Shown here in pieces: positions 1 through 64,000 of a stretch of DNA of 64,000 bases. How positions within the stretch are numbered: position 1 is the first letter of the stretch; the number at the start of each line of letters is the position of its first letter. The notes beneath the pieces are model-generated. The model saw only the letters and a program-made list of their open reading frames with translations, was not told the DNA's origin and did not search any database. The stretch covers positions 32,001 to 96,000 of the forward strand of contig CAWGYA010000008.1 in NCBI GenBank assembly GCA_963826715.1, written 5' to 3'. This stretch comes from Candidatus Bathyarchaeota archaeon. GTDB lineage: Archaea > Thermoproteota > Bathyarchaeia > Bathyarchaeales > Bathycorpusculaceae. The translations under genes were made by a program, and so were the position numbers.

Positions 1-2
1 TT

Positions 3-152
3 CTTACTAGAAGCGGCACAGAAATTTCAGCTTTGACCGATGCAGAAATTGCTCAATTTTTCGGACATATCTATACATTTCTTGCCGTCGGTGCAATATC
101 ACTTTTTGGATGCAGTATTTGTTTAAGCCAGAGAAAAGTAACATCAATTTAG
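3..152 (+). CDS. 3' end of a membrane protein (partial, runs off the window)
   Basis: Open frame from base 3 (LTRSGTEISALTDAEIAQFFGHIYTFLAVGAISLFGCSICLSQRKVTSI*) ending at TAG 150-152, with a hydrophobic C-terminal helix and basic tail. Confidence 0.45.
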   Translation, partial: LTRSGTEISALTDAEIAQFFGHIYTFLAVGAISLFGCSICLSQRKVTSI

Positions 153-197
153 ATCCGAGTATTCGTTGAGTTGGTTGCGTACCCAACCTTTATTTTC

Positions 198-511
198 AAT
201 CAGGAAAATCTCACAATAAAGCTCGGAGTTAACAAAGCAACAACAGCTAGAGCTATCTCCAAAACTTTGCAATCAGTTTATGTAACTAGAAAAAGAGATG
301 AAAAAAGACAAAAGAGCCTACAAGATATACTTGACAAAAAAAGGTCAAGAGATAACACCTAAACTAATAAGAATCTCCCATCAACTAAACCCAAACGCTT
401 ACAAAGATCTTAACAGAAAATGAAAAGGCATCTGTAAAGCAATTGCTTGAAAAGATGAACCGGAACATTTCAGCTGTAAATGAAAAAACTGGAAAGCCAT
501 CAAATGAGTGA
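198..511 (+). pseudogene. MarR-family transcriptional regulator, 5'-truncated and frameshifted
   Basis: Joining three frames gives NQENLTIKLGVNKATTARAI...YVTRKRDEK/DKRAYKIYLTKKGQEITPKL...LN/QTLTKILTENEKASVKQLLEKMNRNI...NE*, which has the MarR wHTH and DxR...LTxxG wing. The stop at 509-511 overlaps the MFS ATG at 504. Confidence 0.75.
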
Positions 512-1682
512 AGCATCTAAGAAAAACTCATTATTCATAATTTTAGCAGCTGGAACATTAGCTGTCATGGCAGGTTCAATCATTTCACCAATTATTAGTT
601 TGATGCAAGGAAATCTACAAGGCGCGGATGAAAACAACATCCGATTCGTTATAACCACTCACGCCCTATTTATCGCAGTTTTTAGTCCAATTTTTGGAAT
701 AATTATTGATAAAATCGGCGCCAAAAAACCATTCGCACTTGGCCTAATACTCTACGGTATTGCAGGAGCATCAGGGTATTTCATAACAGACATAACAACA
801 ATGATATTTAGCCGGGCTATTCTAGGAATAGCTGTAGCTGCAATAGCAAATCCACTTGTTGTATTAATTTTAAATGTCTACAAAGGAGAAGAATGTAGCA
901 AAATCATGGGCTGGCAAGCTAGCGCAGCTTCACTAGGAGGAATCATCTGGCCTCTTCTTGGAGGCGCATTAGGACTATTAGCATGGAATTTACCATTCGG
1001 CATCTATTTAGTCGGCATCCCCGTCGGTTTACTCGCATGGCTCACGATACCAAATGCCGTCAACAAAAGAAAAACTGAAAACAAAGCGACCGACACTATT
1101 TCAGTACTCCAAACGATTAAACAAAAACCATTCATTTTTGCAGTTTATGGTCTGGGGTTATGGATGATGGTTTTACTATACACAAATGTCACGTTCATCC
1201 CCCAATTATTGAATGGAACTTTTGCTATCAATAACAGCTTAATCATAAGCGCATTTATTTGCGCTATGGGTGGCGCTGCATCAATAAGCGCTTTTATGTA
1301 CAAAAAGATAAAAAATAAATTTTCATATAACACCATTGCGTTAGTTGGGCTCAGCTTATGGGCTTTCGGCTTGATTTTCTTATCTCAAACAATAAGCCTG
1401 CTAACTGTGTTAGTAACGCTGATACTTTTTGGGATTGGGCAAGGAATAATCATGCCCACCGTAAATCTATGGGTAGGCGAACTTACAAAAACATGCGTCC
1501 GCGGCAGAATGATATCTTATCTAACAACCTTTCTTTTTTTAGGTCAATTTTTGCCCCCGATAATATTTAACCCAATTTTTTCGGCTCTTAGTTTTAAGGG
1601 AGTATTTTTAATTGCAGGGGCAACAAGCATTATCTTGGCAGGACTATTTCTTGCTAATTGGAGAAAAAATATTAAAAGATAG
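504..1682 (+). CDS. MFS transporter (drug:H+ antiporter-like)
   Basis: About 12 hydrophobic segments and MFS motif A (GIIIDKIGAK). Start moved to ATG 504, in frame with the ORF track, because it couples to the MarR stop. Confidence 0.9.
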   Translation: MSEASKKNSLFIILAAGTLAVMAGSIISPIISLMQGNLQGADENNIRFVITTHALFIAVFSPIFGIIIDKIGAKKPFALGLILYGIAGASGYFITDITTMIFSRAILGIAVAAIANPLVVLILNVYKGEECSKIMGWQASAASLGGIIWPLLGGALGLLAWNLPFGIYLVGIPVGLLAWLTIPNAVNKRKTENKATDTISVLQTIKQKPFIFAVYGLGLWMMVLLYTNVTFIPQLLNGTFAINNSLIISAFICAMGGAASISAFMYKKIKNKFSYNTIALVGLSLWAFGLIFLSQTISLLTVLVTLILFGIGQGIIMPTVNLWVGELTKTCVRGRMISYLTTFLFLGQFLPPIIFNPIFSALSFKGVFLIAGATSIILAGLFLANWRKNIKR

Positions 1683-1824
1683 TAAATGGGTCCATCAAAC
1701 CTAACATTTGAATAAATAACTACTCGAAACAGAAAAAAAAGACTTCAATCACGAAGAGTTAACAAAAAATTCAACAAAGATTTTAAATAAGATGTTGTTG
1801 AATTTGCGTTTTTAAAAAATAGTA

Positions 1825-1832
1825 CTTATAAG
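1825..1832 (+). promoter_or_regulatory. archaeal TATA box (CTTATAAG) for the Nudix gene, probably leaderless
   Basis: TTATAA preceded by an A-rich BRE-like stretch, about 25 nt upstream of ATG 1857. Confidence 0.5.
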
Positions 1833-1856
1833 CCAAATATTACGAGAGTTTATTAT

Positions 1857-2249
1857 ATGCTGACTTTCAAGAGGCGCAGAGGAACCGCCATTGTTGATAC
1901 TCCAAAAGGCATTCTTGTAGTTAGTCATAACAATCGTACGTTCTATTTACCCGGAGGCGGCGCAGAAAAAGGAGAGACCCGAAGAGATGCTACAATAAGA
2001 GAATTACAAGAAGAAACTAATCTACAAACACTCACATGCAAATTTCTCTTTGAATATGAGTCATTTACCAACAGCCACAAAGTCTTCTTAATAGAAAGCA
2101 GCGGCATTGCTAAACCAAGCAATGAAATTCAATACATTAACTTCTTCAATGGCTCTAACATAAAAATTTCAAACACTGCATGGGAAATACTTGAACAATA
2201 CCGGGCAGCCAAATTATCCAAATCCAATCTGGGTAAAACCCAACCCTAA
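1857..2249 (+). CDS. Nudix hydrolase
   Basis: Nudix box PGGGAEKGETRRDATIRELQEETNL. Confidence 0.9.
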   Translation: MLTFKRRRGTAIVDTPKGILVVSHNNRTFYLPGGGAEKGETRRDATIRELQEETNLQTLTCKFLFEYESFTNSHKVFLIESSGIAKPSNEIQYINFFNGSNIKISNTAWEILEQYRAAKLSKSNLGKTQP

Positions 2250-2315
2250 AAAGTCAAGTTCGTTACATATCAGGTAATGGATGGTTTACCAAACTCGAAG
2301 GCAAAACTAAAAGCT

Positions 2316-3002
2316 CTAACTTACTCCTTGAGTATTTGTCAACTTTGCATCTTTTAGAGTGTAGTCAGCAGAAACAGGCAATTTTTCACACATGTCAGTG
2401 GTCGACATAACAATCGTGACATTCTGATCCTTATTAATTTTAACAAGTAAATCCATAAGAAGTTGAGTATTCTCATCATCAATGCTCGATGTAGGCTCAT
2501 CAGCTATGATTAACTTGGGTTTGTTAGCAAGAGCTCTGATGACGGCGATACGCTGCTTTTCCCCTCCTGACAGGTTGTCTGGAAACCTATCAATCAAATG
2601 GCTCAACCCGAAATAATCAACAAGCTCTGATATCCTTTGCTTTCGCTCAACTTTCTTAACTGAAGCAAGAGCCAATGGTAACTCTATATTTTCTTGAACA
2701 GTCAATGAAGGAAGCAAATTAAAGAACTGAAATACCAAACCGATATTTCGCAATCTAAGCTCAGACATTTGGCCATCATCTAATTTTGCAAGACCTTGCC
2801 CAAAAAGTTCAACAGTTCCTCTATCAGGCTTTTCTAAACAGCCTATAATCTTAAGCAAAGTAGATTTACCTACCCCCGACTTTCCCCTTATCGAAACGAA
2901 CTCTCCTTCCTTAACAGACAAGTTTACTCCACTGAGAATTTGAGTAGAACCAAAGTCTTTCTGTACACCGACCAATTCAATTACACTATTTTTGCTTTGC
3001 AT
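2316..3002 (-). CDS. ABC transporter ATP-binding subunit (LolD/MacB/FtsE-like)
   Basis: Walker A GKSGVGKST, Q-loop FQFFNL, signature LSGGEKQR, Walker B LIIADEPT. The H-loop is atypical (MSTTD). Confidence 0.93.
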   Translation of the reverse strand: MQSKNSVIELVGVQKDFGSTQILSGVNLSVKEGEFVSIRGKSGVGKSTLLKIIGCLEKPDRGTVELFGQGLAKLDDGQMSELRLRNIGLVFQFFNLLPSLTVQENIELPLALASVKKVERKQRISELVDYFGLSHLIDRFPDNLSGGEKQRIAVIRALANKPKLIIADEPTSSIDDENTQLLMDLLVKINKDQNVTIVMSTTDMCEKLPVSADYTLKDAKLTNTQGVS

Positions 3003-4599
3003 AGATGGAAACCTCAGTATTTACAAAGATACAATTGTAATCAGTAAGCCTATCTGTCCAGTTGGCAGGTAACAGCACAGGGGAACCGCCATACAGGACA
3101 TACCCATTTTGATACATTTGACTATAAATATATAGTAATTCCGGCGGTGAACCGTCTTCGCCTAAATAATTAATCCCCTGTGTAACACTCACACTTTTAT
3201 CAAAATAACCCTTAACCAAATAAGAGACCTTAGCATCACCTGCAATCGATTGATTGTTCGAATTTGTTATTAACCAGTTAGAAGCTGAAAATTCAGAGGG
3301 CTCGTAGCGCCAAAAATAACCAAGATAAGGTTCCTGCAAAGACACCGTGGCATAAACAGTAAATGTGCCCACAGTCACCATTGACACAATAACCACCACC
3401 GCCAAAACAGAAGTTATTCGACGGATATCTAAATTCCGCGGCTTACTGAAAAAAATATAGAGCCCAATTGCAACAAGAATCATCAATGGGGGAACCACAA
3501 AGTTCACTGAACGATAAACTAAACTTATTCCACCTGAAGGATTCCCGAAAACCGCATACAATGTAAAAGAGAATATCCCCATCACCCAAAAAAGAGGAAA
3601 TAGAAGCTTTGATTCCCTCCGGTACAACCCCCTTAACCCAAAAATGCAAAGAGGCAATCCTATGATAAAGGGCAAAGCATACAAGAAATAACTAACAGGT
3701 AGAGTTGGGGCACCTGGAAAAAGAGAAACCTGAGTAACCAAAAAGGTCATCAAGAAAATAACTACAAACCCCATAGCAGACTTTATGAGCGTTCTTTTCA
3801 TGGAAGAATTCTTTGCTGAATAAGCCAGATACACCACAAGCGAAATCACAAGAATCTGATAGGTAGCAACCGAAACAAGACTTTCCGAAGTTATAGTCTG
3901 CATAAACGAAGGCGAAGCAAAGAGCAGAAAATAGAGTCCAGTTATTCCTCCGAAAACTGAGAGAAATAATAGATTTGACTGACCTGAATTTTCATTCCCA
4001 ATATTTTCTTTCTTGATAACAAACGAAGCAACCGTTAAACTAGCAATTATGCCCAGCACCAAAAACGACGTCAAATGATGAGTTAAAGCTAATGACACAG
4101 AGAGAATAGAGAACAAAAGCATTGTCTTCCAGGTATGCTTAAGCAAAAAGACAAGGATCAACGAAATGTAAATTGGGCTTGCAAACGTCTCCTTAGTCAC
4201 CCCAGCTGTAAATAAAGCATATGGAAAAACAGTAGCTAACAAAGTGGCAGCAATAACAGAAACAGCACTATTCTGAGTTATTCTTTTAACTAAAAAGTAG
4301 AATATCGGAATCGCTAAAGATGCGACTATAGGTATACCCAAAGCCATGGCTGAAATCGCCGGAAGCGCAAAAACTTCGGACATAACAACCCCAAACACTT
4401 GACTAGCCGGCCAAAAATTGTTATAACCCTCAAACAAAGCGCTGTTAAGTGGCACCGGAGTGTTCGCTGTCAGTAACTCGGTGTTTCTTATCAAAGGCCA
4501 AGCGTCCGTAGAAAAAGGCATCCCGCTAATCAGGGTAGGAAAAAGCCTAATAGCCAATGCAATAGCCAAAGGAATCAGTATATAGAGAACCTTTCTCAT
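2986..4599 (-). CDS. polytopic membrane protein, GT-C-like (putative lipid-donor glycosyltransferase or polymerase)
   Basis: About 13 TM segments, Asp in the first outer loop (STDAW), LTHH and YRS motifs, and a C-terminal soluble domain (EFSASNWL...YLYIY). Overlaps both neighbours. Confidence 0.6.
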   Translation of the reverse strand: MRKVLYILIPLAIALAIRLFPTLISGMPFSTDAWPLIRNTELLTANTPVPLNSALFEGYNNFWPASQVFGVVMSEVFALPAISAMALGIPIVASLAIPIFYFLVKRITQNSAVSVIAATLLATVFPYALFTAGVTKETFASPIYISLILVFLLKHTWKTMLLFSILSVSLALTHHLTSFLVLGIIASLTVASFVIKKENIGNENSGQSNLLFLSVFGGITGLYFLLFASPSFMQTITSESLVSVATYQILVISLVVYLAYSAKNSSMKRTLIKSAMGFVVIFLMTFLVTQVSLFPGAPTLPVSYFLYALPFIIGLPLCIFGLRGLYRRESKLLFPLFWVMGIFSFTLYAVFGNPSGGISLVYRSVNFVVPPLMILVAIGLYIFFSKPRNLDIRRITSVLAVVVIVSMVTVGTFTVYATVSLQEPYLGYFWRYEPSEFSASNWLITNSNNQSIAGDAKVSYLVKGYFDKSVSVTQGINYLGEDGSPPELLYIYSQMYQNGYVLYGGSPVLLPANWTDRLTDYNCIFVNTEVSIYAKQK

Positions 4600-5798
4600 C
4601 GCCGCAACTCCGTTCGGGCCATATTTACGCTAATAATTAATACAAGAAGAGCAAAATTCGCTACAATAATAAGCGGGTCAAGCTGAAAACTAATTGTGTG
4701 AGACAACACTTGAAGATAACCTATTCTCTGAAAAAGATCAATTACAACAGCACTAACAACTGTTCCCAATGCAGTCGATATCAACGCCCAACCAACCATC
4801 TTCACAGTAATATCGAGCTTTATTTTCCTATACGAGACACCAATCGATCGAATTGTGTTTATATCAGTTGCATGTTGCTCTACAAACAAAGTCGTCGCAG
4901 TTATCGCGGTTCCACTCGCAAACAAAAACACAACTATCGACAACACAATCAAAACATTCTTACTAACCCCATATTCCTCTAAATAACTCGACATAAATTC
5001 CTGCGATTGATCCACACCAACAAATTGAAGATCAATGACACCACTATCAAGCGGAATTAATGACCCAAGCTGCTGTTCTGCTTGACTAGTAGGTGAGGGC
5101 GTTGGAAATTGAGTAGGCGCTGGATTCTGTTGATTTTCAGCTAAAGCTTGAAAGAGCTGATGAACACCTGTTTGATTAACATCAAACTTGGCTCTAACAA
5201 GAGTAATTTGGTAATAATTCTCGCCCCTCAACCACTGCCCCGCATAAAGAGGAATCAAAATCTCATCGTTTAAAGCCTGCTCACTACACTCAAAGATACC
5301 CTTAACTTCCAACTGTAAATATTTTTGATGCATCACACCAAAAACTATGAAATCATCACCCGTTTTCAGATCAAGTTTCTGAGCGGCCGCTTGACCTATG
5401 ATAGCTTTATTTGCGTCATTAAGGACCAAGTCATTTCCCTCTATCATACTAAGTTGATTGATTTCAGCAAAATCTTCAGGGACTATACCTCGTACGAAAA
5501 CAGCTTCATCATTAACCACACTTGGATTAATGACCTCGGGACTTGTAGCCAAAACTCCAGTTAAGGTAGCAATTTCAGCCTCCAGGCTCGTGTAAATTAA
5601 ACCTGTATAGGGCGTAGTTGCTTTTGTGCTATAGAACACAGCGATATTTTCGCCCCCACCCACATAATTAGTAAAACCATTGTAGAACCCCGTGAAGCTG
5701 TAAGCTGTAATAGAAAAAAGCGTAGAGGTCAGTGCAAGTATCAAAATTAACACCGCGATCCGCTGCCGCCGCAAATACTTAAAACTAAGCAACCTCAA
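4596..5798 (-). CDS. FtsX/MacB-like ABC permease
   Basis: N-terminal TM, large extracytoplasmic domain (VRGI...AIIG...VKGIF...EILIPL) and three C-terminal TMs with IRSIG motif. Confidence 0.85.
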   Translation of the reverse strand: MRLLSFKYLRRQRIAVLILILALTSTLFSITAYSFTGFYNGFTNYVGGGENIAVFYSTKATTPYTGLIYTSLEAEIATLTGVLATSPEVINPSVVNDEAVFVRGIVPEDFAEINQLSMIEGNDLVLNDANKAIIGQAAAQKLDLKTGDDFIVFGVMHQKYLQLEVKGIFECSEQALNDEILIPLYAGQWLRGENYYQITLVRAKFDVNQTGVHQLFQALAENQQNPAPTQFPTPSPTSQAEQQLGSLIPLDSGVIDLQFVGVDQSQEFMSSYLEEYGVSKNVLIVLSIVVFLFASGTAITATTLFVEQHATDINTIRSIGVSYRKIKLDITVKMVGWALISTALGTVVSAVVIDLFQRIGYLQVLSHTISFQLDPLIIVANFALLVLIISVNMARTELRR

Positions 5799-6937
5799 AG
5801 CGACACCTCCTCGACCATAGATTGAGTAGCCCGAACTGCCGGATAAATGGCACCCAAAAACGAGAACACCCCAGTCAACAACAAAATTTGAAGCGCTTGA
5901 ATCGGCTCAAGAAAAGGCGCCAGCAACGAATTACCCAAAAACCACCGGATACCTGTTGAAATAACCTGTGTTCCCACTAAACCTATAGCTAAACCTATAA
6001 CTGACCCAAGAAAAGCCAAAACCAAAGTATACACCAATATCAGAGTGACTATCCCATTCTTCTTGGTTCCAAAAAATCTAAGCATAAAAAGCTCATACTT
6101 CGCATCATTCAAAACCCTCAAAGCAATGACATAAGAAGCCCCCATAATTACGGCATAAACAGCTACCGACCAAACACTAATGAAATTAACAGTTTGATTG
6201 TTTATATCCTTAGCAAATGCAATCGTCTGCTGAACACCAACTATTTTTACATCAGAGGGCAAAATCTCCACAAGATCATCCAAAACCTTACTCGCCTGCC
6301 CAGAGCCATCGATCGAGAATTCAACAAAAGACACCTTCGCAGGGACTTGAGTGATATTTTGAAGAGAATCCAAAGACAAAATTAACTCAGAATCACTCTG
6401 ATCATTCATTCGCACTACTGCAGTGACGTTTAAGGGAATCTGCTGATTATTCAAAAATAGAATTAAATCGTCAGCTCTACCTAAAGAGGCCATATTCGAT
6501 AAAACAATCCCCACAACAGCCTCCGAAGCCCCCAAGCCAACCTTGCCACTTACACTGGCGTGTCTATTCTTTAAAAAAGCAGCCACATCATCAACTGCAC
6601 GTAAATTAATCGAATACACCCCAGTTTCCGTTTGTATGCGCACACTCAAAATCTGCTGAGAACAAGCATAAGACACACCGGACCGACCCTCAAATAAATT
6701 AATCAAATTCCAATCCACCCAACTATCAGTCAAAGAATTCGAACCCACACTAGTCACCAAGTAAGTCTGCCCAATAGGAGGCAAAGAAGCAAACAAAGAG
6801 GTCTCAGCATTTAGGTTATTCACCAAAGCACTCGTAGAGGATAATATTGCAATTAGAAACGCCACAGCAATTATAGCGGACGCTGTTCCCTTTTTGCGAA
6901 ACAGCACTTTAAATGCCAAAGATTGCACGCTAATCAT
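5795..6937 (-). CDS. FtsX/MacB-like ABC permease (second subunit)
   Basis: Same 1+3 TM topology, with LRFFGT and GAIYPA motifs. 4-nt overlap with the next gene. Confidence 0.85.
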   Translation of the reverse strand: MISVQSLAFKVLFRKKGTASAIIAVAFLIAILSSTSALVNNLNAETSLFASLPPIGQTYLVTSVGSNSLTDSWVDWNLINLFEGRSGVSYACSQQILSVRIQTETGVYSINLRAVDDVAAFLKNRHASVSGKVGLGASEAVVGIVLSNMASLGRADDLILFLNNQQIPLNVTAVVRMNDQSDSELILSLDSLQNITQVPAKVSFVEFSIDGSGQASKVLDDLVEILPSDVKIVGVQQTIAFAKDINNQTVNFISVWSVAVYAVIMGASYVIALRVLNDAKYELFMLRFFGTKKNGIVTLILVYTLVLAFLGSVIGLAIGLVGTQVISTGIRWFLGNSLLAPFLEPIQALQILLLTGVFSFLGAIYPAVRATQSMVEEVSL

Positions 6938-6950
6938 GCCTCAGCTTACT

Positions 6951-7922
6951 TTAGCGGGCAGGGGCAGTCACATTAACCATTAGTTGACCCCATTGTAGAT
7001 ACTGATTTTGATTAATAGTTTGATTAAACGACCAAAGTTCAAAGATTATCCGCTGATTAATTCCCTCTTTACTCAAAGACATCTCCATGGGAAACACCCA
7101 GCTTTGATTATTAGCCACCACCTGTCGATACTGCTGGAAAGGAGAAAGTGCAGAAGCAGGATTTACAACAGTCTCATTGTCACCCAGCTTAACCATAAAA
7201 GTATAGAGCATAGGCTCACCCATATGATTTCCAACATAACCATAAAGATTAATCGTTTCACCCACAACAACCCGCGAAGGATAATCACCCAACATCATGT
7301 TAGGACCTAAAACCCCAAGCTCCGAGAATTGTTCCCCCGAATTCACCGAAAACAAAAATCCTGAAACCGAAACTAACGCCAAAATAACTGTAACCGCCAA
7401 AATAACAGCACATAACTGTTCAGCAGTTACAACCAAAGAATTACCCGCCCCATTGACTTTCTTAAGTCCAACACGATAATTTCGCCGAAGCCTAAACCAC
7501 AAGCCCCAAAAAAGCTTAGGACCCAAAAAGAAAACAACAACACCTACAGCAACAAGAGCAACAGCTAAAGAAACCTCAACAACCGGAAAAGCACCCAAAG
7601 CAGAGTGCTCAACCAAAGTAGCCTGTTGAGTCACATTAAGAGCTACCTGCCGAGCCTCAAGCGCCAACACACCAGCTTGCTCAGGATTAGCAACCTCCAA
7701 TTCTTGAGCCTGAGAGGTCAAATTTAACGCATAATTTAACTGCTCAATTAACCGGCTAGTTTCTCCACCAGCATGAGAAGCATCAAGAATAGCCAAATAA
7801 GCTTGAGAAATTTGAGTATTAGCATCTGTAATTGCCGAGGACTGAGCAAGAACAAAAGAAGCATTCGAAAGAATAACTATGAACACTAAAAGGGTAACCC
7901 AGAATTTACTTGTTCGTTCCAT
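6951..7922 (-). CDS. DUF1616-type membrane protein (signal peptide, helical domain, 2 TM, extracellular beta domain)
   Basis: EQFSELGVLGP...DYP...VGNHMG...RIIFELW motifs of the DUF1616 C-terminal domain. It corresponds to a fusion of the two genes at 57474-58583. Confidence 0.75.
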   Translation of the reverse strand: MERTSKFWVTLLVFIVILSNASFVLAQSSAITDANTQISQAYLAILDASHAGGETSRLIEQLNYALNLTSQAQELEVANPEQAGVLALEARQVALNVTQQATLVEHSALGAFPVVEVSLAVALVAVGVVVFFLGPKLFWGLWFRLRRNYRVGLKKVNGAGNSLVVTAEQLCAVILAVTVILALVSVSGFLFSVNSGEQFSELGVLGPNMMLGDYPSRVVVGETINLYGYVGNHMGEPMLYTFMVKLGDNETVVNPASALSPFQQYRQVVANNQSWVFPMEMSLSKEGINQRIIFELWSFNQTINQNQYLQWGQLMVNVTAPAR

Positions 7923-7968
7923 CCCCCGTCTCTCAATCTCTTAGAATAAGGTTGTTTTAGCACAAGAC

Positions 7969-7979
7969 ATATATAAAAA
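7969..7979. promoter_or_regulatory. candidate bidirectional TATA element between divergent operons
   Basis: ATATATAAAAA lies in the 100-bp gap, about 45 nt from both starts (7922 and 8024). Confidence 0.4.
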
Positions 7980-8023
7980 TTGTAGAGGATACCTGTATCA
8001 AGACGTAACCAGAGGAACAAAAA

Positions 8024-8644
8024 GTGGGCGACGACATAAACATAATCGTTACAGAAACTGCCAAATCCATGGGGCAGCCCACTATCGCAGAACTCATAGA
8101 CAATATAGTCGAACAAAGAGGCATAAAACCAAAAGACGCCACCAAAGCAGTCTACATAGAATACAAAAAAGGCAACTTAGACCTCACGCAACCCAACCCA
8201 CCATCAAACATAACAAGCTATTTCCTCAACTTAGAGAGCGCCTGGTTTTGGGCAACCACCGCCTTAGTCGCCATAACCTTGATAGTCGTCTTCACAGTTA
8301 ACGCATCACTACTCATCTACGTACGATACGTACTGGGAGGCGTTTTCATACTGTTCCTTCCAGGATTCATGCTAATCTCAGCACTCTACCCAAGAAAAGA
8401 AATGGACGAACTTGAACGAATAGCACTATCAATCGGATTAAGCCTAGCTATTGTTCCGTTGATTGGACTTGCACTAAACTATACCCCATGGGGAATACGT
8501 CTAGAACCAATCATGATTTCGCTATCATTATTCACAGAGATACTCGCCGTTGCCATTGTCATCCAAAGATTTAGGTACTTCCAACTCAACCAAAACACAA
8601 GTACCACACACCCAACAAACTCAGCGACAAAAAATATAAAATAG
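8024..8644 (+). CDS. DUF1616-type membrane protein (N-terminal helical/wHTH-like domain plus 4 TM)
   Basis: RYVLG..FILFLPG..LISALYP...LERIALSIGLSLAIVPLIGLALNYTPWGIR motif of the DUF1616 N-terminal TM region. Confidence 0.8.
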   Translation: MGDDINIIVTETAKSMGQPTIAELIDNIVEQRGIKPKDATKAVYIEYKKGNLDLTQPNPPSNITSYFLNLESAWFWATTALVAITLIVVFTVNASLLIYVRYVLGGVFILFLPGFMLISALYPRKEMDELERIALSIGLSLAIVPLIGLALNYTPWGIRLEPIMISLSLFTEILAVAIVIQRFRYFQLNQNTSTTHPTNSATKNIK

Positions 8645-8880
8645 ACAAATAACCCAGTCCCCAATATCCAGTTATTCGCTATTTACATAAATTTGCAACT
8701 TTCAACCTATAAAAAACTTATTAAAATAATCAAAGTGAAAACAACTCCCTTTGATCCAAAAAAGAATTTGATTATATCCGCTCTTTATCCTTAAAAGTTA
8801 TATGACCGGCAGGTAACAACTAATCAGTCCAACCAAGAAAGAAGTCAGGGGACACAATAAACATCGGGAGAGCATAAGCA

Positions 8881-9624
8881 ATTCCGTTTAAAATAACATA
8901 CCAAACACTTGCCACAACCCTAACAACAACAGGCGTACTGCTTGCAAGTATAGCATTCCTAATCTTAAACTCAACACCGCTCACTTCACTGGGAATATCA
9001 ACAGTAATTTTAGGCGCAGTCACCTACGCCATTTCCAGAGGACAACAAAAAGTTTCCCCAGAAGCAAGCGCCATCCTACTTCAATCAGGCATAGAAAACA
9101 TCTCAGCCCTAGTTGAAGAACTCGGACTCAAATCAAAAGCAATTTACCTACCAAAATCCATCACCGGCGAAAAACCAAAAGCTCTCATACCACTAGATTC
9201 CAACATAAAATTCAACAATCAGACTCTCCCACAAAGACTCATAGTCAAATATGATGCCAACCCCCAAGCAGAAGGATTGCTAATAACTACACCTGGATCA
9301 GCCATCGGCAATATGGTTGAAACAAAACAAGATGCATCAGCAGGAGATTTAGAATCTTCAATTTCACAGGTGCTTGCAGGCACTGTAGATTTAGCTGATG
9401 GAGCACGAGTCACATTAAACGAGGACAGGGTTGTGGTTGAAATCACTAATCCCCGCCTTGAGAGCAACAAAATGTGGATTTACGAAACTATTGGAACACC
9501 AATCGCATCCATCGTAGCTTCAGTTGTTGCTCAAATTCTAGACAAACCTGTCACAATCAACAGCGAAGAACTCGGAAAGGGAAAATTCATTGTAGAGTTA
9601 AAAGTGCTGGAGAGAAACGTGTGA
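8881..9624 (+). CDS. membrane protein with 2 N-terminal TMs and a C-terminal V4R-like alpha/beta domain; probable non-canonical start
   Basis: The frame of ORF 9277..9624 is open back to TAA 8875-8877 (IPFKITYQTLATTLTTTGVLLASIAF...ELGLKSKAIYLP...). No ATG, GTG or TTG precedes the TMs. ATT 8881 follows GGGAG at 8866-8870. Confidence 0.7.
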   Translation: MPFKITYQTLATTLTTTGVLLASIAFLILNSTPLTSLGISTVILGAVTYAISRGQQKVSPEASAILLQSGIENISALVEELGLKSKAIYLPKSITGEKPKALIPLDSNIKFNNQTLPQRLIVKYDANPQAEGLLITTPGSAIGNMVETKQDASAGDLESSISQVLAGTVDLADGARVTLNEDRVVVEITNPRLESNKMWIYETIGTPIASIVASVVAQILDKPVTINSEELGKGKFIVELKVLERNV

Positions 9625-9884
9625 GAATCCATGAAAGATACCTCCTCACACTAACACTCACATACGCCCTCACAACATTCGCTTTCGCATTTTTCTCATC
9701 AAGCACAATCGACCTATACATCTCAGTATTCATAGTCGAATACTTCATACTAACACTACTTCATTCCCCACTAAAACCAAAAACACAAAAAACAACAAAC
9801 ATAATCGGCTACGGCCTCTTTGGAGTATTCATCCTAATCGTAGCCCTAAAAGTACTTGAAATATTAGGTGCTAGCTTGTCATGA
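9621..9884 (+). CDS. small 3-TM membrane protein
   Basis: GTG 9621 overlaps the previous stop (GTGA). 87 aa, hydrophobic (MRIHERYLLTL...ILGASLS). Its stop overlaps the next ATG. Confidence 0.75.
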   Translation: MRIHERYLLTLTLTYALTTFAFAFFSSSTIDLYISVFIVEYFILTLLHSPLKPKTQKTTNIIGYGLFGVFILIVALKVLEILGASLS

Positions 9885-11839
9885 AAAGCCTATCAGTTAT
9901 TCTAATAGTTCTTCTAATGGCATCATTGATAGCACCCTTAACAGTAAGAGCTCAACCAGCTGCAATCCCACATGAGGATCCCCAAACCGCCCAAAGCACA
10001 ATTAACCCATTCTCATTCCTAAGCCAATATGTAGACATCTTTGAGCTTATGGCAACCGGAAAATACAACAATGCCAGCCAACTAAGCGAAAAATTAAGCC
10101 AAATAGATGTCCCAGACGAATACCGCTACATCATAAATAGATACAACGACTTAACCCAACAACTCATCAACACCCTAAGCAACTTAGACGGCGCACTAAA
10201 CAACGCTTCAACCTTACTAGATCAATATCGAATAGGTGAAGCTCGACAGGCAATAGATAATGCAGGTATATTGGTTGCCAAAGCACAGATTCTACTCAAC
10301 GATCTAAAGGAAGCAACATCAACCCTAAGTCAGCGTTTAGGCATTTTCTCCACCCCACTTGAAGATAAAGCCAGACAAGCCTACACACAATTAGAGAGTA
10401 TGCTAGACCGATTAAATGCACTAATCGAACGCTACTATCAACTGCTACAAGCTGCCAATCAAAGAATTGAAGGCACCCAAAAAATCATTCCCACCATACT
10501 CAGTATAAATTTGGACGCAACAGAACGCTTTGTCGGAAGCACCCTACAAGTGTCAGGAACGCTCAGCACAACAAGCGGTCAACAACTAAGAAATCGGGCA
10601 ATACAAATCCTCATTGACGGCGACGGGGTCACAACCGTCAACACAGCAACAGACGGATCATACCACAAACAAATCCAAGTACCTTACAAGTACGTCGACC
10701 ATATATCAATACAAGCATTGTACACACCTCAAGGCAGCGACAGAGGAATATACCAAGCCGCTTTAAGCCCAATCATCCAACTCAAAATATTATATTACAA
10801 AACCAACCTCAACGTTATTGCTTCAAGTGTAGCTTACCCTGGATTAACTCTTGTAATTCAGGCCAATGTAACCTCACAAGACGCAAACCCACTAAGTGAC
10901 CGCCAAGTAAGAGTACTCTTAGATGGAACGCAAATCGGCCAAAGCCAAACTGACACCCAGGGAGGCTGCATAATTAAATATTCAATCCAAACTCAAGCAA
11001 AATTGGGCAATCACACCTTAACAGTGAAAGTGGACCCCTCAGGAACATACGCCGATACAGCTAAAAGCAAAATACTATCGATCCAAAAGAGGCAAACAAC
11101 AATTGAGCTTAATTCTCCAAGCGTCCTTATGCTACCAGGGCAACTTCAAATAAACGGCTCAGCTCACTCGACAGATGGACCCTTAAAAAACGCAAATATC
11201 AAAGTGGAATTTGCCAACGCACTATCCACCACTAAAACATCAAACGATGGCAACTTCAACATAACAATAGACGCACCAATTAGCATAATTTTTGCAGGGA
11301 ATCAAGAATTAAAGGTAACCGCTCAACCCTCCGAACCATGGCAAGCTACTACTCAGAAAACAACGAATATTTTTGTCCTAAACTACATAAGCATAGCAGT
11401 CGCAGTAGCATCCTCATTAGCAATAATATTTATGGCATACTCAAAATACCTAAAGAATTCAAACAAAAAAAGGGAAACAAAAAAAACTGAAATCCTCTTA
11501 GCCACAACACAAAATAGCGAAGATACGATAGCGGTTGCCGCGTCAATCCCACAAGCCCTATTTGAAGGAACAAAAGGAAGAGTTCTAAAAGCATACCTCA
11601 ACGCTGTAGGGGCAATCCAATCGGTCACAGGCGAGAACTTAACACCTAATATCACCTTACGCGAATATCTAAAGACCACAACTCCAAAGATGGGAAAAAC
11701 TGGTGATTTATTCTCTGAAATAACAGCTCTAACAGAAACAAGCCTCTACTCCACTCACCAAATAAAGCCAGAGGACGCTGAGCATGCAGAGGAGTTAGCA
11801 AACAACATAAGGAGGAGTCTAACCAATGGAAACCCGTAA
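9881..11839 (+). CDS. secreted membrane-anchored protein: helical bundle, three Ig-like repeats, TM and C-terminal DUF4129-like domain
   Basis: Signal peptide; repeated I.ILIDG...T..DG.Y / V.VLLDG...TD..G beta-sandwich units; TM near residue 510; C-terminal TLREYL...LTETSLYS typical of DUF4129. Confidence 0.75.
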   Translation: MKSLSVILIVLLMASLIAPLTVRAQPAAIPHEDPQTAQSTINPFSFLSQYVDIFELMATGKYNNASQLSEKLSQIDVPDEYRYIINRYNDLTQQLINTLSNLDGALNNASTLLDQYRIGEARQAIDNAGILVAKAQILLNDLKEATSTLSQRLGIFSTPLEDKARQAYTQLESMLDRLNALIERYYQLLQAANQRIEGTQKIIPTILSINLDATERFVGSTLQVSGTLSTTSGQQLRNRAIQILIDGDGVTTVNTATDGSYHKQIQVPYKYVDHISIQALYTPQGSDRGIYQAALSPIIQLKILYYKTNLNVIASSVAYPGLTLVIQANVTSQDANPLSDRQVRVLLDGTQIGQSQTDTQGGCIIKYSIQTQAKLGNHTLTVKVDPSGTYADTAKSKILSIQKRQTTIELNSPSVLMLPGQLQINGSAHSTDGPLKNANIKVEFANALSTTKTSNDGNFNITIDAPISIIFAGNQELKVTAQPSEPWQATTQKTTNIFVLNYISIAVAVASSLAIIFMAYSKYLKNSNKKRETKKTEILLATTQNSEDTIAVAASIPQALFEGTKGRVLKAYLNAVGAIQSVTGENLTPNITLREYLKTTTPKMGKTGDLFSEITALTETSLYSTHQIKPEDAEHAEELANNIRRSLTNGNP

Positions 11840-12713
11840 GAAACTCCCGCTCCTGATGCTAATCATCATTCTAATCCTCTCTATGATCATATGGTTTTAT
11901 CCTCCAACGGGAGACTTTAGAGTAGAAAACCCATTTTGGAATGGCATCTCAAACCTAAACGAGCAAAAAAACGTCACACCAACAAATTCATTCGATAACT
12001 TACCATCTTCAAGCTCAGGAACAACCTTGCTTATCGTTCCATACGAACAATTCACGAACACTGAGCTCGAGCAACTCAAAAACTACGCCGCTACAGGTGG
12101 AACAATAGTTATTTTAGACGATTATGGCTTCGGAAATCAAGTCCTAAACAGCCTAGGGCTAAAACTAAAATTCACAGGACAAACATTGCTAGATCCCCTC
12201 TTTGAATACAAAAATCAACAGTTGCCAAAAATCACCGATTTCACCAACCTTCCCACAAACGCCAGCATCAGCAGCATCGTCTTAAACCATGCAACCACCC
12301 TACAAGACACCTCAAGCGCAACAATAATTGCCAGTTCATCAACCTTTAGCTATCAAGACTCCAACAACAACCAAGAATTGGATACAAATGAACCAAAAGG
12401 GCCATTACCAGTGGTTGCCTCCGAAAAATTAGGGCAAGGATTTGTGATCGCCGTTGCAGATCCAAGCATTCTAATCAATAACATGATCAGCATAGATGAC
12501 AACGCCAACTTCATAGATGAAATAATAAACCTTCAAGGCCCAGTGAACCAAATTTTCATTGACCAAAATCATCTTCCCAATTCACCCTTAGATACAGCAA
12601 AATCTGATATGGCATTCGTGTATAATTTAGTTGCTTCCCCAATAGGAACACTAACCTTAATAGCCGTCGTATTGGCAATATCATTAAAACCCATCTGGAA
12701 GAAAAGAGCATGA
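11826..12713 (+). CDS. DUF4350-like membrane-anchored protein (GATase-like fold)
   Basis: N- and C-terminal TMs; NPFWNG, GGTIVILDD, LGQGFVIAVADPSILINNM and FIDQNH motifs. Confidence 0.8.
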   Translation: METRKKLPLLMLIIILILSMIIWFYPPTGDFRVENPFWNGISNLNEQKNVTPTNSFDNLPSSSSGTTLLIVPYEQFTNTELEQLKNYAATGGTIVILDDYGFGNQVLNSLGLKLKFTGQTLLDPLFEYKNQQLPKITDFTNLPTNASISSIVLNHATTLQDTSSATIIASSSTFSYQDSNNNQELDTNEPKGPLPVVASEKLGQGFVIAVADPSILINNMISIDDNANFIDEIINLQGPVNQIFIDQNHLPNSPLDTAKSDMAFVYNLVASPIGTLTLIAVVLAISLKPIWKKRA

Positions 12714-13651
12714 AAAAAACCGAAAAACCACTTAGCGTTCCAGATAAAATTTTATCAGAAATCTCCAAAGTTGTAGTCGGCAAACAAAACGGAAAAGAAC
12801 TTTTGCTAATAGCCCTGCTAAGCGAAGGACATGTTCTAATTGAAGGACACGCCGGTACAGCCAAAACATTGTTGGCAAAAACCTTCGCCAAAGTTATAGC
12901 AGCAGAATTTAAAAGAATACAATTGACCCCAGACATGCTACCATCAGACATCACCGGTTTTAACGTCTACTCCCCTGATGGCACCGCCAGATTCGTAGCA
13001 GGCCCAATTTTTGGAAACATCATACTGGCAGACGAACTTAACAGAACAACACCCCGTACACAATCAGCCCTCATCGAAGCCATGCAAGAAAAACAAGTAA
13101 CCATCGAAGGCTCAACCCATCCACTATCGGATATCTTCATGGTAATCGGCAGCCAACTCCCATACGGATCCGAAGGCACATACCCACTAACAGAAGTGCA
13201 AGCAGACAGGTTCATGTTTAGAGCATGGAGCGATTATCTACAAAAAGAAGATGAACAAAGAGTAATCACTAACGTCGACTATATCGAAGAACCAAACCTA
13301 AAACCAATAGTAAAAATGGAAGAGATCTACCAACTTCAAGAAGCCATTAAAAAAGTCCACATCTCAGAAGCAATCTCAGCCTACATTGTCGCTATAGTCG
13401 CAAAAACCCGAGATGACCCAGATATCCTCTCGGGTCCTAGCACAAGAGCCAGCGTTTCACTCTACAAAGGCTCAAGGGCACTAGCATATCTACGCGGAAG
13501 AGACTATGTATTACCTGACGACGTAAAAGAACTCACCCCACCAGTTTTAATTCACAGAATCAGAGTTAAACCTGAAGCAGAAATGGAGAACATAACCCCC
13601 CAGACTATTATTGACAGAGTGCTAAACGCAGTTCCAGTTCCAAAAATATAG
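12710..13651 (+). CDS. moxR: MoxR-family AAA+ ATPase
   Basis: GHVLIEGHAGTAKT, RIQLTPDMLPSDITG, ILADELNRTTPRTQSALIEAMQE, EGTYPLTEVQADRF, GRDYVLPDDVK. Confidence 0.95.
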   Translation: MKKTEKPLSVPDKILSEISKVVVGKQNGKELLLIALLSEGHVLIEGHAGTAKTLLAKTFAKVIAAEFKRIQLTPDMLPSDITGFNVYSPDGTARFVAGPIFGNIILADELNRTTPRTQSALIEAMQEKQVTIEGSTHPLSDIFMVIGSQLPYGSEGTYPLTEVQADRFMFRAWSDYLQKEDEQRVITNVDYIEEPNLKPIVKMEEIYQLQEAIKKVHISEAISAYIVAIVAKTRDDPDILSGPSTRASVSLYKGSRALAYLRGRDYVLPDDVKELTPPVLIHRIRVKPEAEMENITPQTIIDRVLNAVPVPKI

Positions 13652-13672
13652 TCGTTATTTGAAGAGTGCCAA

Positions 13673-15214
13673 ATGACCCTGTTAACCGCAGAAAAGCTTG
13701 CAAGAACCTACCTAATTGTAGTGCTCGTACTGTCGGTGATTGTGGCATCCCCCCTGCAACTTGGCATATCAGCAGCACTTTTAGCAATCCAGCTTTACTC
13801 TGCCTACAAACAGCCAAAACCAAACCTACATCTAACCTTAACCTTTGCATCAATAATCCTTGCACCAATAGTCTTTGAAGCAATAGCAGGAGAAATCGCA
13901 GCAGTCACACTTACAATACCTACAATTTTAATGCTAGACCACGCCTTGAAAAAATTTACCCTAACCCAAAGCTACAGCTTTAACCGAATTGGAAGAAATA
14001 TCAGCAACACACTCAAACTACTATCAGTCTCTTTGACCATTATTTTCCTAATCACTTTAGTCACTGCAAATCTAACCCTTTTACTATCAACAACATTATT
14101 GATTGCTTACCTCACCGCGGCAACAATAAATACCCTAACTAAAATCCCAAAAAAACCTCTACAAGAAAGCAACTCATGGACCAGAATAGTCGTCGGAAAC
14201 TCGGAAAACACAGAAGTTCAAATCCAAGCCAAAACAGCTTTGCCTACTTATGTTTCACTAGAACCCGTCGATACATGGGTCAGTTTGGAACCATCCAACT
14301 ATAGAATAAACCCAAAGAGCGAAACAAAATTTAACATCAAATTCACACCCCCCCTAGCAGGACCAACAAAAATCCAGATCAAAGCATCCTTGATCGATCC
14401 CCGCGGACTAATACAAACGGGACAGATTATAGAACCACTAAATCTAAGCATCATCCCCAAAGCAAAATACGCATCATGGTTAGCCAATAAATTCCTAGAA
14501 CAAACCACCCCAGGCGGTGGTATGGCTATTGCTATCCCCCACCCAAGCTCAAAGCCAGCTAGCTCCGGAGTTGAATTCTACAGCATTCGCCCATATCAAC
14601 CCGGGGACACACAAAAAGACATCGACTGGAAACATACCTACATGCTAAGTGAATTGATAGTCAAACAATACACTGGAACGCAAGGACAAGTCGGAATAAT
14701 CGCAGCTAATTTGACAGCAAAAAACCCCCAAGACGCAGATATATTGGCATACAATTTAGTTATGACAGCATTAACACTAGCCACTGAAGGTCTACCTTCA
14801 GCGCTAGCAGTTTACAATGACAAGGAAGTACTAGCAGCAACTCATCTAATGAACCCTCGAGAAATACTAAAACAAGCTCTACAGTTAACTGAAAAAATAG
14901 CAATCATAGAACAAAAACAGAAGGTGCTACAATCAATTGAAACACGTAGACTTAAACGATCGATCGAGCAACTCTCCAAAATTGGAAGCGAATCAGCCGC
15001 AAAACTAGAGAAACTGTTGGAGTTCGAAATAGAGGCAAAAGCTATGGCTACAAAAAATCAACCTGCCACTGAAGCATTAACAAAAGTTACAGACAACCTT
15101 CAAGGCAGAGCCGTGATAACTGTAATATCGGGTATGGATGCCCCCTCTGAAGCTTTGTTGCTGACTTTGGAAAAACTGCAGGAACAAGGACATAGCATAA
15201 TCAAATTAAAGTAA
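13673..15214 (+). CDS. DUF58-domain membrane protein
   Basis: About six N-terminal TMs, an Ig-like domain, then GVEFYSIRPYQPGD..KDIDWKHT...LIVKQY. Directly follows MoxR. Confidence 0.88.
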   Translation: MTLLTAEKLARTYLIVVLVLSVIVASPLQLGISAALLAIQLYSAYKQPKPNLHLTLTFASIILAPIVFEAIAGEIAAVTLTIPTILMLDHALKKFTLTQSYSFNRIGRNISNTLKLLSVSLTIIFLITLVTANLTLLLSTTLLIAYLTAATINTLTKIPKKPLQESNSWTRIVVGNSENTEVQIQAKTALPTYVSLEPVDTWVSLEPSNYRINPKSETKFNIKFTPPLAGPTKIQIKASLIDPRGLIQTGQIIEPLNLSIIPKAKYASWLANKFLEQTTPGGGMAIAIPHPSSKPASSGVEFYSIRPYQPGDTQKDIDWKHTYMLSELIVKQYTGTQGQVGIIAANLTAKNPQDADILAYNLVMTALTLATEGLPSALAVYNDKEVLAATHLMNPREILKQALQLTEKIAIIEQKQKVLQSIETRRLKRSIEQLSKIGSESAAKLEKLLEFEIEAKAMATKNQPATEALTKVTDNLQGRAVITVISGMDAPSEALLLTLEKLQEQGHSIIKLK

Positions 15215-15262
15215 AAAATCTTTTAAATAAAAATTTAATTGGTTGCTTTTTCAGCTAAGAGC

Positions 15263-15883
15263 CTATAACTTGCCGGAATTGCGCAAGCGAACAACCAAGA
15301 ACAGTACACCAATTATAACAACTATAGCTATAGCGATTATTAGAATCCACATTGTTGATCCATCAGTACTCTCAACAATTTTTGTACCGCCAATAGCAAA
15401 CAAAGGGTCATCTACACTTGTCAAAGTTATAGTTAGGGTTTTAGCATCCAAGTCGGCAGTTGTGGGCATTTCAACGTAACTGTCGCTTTCAGGTAAGTAT
15501 TTGTAAATTGAATAGGGCGGCTGCAGGTTTTCAACATCGCTATCACTGTAGTTAAATGTCACTGTGGCACTGGTGAATTCGGTTGGATCCATGTCAAAAG
15601 TTATTACTGTGAATTTGCTAAGTCCGATTTCATTGGAGTAACTAGCACTAGTCTGAGGATTACCAGAGTAAACACTAGTAATTATAGATCCAGTTGCACC
15701 TGGAACACCATCAACAACGTAAGTAACGTCGAGTTCTTCTACAGTAACTTGCTCAAAACCATGAGAGTCAAGTTGTATTTGAGTAGTCTTTTCGGTCGAA
15801 TACTGTGAACTCACTAAACCAATAGACAACGATACCAAGAGTAGTGTAACAATTGATATGCAAACCAATTTAGATTTTTGCAT
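15263..15883 (-). CDS. small secreted surface protein with C-terminal TM anchor (PGF-pre-PGF-like beta domain)
   Basis: Signal peptide from ATG 15883 (MQKSKLVCISIV...), acidic beta-rich body (ATVTFNYSD...IYKY...FAIGG), C-terminal TM and RLRN tail. Confidence 0.7.
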   Translation of the reverse strand: MQKSKLVCISIVTLLLVSLSIGLVSSQYSTEKTTQIQLDSHGFEQVTVEELDVTYVVDGVPGATGSIITSVYSGNPQTSASYSNEIGLSKFTVITFDMDPTEFTSATVTFNYSDSDVENLQPPYSIYKYLPESDSYVEMPTTADLDAKTLTITLTSVDDPLFAIGGTKIVESTDGSTMWILIIAIAIVVIIGVLFLVVRLRNSGKL

Positions 15884-15974
15884 TATGGATTTCTCCAAAC
15901 AGAAGGTATTAGTCACCGTTAACCTTAAAAGGTTTACTAACCGAGAAAACTCTCAAAGGCATCATCATAACAAA

Positions 15975-17911
15975 TTACCAAATATTAATATTAAAAATAT
16001 AACTTAAACTAAAATTCAATAAGCCCAAAAAGAATGCCGTTAAAAAAATCAAAGAAAACCAAAAACGCAAACGTCCAACCCGCCCAGCGAAAACCTGGAC
16101 AATATAAAACAACCCCAAAACACAAAAAATCACCCAAGGCATTAAAAATAAAAACCTATCAAATACAAAACTTTCTGCCGCAAACAAAATCGACATACAA
16201 CCGACAAAAAACCAGGAAATAAGAAACCTTGAAATCTCAGTTTTAAAGCGCAACAAAACAAAAAGACCTACAACTGCCAAGATAAGCAAAATCATTCTAG
16301 CAAAAACTCCGCCCAAAACAAAATCAACCGTGTTGCTCATTTCATTTAACAAAAACCCAAAATTGGGTAAACCCAAACTAGACTGTGCAGTTCCCAATGT
16401 AGAAGCAGAAGATGAAACAGAACTCAACAACCCTCTAGAAAAGTCACACAATAACCCAACCGCTAAGGTTGATGCAACAAAGACACCCATCATTTTGAAT
16501 CTGCCAGACCCACTACCTCGCGTAGACACGCGCCACTCCAAAAACAAAAACAGCAAAAGCGAGAGCATAAAAATAAACCAAGTCCATGAATGACTAAACA
16601 AGACGCCAACCGATATAGCCAGCAAACTAAAAAAGCCTAAAGCAGACCAATGATCAAGTAACCTAAAGAATAGAACAACATAGCCAAAAACCAAAATCAA
16701 AGCCAACATAGTCGCAAAATAACCTGAGTAAATAAGCCCTAGAGCTTGAAAACTAAACGGCACAAACAATACACCTAAAACCCAAATGTCACGAATTCGG
16801 CAAACCAAGCGCAGCACAAAAAAAGAAACAAGCCCAAACATTACAATCAGAAGAGCTGAAACAAACTGTGTAATCATAGCGGGCGAAGCAAAAAAAGACA
16901 AGGCATACGCTAAAACTAAAAACAGTGCACGATCGTTACTAAAAGCAAAGGAAGCGCGTTATCTGCGTTGACATTGTGCATGTAATTGATCCATTGGTAA
17001 GTAGACAGGAGAGTCGACACTCACCAGCATGCCAGTGGGATTAGCCCAAGGTAACAACGTAAAAATCACAAACAAACATGAAACTACAGCTGAAACAACA
17101 ACCGCTAAAGCCACAATAAACCGCTTACGTAGAAAATTAAACCAGAGCCATCGCCTAAAACAAATAAACCATGTAAGCGGTGAACAAAGTTACTAAACCA
17201 TAAAGACTTAATCCGGAAAACTAATTTGTCAAACGAGAAAGCCTCAACTGCAAAGGCAACAATACCTAACAAAACAAAAAGCAGATAAGTATAGGGTAAA
17301 AGAGGATAAGACAGATTAGCTAAGCTTAACTCGACATTATTCCAATGCAACGCCAAACTGGAGAACCGGGGGTCTAAATTAAAAACTAAAGGTGCATTAA
17401 AAAAAATCAAAGCTACAAGTTCTACAAACAAAACAAAAAGAATAACCCCAAAAAACAACCGTGCAAACAAATCAACCTTAGAGAGTCCAAATAGACTCTG
17501 CGAAAGCATCAAACACAAAAAAGAAAGAAAACAACTAACCAAAACCAAAGAAACAAAACTAATTACACCAAAAATAACCAAAAAAACCCAGCCGACAAAA
17601 ACTAAGGATAGTACAAACAAGTTGATGCGAGGAAAAACGCTCATAACGCTAATCTTTAGGTGATATAGAATGGATGCCAAGACCACAAACAAAGCACCTG
17701 CCCATATTACCATGTCCAAAAATTGAGAAAACAGATAATTGGTAATTGAATGTTCGAGCATGCCACGGTTAACAAGAACAAAAAACGTTACATCCAAAAA
17801 ATTAGCCAAATATAGCAACGAAAAGACCAAACACAAACCAAGAGAAACATAAACTAACCACAAAGACCAACAGTGCCATAAACGCAAACTGCTGAAAAAT
17901 AATTCACGCAT
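15975..17911 (-). CDS. GT-C-like polytopic membrane protein interrupted by three 1-nt frameshifts (about 17140, 17000, 16950)
   Basis: ORFs 17105..17980 and 15975..16901 are joined by hidden frames NFLRKRFIVALAVVV...PTGMLVSVDSPVY / YQWINYMHNVNADNAL / FAFSNDRALFLVLAY. HSWTW and FDRF motifs are shared with paralogue 24167-26078. Confidence 0.7.
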
Positions 17912-18292
17912 ACACCGAAGCCCCCCGTGCATTAACTTTCTCAGGACGACATGGCGTTTAAACTTATGGACAAAGGGCACTTAAATAAAAGTGTGGGGAA
18001 CAGCACCAAAAAAGACTATGGATTTTAGTTATAATATAACAATCTCTCAAAGTTATCGCTGTCAAGCTGCCTAAAATATGGAAAATAAGTACAAGCTTAG
18101 TCATTCACCAAAAAACCCCAATTATGCACCCAATTGCTTGATTAAGCCACAAATTTAAGGCGGTTTTGTAGCTTCTAAATAACTGATCCAGCTAAAAAGT
18201 CAACCGAGTTAGCTGTTATGCATAGCATAAATTCATAATTAACTAATAATAGGCATATCGTAATATACAATAAAATAAACAGGGAATATAAC

Positions 18293-21200
18293 ATGAGAAA
18301 CAAAAACAAACATTTCAAAATCATCGGAAGCTCAATATTATTATTTCTGCTCATAGCTCTTCTAACGACGACACTATCGCCCAATATAACAACAGCACAA
18401 GTCTGGGATGAGCCCGTACCAAACTATTTCGGACCATATCCTAACTTTGCAACAAGCCAACTTCCCACAGTCACAAGAGACCCGACAACCGGAGAAGTCC
18501 TCTCAGCCGATGGAGGAATACGAAAATTCATTGACTCTCTGCCACTTCTCGGACCAGAAGGCACCAACAACTTAAACCAATATCTACCTGTCGCAATTTC
18601 TGACACAACAACCTATCCAGGCTGCGATTACTATGAAATAGCTCTAGTAGAATTCACCCAAAAAATGCACACAGACATAGCTCCAACCACACTTCGGGGA
18701 TATGTTCAGCTTGAAACGTCCGCAAACTATGAACAAAGTCAACATTATCCTCTATCGTATCCTGACGGATCACCGATTCTGAAGGCCGATAACACCCAAG
18801 CAATCTGTGTTGACCAACCACGCTATTTGGGTCCGTTTATAGTGGCCCAAAAAGACATGCCTGTACGCATCAAATTCACTAACTTCCTACCAACTGGCGA
18901 AGCGGGCGACCTATTCCTACCAGTCGACACAACTGTTATGGGATCAGGCATGGGATCCATCCCAATGCAGAACCCAGACGGCAGCCCGATGCGCAATCCC
19001 GATGGAATGATCATGTATGAGTCATACACCGAAAACCGTGCTACTCTTCACCTTCACGGCGGCAATACCCCCTGGATTAGCGACGGAACGCCACACCAAT
19101 GGATAACTCCTTCTGGAGAAGACACTGTATACCCGAAAGGCGTCAGCGTACAATATGTGCCTGACATGTGGTTTGTCGACGGAGAAGTAATTCCAAACAC
19201 CATAGGACAAACAACGCCGCCAGTTGCAGGAGCATCCAACAATCCAGGCGGCGATTCAATGACTTTCTACTACACAAACCAACAAAGCGCCAGACTACTC
19301 TTCTACCATGACCATGCATACGGCATTACCCGCCTAAACGTCTATGCAGGAGAAGCCGCAGGCTACATCATCCGAGACCAAGTTGAGCAGGCACTAATCA
19401 GCCAAGGCCTAATTCCACAAGATGAAATCCCACTTGTCCTACAAGACAAAACATTCGTCCCAGACACAACCACACCAATCACAAACATGTGGGGAACCTT
19501 CGATTCACAAATTGCCTTCCAAGACCCAACATGGAATACTCTACGTTGGGGCGATACGGGCAGTCTCTGGTACCCACACGTCTACATGACTATGCAGAAC
19601 CCAGGCGACACATCAGGAATGAACACATTCGGACGATGGCATTATGCACCATGGTTCTGGCCACCCTACACGCCGGAACATCCACCAGTTGCTAACCCCT
19701 ATATGGGACAAGTGCACCATGGCATAACTGAACCAGCACTAATACCAGGAGTACCAAACGTATCTGCTCCAGGTGAAGCATTCCTAGACACACCGGTGAT
19801 AAACGGAGTTGCCTACCCATACCTCGATGTGAAACCCCAAGCTTACAGATTCCGCATCCTAAACGCCGCTGATGACAGAGGATGGAACCTACAATTTTAC
19901 GTTGCCGACAGCACAGTAACTACCATAGACGGAAGAAACAACACAGAAGTCAGAATGGTCCCAGCAGTCCCAACCCCAGGATTTCCAGACACTTGGCCAA
20001 CCGACGGAAGAGACGGCGGAGTACCAGATCCCACAACCGCAGGTCCAGCATTTATACAGATAGGAAACGAAGCAGGCTTACTACCCACACCAGCAGTCCT
20101 TGAAAACAAACCGGTTAACTGGAACTGGGACATGGGAACCTTTGACTTTGGAAACATTAATCAAAACACATTAGCCCTAGCAGCAGCCGAACGTGCAGAC
20201 GTTATCGTTGACTTCTCACAATTCGCAGGTCAAACCCTAATTCTATACAATGACAACCCTGCACCAAACCCAGCGCCAGACCCACGACTTGACTACTACA
20301 CTGACAATCCAGATCAAACAGACAGCGGCGGAGCACCTTCAACCATCGCTGGTTACGGTCCAAACACAAGAACCATAATGCAAATCCGTGTTGCAGACAC
20401 AACACCTGCCACCGAATATAATACAACTACCCTTAACAACGCATTTGCATCAACATCCACAACTGAAGGTGCATACGCAGCAGCACAGCGAGCCCCCATT
20501 GTACCTCAAGCAGCGTACACTTCAGCATTCAACCAGACATTCTCAGACGTCTACGGCACAATATATGATAACTCACTAATCTTCACACCGATAAATGCAA
20601 CCGATCCGGTAACTATGTCATTTCAAGCAAAATCAATCCATGATGAAATGGGTGGAACCTACGACGTCGAATACGGAAGAATGCAGGTCCAACTTGGTGT
20701 TGAGCAAACAAAATCAACCCCACTAACTCAGACAACCATTCTATACGGCTTTGCTGATCCTTCAACAGAGATTATAGTTCCAGGCATAGAAGCGGCACCA
20801 ATTGGCTCACTAAGTGACGGTACTCAAATCTGGCGAATCACACACAACGGAGTAGATCAGCATCCAATGCACTGGCACATGTACGATGTCCAACTCATTA
20901 ACAGAGTTGCTTGGGACAACAACATAAGACCTCCAGATCCCAATGAGTTAGGATGGAAAGATACCATCAGAGTCAACCCACTACAGGACACATACATCGC
21001 TCTAAGACCTATCGTTCCAGACCTGCCCTTCGACTTACCCAATAGCGTTCGCCTCTTAGACCCAACAATGCCAGAAGGAGAGGTCCTAAAAACAACAGGA
21101 TTCATCATGGACCCAACCGGACAAGCAATAACCCTAACCAACCACGTAGTTAACTTCGGATGGGAATATGTCTGGCACTGCCACATACTTGCACATGAAG

Positions 21201-22405
21201 AAATGGATGCAATGCGAGCAGTCTCAGTAGCAGTTCCACCAGTAGCACCAACCAACCTCATCATAACACCCACAGAAAGTGGAATTTCACTAACTTGGAC
21301 AGACAACTCACTTGGAGAAACAGGCTTTACGATTCAACGCTCTGAAGACAGCCAATTCACAACAGGCTTAACAAGTTTCACTGTCGCACAGAACTCTAGT
21401 AACTATATCGATAACTCCACAGTGACAGATACAACCTATTACTATCGGGTAATAGCCAACAACCTAGTCGGAGACACATTTGACTATACAATCACCAACC
21501 CAAACGCAAAAGGTTTCCAAACCGTAATGGTTAACTCAACAGCTTCTAACACAGCATCAACAGATCAATTATACAATATTATTAGAGGTCCAAACGATGA
21601 AATCCTCTACAGCACCTACAACTTTGACACCGCCCAATGGAGCGACCTAATGGCTCTACCAAGTGGGGCAACAATTGACACCCCAACTGCAACAACAATA
21701 GGTGGACAACTATACATAGCTGTACGTGGAACCGATGGAAGCAGCATATGGTTTTCCAGCGTCAACATAGCAGACAACTCATTCTCCGGCTGGACAAACA
21801 TCCCCGGCGGAACACCTTCAGCGCCAACACTAACAACAAACGGACAAACACTCACACTAGTAGTACGAGGCTTCAACAACCTAATCTACTATAAGACATA
21901 TGATCCTATGACAACAACTTGGAGTAACTGGAGCAGTGTTGCCAATGCAGCTACAAGCGACAAAATAGCAGCCGCAATGATCAACGACACAATGCACCTT
22001 ATTGTAAAAGGCATGACGCCCAATGCAAACTTACTCTGGTACGCATCTGTTAACATCTCAAGCAACACAGTGTCGACATGGACCTTAGTTCAAGGAACAT
22101 CGCCATCTGCAGCATCACTCACGGCAGATCAAGCAACAAATCGACTCTTCCTTGTTGCTAGAGGTGAAAGTAATGCCATTTGGGTAAATCAAAGGGTCTC
22201 TTCAACTTGGCAAGGTTGGACTCTTGTGCCATCAGGCGAAACTAACCTTAGCCCAACAGCGGCATTAGTAAATAACCAACTACACATTGCGGTTCTAGGA
22301 ATAAACAACCTCTGGCACAACTCTATGAATACAACAACAGATACCTTCTCTGGTTGGACAGCAATGAGTGGTTCAACAACATCAACTCCAACCCTAACAG
22401 CGTAA
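18293..22405 (+). CDS. large secreted multicopper oxidase with fibronectin type III domain and C-terminal beta-propeller
   Basis: All four Cu motifs are present: HLHG, FYHDH, HPMHWH, WHCHILAHEEMDAM. Signal peptide; FN3 (PVAPTNL...LTWTDNS..ETGFTIQRS...YYYRVIA); Trp-rich C-terminal repeats. Confidence 0.93.
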   Translation: MRNKNKHFKIIGSSILLFLLIALLTTTLSPNITTAQVWDEPVPNYFGPYPNFATSQLPTVTRDPTTGEVLSADGGIRKFIDSLPLLGPEGTNNLNQYLPVAISDTTTYPGCDYYEIALVEFTQKMHTDIAPTTLRGYVQLETSANYEQSQHYPLSYPDGSPILKADNTQAICVDQPRYLGPFIVAQKDMPVRIKFTNFLPTGEAGDLFLPVDTTVMGSGMGSIPMQNPDGSPMRNPDGMIMYESYTENRATLHLHGGNTPWISDGTPHQWITPSGEDTVYPKGVSVQYVPDMWFVDGEVIPNTIGQTTPPVAGASNNPGGDSMTFYYTNQQSARLLFYHDHAYGITRLNVYAGEAAGYIIRDQVEQALISQGLIPQDEIPLVLQDKTFVPDTTTPITNMWGTFDSQIAFQDPTWNTLRWGDTGSLWYPHVYMTMQNPGDTSGMNTFGRWHYAPWFWPPYTPEHPPVANPYMGQVHHGITEPALIPGVPNVSAPGEAFLDTPVINGVAYPYLDVKPQAYRFRILNAADDRGWNLQFYVADSTVTTIDGRNNTEVRMVPAVPTPGFPDTWPTDGRDGGVPDPTTAGPAFIQIGNEAGLLPTPAVLENKPVNWNWDMGTFDFGNINQNTLALAAAERADVIVDFSQFAGQTLILYNDNPAPNPAPDPRLDYYTDNPDQTDSGGAPSTIAGYGPNTRTIMQIRVADTTPATEYNTTTLNNAFASTSTTEGAYAAAQRAPIVPQAAYTSAFNQTFSDVYGTIYDNSLIFTPINATDPVTMSFQAKSIHDEMGGTYDVEYGRMQVQLGVEQTKSTPLTQTTILYGFADPSTEIIVPGIEAAPIGSLSDGTQIWRITHNGVDQHPMHWHMYDVQLINRVAWDNNIRPPDPNELGWKDTIRVNPLQDTYIALRPIVPDLPFDLPNSVRLLDPTMPEGEVLKTTGFIMDPTGQAITLTNHVVNFGWEYVWHCHILAHEEMDAMRAVSVAVPPVAPTNLIITPTESGISLTWTDNSLGETGFTIQRSEDSQFTTGLTSFTVAQNSSNYIDNSTVTDTTYYYRVIANNLVGDTFDYTITNPNAKGFQTVMVNSTASNTASTDQLYNIIRGPNDEILYSTYNFDTAQWSDLMALPSGATIDTPTATTIGGQLYIAVRGTDGSSIWFSSVNIADNSFSGWTNIPGGTPSAPTLTTNGQTLTLVVRGFNNLIYYKTYDPMTTTWSNWSSVANAATSDKIAAAMINDTMHLIVKGMTPNANLLWYASVNISSNTVSTWTLVQGTSPSAASLTADQATNRLFLVARGESNAIWVNQRVSSTWQGWTLVPSGETNLSPTAALVNNQLHIAVLGINNLWHNSMNTTTDTFSGWTAMSGSTTSTPTLTA

Positions 22406-22420
22406 ACAAACAACACCATT

Positions 22421-22436
22421 CTCTTTTTTTTATTTT
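22421..22436 (+). terminator. oligo-T archaeal terminator
   Basis: T-rich tract (CTCTTTTTTTTATTTT) just after the oxidase stop. Confidence 0.5.
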
Positions 22437-22580
22437 GAACCAACAAAAATTAGCAATTATTGCTCGTTCTTTACCATTCCAAACTTAAAACATCTTGGAT
22501 CTTCTTGTTATGCAACACAACAATTTGTTATTCATTGCTTACCGGAGTCTTTCTATGGCATACAAAAGATATGCATTATT

Positions 22581-23371
22581 TTAATAAGGAAAAAGAATTG
22601 GAAAAATAAATCTACTACCCAACCGAACTGATTTAATCTGCAACTTAATCCACAAAACCCGCCGCTCTAAGGAAAAAGCCTCAACTGAAAAGGCAACAAC
22701 CCCCAAAAATACAAAAAGCAGATAAACAAAGGGCAAAAGCGGATAAGCTAAGTTTGAAAAACTTAATTCCACATTATTCCAGTGAAAAGCCACATCAGAG
22801 AGATTAACCTTAAGATTCAACGCTATAGGTACTTTAACTATAATTAGGGTTATTAACTCTAAAAACAAAACCCAAATTCCTCCTCCAAATAGTAAACGAA
22901 TAAACAAACTAATTTTTGATATTCGAAAAAGAATTCTCGAAAAAATAAAACACACTATAAATAGCAAAAAGCTGATCAAAACAAACGAGGCTAAACTCAC
23001 TAAGCCAAAAATAACCATAAAAATCCAGACAGTAACAGAAAAAGAACCAATGTAGGTAACTATACGAGAATAAAGACTGATACAGTTGCCTTTTAACCGA
23101 TAGAACGCAAAAACCAAAATCGCAAATAATGCAAGACCCCAAAACGCCTTGTCCCAGGTGGGAGAAAAAAGCTACTGCTCACAGATTGCTCTATCATACC
23201 ACGATCCATAAGAGTAAAAAACCGAACATCCAAAAAGTTACCCAAATAAATCATCGAAAAGACCAAAGATACACCAAAAGAAAGATAGACTAACCAAATA
23301 GACCAGTTACGTAGGGATTGTATCCAGCCCATAATTAATTTACCCAATCTTAAGTTACCGCCAATTAGCAT
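22581..23371 (-). pseudogene. truncated, frameshifted duplicate of the N-terminal half of the GT-C-like gene at 15975-17911
   Basis: WSIWLVYLSFGVSLVFSMIYLGNFLDV and HWNNVELSFSNLAYPLLPFVYLLFVFLG align closely with the 17105..17980 product. Frameshift near 23150; the C-terminal half is absent. Confidence 0.8.
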
Positions 23372-23585
23372 TGTCTCTTTACAATATGGTCAAACCATCT
23401 ATGAAAGATGACCCCTAAATAAACTTCATTAAAACTTGAGCATCTTTGAACCTAAATATGTAATGAGTTACAAAGAAAAAGCAAAGGGTACCAATTTGCT
23501 CTGGAAGTCTTGACAAAATTTAAGGGCAATTCAAATATCGAAATTTATTTCTGAAAGGTTAAATATTAGACTGCTCTAGTCCCCA

Positions 23586-24107
23586 TTGGTAATATCTTTG
23601 AAAAGTAAGATGCTAATTTTGGTTACAGCAGTTTTATTGACGACTATTTTACTCTCATCTTACAGTGCATTCGCTGCAGCAGCACATCAACCACAAAAAC
23701 ACTATGATAGCTTCACATTAACGGCAAGTGGCCGAGCACACAATGAGCAAGGTAAAATAGTTAATGTAGAACTTACAATTGAAGGAAAAACAAACGGAAT
23801 AATAAGAACGGTATTCCACGTAAAAACACAAGGCGGAGACGCAACTGTAACTGGTTATCAAACGATATCTGCAACCAAAGGTTACGGCATAATTATTAAT
23901 AAAAACCACTTTGCACAGTTCTACATATTGATGAGCGCACAGTATTACGGAGGAAGCAGCACTTTGTGGATGCTTAAAGGACACACAGGAACTCTAAGAG
24001 ATGATACACTCCCAGTATCCTTAGAATCTAGAAGAGTTGTCCTTCCAATAGACGGTTATCCAAGATTAACACATTTAAAATTGCGGGGCACAATAACCTT
24101 CAGCTAA
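23586..24107 (+). CDS. small secreted basic beta-rich protein of unknown function
   Basis: Signal peptide ending AFA-AAA, beta-strand pattern, no anchor. Confidence 0.7.
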   Translation: MVISLKSKMLILVTAVLLTTILLSSYSAFAAAAHQPQKHYDSFTLTASGRAHNEQGKIVNVELTIEGKTNGIIRTVFHVKTQGGDATVTGYQTISATKGYGIIINKNHFAQFYILMSAQYYGGSSTLWMLKGHTGTLRDDTLPVSLESRRVVLPIDGYPRLTHLKLRGTITFS

Positions 24108-24166
24108 AACACATCAACCTCGATTTTTTATTAATCTTCTCAAACCCTGATTTTGCCAATTGTGGA

Positions 24167-26078
24167 TCATAATAGATGTAGAGGCGCTCCTTCAACTGAA
24201 CGCAAAGAATAATTTAGCATAATTAAGAAAATTAACAACAAGCCAACCACCTTACAGGCCAAATATACCTTGTTATTTTTGAGAATATATTTTTTCTCAA
24301 CAACTTCGAAGACCCAAAATATCCCCAAAACAGCCAAAATCTGCACAGGAATTACATACAGTAGGCGATAAAGCAGGTAGTCCTCCGAAACAAAAAATAA
24401 AGCTAAGGAAGGAACAGCAACCCAAAGCAACATCAATCTATTGAATTTGCTAGCAAACAAAATAATCGCAAACATTCCCATGATAGCCAGAAGTATAAGC
24501 AATGAATTTGCGTAAACTCCACCAACCCACATCTCGACTATAGTTTTCAAACCTTCAGGTAAATTCATTATATTAGGTAAAGCAAGATTTCTTCCAGCAA
24601 ATGAAACACCGCTAGTCACCGATTTTCCAAAAGGCAATATTGAATAGAGTCCATATGCTGCAAAGTTTAAAATTAAGACAAAAAACAATTGAAAAATATG
24701 TTTATATCCGTTGTTCCCGGGAGTCTTAAGTATTGTTAATAATTCCCAGAGTAAGTAAGCAAACAATACACCTATGATAACATCCCAAGTGTAGGGATGC
24801 GTGAAGAGCAAAGCCACCCCAAAAAATGCAGCGGTTATTACATAAGCCCATGAATTGTTTTTACTGCTTTTTAAAATCAACCCGAAAAAAATAAAAGCCC
24901 AAGTTAGAGCTAACCAATTGGAAACACTGTAAGCGTAGATTCCAACTGTTGTCTGAAAACCAAGAACCGTGAAGAGAGCTGAAGCTAACGCCAAGACATC
25001 ATTATTTAGACCTACTCTTACAAACCAAAAGACAGCTAAACTTAGAGTTACACAACAAATAACTGGCATAACCTTGACAATGGTATCAGAAGATAACGCA
25101 AAAGAATGCTGAATAAAAAACATTAACAGGTTAGATAATGGTCTATCTGTCTGTAAAGCAATCCATGGACCTTTCTCACTCATGTCTTCCATCCAAATAT
25201 AGTAAATAGCAGAGTCAGAACCTACAAGTGAAAATCCTGAAGTAGTAAGCAAAGGATAACAAGAAACAAAAACGCCAATTCCAAAAATAACGAGCAGACA
25301 GAGAATTAATGTTTTGGTGTTTAATCGAACAAAACTAAAATTAATAGATAATTGCTCCCAATTGAAAGTGGTTTTTAATGCTTTTACATTATTAATTACT
25401 TTCTTGGTTAATGGGATCCAAAGCCAGCTTAAGAGTAGAGCAATAAACAAGCAAGGAACCAATGGATAAAAGACATTGAAAAAATGCAAATCAATCAAAG
25501 CATATCTCCAATGTGAAATATCAACAAAGGGAAAACTATAATCAAATATGTTCCAAAACCAAGTAGCCAGCAGAAGCAAAACTAAAAACTAAAAAGACAG
25601 ACACCAGACCCAACAATAAAAAGAAAAAAGCATTTTCCCTTCTCATAGCGGTGTTAAATCCTAAATATCCCCATAGCCCAATTATAATAATTCCAAGAGG
25701 GAAACCAACCAACAAAACGAAACTAGCATCGAATAATGAAAATAAAAATACTGCTAAACCAGCAAAGCAACAGTAATTAAACCATGAAGGTAGATGCTTA
25801 TTTCTTAAATTAGAAAATAATGCTAAAAGCAAAATGAAAAGAAACGATAAGGCCCAAATTAACCAATCAAGTGAACTTCCGAAGATGGAGATATTAACTA
25901 TTTTGGGTGAATAAAAGTAATAAAATTTTATCGAAAAGACATTGGCGAATTTAATAAACCCGAAGAAGAGATAGATCACTGAAAGAGCGATTATAATGAT
26001 GGATTTTATCGATAGATCATGAAGATCCTGACCAATTTTTTTTACAGAATTATCTTGCCTTTTAAGAGAAGAGGGCAT
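24167..26078 (-). CDS. GT-C-like polytopic membrane protein with one frameshift (about 25575)
   Basis: ORFs 25542..26078 and 24167..25579 overlap at a T-rich site. LVGSDSAIYYIW, TDRPL, THPYTW and YRLLY motifs are paralogous to 15975-17911. Confidence 0.7.
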
Positions 26079-26122
26079 TTTTTAGCCAAGACCATTTTTT
26101 TTGCGTTATCAGCACTCATCAC

Positions 26123-26749
26123 TTATTCCTGTATAAAAACAGTAGTTTTAAGACCTTCATCGGGCATGAAATCATACACACTATATATTACCTGACCATT
26201 TTCAAACCTATCATACGTTGAATAAATACTCCATTCAACTTTTGTTGCAGCACCCAATTCATCTAAATTGGTCGTTATCGTAAATTTGTTGCCATCTACA
26301 ATAAATTGACCTATGTCAGTAGCATTCGTTTCAACATTTTGGACTAAACAAAACAACCCAGTGGAATTGACGTCAACAATAAAATCATAGGTTTGCAAGA
26401 CATCATCTTCATTTTCAAGAACCGTTATGACATCAAATTGTGCTGCTTCTTGACTACCAAGCGTCTTTATAGGATCTTTAACGTGCACAGTGATCTCTAA
26501 AGTGCTCTGATTTTTTTCCAAAGATGCGCTCACTAGGTCAACTATTCCTTTGGAATTGGAAAATGCAGATTCATCCAAGTTACTTGGCAAAGGAACATTA
26601 ACTTGAAGGTCGTTCTCAGCTTCTTTAATTGCTGAATTAGACTCCGGAAAATAACTATTCAAAACTAGCACGCCAACAGCAACAATAAGCACTACCAACA
26701 AAATTACTATTACCAGTTTAAATCTTCCAACCTTAAAAAACAATGACAT
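26123..26749 (-). CDS. N-terminally membrane-anchored acidic beta-sandwich protein
   Basis: Basic residues then a hydrophobic N-terminal helix; acidic beta-rich body ending YDFMPD. Confidence 0.7.
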   Translation of the reverse strand: MSLFFKVGRFKLVIVILLVVLIVAVGVLVLNSYFPESNSAIKEAENDLQVNVPLPSNLDESAFSNSKGIVDLVSASLEKNQSTLEITVHVKDPIKTLGSQEAAQFDVITVLENEDDVLQTYDFIVDVNSTGLFCLVQNVETNATDIGQFIVDGNKFTITTNLDELGAATKVEWSIYSTYDRFENGQVIYSVYDFMPDEGLKTTVFIQE

Positions 26750-26785
26750 ATATCAGAAGTAAAATAATTCGCTATTAAGCATTAT
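26657..26785. repeat. direct repeat copy 1 (5' end and promoter of gene 26123-26749)
   Basis: About 130 bp (attcaaaact...cgccaacagcaacaataa...ttaccagtttaaat...caatgacatatatcagaa...cgctattaagcattat) recurs, diverged, at 30431-30557. Confidence 0.85.
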
Positions 26786-27159
26786 GTAGTCAAACCCTCA
26801 ACACATAAAACCAAATCTCACAATCACAACTAAACTAAATGAACAAAAAATGAAAAGTTCATCTGTACCCAAAGTTTCTTAGATGAAAACTGCTGCCAAA
26901 GTAATAAATGTATTAACATTTTTTCTAACGGTTCTCTTTAAATTTTGAGCATTTTTCTCTTATCTCTTGGGAGGAACTAATTCTAAATATTATCTTACTA
27001 TGAAGGCTTATTTTCTGAAGTTGTCGGCAAACAAAAATTTGGCTTTACTCTATTGAAACAAAGAATTCAAGAAAAATCCTTCGAATTTTGAAGGCAACCG
27101 TAAACGTGAGCTAATTCCTGAAAAAACAAAAAAAGAGGAAATGGGGTTTAGAGCGTTAA

Positions 27160-30153
27160 TTATGGTCCAATGTATGTTCTAGAAATTGTGCATTCATCTG
27201 CATAAATTTCCAAATTATTCTGGACCCCAGTTGCTGAAGAAAGACCAAAAATAGCAGAAGTTACTTCCCCGTAGGTTCCAGTGTTAAGACCAGTTATCTG
27301 CTGCACCCTAACTCCATTAATAAAGAGCTCAACTACACCGCCTGTGCTGCTTTGTTTCCAGTGAAGTTCAACACAATACCATTGCCCCGCAGATACTGAA
27401 GAAGAGCTAACATAGAAAGGCCCAACCCAACCTGATCCGCTTCTAGCATAAAGCACCCATTGGTCAACGCCATTGTTGTGCCTAATTCCAACTCCAGCTA
27501 AATACTGACTTCCAGCCATCAATTCGGTCAAGTAAAACCGATCACTGTTGTCTGCAAGAGGCAAACCGTTTGCCACATAAAAGTAAGCCCGAGCATAAAC
27601 TTCGGATTCACTTATAGTTTTATAAACGTATGCATCTTCAGTGTTACTTCCGCCATTTGACGTAAACTTGGCCGAATACAAACCAGAATCACGATTCAAT
27701 CTAACAACACTCGCAGATTCACCACTACTGATTTTTGTGTTAGTCCACTGGTTAAAACTCTGAGACTCAAAATTATCTGCGAAAACCACATTTGAGGGGG
27801 AAGGCGTAGAGGTAGGTGTAGGTGCAGGAGTTGGAGACAAAGTGGGCGATGGTCGAGGAGTAGGTGAAACGGTGGGTTTAGGAGTAGCAGATGGAGCAGG
27901 GGTTGGGGTGGGTGTGGAATAAGGTGGATCTTGACTTCCACTTTGTCCAATGTATGTTCTAGAAATTGTGCATTCATCTGCATAAATTTCCAAATTATTC
28001 TGGACCCCAGTTGCTGAAGAAAGACCAAAAATAGCAGAAGTTACTTCCCCGTAGGTTCCAGTGTTAAGACCAGTTATCTGCTGCACCCTAACTCCATTAA
28101 TAAAGAGCTCAACTACACCGCCTGTGCTGCTTTGTTTCCAGTGAAGTTCAACACAATACCATTGCCCCGCAGATACTGAAGAAGAGCTAACATAGAAAGG
28201 CCCAACCCAACCTGATCCGCTTCTAGCATAAAGCACCCATTGGTCAACACCATTGTTGTGCCTAATTCCAACTCCAGCTAAATACTGACTTCCAGCCATC
28301 AATTCGGTCAAGTAAAACCGATCACTGTTGTCTGCAAGAGGCAAACCGTTTGCCACATAAAAGTAAGCCCGAGCGTAAACTTCGGATTCACTTATAGTTT
28401 TATAAACGTATGCATCTTCAGTGTTACTTCCGCCATTTGACGTAAACTTGGCCGAATACAAACCAGAATCACGATTCAATCTAACAACACTCGCAGATTC
28501 ACCACTACTGATTTTTGTGTTAGTCCACTGGTTAAAACTCTGAGACTCAAAATTATCTGCGAAAACCACATTTGAGGGGGAAGGCGTAGAGGTAGGTGTA
28601 GGTGCAGGAGTTGGAGACAAAGTGGGCGATGGTCGAGGAGTAGGTGAAACGGTGGGTTTAGGAGTAGCAGATGGAGCAGGGGTTGGGGTGGGTGTGGAAT
28701 AAGGTGGATCTTGACTTCCACTTTGCAAAAGCATAACCGTGTAACCATTCAAACTTAACGTATTTTGAGCGTTGATTACCCCTGTTTGAAGCTGAGGTGT
28801 TTTCCAAGAAATGCTATTATCAATCTTGGAGAATGAAAGTTGTCCGGTTAAGCCGTGCAAGTTTACACTTCGAGCTTCATTGACCTGGCAAATTAAAAGA
28901 ACATTAATTTTATCCTGGTGCTGCCATGTAATTGCTCTGACATCATTTGAGGTACTTGAACTATCTAAAACATTATCGCCCACTGCAATATTTGAGCTAA
29001 ACATCTGTTGAGCAAAATATGGGTACCAAGGCTTAAGGTTATCATTATTGATCATCCCAAAACCAGCACCTCCAGAGGGCTTTATCTGTTGAGCTGAAGC
29101 GCTATCAGATAGATGGAAATAAACCCGATAATTGTAGTTATTTAGAACGAAAGTTCGAATGCACAAAGCATTATAAACCGCGCCAAGCATTTGCTGAATT
29201 CTCGGATCTGTTCCAGAAGAATATTGATAGTTCACATTGTCCTCAGATTTTATCACTTCAAGCTGAATACCTTTAGCATTTTTGTAAAGTTGCCTTGCGT
29301 TTTCAACGCCATAGTAACTTCTGGTTTCAACAATTCCCTTGGTTTCAGCTGCTTGAAGTATTTGAGCATCAGAGGTACTGCTTGTTCCAGTCGCATAGTC
29401 ATGGTAACTCAAAAAGTCAAGCCTTTCTCCATTAGAAATAAAGTAGTCCAAAACTCCTTTCATTGTTGAAGCATCATTGCCTAATTTTACATTAGGATTT
29501 ACGGCACGCATAGCTTTTGCGGCTGAATTATAAAGATCCATAAAATATCCCAGTTTAGGCTGAGCTGTGGGCCAACCATCATTTTTCCAGTATTGGAAAG
29601 GTTCATTTATTATTTCATAATACCGAACCTGCAAACCAGCCGATTTAAAATGCGCCGCCCACGCTGCGCAATATGCACCCCAACTAGCGCTATTGGGTAA
29701 TCCCGTCGTAGGATTTTTCGACATACCTTGCGGAGTCACTAAACTATTGCTTGCCCAACTGTAAAAGCCCAACACAATTAAAGGCTCTGCGCCGGAATCT
29801 AAAATCTTCTTAACCAAATCGTCAACGCTTGTCCAACTCCATGTACCGGTGCGCGTTGACTCCGACCAAGAGGTACAGGGCTCTATAAAATTATTGAAAA
29901 CTCGGACCATCTTGAAATTAGCTGACTCAGCAAGCTCTCTTAGCGAAGAACTTTGTCGCCAAAGACTGATTTCGCCTCCATCAAGTTGAAATCCTAGAGC
30001 TAAGGTATTTTGAGTTACTATCTTAGATGTATTCAGATTAATGTCAATGGGAGTTAAACCTGAAACTTGATTATTTGGTAAAAAAGTAATAAAAACTGAA
30101 ATTATTAAAATCGCTATTAATAATACGCCTGAGCTGAAATTTTTAAACCTCAT
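27160..30153 (-). CDS. secreted GH39-like glycoside hydrolase (clan GH-A) with two tandem Pro/Thr-linker plus ConA-like beta-sandwich modules
   Basis: YYEIINEP (acid/base), LDFLSYHDY, VIKSEDN (nucleophile region). ATG 30153 follows a GAGGAG RBS. The C-terminal modules carry FADNFES...GQWYCVELHW...YADE. Confidence 0.75.
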   Translation of the reverse strand: MRFKNFSSGVLLIAILIISVFITFLPNNQVSGLTPIDINLNTSKIVTQNTLALGFQLDGGEISLWRQSSSLRELAESANFKMVRVFNNFIEPCTSWSESTRTGTWSWTSVDDLVKKILDSGAEPLIVLGFYSWASNSLVTPQGMSKNPTTGLPNSASWGAYCAAWAAHFKSAGLQVRYYEIINEPFQYWKNDGWPTAQPKLGYFMDLYNSAAKAMRAVNPNVKLGNDASTMKGVLDYFISNGERLDFLSYHDYATGTSSTSDAQILQAAETKGIVETRSYYGVENARQLYKNAKGIQLEVIKSEDNVNYQYSSGTDPRIQQMLGAVYNALCIRTFVLNNYNYRVYFHLSDSASAQQIKPSGGAGFGMINNDNLKPWYPYFAQQMFSSNIAVGDNVLDSSSTSNDVRAITWQHQDKINVLLICQVNEARSVNLHGLTGQLSFSKIDNSISWKTPQLQTGVINAQNTLSLNGYTVMLLQSGSQDPPYSTPTPTPAPSATPKPTVSPTPRPSPTLSPTPAPTPTSTPSPSNVVFADNFESQSFNQWTNTKISSGESASVVRLNRDSGLYSAKFTSNGGSNTEDAYVYKTISESEVYARAYFYVANGLPLADNSDRFYLTELMAGSQYLAGVGIRHNNGVDQWVLYARSGSGWVGPFYVSSSSVSAGQWYCVELHWKQSSTGGVVELFINGVRVQQITGLNTGTYGEVTSAIFGLSSATGVQNNLEIYADECTISRTYIGQSGSQDPPYSTPTPTPAPSATPKPTVSPTPRPSPTLSPTPAPTPTSTPSPSNVVFADNFESQSFNQWTNTKISSGESASVVRLNRDSGLYSAKFTSNGGSNTEDAYVYKTISESEVYARAYFYVANGLPLADNSDRFYLTELMAGSQYLAGVGIRHNNGVDQWVLYARSGSGWVGPFYVSSSSVSAGQWYCVELHWKQSSTGGVVELFINGVRVQQITGLNTGTYGEVTSAIFGLSSATGVQNNLEIYADECTISRTYIGP
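27165..28724. repeat. tandem duplication, 2 x 780 bp, in frame
   Basis: 27165-27944 matches 27945-28724 except at 27469/28249 and 27595/28375, both synonymous. Confidence 0.97.
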
Positions 30154-30430
30154 TCTAACATGTTCTCCTCTCAACGCCTTATGTTGAGTATTCACATATA
30201 AGAGTTAGTGAAAAAAAGATTTAAGATGCAAACACAATGTAAACATCTATGAAACATTAGTTTTCATATAATGTAGAAAATGAGCTTAATTGTGGCATCA
30301 TGTTTTTTCTCGACACTCTAAGTTGCTCTGAGCACACCATTGCTTTTTCACAAATCCCATAGGCGTAAATATGCTCTTAATCGAGGGAAGTTCGGGAATA
30401 TTCAAGTTCTCATTGATCTCAATACTACAA

Positions 30431-30557
30431 ATTCAAAACTACCACGCCAACAGCAACAATAAACAACCAACAAATTACTATTACCAGTTTAAATATTCCA
30501 ATCTTAAAAAACAATGACATATATCAGAACAAAAATAAAATCGCTATTAAGCATTAT
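30431..30557. repeat. direct repeat copy 2 (decayed 5' end and promoter of gene 26123-26749)
   Basis: Diverged copy of 26657-26785 with small indels that break the frame. Confidence 0.85.
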
Positions 30558-31299
30558 ATCTGATCCTGGAATATAAACCTCCAACTATCAAGTTGCTCCT
30601 GTTTGTGTTGTAGTGTCTAAATCTTTTATATACTCAAGTGATTCTAAATAACTCGTATGATTCGTTGTTGACTTCCTTAATTCACATACAAAGTTCTAAG
30701 TTGCCAAAAGACAACAACTCTCACATCAACCTACACCTTGACCACAATTTATGTAATCCAGTCCATTGGCTACTCTCACTATCACATAACATCTTCAGCT
30801 GAACTCAATCATCATAAACCATACTTCTATTTTGTTGCCTATTTTTAATAAAAATTTATCTAATATTTTTGTTTTTGCTGAACTTGCCTAATTAGAAAAG
30901 CTTTCGGGGCAGTATAAGGAGCTTCTTAAAAAAGTAAAGTTACGGACAAGCGGTTATAAACAACAAGGTTAATAGTTTAATTTCAAACAACATTAACTGA
31001 CCCTATAAAGAGTGATCAATTTAGTTCTCTCTGAGTTGAACAACGCATGATTAACATAGTCATAGAATACATTTATAGAATCAAAAATTTAACGCTAACT
31101 ATATTGTTTTCAACTACATTTGCAAAGTTGAAGAGGGCATCAAAAAGTATAGATAGATCTGTAGATTCAGTAGGGTTGTTGATGCCTCTTAAAATTAGCG
31201 AAAAAAATACATACGGGCACAGCTTTTTAGCTCTAAAGTGGATTTCTAATATAATCATTAAAAAATCAATTATGGTTTTTTATGTAAGTGTGATGTATT

Positions 31300-32253
31300 T
31301 TGGAATATGAATCAAACATACCTTTGCCAGTTAATAGCCTATCTGAGCTTTTAACTATCGTCGGAATTCCAGCTTATAATGCGGAAAAGACAATCGCACG
31401 GATTATCATTGAGGCACAAAAATATTGCCAAATCGTTGTGGTTTGCGATGATGGGTCAACTGATTATACAAAAGATATCGCAGAACATTTAGGGGCTCAT
31501 GTTATCGTGCATAAAAGAAATTTAGGATACGGGGCGGCCTTGCACAGTTTGTTTAATCAGGCAATAAAACTAAACGCTGATATTTTAGTAACCATAGATG
31601 CTGATGGACAACATAATCCATCCGAAATTCCGAGATTAATCGATAAAATGAAATTAGATCAAGGAGATGTCATTTTGGGTAGTCGATTTATTGAAAAAAA
31701 CGGTACATCTGAAATGCCTGCTTATAGGCAATTTGGGATAAAATTAATCACTTTGCTAAATAATAGATCTACAAAAAATGGTGTAACAGATGCACAAAGT
31801 GGATTTAGAGCATACAACAAAAACGCCATAAATCATCTTATTGATATATCAGAAAATGGCATGAGTGCAAGTATAGAACTTCTTCAGCTATCAAAAAAAC
31901 ACAATCTGAAAATCTCGGAAGTTGCAATAACATGCAAATATAGCAGCAGTACAAAAGAGGAAACATCATCTAAACATCCGATCTTTCACGGATTAGGTCT
32001 CACTACAACAATCATCAAACTTATCGTCGAGGACAAACCCATACGAATGTTGGGGATTCCCGGAATCATTTCAATAGCATTAGGAACTTTTTTTGGAGTG
32101 TGGATGATGAATTTATATGCAATTGAACATAGAATAGTAACGAATGTTGCTTTGGCATCAATTGCGTTCATATTGATAGGATTCTTCTTAATTTCAACGA
32201 GTCTAACATTATTTGCAATTAATAGACTCTCAATCAAATCCACACGTCAATAA
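31300..32253 (+). CDS. GT2 glycosyltransferase, polyprenol-phosphate (DPM synthase-like) type with two C-terminal TMs
   Basis: IPAYNAE, VCDDGSTD, NLGYGAAL, TIDADGQH, GSRF, DAQSGFRAY. Confidence 0.92.
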   Translation: MEYESNIPLPVNSLSELLTIVGIPAYNAEKTIARIIIEAQKYCQIVVVCDDGSTDYTKDIAEHLGAHVIVHKRNLGYGAALHSLFNQAIKLNADILVTIDADGQHNPSEIPRLIDKMKLDQGDVILGSRFIEKNGTSEMPAYRQFGIKLITLLNNRSTKNGVTDAQSGFRAYNKNAINHLIDISENGMSASIELLQLSKKHNLKISEVAITCKYSSSTKEETSSKHPIFHGLGLTTTIIKLIVEDKPIRMLGIPGIISIALGTFFGVWMMNLYAIEHRIVTNVALASIAFILIGFFLISTSLTLFAINRLSIKSTRQ

Positions 32254-32338
32254 AGAAATTATTTATTCGATATGATTTTTAAGAATCATCTTTTTTAATT
32301 GCAAACTCAAAGAATACATCGAAAGCAAATAACAATAG

Positions 32339-33505
32339 GTGAAAAACTTGAAAGTTCTGGCAATAGTATCAGCAATCGACCTAGAAGAAGCGCCAAGGGG
32401 AACCATATTCTGGTGGCAACTGTTTAAAAATATGTCAGAACTCGGCGTAGAAGTTATTGTGGTATCATTCTTGGGCAAATCAATAGTAACTCCATGGTGG
32501 GAATGTTATCCAAATCCGGCGTACTATACAGCTAAATTAGCATATGGTACAGTCAAAAACTCACAAAAAAACTATACTATCAAATCAATTAAATCATTCG
32601 CCGAAAAAATAAAGATAGATATTGCTATCGGACGCATAATAAGCGAACAATGGGAAAAAACCATCTCAGAAATTGCAGTTAAGGAAAAAAATATTGATGC
32701 CGTACTCTTGCTAAGTTTACCCATCAAACCACTTGAACCACTTATAAGGCAAATAAAAAAGAAAATTGGAAAAAAAATAGTATACATAGAAGCTGACATG
32801 CCTGAGGTACTTCCTGAATATAACATGTTTGGATATAGCTACTATGCTAATACAGATCTCTCAATTTTTGACGGCTACCTTTCAAATTCAGAGGGAGTCT
32901 CACAAACTGTAAAAAAAATGGGCGCATCCAACGTCGGCACTTTGCACTTTGCTATTGATCCTGAAATCTACAAAATATATCCAGAGGAGAAAATTATAGA
33001 TATTATTTTCTCAGGTGTTGGCACAGGTGGTCGTAGAGAACTAATAAATAAAATGATTATAAAGCCAGCTATCGATAGTTCACTTAAATTCGGGGTTTCA
33101 GGTATCTGGAAAATTGCGTTACCCGAGAATGTGACTCAATTGGGTTTTGTTCCCTTTGCAAGATGGCTTAGAGTGATATGCTCAAGCTATATCGCCTTAG
33201 ATGTAGTTAGGCACGGTCATGCTGCTGTTCGCGAAACATCAACTTACAGATTATTTGAATTATGTGGCCTAGGTCTACCGGTAGTAACCAACAAACGTGA
33301 CGGTATAGAAAGATTTTATCAACCAGGCAAAGAAATCATAATGTTAAATGATAACGATAATCCACTCCAGGTTTATCAAAAATTACTTGAAGATAAAGAG
33401 AAGTTAATTAAGATAAGTCGTCTTGCCAGAGAGCGAACATTAAAAGAACACACGTGCAGACATAGAGCGCTTGAGCTAATTGAGTATTTGAGAAGAATTA
33501 AATGA
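32339..33505 (+). CDS. CgeB-like GT-B glycosyltransferase
   Basis: LHFAIDP, IALDVVR...STYRLFELCGLGLPVVTN...ERFYQPGKEI...ARERTLKEHTCRHRA, typical of the CgeB/Glyco_trans_1_2 C-terminus. Confidence 0.8.
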   Translation: MKNLKVLAIVSAIDLEEAPRGTIFWWQLFKNMSELGVEVIVVSFLGKSIVTPWWECYPNPAYYTAKLAYGTVKNSQKNYTIKSIKSFAEKIKIDIAIGRIISEQWEKTISEIAVKEKNIDAVLLLSLPIKPLEPLIRQIKKKIGKKIVYIEADMPEVLPEYNMFGYSYYANTDLSIFDGYLSNSEGVSQTVKKMGASNVGTLHFAIDPEIYKIYPEEKIIDIIFSGVGTGGRRELINKMIIKPAIDSSLKFGVSGIWKIALPENVTQLGFVPFARWLRVICSSYIALDVVRHGHAAVRETSTYRLFELCGLGLPVVTNKRDGIERFYQPGKEIIMLNDNDNPLQVYQKLLEDKEKLIKISRLARERTLKEHTCRHRALELIEYLRRIK

Positions 33506-34716
33506 AAATAACTCAGATTTCAACAAGATATTGGCCATACGCAGCAGGACTCGAAGAATTCTTATATTCACTTTCAAAAGAACTATCGGCAAATGGAAAC
33601 GATATTAACGTGTTAACAACAAATTCGAGTGGAGAATTTTCTATCCCTCAAATCCGATTAGGCAGATTACCGCTTAACAGAATAACAAGTCCTTTCCCTT
33701 CTGGAACCACACGAATTAATGATAACTTCAAAATTCAACGTCTAAAAGCATATGTCAGATTCGGGCCGTTTCACCTTACTAATGTTATGAAGTTAACTAA
33801 ACAAAAAAGCGACATAGTTCACGTCCATGCACTAACAGATTTTCTCTTTTGGTTACCTGCTATAGGCAGACTTTCAGATTCAAAATTCATTATAACAATT
33901 CATGACGTTGCCCCAACAGTTGCCACTGATCTTGAGGCTTTATTTTGGAAGCCTTACTCGCAATTCTTCGTTCCAAAATTAATAAAAAGATTCCAGCAAA
34001 TAATAGTTCCCTCCTTGACCCAAATAGAATATCTAGAAAATGTAGGTATTAACCGGAAACAAATTTCGCTGATTCCCCTTTGTTTTGATCCAAAAATAGA
34101 AAGTATCGCCAATGATAATGAAAATAGCATTAAATCAATCCGAGCAAGATACGGAGTAGCCCCACAAGAATTCTTGATCATTTCTATAGGACGTTTAATA
34201 GCTACTAAACGTTATGATTTAGTTATCTATGCACTAAACCAAATTTTCCAGGAAAAGCCGCTTGAGCAAATAAAATACATTATAGTGGGTTCAGACGAAG
34301 GGGAACTGGCTACACTAAAAAAGTTAAGTCAGCGTCTAAAGTTGACAAAAAAAATAATTTTCACCGGAATAAAAAGCCACATAGAAACTTTGCAACTACT
34401 AAAATCAGCTGATTTATTTTTAATGCCCAGTGAGATTGAAGCTTTCAATCTTGCCACTGTAGAGGCAATGCGACTGTCTATACCGGTTTTAATAAGCAGT
34501 GGTGTCGGAGTCCGCTATTTAATAAGACAGGATAAGAATGGGATTATATTCAAGAAAAATGATATAGCTGACTTGACTATAAAACTTTTAAAAATAATAG
34601 ATGACCCTTCTAAATATCAAAGAATGGGCATAGAAGGCAAAAAAACTGCTGAAAACGTTTGTTCACCAAAAGTTGTAGCTGAAAAACACAATGAACTATA
34701 CAGGAAGTCCCTTTGA
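33502..34716 (+). CDS. GT4 glycosyltransferase
   Basis: YWPYAAGLE, DIVHVH, SIGRL...KRYD, FLMPSEIEAFNLATVEAM (EX7E). Confidence 0.92.
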   Translation: MKITQISTRYWPYAAGLEEFLYSLSKELSANGNDINVLTTNSSGEFSIPQIRLGRLPLNRITSPFPSGTTRINDNFKIQRLKAYVRFGPFHLTNVMKLTKQKSDIVHVHALTDFLFWLPAIGRLSDSKFIITIHDVAPTVATDLEALFWKPYSQFFVPKLIKRFQQIIVPSLTQIEYLENVGINRKQISLIPLCFDPKIESIANDNENSIKSIRARYGVAPQEFLIISIGRLIATKRYDLVIYALNQIFQEKPLEQIKYIIVGSDEGELATLKKLSQRLKLTKKIIFTGIKSHIETLQLLKSADLFLMPSEIEAFNLATVEAMRLSIPVLISSGVGVRYLIRQDKNGIIFKKNDIADLTIKLLKIIDDPSKYQRMGIEGKKTAENVCSPKVVAEKHNELYRKSL

Positions 34717-35786
34717 TGATTCCCGTAGCAGCGTTGAAAGATCCAAAAAAGAGAATATGGCTTGTTTCAGTAGCCATCTCTTGTGCCATTATTACATTAT
34801 TTTTCGTTACCCAACAGATGAAACATGAAGTCAGCTATCCCCTTGGCTGGGATCAACCTGTGTATGTTCACGAAGCTAATCGCATTTTAGAAATGGGAAT
34901 AATTCCATGGATTCAATCTGTAAGAGTCCTAGACCTATACTGGGCCTTTCCCGCATATATAGGAGCATTAATTAACAACACACAAACTGCGGTAATCCTA
35001 ATTGAAATAATACAATCCAGCACTTTAGCCATACTGTTCTCAATACTCTCTTACAGAATTACTAATTCGCCGATAATTGCTTCATCCACTGCTTTGCTTT
35101 ACCCGTTTCTAAATAACTCGGTTCAGTTATTTGTTCTGCCGCGCGAAGCCTTCGCTTTAATCCTGCTTCTTTCAATAATTATTTTCGTTCAGAAGCTATA
35201 CCAACCATTGAATATAAAAAAGGTAAAAACGTGGCTTTTTGGGATAGCTTTCCTTATCCTTTTCCTTTGGAATATAACAAATGCCGCTTTCGTAGTGGTA
35301 TTGTTTTCAATAATATGTATAATGATCCGGAATAAAACGTTAATTCTTAATTTTCTCATTCTCTTCGGGATAAGTGCAATAACAACCCTTATCTTATCAT
35401 ACGCTTTTTTTGGAGGCTATAAATACGAAGTTACTTATTGGACCCCAATGTCACCAACAATAAGCTTTTTTACCTCAAAATTTATTCAATGGACAGGAGG
35501 TTCCATACTACTATTCTCAATAGCTATTCTTGGTCTAATAATGCTATGGACCCAGCGGAAAAAAATTAATCTACAGTCAAAGACTACAATAGTATGGAGT
35601 ATTATAACATTAACATTGTTCTTTGCCGGTTTTCTTACGAGCCCATTCATAAATGAATGGTATGTTTATGTTGATAGAGCATTGCTTCTATTTCCAATAC
35701 AGCTATTACTTCCAATAGGTCTAAGCTTTCTGTCAATAGGTACAATAAAATTCCTTAAATGGGGGTATAAACATGCTAAACAATGA
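34713..35786 (+). CDS. GT-C-like polytopic membrane protein
   Basis: About 10 TMs, YPLGWDQPVY first-loop Asp motif, LPRE and YVDRALL. Confidence 0.65.
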   Translation: MMIPVAALKDPKKRIWLVSVAISCAIITLFFVTQQMKHEVSYPLGWDQPVYVHEANRILEMGIIPWIQSVRVLDLYWAFPAYIGALINNTQTAVILIEIIQSSTLAILFSILSYRITNSPIIASSTALLYPFLNNSVQLFVLPREAFALILLLSIIIFVQKLYQPLNIKKVKTWLFGIAFLILFLWNITNAAFVVVLFSIICIMIRNKTLILNFLILFGISAITTLILSYAFFGGYKYEVTYWTPMSPTISFFTSKFIQWTGGSILLFSIAILGLIMLWTQRKKINLQSKTTIVWSIITLTLFFAGFLTSPFINEWYVYVDRALLLFPIQLLLPIGLSFLSIGTIKFLKWGYKHAKQ

Positions 35787-36744
35787 CACCAAATCAAAAA
35801 AGACAGCCTTAATTGTCTTCTCGGCAATAACAATAATTATCATAGCCTACAATTACCCCAACTTTGAAAATCAATTAAACCTTCATCTAAACACGTGGGT
35901 ATCAAAAAGTTTTTACGATAGCATATTATCAATAAAAAATCAGCTCAAAAATGACACTGACCCAATTGTATTTATAGCCTTCGCGCCCCAAGCAAATATC
36001 TTATCATATTACAGAAACATAATTCAGATGGAAATAACAAACGCCCATCTTTATTACGGAAAACTCGATTTTCTAATCCAAAGACAGCCTACACCAACAA
36101 GATTCTTCAAAACAACAGATGATGCAAACTACAGCGCATACTATTTTGAAGAGACAAAAAACGTAATAACTGCACCAAAAGAATTCACAATTGTAATTTT
36201 GAAGGAACTTTATGGCATAGATAGCACATCAGCAAAACTTCTTGAATTTTCTAAGATAAATGATGGCAATTACTTGAAAAACATCAGCAACAATAATCAA
36301 ACATTAACAATTCCAATTCAAGTAATAACAGCCTACACGGATTACACAGAACTCTCAAAGGGATTTTATGTTCTTGAAAAAGACTGGGCTTATGCAGGAT
36401 CAATCCTCGAATATTTCTACGAAAATAAGAATCCCCAAATTTACCCTAATGTTTATGCTAAAGTAACTTACCCAATATGGCTTTTTAACGCTCAAAACAC
36501 CCAAATGGATGTACACTTGTTTGATGCCTTTGATAGCGATTGGGGCACCCTCTATTTTTCTCTTGACAATCAAAATATAGGAAATTATACATATGAAGGA
36601 ACCGGAGAAAACAGATGGTTAAATTTTACAATACAACCTCAAGATGAAGGATTTCATTCTTTATTAATCGAACTTAGATCTATAAATCAGGGAATCTTAA
36701 GATTGGACGTCATCCAATTGAGTTCCAATCCTGAAGAAAAATAA
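35773..36744 (+). CDS. membrane-anchored extracellular protein with a C-terminal CBM-like beta-sandwich
   Basis: Single N-terminal TM; C-terminus LYFSLDNQ...EGFHSLLIEL...LRLDVIQL. 14-nt overlap with the upstream gene. Confidence 0.65.
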   Translation: MLNNDTKSKKTALIVFSAITIIIIAYNYPNFENQLNLHLNTWVSKSFYDSILSIKNQLKNDTDPIVFIAFAPQANILSYYRNIIQMEITNAHLYYGKLDFLIQRQPTPTRFFKTTDDANYSAYYFEETKNVITAPKEFTIVILKELYGIDSTSAKLLEFSKINDGNYLKNISNNNQTLTIPIQVITAYTDYTELSKGFYVLEKDWAYAGSILEYFYENKNPQIYPNVYAKVTYPIWLFNAQNTQMDVHLFDAFDSDWGTLYFSLDNQNIGNYTYEGTGENRWLNFTIQPQDEGFHSLLIELRSINQGILRLDVIQLSSNPEEK

Positions 36745-36867
36745 AATCTATGAAGGGGTACAAAGTGTACCTTAAAAATTAAGAAACAAAACCATACAAT
36801 TTGAATAATAAAAGAAAAAAATAGTTTACTTTTCACAATAACCTTTTGGAGCTATATAATTAAAAAT

Positions 36868-37535
36868 TTAACCGACTAAAGTTGGCTTAGATGGTGTATA
36901 GCCCCCGAGTATACTCTAGTCGCATAGTTCCGGGTTTGCCTGGTTTTGGATCCCATGCCACGTGATGCCGTCACCGCCTATAACAATTAAATGCAGTTGA
37001 TCACCTATCATGGTTGCTGCAGGTGTTTTAATTGTTGAGCCAGAAAATGCGCTCCAATCATGCCACAAGTTGTTGTAATAATTATTTGTATAAATGCTTC
37101 CGACTGTACTTTTTACTACTATAGTTAGAAAATTAGTTGTCTGTGATCTCGTTAAGGTAGCTGAAGAATTTGATGTTCCTGGCAGGCAACTCCAAATAGA
37201 AACAGTCACAGTTACCATATCAACAGTGGAATACCACAAAGTATTATTTACATACGAGTCTGTTGGATTATAGCCTCGAACCACTATTGTAATTTGTTTC
37301 CAATTTGATAGACTGCAGGAGTGTCACATGTAACACCACTTGACAAAACACCCCAATCACTCCACAATCGTAATTGGGGACTATAGGTTCTATAGTAAAT
37401 CGAATTATCTAATCCACTAACCACGAGCGTTAAAGAGGTACCATTAGACGTTAAAGCTCAAGCTGAAGAAGTAGCACCGCTCAAAATGCTCCAACCAGAG
37501 AAAAGCAATTGGACAAACTCATGTATCCATGCCCT
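36868..37535 (-). pseudogene. decayed copy of the C-terminal beta-propeller of the giant protein at 41264-46500
   Basis: HGYMSL../FSGWSILSGATSSA*ALTSNGTSLTLVVSGLDNSIYYRTY...TCDTPA.../VVRGYNPTDSYVNNTLWYSTV...GITWHGI...D*SILGGYTPSKPTLVG*. Two nonsense codons, frameshifts, no 5' part. Confidence 0.88.
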
Positions 37536-37765
37536 TTCAGAGATATACGGGTTATAGGTATTCAAGAACTTCTTAGAGGAGAGAGACATTGAACTTAAAA
37601 GGCAAAACAAGAAGCATTTACAGAGACTTAAAGACTGGTCGTTTCATAAAGAAGCCATAGAAACACATCTTTTTTTATTTACACATGCTAACCAGTCACG
37701 TAGTCATCAAGTGGCAAATAGCAAGCTAAGCCGTTCTGAAGATTAATCCAATTTACACCGTTTGT

Positions 37766-39102
37766 TTATATGCCTAAAAAGTTTGCATCTTGCTGCGCAA
37801 CGAAAGCCCATAATTTGGGATTTTGATACAAATCCCAACTTGCAGGGATAAAGCCATCATAACAGTCTGGTTGGTATCCACTCCACAAAGTTATTCTTGT
37901 ATAACCTAAATTAGTCATTTGCTGATATTGGGCAGCAATTTCGCTCATATTGCAATTTTGCCAACTTGGACTGCCCATCCAAGTTCCACCCCAAATATAA
38001 CCGCCAAGACTCAAAACCCCATTGCATTGAGAAAGTGTGGTAGTGTAGTTATATGTTAATGGAAGATAAAGATCGTAATCGATACCTGTTGCGTTATTCC
38101 CAAAGCAATCGAACTTAACGGTGTAGAACTATCCACTATCTGGTTTGATTCGCCATAACTGTTTAAAGTTTGAGTTTGCACAACCGCCGTTAAGAAATTG
38201 TTAATTGCTGTAGTAGTGTTTAACCATTGCATGTCGTCCCAATAAATTCTATCCATAGTTGCTTGTGGTAGCATTCCATTAATACGGTCAACCCATTGAG
38301 CAGTAGTATAAGTGCTAATATCTGAAACATCATCAACCTGCCACATAGAGTAAACCCACCACACTGTAAAGCCAGCATTCATTAATATTATTGATTCTTG
38401 CTGCATTTGCGACATAGCAACACCTTGTGTAGTAACACCGACATCGGTAATGTGTTCCTGATGTAACCAGTTTGTCATTGAAGCATTAATTTGACTTGGC
38501 AAACAATTTATCCAAGTGAAAATATGCAATGGACGAGCTGAATCAGAAGCATCTGAAACAATCTGTGCGCGTGCGGGCGAAACAATCTGTCCATCAACAT
38601 AGAAAACGTTATTGCTATAATCATTTATGTTAGCTGTTGCGCCGACGTAATAAGTTAAACCTGTTACACCTGCATTTAGAGTTAAATTTGAGCCCGACGG
38701 AATAAAGATTTGAGTATTACCATAATTTCCCGCTTTAACAACAACTTGTACATTTAGTGCGGGCGGATACATAGAAGCACCTAAAGAGTTAGTGCTTTCC
38801 TGATAAACGGCGTTAAAAACTGTTAATGCGTTAAGTGAAGTTTTAAAAACATTTCCATTCGGCTCTTTAGCAGTATATTCATTTGTTAGTGGGTTTTTGT
38901 AAATTTGCCAAGTAGGATTCGTCGGTTGGTTATTCTGAATATTCGTTGCAGTAAAATTAAGTACAGTTAATGAAGAGCCAACCAAAATAGCAACTATAAA
39001 GGTGGCCAAAATAGCCTTCTGCGCAGTAGTCCAGTTACTATGGTTTAATTTCAGAGAGGGTCTTGATAACCTCATGATTTTTCTAAAGCTATTTCTAGAC
39101 AT
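37766..39102 (-). CDS. membrane-anchored secreted protein with a putative glycan-active TIM-barrel-like domain; frameshift about 38130
   Basis: N-terminal TM; WQIYKN...YTAK...VVVKAGNY cap; RIYWDDMQ. The alternative frame (FYTVKFDCFGNNATGIDYDLYLP...) continues into ORF 37766..38014. Confidence 0.55.
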
Positions 39103-39412
39103 TCTTTCATTAATTAAATTTAGGCAAAATCATTCTTGTGTCTATCTGTTTGTGTTTGTTTTTTTTACGAGTGCCAGTCAGTTTGACAATGAGACTGACT
39201 GGGTGAGACATTCTGATAGTGACAGTGAGGGCGCGCGGGCACGTGTGTGTATGGGAGCGTTTGTGTTTTGGTGAGTTCAAAGTCTTAAGCGTTTGAGTTC
39301 AAGAGAGAAAGAGAGAGAAAAGATTAATAAATAATCCTCAAATTAGCAAAACACTCTGCTTCTTGTTTTTTTCAGTTCTATCAAACAAAGTTATCCTTTT
39401 GGAGAAACGGCA

Positions 39413-40105
39413 TTATTTGATACAAATAAAAAGAAAGTGTCGAGAAAACGTAGGAGTCAACCAGTTAGGTACATTAAAACTTACATTGAAGATGCTAAAC
39501 CAACTTTTATTGATAATAGATTCAAAACCTGTTGCCTTTAGGATATGTTTTAATGAATTATTATTATATAACCTAATATGCTGACCCTTTTTGGTTACAT
39601 CAAGTTCGGGGGTTGGAAAAGTCCCACCCAAATAACGTAACCGCATATAGAGGTTAAAAGGATTATGAGTTGAAATAACGAGTTTTCCACCATGCTTTAA
39701 AACTCTAAAAATTTCATGCAGTGCATTGTCAGGAAACGCTAAATGTTCAATAACTTCAGTAAAAATCACGTAATCAAAGAAGTTATTGCAGTATGGAAAT
39801 TTCTGGAATGAGATATCGCTTTGCTTTGCTTCGATGCCTTGAGTATTCAAATATGTTACGCATTTCGGTGATAGATCAAGTGCATGTAAATTTAAACTTG
39901 ATGATTGTATACTTTTCAAAATGAAACCTGAACCTGAGCCCACATCCAATATTACTTTATCATTTAGTTCTTCTTCCAATAAGATTTTTATAACAAATTT
40001 TTGCCATAACCGAGGGTGGTTATTTGGTTGAAAGTCATTATAGACCTCATTGTCATAGAAGGATAACATATCGTTGGAATGACTTGCCGCAACATTTTTT
40101 TTCAA
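39413..40105 (-). CDS. class I SAM-dependent methyltransferase
   Basis: ILDVGSGSG, LDLS, FDYVIFTEVIEHL, LKHGGKLVISTHN, HIRLY. Confidence 0.9.
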   Translation of the reverse strand: MKKNVAASHSNDMLSFYDNEVYNDFQPNNHPRLWQKFVIKILLEEELNDKVILDVGSGSGFILKSIQSSSLNLHALDLSPKCVTYLNTQGIEAKQSDISFQKFPYCNNFFDYVIFTEVIEHLAFPDNALHEIFRVLKHGGKLVISTHNPFNLYMRLRYLGGTFPTPELDVTKKGQHIRLYNNNSLKHILKATGFESIINKSWFSIFNVSFNVPNWLTPTFSRHFLFICIK

Positions 40106-40121
40106 GTATTTACTTTCCCCG

Positions 40122-41060
40122 TTATTTACAATTTATATTTAATGCGTTTAGATAATCCTTTATTCCTGTCTCCAAAGGACGGGGATTTACGGATAGAGTT
40201 TTTGATAATAAAGAGGTATCTGCCATAGTCCATTCTAGATATTTTGAAGGTTTTGGTATATAATATGGTTTAATATCCTTTTTTAGATAATTATTGATTA
40301 AACTAACCACTTCATTAAACGTGTAGCTCTTTCCAGAGCCTACATTCAATATTTCAGGTAAATCATCTATTTCACAGCATTTTATGATTACGTCAATTAC
40401 GTCATCTATGTAAACAAAGTCCCTGGCTTGACTGCCATTACCATATAGTATTGGTTGTTCATCTCTTATAATGGAACTTAGAAAGAGTGTAATTGGACTA
40501 GAAATTTGTTTCTTATGTGATTCACCTTGGCCGTATCCCGCGAAAATTCTAAGACCAACATTATTGACTTCTTCAGAATAGAGTTTAGCTATTTTCTCGC
40601 ATGAGAGTTTGCCCACAGCATAAAGATTACCTGGATGAGGTTCAACTTGTTCAGAAGAAAGACCTTTGTTTTTTCCGTACACACTTCCAGATGATGGATA
40701 TATCACTTTTTTTATGTTTTTTTTGGTTGCGATATTAAGTACATTTATGAAACCTGCTGTTGTTGAAGAAAAAGCTTCCAAAGGTGATTCATTAAATTGA
40801 ATAACTGAGGATGGCCCAGCAAAATGGAAAAGATAATCAAAATTACCAGTTAACTCTCTTATTAAATTCTTTTCACAAATATTGGATTTGATGATTTTAA
40901 TATTATCCTCGAACTTAGATAAATTCGTTTTAGGTGAAATATTAAAGTTATCAATAACAGTAATGTCAGCACCTTCACTTGAAAGTTTAGTTACAATGTT
41001 TTGTCCTATGAAGCCTGCGCCGCCAGTTACAATTACTCGCTTTTTTTTCCAGTTCATCAT
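40122..41060 (-). CDS. NAD-dependent nucleotide-sugar epimerase/dehydratase
   Basis: TGGAGFIG, SSGSVYG, YAVGK (YxxxK), RDFVYIDD. Confidence 0.92.
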   Translation of the reverse strand: MMNWKKKRVIVTGGAGFIGQNIVTKLSSEGADITVIDNFNISPKTNLSKFEDNIKIIKSNICEKNLIRELTGNFDYLFHFAGPSSVIQFNESPLEAFSSTTAGFINVLNIATKKNIKKVIYPSSGSVYGKNKGLSSEQVEPHPGNLYAVGKLSCEKIAKLYSEEVNNVGLRIFAGYGQGESHKKQISSPITLFLSSIIRDEQPILYGNGSQARDFVYIDDVIDVIIKCCEIDDLPEILNVGSGKSYTFNEVVSLINNYLKKDIKPYYIPKPSKYLEWTMADTSLLSKTLSVNPRPLETGIKDYLNALNINCK

Positions 41061-41263
41061 CTTTTCCTCAAGTTATAGGATTAAGTTGTATGTATAATCC
41101 CATAGATATTTAGTGTTGTAATTTTTTTTAATAAATTCATAATAGTATCAACATATATTTTTCAGATACCCTTGTGCAATATATTCAATAATAATTTAAT
41201 TGCCTAATATCATTCAAAATTAGTTGCATTTAATACTTAAAAAAAGAAAATAAGGGATTTTTG

Positions 41264-44200
41264 CTAACTTGTTAGGGTGGGTATTGATGGTGTTGCACCA
41301 TCAAGCAAGCTCCAGCCTGAGAAGCTATCAGTGGTCTGGTCTAAAATTCCATGCCACATGGTAACCTCATCACCGCCAACAACAACAATGTGAAGTTGAT
41401 CATCCACGGTCGTAGCTGCAGGAGTCTTTGCAGTTGAACCAGAGAAAGCCTCCCATCCTTGCCAACCCAGACTAGTATGTGTATTAAAGTAGATTCCACC
41501 ACTCATTCCTTTTACAAGCATTGTTACATCATCGCTCGTTTGGGAACATGTCAAGACTGCAGGAGCATCAGTCGTACCCGAAAGCATTTCCCAAGTAGAA
41601 GCACTGTTTGTATCAAGATTTACAGTACTGTACCAAAGAGTGCTGTTGATATAACTGTCAGTCGAGCTGTAGCCTCTAACCACCACATGAAGCATGTTAC
41701 CATTCTGAGTTGCCGCTGGAGTATCACAGGTTGCAGCATCTGCAATAACCTCCCAACTGCCCCATACTCGAGTTTCCGGATCATAGGTTCGATAGTATAT
41801 ACTGTTGTCTAATCCTTGAACTACAAGAGTCCCGGTCGTACCGTCAGATGTTAGAATTGGCGCCGAAATTGTTGTTCCACTAAGCACACTCCAGTCTGAA
41901 AAGACACTAGTTGATAGGTCAAGATAACCATGCCACAAGGTATAGCCATCTCCACCCTTAACAACTAAGTGAAGCTCATTGCCTATCACTGCAGCAGCAG
42001 GAGAATCAATAGTTTGACCTGGTAATGAAACCCAATCATTCCATGACTCAGAGATCGAATTATACGTCTTCACATAAATGCCATTATCTGATCCACGAAC
42101 AACAAGATAAGCATTCTCAGCCGCTATAGGAATGTCAACGACGTTTACTGTCCATTCTTGGTAGTCAGTCAACAAGCCATCGGATACTGTTACTCTGATT
42201 GTGTATGGGCCTGGTGCAGCTGTAGAGTCTGGTGTGTATGTCCAGTTGGCTGTTGTTGCTTGCTCTATTGTGTCTATTGTCCATGAGTAGCTGAGTGTGT
42301 CGCCATTGGGGTCTGAGGATATTTGGTTGAAGTCTATGCTTGAGCCTTCGTCAACACTTACTGGGTCTGCGGTTGGGGAGTACCAGTCGATTTTTGGAGC
42401 GATGTTCTCAAAGTTTGCGATAACATGTAGTGTGCTTGAGGTCATTGGTGTTCCATCTTCCCATGAGTCTATTGGGATAACTGTTACTGCGAAGTCATCT
42501 CCTATACTGGTTTCTTGGCTTACGATAGTGTTGCTTGCGCTTGAGCCGTCTTTGGTTTCGATGTAGCGTTGGAAGATTTGTTCAGCTGATAGTGCTCGCG
42601 GGTAGATGCGAACTTCGTCCATTTGACCGCCAAAGCCGTTACCAAGGTTTAGTAAGCCGTTTGAACTGGAGTCTATTGGGTCAGTGAACGGTGTGGTTGC
42701 CTGTATGGTTCCGTCTATGTAGAGGTTGAGTGCTACGCCGTCGTAGGTGATTACTACATGGTGCCATTCGCCCACGTTCTCGTAGTCGCTGAAATCAACG
42801 ATTGTACTTAAGCCGCCACTGTAAGCGTAGAAGCGGAAGCGATCGTTATTGGAGTTGTCGTAGACTCTGAGACGGTAGCTACTGGAGCCTTCAGTGCTTT
42901 GCATCATTATCGGATAACCGTTGCCATCGACTTTAATCCAAGATTCCACTGATAGCTGAGTCAAGCTACCTGTGCCGCTTAGACTGTTACTGACTTCCTG
43001 AACTGTAATTGCGCTGCCACTGGGGAAGCTATAAGCTCCGCCGACAACGCCGTCAGGAATCCACATTGCACCTACATTTAGTCCATCGTTACCAATGCTG
43101 GAATAGTCAAGCACAGTTCCGTTGTGATCGATGTATAGTGGGACTTCAGTGTCAAAAGGCATCACTAAGTTGGCGTATGGGTTGCCATTGACTGTCCAAG
43201 TATACACGTTGGTTACGTCGTCGCCGTTAGCATCATCTGTGTTCTGTGCTGTTGCGATTAGGTCTTCGCCGTCTTGGTTGCCGCCAGCGCTAGAGACTAA
43301 GCTTGGCACGTCAGTTGTTGGAGCAGTGTTTGCATAGATAGTGATTGGATCCGAAGTCACCATTGTGCCAAAATCTTCACCGTCGCTTGGTATTGCAGTG
43401 AAATACCATTCTTGGCCTGTAACAGTTGCTGAAGATGGAACCTGCAAAGCATCGTTGTAACTTTCCTGCAAAACATCATCCATATACCAGCGAATTTCAC
43501 TTCCAGATTCTGGGTTACCGTCTGCGTCATAGTAGGTGTAGACTGCATCTAGGTTTTGGCTCTGTAGACGTTGGTCGCCAACACGTAACGGGTAAATCTC
43601 AGGGTCTGAGGCAACTGGAGGTGTATTAATTATTTCAAAGCTTGTAGTAGTGCTCGTTGTTCCTTCATCGTATGAGTCTGTTGGAATTACGTCGCAAGCT
43701 AAGTCATCGCCTGAGCTGGCGAGTCCAAATGGCATGTATTTTGAGCTGCTGGTGTCGCCTGTAGCTGAGTTATCATACTCATTTTCTACTTGTTCTGCTG
43801 GAAGTGCATAGTTGAAGATTCTTACATCATCAATCATGCCAGCAAAAGGTTGTACGAGACGACCAATGTAAACTGGTTCACCCCGGCTTGGAGAAAGAGG
43901 TCCGCCGGAACTAGATGATTGTGCAACTTGAGCCCCATTTACATAAAGCCTCATGCCCACACCATCTTCATAAGTGAAAACGATGTGATACCAGGTTTCA
44001 AGTTCAAAGTTCACGTTTGCTGTTATGGCGCGCATGCGATCGACGGAGGCTTGGTTATCGTCATCGGCAACTTCTCCGGTGTATGGCCAAACTGCACCAT
44101 ATAAGCGATTGGCTGAGGAGCTTTCACTCTGGAACCCAAGGGCATAACTTGGAATCTTACCAACGATTGTTGAGCCATTGGTGTATTCATCAAGGTAAAC

Positions 44201-46500
44201 CCAAGCTTCAACAGTTACGCTACTCCAATCGCCATAGCCACCTAACTCGCGGTGGTTGTCAACTGAGTTTTGGTCGTTAAAGAAGCCTGCTCCACCGTCA
44301 CTTAGCACGATAGCATCATCTTTACCATCAAAATGATAAGCACCGCCAACAATTCCGTTCGGAACCCAAGCTGCACCGATTACTTCGCCATCGTTGCCAA
44401 ATCCGGAGTAATCCTTTGTTGAAGTTTCACTGCGAGTGTCGAAAGGCAATAGAACTTGATTCACAGAATCGCCGTTTACAGTCCATCTATAGATATTAGT
44501 GACGTCATTTCCGTTGATATCATCTGTTCCTTGAGCAGTAGTTGTAAAGTTAGATGTAACATATCCCATACCATCATCAGGAACCAAAATAGGTTGGTCT
44601 TGAGTTGGCGCACTGTTGCCAATTGGTGTTTCAAGTTCAGTGCGGAAAGTAAACATTGAGGACGTTGTTTCCGTGCCATCGTCTGCAGTGACAGTCCAGT
44701 AGTAGGTTGTGTCATAAGCTAATCCACTCACCGGAAGGGCAAGCTCATTCCATATAGAAGTTCCACTTGCAAGTGGAACATCGCTTACTGATCCAATGTT
44801 AGGTGAAGTCATCACTGAATAGGTCAAAGGATCACCCTGCTCATCCCTCAACTTGAAGCTTAAATCAGTAGTTGACACTGGGATTGCAAGTTTGTTATCA
44901 CCTGGATACATCGGCGCCACAAGAGGAGCAGTCCAATAGTCTTCGTCACCAGGCATTACCGTATGCCGAGCAACACCATGGCGGTCTTCACCATAGTAGG
45001 TAACTTCAGAACGCAGACGCTCAGTTTTTGTCAATCCATCCGCAACATTTCCTGTCCAACCAGGTGCGGGAGCTAAGGTATCAAAAGCATATACAGCACC
45101 TGAGGAAGCATCGACCAAGAGCTCAAGCAAACCATCACCATCAATATCTTGGGCAACTGGAAAACCAAGCTGAGTGCTCAAATGTCCACTGCCATATGTT
45201 CCAGGTGTATTTCCAGGGACACGGGTAACGTTCTGAATACTCTCGTAATCACTGTTCCATATGAAAATTGCGCCATACCAAAAGTTTTCATTGGCATTAT
45301 CGACAGATGTTCCGTTGGGGCACGATATTATTTCAGGACCTGGATTAGTCGGATCAATATCAGCAACTAGTGGACCCCATTTCCAGTCTCCATCAGCAAG
45401 AGAAAGTTGCGCATCCATCTGACCCGTCACTAAGTCGAAAACGTCAGTGTACGCTTGGTCGTCGTGATCACCGTCGTCACACAACAGCTCTAAATGTCCA
45501 TCTTGATCAATGTCGTAAGCAGTTGTTCCGTAGTGAACAGACAAATTGTTATTCCTCCAGTGATAGATTACTTCGCCATTTGTAGAATTAAGGACCCACA
45601 TGTTGTTGTACATGCCTGTGATAATATCTTGTATTCCGTCACCGTTAACATCTGCAAGAATTGGGGCCTGACTGCTGGTTAAATCATCAAGACGAATCCA
45701 GCGTTCAGTCAAGTTTGCAGCCCAATAAGATTTCACACCCTTGCCGTACCCACCATCGCTATAATCCATATCTCTATCACCTTGGTAGAGCTCAAATTCG
45801 CCATCGTTGTCGGTATCACCTAATGCGAGTCCACCAGAACAGGCACGCCAAGTAAAAGTTGTAGCCAAAATATTACCTTGATAATCTATTCTAACTATAG
45901 TACCATCATAACCACCTAATGGTGAAACATCCTGAGAAGCAAGGAAAATATCTAAGTGACCATCCCCATCAATGTCTCCAGCCACAGGTTTTGCCATGAC
46001 ACTACCGGACCCCACAGAACCACCAGGAGCCTGATCAGCCTGAGAATAAACTACCCACATCTCAGAAAGAGTTGAATCACCATCATATTGAACTGCAGCT
46101 AAACCAGGTTCATAATACAAAACAATAAAATATCAAGAACACCATCTCCATCAACATCATACAATTGTGGTTGACTGTAGGTTCCAATACGAGAGTTGTG
46201 ATATGTCGCAATCGTGGCCCCAGTGGTTCCATCAAATACATAGATGGTATCACCGCCAGTGCCACCACCTCCACACCAAACAACGTCTTCTTGACCGTCA
46301 CCTGTGACGTCACCCGCCACCATGCCACTCTCCCAATTGGTGCCTACACCGGTTCTCGTCCATTTAGGAGTCAAAACAGTTGTAGGACCAGCAGCCGATG
46401 CTTGAGGAATAATCAAAGCTAATGGCGTAACTAACATGCTAATTAATAGTACACTAATTAAAGTGAGATTAAACAAAGATTTACTAGATTTATGCAACAT
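41264..46500 (-). CDS. giant secreted acidic protein (about 1750 aa): FG-GAP/VCBS propeller, 2 LamG-like domains, Ig-like domains and C-terminal beta-propeller; frameshift about 46120
   Basis: ORF 46099..46518 (signal peptide, DVTGDG, DVDGDG) joins 41264..46120. About eight DxDxDG-type motifs; LamG motifs (TVEAWV...WYHIVFTY...LYVNG...IDDVRIFN; WHHVVITYDG...MDEVRIY); Trp-rich C-terminal repeats. Confidence 0.85.
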
Positions 46501-46850
46501 ACATTTTACCTTCATCAATTAAAGTAGTTTTACCAAAACCGCTAATAAAGCAGTATTCCTAAAACTGATATATCACTATTTATATTTTGCGTGAACTATA
46601 AAAAAATTTGCCTAAGACTAAAAAAGGCAAATGAAGAAAAACGTAACTCATCAAACACCAAAAAGTGGAAATTAACCACAATTATATTTAGGTAAACGCC
46701 GATTGTAGCTTAATATCAGCTAAGAACAAAACGACGATACAACGAGCGATATAGCAAAATAAAATCAGGAACAAAGTGCAATTAAGACCCAAAAATAAAA
46801 GATCAGAAAAACTCCCAAGAAACTAAAATTTGCAGAAAATCAGTAAAAAG

Positions 46851-48434
46851 TTAACTCAAGAAAAAAACTGGAGTATTCTTTGCTGATAACTTATTATTAA
46901 CCCCTGCGATTTTAGTAAGAAAAGGTATATTTTGAATTGCAAAACTAGCTTGCTTTAATTCTGAAGGAGATACAACTTTGGCAATAGGCATCAATGTAAT
47001 GTAAGTAAATAGGTACAAGATAGCCCCTATAACAACTCCCAACAAACTGGAAAGTCCAGAATACGTAAGAATTAAAACTGGAGCCACAACAGACAAAATT
47101 GATGTCACATAGATCTTAAGCAAAGGCAAATTATCAAATTTAATCTTAAAGCGCCTGCGAGCATAAAAAGATGAGTAAATTTGACCTGAGGCGTTAGCAA
47201 TCAAGTACGCAATAATTAAACCCATAACACCAAATATACTCGCCAATAGCGGTGACAGAACTGCAAGAACAAGGAAAGTTAGTAGACTTATTCGCATGGT
47301 TATCTTTGTTTGACCTAGACCGTTGTAGAAACTCGCCAAAGTCAAGTAACCAACGCCCACCAAAAGGTAGACAAGACAATAAGTCCATAGAAACTGCGGG
47401 GCAGAATCATACGTCGACCCATATACAATGTGAACAATCGGATAAGAAAATGCAATTATCAAAATAGTCACGGGAACTACAATCATAGCAGTATACTTAT
47501 TAGCTACCTTGAAAAAATTAGATATTCTTTTACTATCGCCACTTTTGAGCTTTGAAAAAGCAGGAAGCATAATAGTCTGAATCGGAACCGAGAGAACTGT
47601 CAGTAACATAGCAAAATTCGTAGCAGCCTTAAAATTACCAATAGCAGCATCAGTGACAAAAAACGCAAGAACGATGTTTTGGAAAAGCGGAACCACCCCA
47701 ACAAGAACTGTAGACAAATAAAGAGGCGAACCATAATGCAACAAAACCTTTGTATTATCAGCAAAGCTAAACCTGCCCAAAACACCGAGAGGCTTCTGCT
47801 TGCGCAACAAAAAGTAAACCAAAACAACACCTACAACACCACCTATCAGATAGCTTACGACATGACCGATAATCGCTCCGGCAACAGCAAAACCCATAAG
47901 GATAAGCACAATTTGAATCAACGTCTTAGCAAATGACTGAATGTTCAAAGTCAACGCATTATACTCATTCTTATCCATCCCCACAAAAGCAGAAACAGAA
48001 GTAGCAAACAAAACCTGAAAGAGTATGGAAATGGCAGAAATCTGAACCAAAAAGCTCAACTCAGGCCTCTGCAAAACTACAGAAGCCAAAAAATCTGCAA
48101 AAACAAAAGTAAAAACAGATATTATTACACCCATTAACACTCGCAAAAGCAATCCATGCTTTATGATTGACGCTAAACGGCTATAATCACCCTTAGCTTG
48201 AAAATCTGAAGCAAACTTTGTAACACCCTGATTCAAACCAAGATCAGTAAAGAGAAACAGCAACTGAGGAATCACAATAACCAGCGAATATTGGCCATAA
48301 GAGTCAGAACCCAGCAATCGAGCAATAAGAATAGCACTTACTGCTAAAACAACAGTGGAAATTGCTGTTCCTGAAATCAGGAAGAAACTTCCCCGAGCAG
48401 ACTCTTGAGCAACCTTCATTACTTCATCTGACAT
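46851..48434 (-). CDS. oligosaccharide flippase (Wzx/MOP family)
   Basis: About 14 TMs; IARLLGSDSYGQYSL, DLGLNQGVTKF, LPAFSKL. A possible extra G near 46900 alters the last ~15 residues. Confidence 0.9.
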   Translation of the reverse strand: MSDEVMKVAQESARGSFFLISGTAISTVVLAVSAILIARLLGSDSYGQYSLVIVIPQLLFLFTDLGLNQGVTKFASDFQAKGDYSRLASIIKHGLLLRVLMGVIISVFTFVFADFLASVVLQRPELSFLVQISAISILFQVLFATSVSAFVGMDKNEYNALTLNIQSFAKTLIQIVLILMGFAVAGAIIGHVVSYLIGGVVGVVLVYFLLRKQKPLGVLGRFSFADNTKVLLHYGSPLYLSTVLVGVVPLFQNIVLAFFVTDAAIGNFKAATNFAMLLTVLSVPIQTIMLPAFSKLKSGDSKRISNFFKVANKYTAMIVVPVTILIIAFSYPIVHIVYGSTYDSAPQFLWTYCLVYLLVGVGYLTLASFYNGLGQTKITMRISLLTFLVLAVLSPLLASIFGVMGLIIAYLIANASGQIYSSFYARRRFKIKFDNLPLLKIYVTSILSVVAPVLILTYSGLSSLLGVVIGAILYLFTYITLMPIAKVVSPSELKQASFAIQNIPFLTKIAGVNNKLSAKNTPVFFLS

Positions 48435-48603
48435 ATGAAACCACCTCTAAAATCGCTATCTAACACATAACAATTATGCCCATTGAGCTCCAGAAAATCC
48501 AATATAACCTTTGTCACAACTAGGTCACAAATAAATTCACAAAATAGAGCCGCCCCAAAAAAATGTGAAAAAAGAACCAGAAAAAAGAATCGGTTCCGTG
48601 TCC

Positions 48604-49806
48604 TCAATTAACCAGCTCATAGAACGCAGGATAAGGAGTGAACCCATTCCAGATATTGTAGGTTTCACCCGTTCCTTTGGGTTGGCTAGCCCAGCAGAAG
48701 ATCCTATCCATATCATGGTTCTTTGCATACTGCACGAAAGCGGCAACGTAGCTTGCCTGAACAACTGTATTAGAATTTACTTTCCCAAACTCAGTTATCC
48801 AAATTTCTTTTCCCTGACTATGGGCAGTGTTAACGGCGGTTAAGAGCTTAGCTTCGGTAGTTCCATAGACTGAGACACTGGGGTTGCGAGCGTCCCAGTA
48901 TGTGTTTCTTGCCAGAAAGTCACAAGCTGCATCAATCGCAGGAGAATAGTGACCTGTGCTTGGTGAATATCCGCACATAAACCGAACTGAAACCGGTTTA
49001 TCTGTTAAGTCTTTTGCCGCAGTTATTACTCTAAGGATAAAGTTGTTGTTATCAGTTGTTGCATGGATGGCTGGAGGCTCGTTCATAACCATGAATGCTT
49101 TAACACCAGGAATGTCCATAGCTTTTATGAGATTTTCAACATATTTCACGTAGTGATTCTGGGCGGTCTGGCTTGGGAAAATTTGGTTCTCAAGTGTAGT
49201 ATACCAAGAATGACTGTCAATGTTCACTTGGATTCCTGCTTCAGAAGCGGCGGTAACTATTTTCTTTGCGACATTAATGGCGGTTGAGGATGGAGATTCT
49301 GAGGTATATTCGTTGTAAGCATTGAATCTTAGGGTTATTTCAGGGAGACCTTGATTGTCTATTGTGGATATGAATGTGTTTATGTTTGAGTCCGTAAAAG
49401 AGTAAAAGTTGATGAGTTCTGTTGATACAATTGTGCTTTGAGTTGGAGAGGGAGTAGGAGAAGGTGTAGCCGTGGGCACTGCAGTGGGAGTAGGTGAAGG
49501 AGCTACAGTTGGCGATGGAGTAGGAGAAGGTGTTGCCGTGGGTGCTGGAGTGGGAGTAGGTGAAGGAGCTATAGTTGGCGATGGAATAGGAGAAGGTGTA
49601 GGATTTGGAACTATGCGGATAGTTCCAAAAGCATGTAGATTAGCGTTTGGATTTGGGTCGGAATTCTTGACTAATTCGAATTCAGTAGAAAAAGCCTCAG
49701 TAGAAGGTTTCTTTGCCATGCCCAAGGGAAGAAGGGCAGCAAATATAGTGAGGATCAATACCGATATTACCAAGATTTTTTTTGATCTCGAAATTAATAG
49801 TTGCAA
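48604..49806 (-). CDS. secreted clan GH-A (GH5-like) glycoside hydrolase with an N-terminal Pro/Thr linker
   Basis: Signal peptide, PT repeats, MVMNEP (acid/base), IWITEFG (nucleophile), IFCW. Confidence 0.75.
49445..49610. repeat. coding Pro/Thr linker tandem repeat (66-bp period)
   Basis: gtgggagtaggtgaaggagcta.agttggcgatgga recurs 66 bp apart and encodes [16 protein letters not shown] units. Confidence 0.8.
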
Positions 49807-49900
49807 GCTCGGTCGTAAATCTTACGACACACACAATCTTATAAGCTATATGCATCACAAATCAATGATAATACCTGTTGAACAAAAACACTACAAAAAA

Positions 49901-51556
49901 TTACCTATTCCCAAACACAACAAAGCCTTCGCTATCATACACTCGATTAAATCCCAGAGAATCAGCATCTCCATTTAAGGCATCAGAGAGAGGAGTATGC
50001 TGCATAAAATAATAGTAGTAGTTATCAGAAGTATTAGAAAGCACTACATAGTCACATCCAGAAGCACTATCTAAGACCTCGGCTGAACTAGGCACATACG
50101 TAAATGGTAAATTCTGTAAAACATCATAACTAATATTCTTAGCAGGTTCAAGATATCTCTGGAGCAAAGAAAAATCATACATAACCACAATATCGTTGGG
50201 AGTTTTCATAGTAACAAATTGAGCCCCCGAAAGATCAGTCTTCGTTTCAAGAGTGTAAGAATCAGCCCCATACTGAGCGGGTATATTTAGGAATAACAAA
50301 GCCACAATGACTACAACCAAAAGCTTAGGCTTCTTTGCTATAGCTAGAACACTAAAATATGAAAGTGGAAGCAAAGCAAACATAAGCGCACGTTGATAAC
50401 CTTCATGCGGACCATACTGAAAAAAGACAGCAACGACAATTAACACTACAAGCAATACAGCCCAAAAAATATTGATGTCATCACTAAAGAATTTGCTTCG
50501 CGAAATCTTGCTCCTGAAAGCCAAAATGATTCCAATGAGGGGCACTATACAATCAAAAGCTATAATCGCTAAAGTCGACCTATAATTCAAAACTTGTGCG
50601 GTAGAACCTGCAAGTCTGGACGACTCCTGAAGAATGCCACTCTGTATGGAAATCAGACCAGCAAAAACTTTTACCAAATAAGCAAAGAAGCCAATTGTAA
50701 AAATCAAATTATACAACAAAAATATCAAAAGAGCCAAAATAATCAACGGACCTGCATCCGAATGAATCCTAACTCGGTTAAAACGCTGTGAGATATATAA
50801 CACCGAAACAACGACAAGAGACATAACCGCTGAAAGAAAATGAGTGAAAATCGTACCAGTAAAGACAAGTAAAAACAAACCAGCCAAGACCGTTTTGTTA
50901 GAATTTTCAGAAAAAACGAATTTTAGAACTATTAAGAGACTTAGGAGGAAAAACAGAAAACCGAAACCCGGAGGCCCAAAGTACTGTTGCCGGAACCAAA
51001 AACTAGCAACAAATATTCCTACTCCAAGAAGTGAATGCGGAATAGTAAAACGCATTCGAAGTATAAAAAAGGTCAAAATTGCACAGAACGAAATAATAAA
51101 TACTGGAAATAGCTTCAAAATCGGAGTCACAGAAATTGCGGACAATTGAGTAAATATGCTTGAAAAATAGATAAACAGAGGCCAATTATAGTAACTATTT
51201 AGAGGTTGTCCAATACGATGAATTAAATGACCAGACGAATTAACTAAAGAACTCTCTCCGAATGGATAATAAGAATTGCTCAACCAGACCGGGTCTCTCA
51301 TGACTGCTGGAGCAAAGAAAAGATACCCGATAGTCAAAATAAGCGCAATCGATAAAACCCAGTTCTTTTTAGTGCCAAAAAACCATAGAGTGCCTAAACC
51401 GCCCAGTCCAATCCAAAAGGTAATTGGTAAAGAACTAGCTAAACCTAACCCAGACGGAGCAACGGAAAATATACGAGTAGTGCCAACGCTAAAGATCAAT
51501 AGACCAACAGTAATTCCGATCAGTAAATACATGAGAATATTTTCTCTCTGCGCCAT
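49901..51556 (-). CDS. GT-C-like or polymerase-like polytopic membrane protein
   Basis: About 13 TMs; YYNWP, QQYFGP, FTHFLS and YQRAL motifs; C-terminal soluble domain ending NRVYDS. Lies inside the polysaccharide operon. Confidence 0.6.
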   Translation of the reverse strand: MAQRENILMYLLIGITVGLLIFSVGTTRIFSVAPSGLGLASSLPITFWIGLGGLGTLWFFGTKKNWVLSIALILTIGYLFFAPAVMRDPVWLSNSYYPFGESSLVNSSGHLIHRIGQPLNSYYNWPLFIYFSSIFTQLSAISVTPILKLFPVFIISFCAILTFFILRMRFTIPHSLLGVGIFVASFWFRQQYFGPPGFGFLFFLLSLLIVLKFVFSENSNKTVLAGLFLLVFTGTIFTHFLSAVMSLVVVSVLYISQRFNRVRIHSDAGPLIILALLIFLLYNLIFTIGFFAYLVKVFAGLISIQSGILQESSRLAGSTAQVLNYRSTLAIIAFDCIVPLIGIILAFRSKISRSKFFSDDINIFWAVLLVVLIVVAVFFQYGPHEGYQRALMFALLPLSYFSVLAIAKKPKLLVVVIVALLFLNIPAQYGADSYTLETKTDLSGAQFVTMKTPNDIVVMYDFSLLQRYLEPAKNISYDVLQNLPFTYVPSSAEVLDSASGCDYVVLSNTSDNYYYYFMQHTPLSDALNGDADSLGFNRVYDSEGFVVFGNR

Positions 51557-51573
51557 AGGAAATCGATCTCTAA

Positions 51574-52887
51574 TTATATTGAAACATCTAACTTTGACTC
51601 TATTATTTTTAGTTTACCTGTCTTATTTAATGGCATTTCCTCAACGAAAACTATTGAAAACTCCATGGAGCCATCTTCAACTCCAAACATCGTTTTGAAA
51701 TGAGCCACAATTTCAGCCTCGATAATGCCCTCATCAACCGATGAGCCCTGCAACTTGAGATAAATCTTGATTCTATCCTTTTTTTCTTGCACAATTCGAA
51801 ATTGCTCAATGCAACTATTCAATCGAAAACTACTCATAGACACTGTAACAGCCCGAGGCGACAGCACCCGACCATCCGGGAGAAACAATAAAGAATCACT
51901 CCGACCCTCAATTCTACTCAACAATGGCAGAGTCCTACCACAGGAACATTCTTCACTAGAAAAAACACCAAAATCACCAACCTTATATCTAATCAAGGGC
52001 ATCGCGTAATTAAAAAGGCTAGTACACACTATCTCACCACTCAACCCAGCCCCCACTTCATTATCGCTAGCATCTACAGCTTGCATAATAAGCGAATCGG
52101 CATCTATATGATAACCTACCCGCTCAGGACACTGCCAAGCCATCCTCTCAAACTCAATCGTTGCATACTGATCATAAAAAGGAGCATCAAAAACATCTTC
52201 TATTACGTTTCTAGAAGCATCATCAATCAGTTCCGCGCCCCCAAAAATAATTTTAGGATTAATTCTAGGAATACCTTTTTTGCGGACTTCATGCGCCAAT
52301 AAAGATAAAGAACTTGAATAGCCATCTAGAATCTTAGGCTTAAATTTTCCTATGATTGACAGTTGCTTGTCTACATCCCAAAAAACCGAGACAAACTTGG
52401 GACTATAAAAGCGCAAATGTTTTTGGATCCCACCAACCTCACTGAAGTGAGAAGGCGAAGTAACAGTAAGCCATCGATCAAAAAACTTATGCCCAACACT
52501 AAAATTAGCTCTAAGATGCTTTGCTTTCCTAAAACCATCTTCCGCTCTACTAATATAAATACGCAGAGGCGTTCCAGTTGAACCACTCGTGGAAAGAACC
52601 CGCAAATTCTGTTTTGAATAATCCGATGAAATAAAATCACCCGAGTTTTGCCTGATGTCACTTTTGGTAATAATTGGCAACTTTTGCAGGTCATCAACAG
52701 TTTTTATTTGGTCAGGTTTGATCCCAACTGAATCAAACTTTCTTCGATAAAAAGGAACAGAATCGTAAGCATGCTGCACTACCTTCCGCAGACATCTATT
52801 CTGGTGCTCAACGAGATCATCTTTCTTCATATGAAGATTTCTCATAAGCCTATAGAAACTCTTAAGCGTACCATAATAATATGACAA
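51574..52887 (-). CDS. phenylacetate-CoA ligase-like adenylate-forming enzyme (CapK family)
   Basis: HAYDSVPFY, LPIITK, STSGSTGTP, YATIE, MPLIRYKVGD, IEGR, TGK. Confidence 0.9.
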   Translation of the reverse strand: MSYYYGTLKSFYRLMRNLHMKKDDLVEHQNRCLRKVVQHAYDSVPFYRRKFDSVGIKPDQIKTVDDLQKLPIITKSDIRQNSGDFISSDYSKQNLRVLSTSGSTGTPLRIYISRAEDGFRKAKHLRANFSVGHKFFDRWLTVTSPSHFSEVGGIQKHLRFYSPKFVSVFWDVDKQLSIIGKFKPKILDGYSSSLSLLAHEVRKKGIPRINPKIIFGGAELIDDASRNVIEDVFDAPFYDQYATIEFERMAWQCPERVGYHIDADSLIMQAVDASDNEVGAGLSGEIVCTSLFNYAMPLIRYKVGDFGVFSSEECSCGRTLPLLSRIEGRSDSLLFLPDGRVLSPRAVTVSMSSFRLNSCIEQFRIVQEKKDRIKIYLKLQGSSVDEGIIEAEIVAHFKTMFGVEDGSMEFSIVFVEEMPLNKTGKLKIIESKLDVSI

Positions 52888-52902
52888 ATAACCATCCTCT
52901 AA

Positions 52903-54240
52903 CTAATCACGTATTCGATTTTTAAGCGAAGACCGCAAAACTTCCCGCATTGCATCCTTAACTTCCTCTTGAAGAATAGGAATTTTCGTTTTTAACATTG
53001 AAACGATTCTTTCCTTATTTTCAATAAGCGTTCTAACTTTAGAAAAAATCAGATCGCTATCTACATCCTTCAATGGAATTAAGCACTCTGTAAGCCCAAG
53101 ATCGTTTAGAAAACCTGTCTGCTTATGGTCATATGCTATACAAACAGTCGGCACATACCCAGAAGTCGCCAAAACCATCGGATGCATTTTGGAAGAAATG
53201 AGCAAATCCATTTGTTCTAAACTTAATTTAAACTCATCCAAACTATCAATTTTAAACACACGCGCTCTATTACGATTCTTCATCTTACTCATGACGAGTT
53301 TGGATACTTCAAAATCATCATTCTCAAACCCCGTAATAAAATGAGGGAAAAAACAAACATCAAGGTCATATGCTTCAACAACCTTATCTAAAGCTCGAGC
53401 ATTCTGATCCACAAAATTCTGAAAATCTTTTTCTGAAAGACTCTGGTTGTAAACACCAATAGAAACACCAATTGACGGCGAACTAAAATTATGTACGGGC
53501 ACCTTAGGATCAGCAGAAAACAACAAGGCAGCATCTGAAGTAAGGGTCATTTCTGGAACTACACCAAGCTTTTTGAGGGCATCAAAAGAAACAGAATCTC
53601 TAATAATTAGGGAATCAAAATTATTCAAAGCCAGTTTGGACATCAACAAACCTAGCCTAGTCTTGAACGGACCTACAGAATTTGGAAACATTACTAAAGG
53701 TTTACCCAGGAAACTACCAACGGAAACCTCAATCATACGCTCGAAAAGCATAGTCCACCATGTGATTGCCCAGTAGATATTAAGCGGCAGCATAGAAGCT
53801 GTTTCTTTAAAATTTTCATCACTACAAGAAACAACTACGTCACTATGAGCCATTCTCTTCAAAACATCGTTTTTGTAGAATGATGGAAGCCCTATCCGAA
53901 CAAGAACAACTGAAGGAACAAGTAGTGCAGTTTCCCAAAACATCAAAAATAAACTGAATAACGATAAGATTTTGTAACGAATCGACTTTCGAGAAATACC
54001 CATTCTCTTTGCAAAATTATCCGCTACGACATAAGGCACATCAATTAGGGTAGGCTGAATGGCAGTACCTTCAGGGAGATTAAGTCTCTTTACACCCTCT
54101 ATATCAGTAGTTGATACAGACAAAGTAACGTTACCATCAATTATTTCTCTGAGGGCGATATCATCGCTCTTCAGCAAAGCCTGAGTTCCCTTATTACTCA
54201 TGTGACCTACATGAATTATGTGTATTTTTGATTCATCCAA
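52903..54240 (-). CDS. polysaccharide pyruvyl transferase (WcaK/CsaB family)
   Basis: NKGTQA, PNSVGPF, IIRDSVS, SDAALL, SSKMH...IAYDHK. Confidence 0.88.
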   Translation of the reverse strand: MDESKIHIIHVGHMSNKGTQALLKSDDIALREIIDGNVTLSVSTTDIEGVKRLNLPEGTAIQPTLIDVPYVVADNFAKRMGISRKSIRYKILSLFSLFLMFWETALLVPSVVLVRIGLPSFYKNDVLKRMAHSDVVVSCSDENFKETASMLPLNIYWAITWWTMLFERMIEVSVGSFLGKPLVMFPNSVGPFKTRLGLLMSKLALNNFDSLIIRDSVSFDALKKLGVVPEMTLTSDAALLFSADPKVPVHNFSSPSIGVSIGVYNQSLSEKDFQNFVDQNARALDKVVEAYDLDVCFFPHFITGFENDDFEVSKLVMSKMKNRNRARVFKIDSLDEFKLSLEQMDLLISSKMHPMVLATSGYVPTVCIAYDHKQTGFLNDLGLTECLIPLKDVDSDLIFSKVRTLIENKERIVSMLKTKIPILQEEVKDAMREVLRSSLKNRIRD

Positions 54241-54255
54241 GATAGTTACCTCAAT

Positions 54256-55557
54256 TTAACGAGCAATCGATAGAGTTCTATAAATCCCTGAATATAATCT
54301 AAAGAATGAGAAAGGAAGATGAGAAAGTAAAGCCATAACGCTCTTATTTAAAGATAATTTGATACTCATGAAAATGAACAAGCCCCTCAAAAAAGCCATA
54401 AATGAAAAATGACCTGAAATACTAGGAATAAAAAATGGTGTCTGACGATTTACCGCTTTAATCATACCAAAGCGCGTAGAGAAATCATCCTTCTTGAACC
54501 GAAGATTAACCGCTTGAGATTTCTTAACCTTTTCCAAACTCACAGGCAACAAAGAGATCTTACCAGCAGATTCTAAATCACCCAGCAAATTCTCAGCAAA
54601 CTTTGTCCGAGTCACCAATATAGACTCACCAACTTTGTCGCAGCCAAACTCAGGCAACCATGCATCCCCAAGAGAAATATCCGACAACTCAGCCATCTGA
54701 TCAGGGCACATAATACATCGCACTGGTGTATAAAGAAAACTGGAAAAAACAGGCCAATATGAACGCCAGTTTCCAACTAAATCAATTCTAGTTGACCCCC
54801 GAGCGGTTCTAACTGTCATTGCACCAGGCCAACCACTTCCCCTATAGGTAATGCTTTGAACGTTATCCTTCCTGATATTTAATTTTCCAACAATAAAATC
54901 AGTACCGGAAAAACTAACCATATGAGAGCACATAAGACCCAAATGCAAAACTATCTTCTTTTTAAGCTCCGGAAACAACTCTTCCGCTTTCCTCACTCCA
55001 TGAAGGTGACAAGGCAAACCAACAACTGCAAACCTGCCTTTTGCATGCAGAATATCTTTTAACGCATAGTTGGCAGCCACAGGACAATATTTTGATTTTG
55101 ACGCTAAAATAATCTCTTCCGCTGATCTAGCAATAAATGCCTCAGACTGCAAAGGATTTGCAGAGTTCATTCGAGTAACAAGGGCACCATCAATCAAACC
55201 CAGCTCCAAAGCATAAATCAAAATCTGACTAGCCATTCCACCAGATGCAGAATTATATCGTAGATTTTGATCAATCGAATGACTAACATAACAGGTTAGA
55301 CATTCACCAGCCGAATAATCGGAAGGTACCTTTCCAAAAGCCGCAATATTCAATTTTTCAAAATCAACTTTGTAACCAGGACAAACTTTCGCACATATGC
55401 CACATGAAGAACATTTTTCTAAAGAAAGTTTGGGCTCCCAAAGCCCATTAACTACCGTCATAGTCAAGGCTTCACTGGGGCATACGCCAGCGCAGGTTCC
55501 ACAACCGTGGCATAACCCAGCCTCAACTACTTTGGAAACCGTAATCAAATTAATCAA
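54256..55557 (-). CDS. FrhB/FdhB-like (F420-hydrogenase beta-subunit family) protein with an N-terminal 2[4Fe-4S] ferredoxin domain
   Basis: CHGCGTCAGVCP and CSSCGICAKVCP; SASGG, SKY, VGLPC, GLMC, YRG.GWPG, RCIMCPD...DISLGDAW. Confidence 0.9.
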   Translation of the reverse strand: MINLITVSKVVEAGLCHGCGTCAGVCPSEALTMTVVNGLWEPKLSLEKCSSCGICAKVCPGYKVDFEKLNIAAFGKVPSDYSAGECLTCYVSHSIDQNLRYNSASGGMASQILIYALELGLIDGALVTRMNSANPLQSEAFIARSAEEIILASKSKYCPVAANYALKDILHAKGRFAVVGLPCHLHGVRKAEELFPELKKKIVLHLGLMCSHMVSFSGTDFIVGKLNIRKDNVQSITYRGSGWPGAMTVRTARGSTRIDLVGNWRSYWPVFSSFLYTPVRCIMCPDQMAELSDISLGDAWLPEFGCDKVGESILVTRTKFAENLLGDLESAGKISLLPVSLEKVKKSQAVNLRFKKDDFSTRFGMIKAVNRQTPFFIPSISGHFSFMAFLRGLFIFMSIKLSLNKSVMALLSHLPFSFFRLYSGIYRTLSIAR

Positions 55558-56482
55558 CTGCTTTGCGGACTTTTCCTACAACAAAACCGAACAGTACTAA
55601 CAATGATGATATAAATAATGTGGTTAATTGGCTTAAATCCTTCAAACGATAAAATCGTTTAAGACGACTCAATACTGAAGAAGTCGCAAGAAAATTCAGG
55701 TAATTACGCTCCTTATCTAGAGGCAGCGATGTACCTACAAAAGTGTCATTTATTAAGGCTTTAGAATATCCTTGATAGAATGATCTCTTCCAAAGATACT
55801 TAAAGGTCATCCTTTTGGAACTAACTTTATGGAGCACAACAGCAGAAGGGTCATTCATAATTTTTGCATCAGGAAGTTTTAGATGAACTCTGTTAGAAAA
55901 TTCTGGCTCCTCTCCATCCAAAAGAACCTTTCCTAATCGCCCAACATCATTTCTGAAATAGCCTACCTTCTCGAAAACAGAGCGTCTAAAAGACATGTTA
56001 CAGCCAATCGGATTTCTTACAGCTTCCCACTTATTACTTAGGCCTTTATAAGAACACCCAATAATCCAATTGAGTTCTTCTGGGAACCAATCAAAAGACT
56101 TACTCTCTTCCTACAAAGGGACAACCAGTCCCCCAACACCAGCAACTTTTGGTTCGGAATAATTCCTGAAAATGTTCTTCAGCCAATTCCTATCAGCAAC
56201 TGCGTCATCATCGATGAAAGCAATTATTTCACTCTTTGAATATCTAACTCCAGCATTTCTTGCGTTAGAAAGCCCAAAACCATTGCTTGATAGAATCTTA
56301 ACTTCTTTCGGAACAATAGACCGAAAGAATCGTATAAGATCAGAATCATGATCCAAAATTAGCAAAATCTCATTAGGCAAAAAAGTTTGGTTTTGCAATG
56401 AATATATGCAATCTAATACCTGATCTTTCAAAGCTTTTGAGTAAGTCGAAATGACAACGGAAATTCCTTCTTCAACAATCAA
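55550..56482 (-). CDS. GT2 glycosyltransferase interrupted by an in-frame TAG (56111-56113)
   Basis: GLSNARNAG, FIDDDA, VGGLVVPL*EESKSFDWFPEELNWIIGC...IGCNMSFRR. The two ORFs are in the same frame, 38 codons apart. Confidence 0.85.
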
Positions 56483-56780
56483 ATAACATAGTCAACCTTA
56501 TGTAATTAAACACTGTTAGTCTAAAAACACAGCAATTGTCTAAAGCATCCAACATTATAAATATAATGTAGGCACCTATTAAAATACTCAATCCAATGCC
56601 AATGACAAAAAGACAATATTTTAACTTTGATAATTTTACAAAAGCAATTTATAAAGTTGAATTCAAAACATATTTTAATATTTGCTCACTACATAATTTC
56701 TATTAACCTTAATTATTTATAGAAAAAACTTTCACAAAACCAGTATCCAACATAAAAGAATTAAATTTTTCATATCAAAA

Positions 56781-57360
56781 TTAAGGAGATCGATTCTTAT
56801 TATTAGTTTTAAATTGATTGAATTCTCTAAATATCGCAAAAGTAGCTAAAATAATAATAAACGCAACCAAGCTAAAAGTGATTGGCGTTAACCTTACTCC
56901 CCAAGGTGTACTGTTCAATACTAACCCAACCAAGGGAGCAATAATTAGACTCAATCCAACACTAAAGACAATTTTTTCTAATAATTCCATTTTTGTTGAA
57001 GAGTTCTTATGGGTAATTTGTATAAAAACAAAGATTTCATTAAAACAAACCCAGGCAAAAACATTATTAGAATTATACTGAGAAGAGATCGCAGATAAGT
57101 TAGTGGAAAGAAATTCGCAGGAATTACGAAAATGGTAACTGCTGCAATCGCTGCAAGAAAGATTGTAATCCAGTACCAGGTACATTTGGAGAAAAAAGCA
57201 ATAAGACCTTCTCTCATAGATTCAGAACCTTTTTCTGGTGATAATTTAACTTTGTTTTTTAATTGAACCAATTCGCGCGTAAAGCTTTTTGTTTAAGATT
57301 TTGATTAAGTCGGACTATATAAATCGGCTTTTTAGTTTCTATTATATCTCCTTCATCATT
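56781..57360 (-). pseudogene. frameshifted paralogue of the DUF1616-TM gene 8024-8644
   Basis: WYW...YLRSLLS...FLPGFVLMKSLF then LEKIVFSVGLSLIIAPLVGLVLNSTPWGVRL lie in different frames. The 5' region contains stops. Confidence 0.75.
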
Positions 57361-57473
57361 ATGAACATTTATAATTCATTTTCAATTATTGTTTTATTTA
57401 GGAAGCATTTGTCTTTGTAGTCTAAGTAAAGCCTTAGAGTCAAGGTTGGATAAAAGCTATCACTAACCGTTAT

Positions 57474-58076
57474 TTAGATTTTACTTGTGCAGTTAAGCTG
57501 TAAATAGACAAATCGGTTGTTAAATTCGAACATGTTTGTTTGACTGTTAAAAGACCAAAGTTCGAATAATAGCTTGTATTGATATTCCGATTTTGTGGAA
57601 TTCCAAATTGATTCTTTATTTACGTTGGAATCCCACCCATTTAATATCAGATTACCGACAACCAATTGATTATTTGAGACGATAGCGTTAGAAAATGAGA
57701 AAGTAAATGCTTTTTCAAATACACGTTCATCTTGAACTAAGAACCGGTATTCCTGCAAAGGCTGCAAAGTACTGGCAATTCCTTTACTAACATCTGGTAG
57801 AATATCAGAGGCATTCAAAAACTTAATATAAACAAGATAGTAGGCTGCAGATCCAATATGATTTCCAACATCAAAATATACAGTGTAATCCTGATTTGGC
57901 ATAATATTATGCGGATATTCTTCTGCCATACGTTCAGGTCCAAGTAGATAAAACTCAGAAAACTGTTCCCCCAAAGGACGGGAGATAAAACCTGAGATAG
58001 AGGGAGATGCAATGAGCAATGCTACGATTAGTCCTGTTGAAATTAAGATAATTTTATATTGCTCAAGCTTCATCAT
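57474..58076 (-). CDS. DUF1616 extracellular-domain protein with N-terminal TM
   Basis: EQFSEFYLLGP...EYP...VGNHIG...KLLFELWSFN; paralogue of the C-terminal half of 6951-7922. Confidence 0.8.
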   Translation of the reverse strand: MMKLEQYKIILISTGLIVALLIASPSISGFISRPLGEQFSEFYLLGPERMAEEYPHNIMPNQDYTVYFDVGNHIGSAAYYLVYIKFLNASDILPDVSKGIASTLQPLQEYRFLVQDERVFEKAFTFSFSNAIVSNNQLVVGNLILNGWDSNVNKESIWNSTKSEYQYKLLFELWSFNSQTNMFEFNNRFVYLQLNCTSKI

Positions 58077-58583
58077 TGGCACCCTCAGATTTTGAATTAT
58101 TTAGGTTTTTTGAGTAGTTGCGCCTGAAAAAACGCCAAACAGTAAATAAAACGAATAATCAGCGTCAATAGTCCAGTAATTGTTATCGCCAAATTTGACC
58201 AAAAACCAGCCTTAGTTGAATTTTGAGCTTCTTCTTTAGCTTGCTGAGCTAATACATTAACGTTGCCTTGCAATTGAAACAGCTTCATCTGATTTAGAGT
58301 TAACTGTAGCAGTATCGCCAATTCTATATGCATTTTCCGCTTCCGATAACAGAGCAGTTGCACGGTTCAGCTGATTGACTAAACCCGTTACATTTGCACC
58401 AGTATTTTCCGCGCTCAATAAAATTTTGAATACTTGATTAACAACATTACTTGCTGCATCCAAATTATTATTTTGAGCACCCGCAAAATATTCGTCAACA
58501 TAAATACTAACCATCAAGAGAGAAAGTAAACCTAAGACCAAAAATTTTCGAAAAATAATCATAATAGTCATCTTTAGCACCAT
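58063..58583 (-). CDS. secreted helical protein with C-terminal TM; two frameshifts (about 58265 and 58150)
   Basis: AENTGANVTGLVNQLNRA..LLSEAE matches ASHAGGETSRLIEQLNYA of 6951-7922. The restored end (IVLFTVWRFFRRNYSKNL...EGANDEA*) overlaps the next ATG. Confidence 0.7.
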
Positions 58584-59292
58584 AACTTCTTTATTTATTT
58601 CTGAGTCAACTAGTCAACTATTAAGGTATTTATATCATTAATTCAACATTTTACGATTAAAACTAAGCAGAAGAAATACGATTAGAATACAATTGCTTCC
58701 ATTAAAACCGCAGTAAAACCTACAAAGTCCCTGCCTGAAGGCAGTGGAAAAGCACAAATTCCCAGCAGCGCATTTACTTATCTCTTTCTCTCGCTCTCCT
58801 TTAGTGAAGAATCCAAACATTTAATGGATAAACCAAAACACTGCAAGTTATTTTGAATAAAATTAAATACAAAACAAACAATAGCTACTAAAACTGACGC
58901 TCCAAATAAGACGATGAAACTTTCTTTTACAAATCTATGTAGCCTTATTTGGAGACGCATAATACTTCACACAGCAAAAAGCAATCATCAGATATAAACA
59001 ATGTTTCTAAAGACTCAATAAATTTCTAAAAAAAAATTATAAAAAAAAATTATTCAATATACATTAGCCAATAATCTAATTAAAACACTAAATTTAGTGA
59101 TAAAAAAGATTAAAATAACGCCAATACAGTAGCAGGAAGCAAAAACTAAAACAAAAGCCACACCAGTTGATTCTCTGCATTGCCATTAGGTATTTTACCG
59201 CTTTTTCGATCAACCTCAACGGAGGTTCATAAATTGAAAACGAGCTTAAAAAATGAAAAAAATAAAAGGAGGCATTTGGTGGAAATTTTTGT

Positions 59293-60456
59293 TTAACGGC
59301 GAGTTCGCGAAGATGAATGGTGGTATGAACTCCAAGTTTGATATCCAGACCACGATGAGCCTGAAGAATATCTGGAGTTACCTGAGTCTGACGATGGAGA
59401 TGTAGTTGAAGACGGTGTGGGAGTCGGACTAGAAGTTGTTGGTGGTGATGTGGTTGATGGGGTTGACGCGTGGACTTGTCGAAGGTGAATTTACGGTTGC
59501 AGTATTTACTAACGCATAGAATGCAGAGATTTGGTGTATAGCCTTTGAATATATTGTAGGTTTCACCGGTTGATTCTGGTTGACTAACCCAACAGAATAT
59601 TTGATCTATCCCTTTGGACTTTGCGTAAGCAACGAAAGATTGAACATAGGCCTTTTGGTCAGCGAGGTTATTGTTAGATTTGCCAAATTCGGTGATCCAC
59701 AATTGTTTATTTTGGCTGTGAGCAGCGGACAACGCGTTTAAGATTTTCGATTCTGTACATCCATAAACTGATGCTGACGGATTTCTTGCATCCCAATATG
59801 AATTGCGACATAGAGAAATCAGTTGCTTTATCAATTGCTGACGAATAATGTCCTGTGCTTGGGCTGTAACCACCCATAAATCTCACAGATACAGGTTTAT
59901 CAGTTACGCTATGTGCAGCAGCTATTACGGTCAAGATAAAGTTATTTTCGCTTGAAGATGCAGTTCTAGCTTGGGGTTCATTGAGTATCATGAAAGCATT
60001 GACATTATATCCGTTAAATGCAGACAGAGTTGTTTTTACATAATTTATGTAGGTATTGCGATTAGAGGCTGAACTGGACGCAGAATCCCTGAACTTTTGA
60101 TCCCATGTCGTGTACCAAGTGTGCAAATCGACGTTAATGGAGATTCCGTGTTCATTGGCAATTGGAATAATGGTTTTTATTTTTGATACAGCGGTATTAC
60201 TGTTACCGGTGAATTCGGTATACGAGTTTATTCTTAGAGTCAGTGTTGTGATTCCCTGATTCTGCAGAGTTGTCATAAAGTTTTGGATTTCAGAATTTGT
60301 CATACTGTAGTAGTTAATCAGTTCTGTGCTTACTAATGTGGGGATTGTTGCGGCTTGAGCAAAGATTGCTGATGGGTCAATGGCAGTTAAGAATCCACAG
60401 ATCATCAGAGTCATCAACGTAGTCATTAGTAGGGTTTTAAAGGTTGATTTTTTCAT
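59293..60456 (-). CDS. secreted clan GH-A glycoside hydrolase, paralogue of 48604-49806, with a C-terminal Ser/Thr/Pro tail; three frameshifts (about 59815, 59528, 59470)
   Basis: [32 protein letters not shown] / [23 protein letters not shown] / AFYALVN / STPSTTSPP...SRTRR* ending at TAA 59293-59295. Confidence 0.8.
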
Positions 60457-60705
60457 TTATTTTTCCCTCTCTCTTTTTAATACAAACCTTTTATTACAAA
60501 GTAACATATGGTTGATATCGTTTAAGTTTTTTGTAACCGACGACGTAAACACATTGTTACATAAACTGCGCCAACTAAGCAATTTTTTATTTAAATTTGT
60601 CATTCCTGCGAAGCAAAGTTGATACCTTTGCAAAAGTCAATTTAAACAGAGCTAAACCAAGTTGAACCGAACTTAAAACCTAAAAAGATAGAAAAAGAAA
60701 ACACC

Positions 60706-61422
60706 TTAAGGCTTCAAGGTAAATGTATTAGATATAATTCTTCTAAATATTTCAATCCCATTACGCGGTCCAAGCTTCTTCTTACCCAAGCGTAATCTAT
60801 AGTCAATTGGCAGCTCTGCTATCGCATAACCTTTACGGTCAACCAAAGAGTTAAGTTCGACTTCAATGTCAAACCCCTTGCTTTTTGGTTTCCAATTTCT
60901 TAAAAGATCAGCCCTAACAACCCGCAAACCTGACAAGGGATCACTTAGCTTGATTCCATTTAGGAGATAATGAATTGCTGCAATTAACTGGTTGCCAATA
61001 TAGAAAACATTTTTTGAAGATTTGTCATGATTTTTTGAGCCATTGAAGCGGTCTCCAATCACCATTCCGACGTTTGGAAAACTCTCCAAAAGCTTGACCA
61101 TCATAGGAATAGACTCAGCGGGGTATGTATAATCAGCGTCAGTAAAAACAACATATTGATTGTTGTAATTTAGCTCTTCAAGACCCTGCATCATGGCGTT
61201 GCCTTTACCAACGCCCTTCTGGATAGAAACTTTGGCGCCAAAATTTCGGGCAATTTCAACTGTTCGATCTTCGCTATTTCCATCGACTACAATTAAATAG
61301 GGTCTGCCTAAGACCGTTTGAATTTCTTCTATTGTGGGTCCTATGCCGGGTTCTTCATTTAGGGCGGCGAGAACCACTGCAATCTGTGAAGATGGATTTT
61401 GTATTCCTATTTGTTCAAGCAT
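60706..61422 (-). CDS. GT2 glycosyltransferase, dolichol-phosphate sugar synthase-like
   Basis: AALNEE, VVDGNSEDRT, GKGNA, FTDADYTYP, IGDRF, DPLSGLR, FDIEVE. Confidence 0.92.
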   Translation of the reverse strand: MLEQIGIQNPSSQIAVVLAALNEEPGIGPTIEEIQTVLGRPYLIVVDGNSEDRTVEIARNFGAKVSIQKGVGKGNAMMQGLEELNYNNQYVVFTDADYTYPAESIPMMVKLLESFPNVGMVIGDRFNGSKNHDKSSKNVFYIGNQLIAAIHYLLNGIKLSDPLSGLRVVRADLLRNWKPKSKGFDIEVELNSLVDRKGYAIAELPIDYRLRLGKKKLGPRNGIEIFRRIISNTFTLKP

Positions 61423-61608
61423 TTCTCCTTTCCCTCAACAATATTTTCAGTGTAAGAATAGTTATAAAGCATTATTACGAATCACGATATAAGACGTACC
61501 CTGACCGTTTATAAGGCCCCAAAACGAAAAAAAAATAACTGATCAGACTTTATTAAGCTTTTGACCGGTAACTCAATTTCACTCAATGAAAAAATCATAA
61601 AAAAACTC

Positions 61609-62547
61609 TCACAATTTCGCCTCAAGCAAAACACAAAGACCATCCCTTAGCGAAACCTTAGGCGCATAACCCAAATACTTTTGAGCCTTGGAAATATCTG
61701 CATAACTATCTTTAATGTCACCTACCCGAGAAGATTCATAACAAATATCTAAGTCTACGTCAGCTAATTCTAAAATCGTTTTAGCTAACTCATTAACGGA
61801 CGTGGGCTTGCCTGAACCAACATTAAAAACTTCGCCCTCAACACCCTCAACGACCATTGCAGCTAAAATAGCATCCACGACATCAGCAACATTAACGAAA
61901 TCTCTTGTCTGCAAACCATCACCATAAATCAGCAAGGGCTCTTTCTTTTTTATGCGATCCATAAACTTTGTTATAACTCCACTGTAATCGTTCATGCCCT
62001 GCCGTGGACCGTAAACGTTTAGAAAACGCAGAATAACCGACTTCAAAAGCTTACGCTCACTAAAGCCCAAACAGTAACGTTCCCCAAGAAGCTTAGAGTC
62101 TGCGTAGGGAGAAATCGGGTTTACCTTAACAGTTTCATTTATCGGCAAAACTTTTGTGTCACCATAAACTGCGCAACTGGAAGCAAACACAAACTTCCCA
62201 ATACCTTCCTGGACGCTGCTTCGCAAAAGATTTGACGTACCTGAAAGGTTTACATCAAAGGTTAACTCTGGATTTTGAATTGAGAGGGGCACACTGATGA
62301 GGGCCGCTAGATGAATAACTACATCAACACCTTTGAGGGTACTTTTGACGATTTTTTCATCACGGATGTCACCTTCAACAAACTCTACAGCACCAGAAGA
62401 CAAATGCGCCCCAATATTGGCTAAGTTCCCGCTGGATAAATCATCAAGAACCCTAACAGAATAACCCTGGGTAATTAGGCGATCAACAACATGGCTGCCA
62501 ATGAAACCAGCACCACCAGTAACCAAAACCATAATTTTTTCAGGCAT
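61609..62547 (-). CDS. NAD-dependent epimerase (UDP-Glc/GlcNAc 4-epimerase-like)
   Basis: TGGAGFIGSH, HLAA, ASSCAVYG, SPYADSK, LNVYGPRQ, RDFV. Confidence 0.93.
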   Translation of the reverse strand: MPEKIMVLVTGGAGFIGSHVVDRLITQGYSVRVLDDLSSGNLANIGAHLSSGAVEFVEGDIRDEKIVKSTLKGVDVVIHLAALISVPLSIQNPELTFDVNLSGTSNLLRSSVQEGIGKFVFASSCAVYGDTKVLPINETVKVNPISPYADSKLLGERYCLGFSERKLLKSVILRFLNVYGPRQGMNDYSGVITKFMDRIKKKEPLLIYGDGLQTRDFVNVADVVDAILAAMVVEGVEGEVFNVGSGKPTSVNELAKTILELADVDLDICYESSRVGDIKDSYADISKAQKYLGYAPKVSLRDGLCVLLEAKL

Positions 62548-62655
62548 ACCATATACTCAGCGAAGTAATTTATTAAACAATTTGATAACTAAAGATGTTG
62601 ATATTTCACTAGTCAGCTAATCCACACAAACTGAAAGTCTCTTTTCTCCACCAAC

Positions 62656-63792
62656 CTAATGCGGACATCTCTTACTTTTAATGTCCGCAATAGCATCACA
62701 AACATACTTTATTTCTTCGGGTTTTAACCCTGAACTAGAGGGCAAATATAATCCAGTTTTAGATAACCCCTCCGCAATAGGATACCCTTCTCCCAAGAAA
62801 AGGTTCATATCAGCAAAAACCGGCTGCCTATTCATAGGAACAAAAAAAGCTCGAGTATCAACACCCTTATGGGCAAGTTCAAGCATCAATTCATCACGAC
62901 TCAAACCAAACTCAGGCTCCACAACAACAGAGTACATCCAATAAACATTCTTAGCCCAAGGCTTCTCTACAGGCAACCTTATACCAACGATATCCTTCAA
63001 CAAATCATTGTAAAAATACGCATTCTTCCGACGCATAGCAACAAAATCATCAATTCTTTCAAGCTGAGCAAGACCCACAGCTGCCTGAAGATTAGTCATC
63101 CTATAATTGTACCCGACTTCAGAATGCACATAAGTCCGCTTCTTCCCATCACTGAAAGACAAATCCTTAAGACGACAAGCCTTCTCAGCAATATCAGCAC
63201 TATTAGTTACTAACATGCCGCCCTCGCCGCAGGTAATTATCTTGTTAGCATAAAAACTAAAACAACCAACGTCTCCAATCCCGCCTGCTCTTTTACTCTT
63301 ATACTCAGCCCCGTGAGCCTCGGCGGCATCCTCGACAACATGCAAACCAAACTTATGCGCTACTTCCAAAACAGCATCCATATCACAAGGGTGCCCATAA
63401 ATATGAACAGGCATAATAGCCTTTGTTTTCTCAGTGATCTTTTCTTCTATTTGGGAAACAGCCATATTCCAAGTATCAGGTTCAGAATCAACCAGTACTG
63501 GTTTAGCACCACAATAAACGATGGGAAAAACAGACCCAATCATCGTAAAAGCAGGAACAATAACCTCATCACCAGGCTTCAAACCAAGGGAAGCAAGAGC
63601 CAAATGAATGGCGGTGGTACCATTAGTGGTCGTGATGCCAAACCCGCAATTACAGTACTTAGCAAAGTGGCTCTCAAACGACTCAACATACTTGCCCTTT
63701 GAGGATATCCAATTGCTTTTGATGCAGTCACTAACATAAGCAAGTTCCTTTTCACCTAACAAAGGGACACAAACAGGAATCATTTCAAACAT
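62656..63792 (-). CDS. DegT/DnrJ/EryC1/StrS PLP-dependent aminotransferase (perosamine synthase-like)
   Basis: NGTTAIHLAL, MPVHIYG, EDAAEAHG, FSFYANKIITCGEGG, GYNYRM, LYLPS. Confidence 0.93.
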   Translation of the reverse strand: MFEMIPVCVPLLGEKELAYVSDCIKSNWISSKGKYVESFESHFAKYCNCGFGITTTNGTTAIHLALASLGLKPGDEVIVPAFTMIGSVFPIVYCGAKPVLVDSEPDTWNMAVSQIEEKITEKTKAIMPVHIYGHPCDMDAVLEVAHKFGLHVVEDAAEAHGAEYKSKRAGGIGDVGCFSFYANKIITCGEGGMLVTNSADIAEKACRLKDLSFSDGKKRTYVHSEVGYNYRMTNLQAAVGLAQLERIDDFVAMRRKNAYFYNDLLKDIVGIRLPVEKPWAKNVYWMYSVVVEPEFGLSRDELMLELAHKGVDTRAFFVPMNRQPVFADMNLFLGEGYPIAEGLSKTGLYLPSSSGLKPEEIKYVCDAIADIKSKRCPH

Positions 63793-63807
63793 CCATCTCC
63801 TCTAACA

Positions 63808-64000
63808 TTAATTATTTTTTGCAGCATCATTTTCAATCATGACTTTATCATAAGATTTCCCCAAATAGGGACCCTGCTTTATCTCAATGATAGTTGTCTC
63901 CTCAAGAATTTTAAAGCCATGACCACCACTAACAAAAAAAATCAAATCACCCGCTGATAAAGTTAGGGACCTAAAAAAATCATCATCTTTCCCAAACAAA
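63808..64000 (-). CDS. cupin-fold protein associated with sugar-biosynthesis clusters (3' part only)
   Basis: LSAGDLIFFVSGGHGF...IEIKQGPY; the gene runs off the window end. Confidence 0.7.
   Translation of the reverse strand, partial: LFGKDDDFFRSLTLSAGDLIFFVSGGHGFKILEETTIIEIKQGPYLGKSYDKVMIENDAAKNN

Follow-up and report, generated by a model that had tools for sequence, protein, structure and literature searches.

Few uncultured archaea in sediments and soils are as abundant as the Bathyarchaeia, and much of the thinking on how buried organic matter is degraded centres on the peptidases and oxidases that they are predicted to secrete. How an archaeon without an outer membrane stops such exoenzymes from diffusing away is the question raised by a 64,000-nucleotide stretch of a Candidatus Bathyarchaeota genome (hereafter the window), in which a secreted multicopper oxidase and a giant adhesin-like protein end in the same Trp-rich repeat domain. 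A preliminary description of the window regarded this domain as a lectin-like propeller which tethers its cargo to the polysaccharide made by the locus, in the manner of the SLH domains of Firmicutes. We examined the domain, its relatives and its gene neighbourhoods, and we consider a PLL-type tail that tethers anchorless exoproteins to the envelope or capsule glycan of the producer itself to be the best available explanation, with a probability of roughly 0.45.

Propeller-bearing genes and their surroundings

The features of the window used in this study are as follows.

18293..22405, plus strand: secreted multicopper oxidase of 1370 aa with a C-terminal propeller (translation; Pfam)
21569..22402, plus strand: six-bladed PLL-type propeller of the oxidase, residues 1093-1370 (BLASTP, profile searches, AF2 model)
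31300..34716, plus strand: three glycosyltransferase genes (GT2, GT1-like, GT4/GT1) between the two propeller genes (Pfam)
36868..37505, minus strand: decayed propeller remnant, about blades 2-6, no front end (tblastn, profile, translation)
39413..40105, minus strand: class I SAM methyltransferase, 1.2 kb downstream of the giant's propeller (Pfam 5.3e-20)
40122..41060, minus strand: NAD-dependent sugar epimerase/dehydratase, directly downstream of the giant (Pfam Epimerase 1.7e-44)
41264..46120, minus strand: body of the giant, FG-GAP / two LamG / PKD, adhesin-like, 1618 aa, with a C-terminal propeller (translation; Pfam)
41267..42112, minus strand: six-bladed PLL-type propeller of the giant (BLASTP and profile)
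46099..46518, minus strand: 5' piece of the giant in a separate frame, with signal peptide and first FG-GAP repeat (Pfam FG-GAP_3 3e-11)
46851..48434, minus strand: Wzx/MurJ-type polysaccharide flippase, directly upstream of the giant (Pfam Polysacc_synt 2.2e-31)
52903..55557, minus strand: polysaccharide pyruvyl transferase and FrhB-like iron-sulfur protein, in the glycan island (PS_pyruv_trans 7.4e-28; FrhB_FdhB 6.9e-28)

The oxidase begins in translation with a signal-like segment that contains no Cys, matches Cu-oxidase_2 (1.8e-9) and Cu-oxidase_3 (3.4e-4), and carries four motifs, HLHGG, YHDHAYG, HPMHWHMY and HCHILAHEEMDAM, that fit the copper motif patterns; an ortholog with 65% identity occurs in another genome of the same genus. 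The giant matches Laminin_G_3 (4.2e-46) as well as FG-GAP_3 and PKD, and two homologs of it were found in another genome of the genus. In the assembly the giant is split by a 1-base frameshift at about 46124-46130 and is not a single ORF. An extra base at the break (46124; 46129) gives one continuous frame in metagenome contigs of two other runs (X1 and X4), these being two short contigs of 98% and 93% identity at a depth of 2-2.6, and the break may thus be an assembly error or specific to the strain.

Both tails consist of six repeats of about 46 aa with the form LxVVRGxDNxIYY...W(S/G)xW..L.G.T.S.PA, and BLASTP aligns them over a domain of about 280 aa with 115 of 283 residues identical (41%, E 5e-76), so that the common repeat domain proposed for the two proteins is confirmed. 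When a profile of the two tails was run against the 2.64-Mb genome, as the preliminary description had recommended for its copies, it matched at three places only, namely the oxidase, the giant and the remnant. The remnant, taken earlier for a pseudogene, is indeed one and lies on the minus strand: a tblastn search with a 298-aa tail (the domain of about 280 aa plus flank) finds it at 37505-36877, split over two frames, and matches query positions of about 86-296 with 51-62% identity to the tail of the giant, and its reading contains at least one frameshift, near 37290-37305, and two in-frame stops, a TGA and a TAG, the latter replacing the expected tryptophan of the blade-6 FSGW. It runs to its stop at 36868 with TPSKPTLVG, next to TTSTPTLTA in the oxidase and TPSIPTLTS in the giant, and hence the nearly shared C-terminus noticed before holds for all three copies.

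Recent horizontal transfer of both giant genes was considered in view of their GC content (0.46 against 0.33-0.42 in the neighbours) and was rejected. Codon positions 1 and 2 account for the excess, which therefore reflects amino-acid composition, giving no evidence of foreign origin, while GC3 is 0.39-0.42 against 0.24-0.40 in the neighbours.

Fold, family and predicted pocket of the tail

Regarding the family of the domain, hmmsearch of PDB sequences with the two-tail profile retrieved PLL3 at E 2.9e-22, and a profile of 27 sequences retrieved PLL2 at 3.6e-44, PLL3 at 1e-37 and PHL at 7.9e-35, that is, lectins at about 1e-44 against 1e-5 for Kelch. The AF2 model of the oxidase propeller (pLDDT 96.6) has 24 strands in six four-stranded W-motif blades and can be aligned from end to end with six-bladed propellers, and its top Foldseek matches are PHL and PLL at E of about 1e-13. 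The PLL-like propeller suspected from the letters is therefore found by profile and by structure comparison alike. Precomputed Pfam annotation places PF26607.1 on 22 of 22 and 6 of 7 homologs, among them a protein 100% identical to the oxidase of the window; we take PF26607 to be the family named 'Beta-prop_PLL' and DUF346 to be PF03984, the latter matching one homolog at 2.4e-8. A Pfam set without PF26607, searched to E<=10, gave no family match on the tails, its rows there being a NANM/Kelch-like one at 0.0029, far under the cut-off, and two chance rows. No paper on a PF26607-type domain as an archaeal tail was found in a literature search that covered papers readable without subscription.

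The tail is thus a variant of a known lectin family, a relative of the PLL/PHL lectins of Photorhabdus (PLL, PLL2-5, PHL; PDB 5c9o, 6rfz, 6t96, 5mxe), with which it shares sequence, the four-stranded W-motif blade and the aromatics of a hydrophobic pocket between blades. However, it has six blades, by sequence repeats and by the model, formed by a two-blade unit in triplicate, whereas the PLL lectins have seven; and it is the C-terminal tail of large secreted enzymes and adhesin-like proteins, whereas PLL is a free lectin. In the model the last strand (residues 275-277) completes blade 1, which explains why the domain is always at the extreme C-terminus and ends in ...PTLT[SAG]. A sialidase-like catalytic reading, which the preliminary description had kept in mind, was rejected, since no BNR/Asp-box match was found on the tails with Pfam and the homology is to lectins; by every comparison made, the domain is predicted to be non-catalytic.

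In PLL lectins the "hydrophobic" pocket accommodates a methyl group, that of fucose or of an O-methyl sugar. We mapped the pocket positions of 58 full-length domains through the HMM alignment to PLL3 and published residue names. The 4H site of PLL3 is given as W251, W265 and S246 (PMC12203525), and two reports describe a strong avidity of PLL lectins for fucosylated and O-methylated sugars (PMC12203525, PMC6943638). Per blade, 81-100% of these domains have Trp at the W265 position and 88-98% have W, Y or F at the W251 position, often Tyr and not Trp; the polar-site position (W111/W254 of PLL3) is Trp in only 0-9% per blade and mostly Thr, Ser, Lys or Ile, so that the tail, unlike the PLL lectins, is without the polar-site tryptophan. 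The aromatic pair of the hydrophobic site is present in six of six blades in the giant and in five of six in the oxidase, whose blade 1 has Leu/Leu. By this alignment the hydrophobic-pocket aromatics are kept in nearly every blade and the polar site is lost, and it follows that the tail most likely binds glycans multivalently, with low affinity and without catalysis; as an epitope, a methylated or 6-deoxy sugar would suit the PLL family better than pyruvate.

Portability, cargo and distribution

With the tail profile, 3188 cluster representatives of public data were matched at E<=1e-3 and 329 at E<=1e-30. Among 169 homologs the domain lies at the extreme C-terminus (at most 10 aa from the end) in 159, a TM-like tail was found in none when the last 60 aa were examined, and 89 of the 125 homologs beginning with Met have a hydrophobic, signal-like start. 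The stand-alone domain is rare (14 of 169), and 12 of those 14 resemble gene fragments. Cargo in the 169 homologs includes NosD/beta-helix (15), LamG (11), multicopper oxidase (7) and GH5 (3) proteins, peptidases of the families C25 (5), S8 (4), C11 (2) and C1 (1), BD-FAE/S9-type esterases (2), polysaccharide deacetylases (2), one polysaccharide lyase-like domain and CBM96; adhesin-type modules are LamG, FG-GAP and Ig-like, and a recognisable carbohydrate-active domain occurs in a minority only. In a subset of 55 front ends viewed one protein at a time, 20 are without a Pfam match. Swapping of the module is seen in one genome, where tails of 413 aa that are 93% identical occur in two genes with different front ends. 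These comparisons support a portable, lectin-like C-terminal module on diverse archaeal secreted proteins, and the earlier expectations of unrelated front ends and of no C-terminal membrane anchor, with neither stand-alone nor membrane-anchored forms prevailing, agree with the counts.

The propeller is present in 7 of 61 genomes of the genus, 0 of 16 from the other families of the order, 7 of 301 genomes of the class and 5 of 401 of the phylum. The distribution is patchy and accessory, which excludes a general envelope system. A pattern-based search of genome contigs for related loci matched 40 stretches, with 0 confirmed. In a search for mcrA, the gene was not found and the positive control was detected. 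Placement in the phylum follows the NCBI names carried by proteins of a genome in the same genus. This genome also has an archaeosortase-like gene, so other routes of anchoring exist.

Glycan genes and the surface to which the tail may bind

Glycosyltransferase and methyltransferase genes occur near propeller genes more often than expected from the background, the loci counted being few and related. A GT1/GT2 match lies within 10 kb of 7 of 10 propeller genes in five other genomes, against a background of 9-18% of those genomes, and a Methyltransf_23 gene lies within 10 kb of 7 of 11, against a background of at most 5-12%. In all four genus genomes examined the top-scoring Methyltransf_23 gene adjoins a propeller gene; the methyltransferase at 39413..40105 is the best such match of the genome of the window. 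Two genomes have, downstream of propeller genes that differ in cargo, an orthologous GT1-GT1-unknown-methyltransferase cassette (49-67% identity). The oxidase ortholog in genome G205 has this cassette, whereas the oxidase of the window is without it. The 988-aa protein of the cassette has no Pfam match at E<=0.01, and none was found in this genome with that protein as query. Propellers beside orthologous cassettes are 43% alike against 38-48% for other pairs, and no single glycan gene set travels with the propeller.

The most specific proposal so far was that of an archaeal counterpart to SLH/CsaB anchoring, with the propeller binding a pyruvylated polysaccharide made by this locus. The likeness in idea is clear: SLH domains on the CsaB-pyruvylated secondary cell wall polymer of Firmicutes are a shared non-covalent glycan-binding module which holds many exoproteins, and, as for the propeller, glycan synthesis genes are found close by. 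Here the giant shares its glycan island with the pyruvyl transferase (52903-54240) and its FrhB-like partner, which lie 11 kb away, and the nearest relative has kept both an 80%-identical pyruvyl transferase and a propeller remnant. But the two do not go together at a wider scale. In the co-occurrence analysis that had been suggested for them, covering 61 related and partly incomplete genus genomes, the propeller is found in 7 and a pyruvyl-transferase homolog (E<=1e-10) in 14, with 4 genomes having both, 3 the propeller only, 10 the homolog only and 44 neither; close orthologs of the transferase occur in 4 genomes, 3 of which have no propeller and the other a remnant. What is more, the fold and sequence of the tail are unrelated to SLH, no SLH family is among the Pfam matches of the oxidase and the giant (E<=0.01), and the conserved pocket is the hydrophobic and methyl-accepting one and not an anion site, the likely epitope being a methyl or deoxy sugar. 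We therefore regard the pyruvylation link as highly improbable. Of the tethering claim of the preliminary description, the portable lectin tail stands (159 of 169 C-terminal) and the link with pyruvylation (overlap in 4 genomes) does not.

Targeting in the manner of carbohydrate-binding modules (CBMs), with the propeller binding plant, fungal or bacterial debris, including polymers that contain fucose, rhamnose or O-methyl sugars, and so concentrating exoenzymes on detrital particles, seems to us somewhat unlikely. Like CBMs, the tail is a separate non-catalytic domain with predicted sugar binding that is attached to exoenzymes, including a few GH5 proteins, esterases and deacetylases; the polymer-acting cargo listed above, with the beta-helix/NosD proteins, may be read in this way, and a patchy, accessory distribution is consistent with niche-specific substrate use. 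The PLL lectins characterised so far recognise foreign glycans (PMC12203525, PMC6943638), and PMC6752024 discusses the exported C25 peptidases of Bathyarchaeota-rich sediments as enzymes free in the extracellular space. The identifiable cargo is, however, mostly not carbohydrate-active, being oxidases, four peptidase families and LamG/FG-GAP/Ig-like adhesin modules, and such targeting predicts neither the enrichment of glycan and methyltransferase genes nor a conserved downstream cassette. Up to six predicted pockets would also make the tail multivalent, in contrast to CBMs, and, since its last strand closes the ring, it has to stand at the end of the protein; it is unusual for CBMs to be confined strictly to the end, although ring closure accounts for this under either reading. 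The gene enrichment itself could equally reflect glycosylation of the secreted proteins, or a clustering of surface genes. A very unlikely explanation along this line is that the propeller is a protein-protein or oligomerisation module, an exoprotein scaffold or a binder of S-layer protein, with the nearby glycan genes serving only to glycosylate the secreted proteins; the homology of the tail is to lectins and not to Kelch, and conservation across blades falls on the aromatics of the sugar pocket.

For tethering to the producer's own glycan, the scenario would run as follows. The propeller, fused behind Sec-secreted proteins which lack a membrane anchor, would most likely hold its cargo non-covalently on a repetitive glycan surface; this surface would be the envelope or capsule glycan of the producer, a product of the variable glycan islands that house the propeller genes, and oxidase, adhesin-like proteins and peptidases would be kept at the cell. 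Against this role count the patchy distribution, the changing glycan gene sets, the cassette-adjacent propellers that are no closer to each other than other pairs, the archaeosortase-like gene and the other readings of the gene enrichment given above, as well as the facts that in this genome one of three copies is dead and another frameshifted in the assembly, and that blade 1 of the oxidase propeller is without both pocket aromatics. A narrower version, which we hold to be unlikely in its full form, would have the six-bladed tail display oxidases, adhesins and C25/C11 peptidases on an O-methylated (or 6-deoxy) envelope glycan from the neighbouring glycosyltransferase/methyltransferase cassette, as an accessory island of some Bathyarchaeia and other archaea. 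If true, such lectin-based display would be a functional parallel to SLH-SCWP anchoring with an unrelated fold and epitope.

The ligand of the tail decides whether these exoenzymes are bound to the cell or to particles, and a single domain of 280 aa thus carries the question. In addition, the tail shows that six blades with three-fold symmetry occur naturally in a lectin family whose other known members are all seven-bladed free proteins, which makes it relevant to lectin engineering.

The shared C-terminal propeller

Two unrelated secreted proteins of the window end in the same tryptophan-rich domain, and a third copy of it is present as a pseudogene:

18293-22405 (+), multicopper oxidase ORF of 1370 aa with six C-terminal repeats of ~46 residues, whose translation stops at ...TTSTPTLTA
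41264-46120 (-), giant FG-GAP/LamG ORF of 1618 aa with six C-terminal repeats of ~46 residues, whose translation stops at ...TPSIPTLTS
36868-37505 (-), third tail copy, partial and in two frames, aligning with residues ~86-296 of the query tail (298 aa)

In the oxidase (residues 1093-1370) and the giant (residues ~1337-1618) the tails share 41% of 283 aligned residues (E 5e-76) and have like endings, which bears out the proposal of the preliminary description that one propeller is shared by unrelated secreted proteins. The pseudogene recognized there is confirmed as well: the minus-strand copy is read in two frames, carries a TAG at the expected blade-6 tryptophan and still has ...TPSKPTLVG preceding the stop. 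A profile built from the two intact tails matched these three places only in the 2.64-Mb, 96%-complete genome.

The tail family is already catalogued. The tails gave no match in our local Pfam copy, from which the PF26607 model is absent; in the precomputed annotation of database homologs, PF26607 is assigned to 22 of 22 longer matches and 6 of 7 near-length matches. Among PDB sequences, the two-sequence profile finds the Photorhabdus lectins PLL3, PLL and PHL at E 3e-22 to 3e-17 (PHL is covered in PMC5584973). A 27-sequence profile yields 3.6e-44 for PLL2 and 7.9e-35 for PHL, and with it Kelch-type propellers get no further than about 1e-5. The AlphaFold2 model computed from the 27-sequence alignment (pLDDT 96.6) has 24 strands forming six four-stranded blades, and its final strand, residues 275-277 with the PTLT motif, completes blade 1; this explains both the position of the tail at the very protein end and the like endings of unrelated proteins. 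The PTLT ending closes the ring and is not a signal for sorting. Moreover, many homologs match the profile in three stretches of about 120 positions and two blade types alternate in the tail consensus, thus the ring consists of three copies of a two-blade unit.

Carriers, cargo and distribution

The oxidase matches Pfam Cu-oxidase_2 at 1.8e-9 and begins with a signal-like segment without a lipobox cysteine; the four copper motifs are readable in its translation. According to Pfam the giant combines FG-GAP repeats with a PKD domain and two LamG domains. A one-base frameshift near 46124-46130 cuts off its signal peptide and first FG-GAP repeat, which this assembly has in another frame at 46099-46518 (-). 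Short contigs from two soil-metagenome runs, one of 151 nt with 2 substitutions and one of 180 nt with 12, both of low depth (2-2.6), each carry one extra base at 46124 / 46129 which restores a single frame; either an assembly error or a difference between strains may account for the break. In another genome of the genus a homologous giant is likewise split into two ORFs, with the break elsewhere. Elsewhere in the window, the 1011-aa product of 27160-30195 (-) has a GH39-like domain and, in duplicate, a ~260-aa polysaccharide-lyase-like domain which also occurs between LamG and propeller in giants of another genus genome (30-35% identity).

Of 1.84 billion cluster representatives, the profile detected 3188 at E<=1e-3 and, with the stricter limit of E<=1e-30, 329. 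From these the best 150 were combined with earlier matches; once three entries belonging to the window itself and a 158-aa piece had been removed, 169 homologs remained. The domain lies within 10 residues of the C-terminus in 159 of them and no TM-like hydrophobic stretch occurs among the final 60 residues of any, in agreement with the expected strictly C-terminal module on diverse proteins without a TM anchor. Nor is the domain mostly stand-alone: it forms the whole protein in only 14 of 169, and 12 of these 14 lack a hydrophobic N-terminus and resemble fragments. A hydrophobic N-terminal segment is found in 89 of the 125 homologs starting with Met, the remaining ones being mostly truncated calls on short contigs.

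The front ends among the 169 homologs include NosD/beta-helix (15), InlB-type B repeats (14), LamG (11), CARDB (8), multicopper oxidases (7), peptidases C25 (5), S8 (4), C11 (2) and C1 (1), and GH5 (3); further ones are esterases, a purple-acid-phosphatase N-domain, and PQQ, NHL and Kelch propellers. No Pfam match was obtained for the front ends of 20 of the first 55 homologs. In one genus genome, L030:9600-13079 and L031:9467-10831, 20 kb apart, have unrelated fronts but C-terminal regions of 413 aa, propeller included, that are 93% identical, a comparison which points to a recent exchange of the module. On the whole, a non-catalytic, lectin-type module that is C-terminal and portable is well supported. 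We found no description of archaeal exoproteins with such a tail in the literature searched.

The distribution of the tail is patchy. With the window's genome included in every count and the samples being draws, the propeller occurs in 7 of 61 genus genomes (one of the 7 with remnants only), in 0 of 16 genomes from other families of the order, in 7 of 301 genomes of the class at E<=1e-10 and in 5 of 401 genomes of the phylum at E<=1e-15. The nearest relative (G002) has only propeller remnants with a stop at L040:6407-7009, at a locus partly syntenic with window 23586-26749 and 31300, and the tail seems to be decaying in that sublineage. For one genome of the genus, the protein names at NCBI are those of Candidatus Bathyarchaeota. 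A search for mcrA in the window's genome did not find it.

Glycan genes and the sugar pocket

The window is a glycan island with three glycosyltransferases; the giant is flanked directly by a flippase gene upstream and by epimerase and SAM methyltransferase genes downstream, and at a distance of 11 kb there is a pyruvyl transferase with an FrhB-like partner. Short ORFs, four in all, occupy the two edges of the island (6951-8644 and 56781-58082); each matches only part of the DUF1616 model, and they resemble membrane-protein genes that have been split or have decayed. Consecutive parts of one 536-aa GH5-like ORF of the nearest relative (L040:15008-16615) are matched at 81-83% identity by two overlapping ORFs at 59094-60456 (-), probably a frameshifted copy and a paralog of 48604-49806 (56%). 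At 9881-15214 (+) a MoxR-type AAA ATPase with DUF4350 and large neighbours resembles a MoxR-associated surface or chaperone cluster.

In five other genomes, a GT1/GT2 match lies within 10 kb of 7 of 10 propeller genes and within 5 kb of 5 of 10, against only 9-18% of each of those genomes being that close. With the window's three propeller genes included, a Methyltransf_23 gene lies within 10 kb of 7 of 11, against a background of at most 5-12%, all these counts being small. The top-scoring Methyltransf_23 gene adjoins a propeller gene in each of the 4 genus genomes examined. Two genus genomes further share an orthologous cassette (49-67% identity):

L030:3345-9493 and L035:5979-12074, four-gene cassette of GT1, GT1, a ~950-aa protein without Pfam match and a Methyltransf_23 methyltransferase, following immediately on propeller genes whose cargo differs

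The upstream cargo is an Ig-repeat protein in one genome and the oxidase ortholog in the other. Several observations speak against a tight coupling: the window's oxidase is without that GT1-GT1 cassette, a search of its genome with the cassette's large protein as query did not find it, and propellers beside such orthologous cassettes resemble each other no more than other pairs do.

According to PMC12203525 and PMC6943638, "hydrophobic" sites between the blades of PLL lectins hold the methyl group of fucose or O-methyl sugars by two tryptophans and a Ser/Thr (W251, W265 and S246 in PLL3 site 4H), and "polar" sites rely on a different tryptophan. We mapped these positions onto 58 full-length domains via an HMM alignment, that is, by sequence rather than superposed coordinates: in each blade, 81-100% of the sequences have Trp at the W265 position and 88-98% have an aromatic residue, mostly Tyr or Trp, at the W251 position, and Trp occupies the polar-site position in 0-9%. 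The hydrophobic-pocket aromatic pair is kept in 6 of 6 blades of the giant and 5 of 6 of the oxidase.

What the tail may bind

The tail is very probably a glycan-binding one. Because the family favours methyl-bearing sugars, the hydrophobic pocket is conserved and methyltransferases are neighbours, a methylated or 6-deoxy epitope is our best guess, as a lead and not a result. Our preferred reading, given a probability of about 0.45 as a whole statement, is that the tail tethers its cargo to the producer's own envelope glycan. Its main rival, that the tail targets environmental glycans, appears somewhat unlikely; as to the neighbourhoods, surface-protein genes may also adjoin glycosylation genes because their products are glycosylated.

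It is very improbable that the propeller binds a pyruvate-specific glycan of the locus, as in the archaeal analogue of SLH/CsaB anchoring first suggested from the nearby pyruvyl transferase. Among the 61 genus genomes, which are related and in part incomplete, 14 have a transferase homolog at E<=1e-10; these include 4 of the 7 propeller genomes, two of the 4 with only weak (~1e-11) matches, and 3 of the 7 have none. Close transferase orthologs (42-80% identity) exist in four genomes, with a propeller trace, a remnant, only in the nearest relative. The proposed pairing thus receives no support.

The window's genome has an archaeosortase/exosortase-like gene (E 1.4e-11) at C8:713742-714545, so a C-terminal sorting route probably exists in this archaeon too, and the propeller proteins cannot use it since they have no TM tail. 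Among the homologs the tail is present on C25 peptidases (five) and C11 peptidases (two); PMC6752024 discusses the exported C25 peptidases of Bathyarchaeota-rich sediments as extracellular enzymes.
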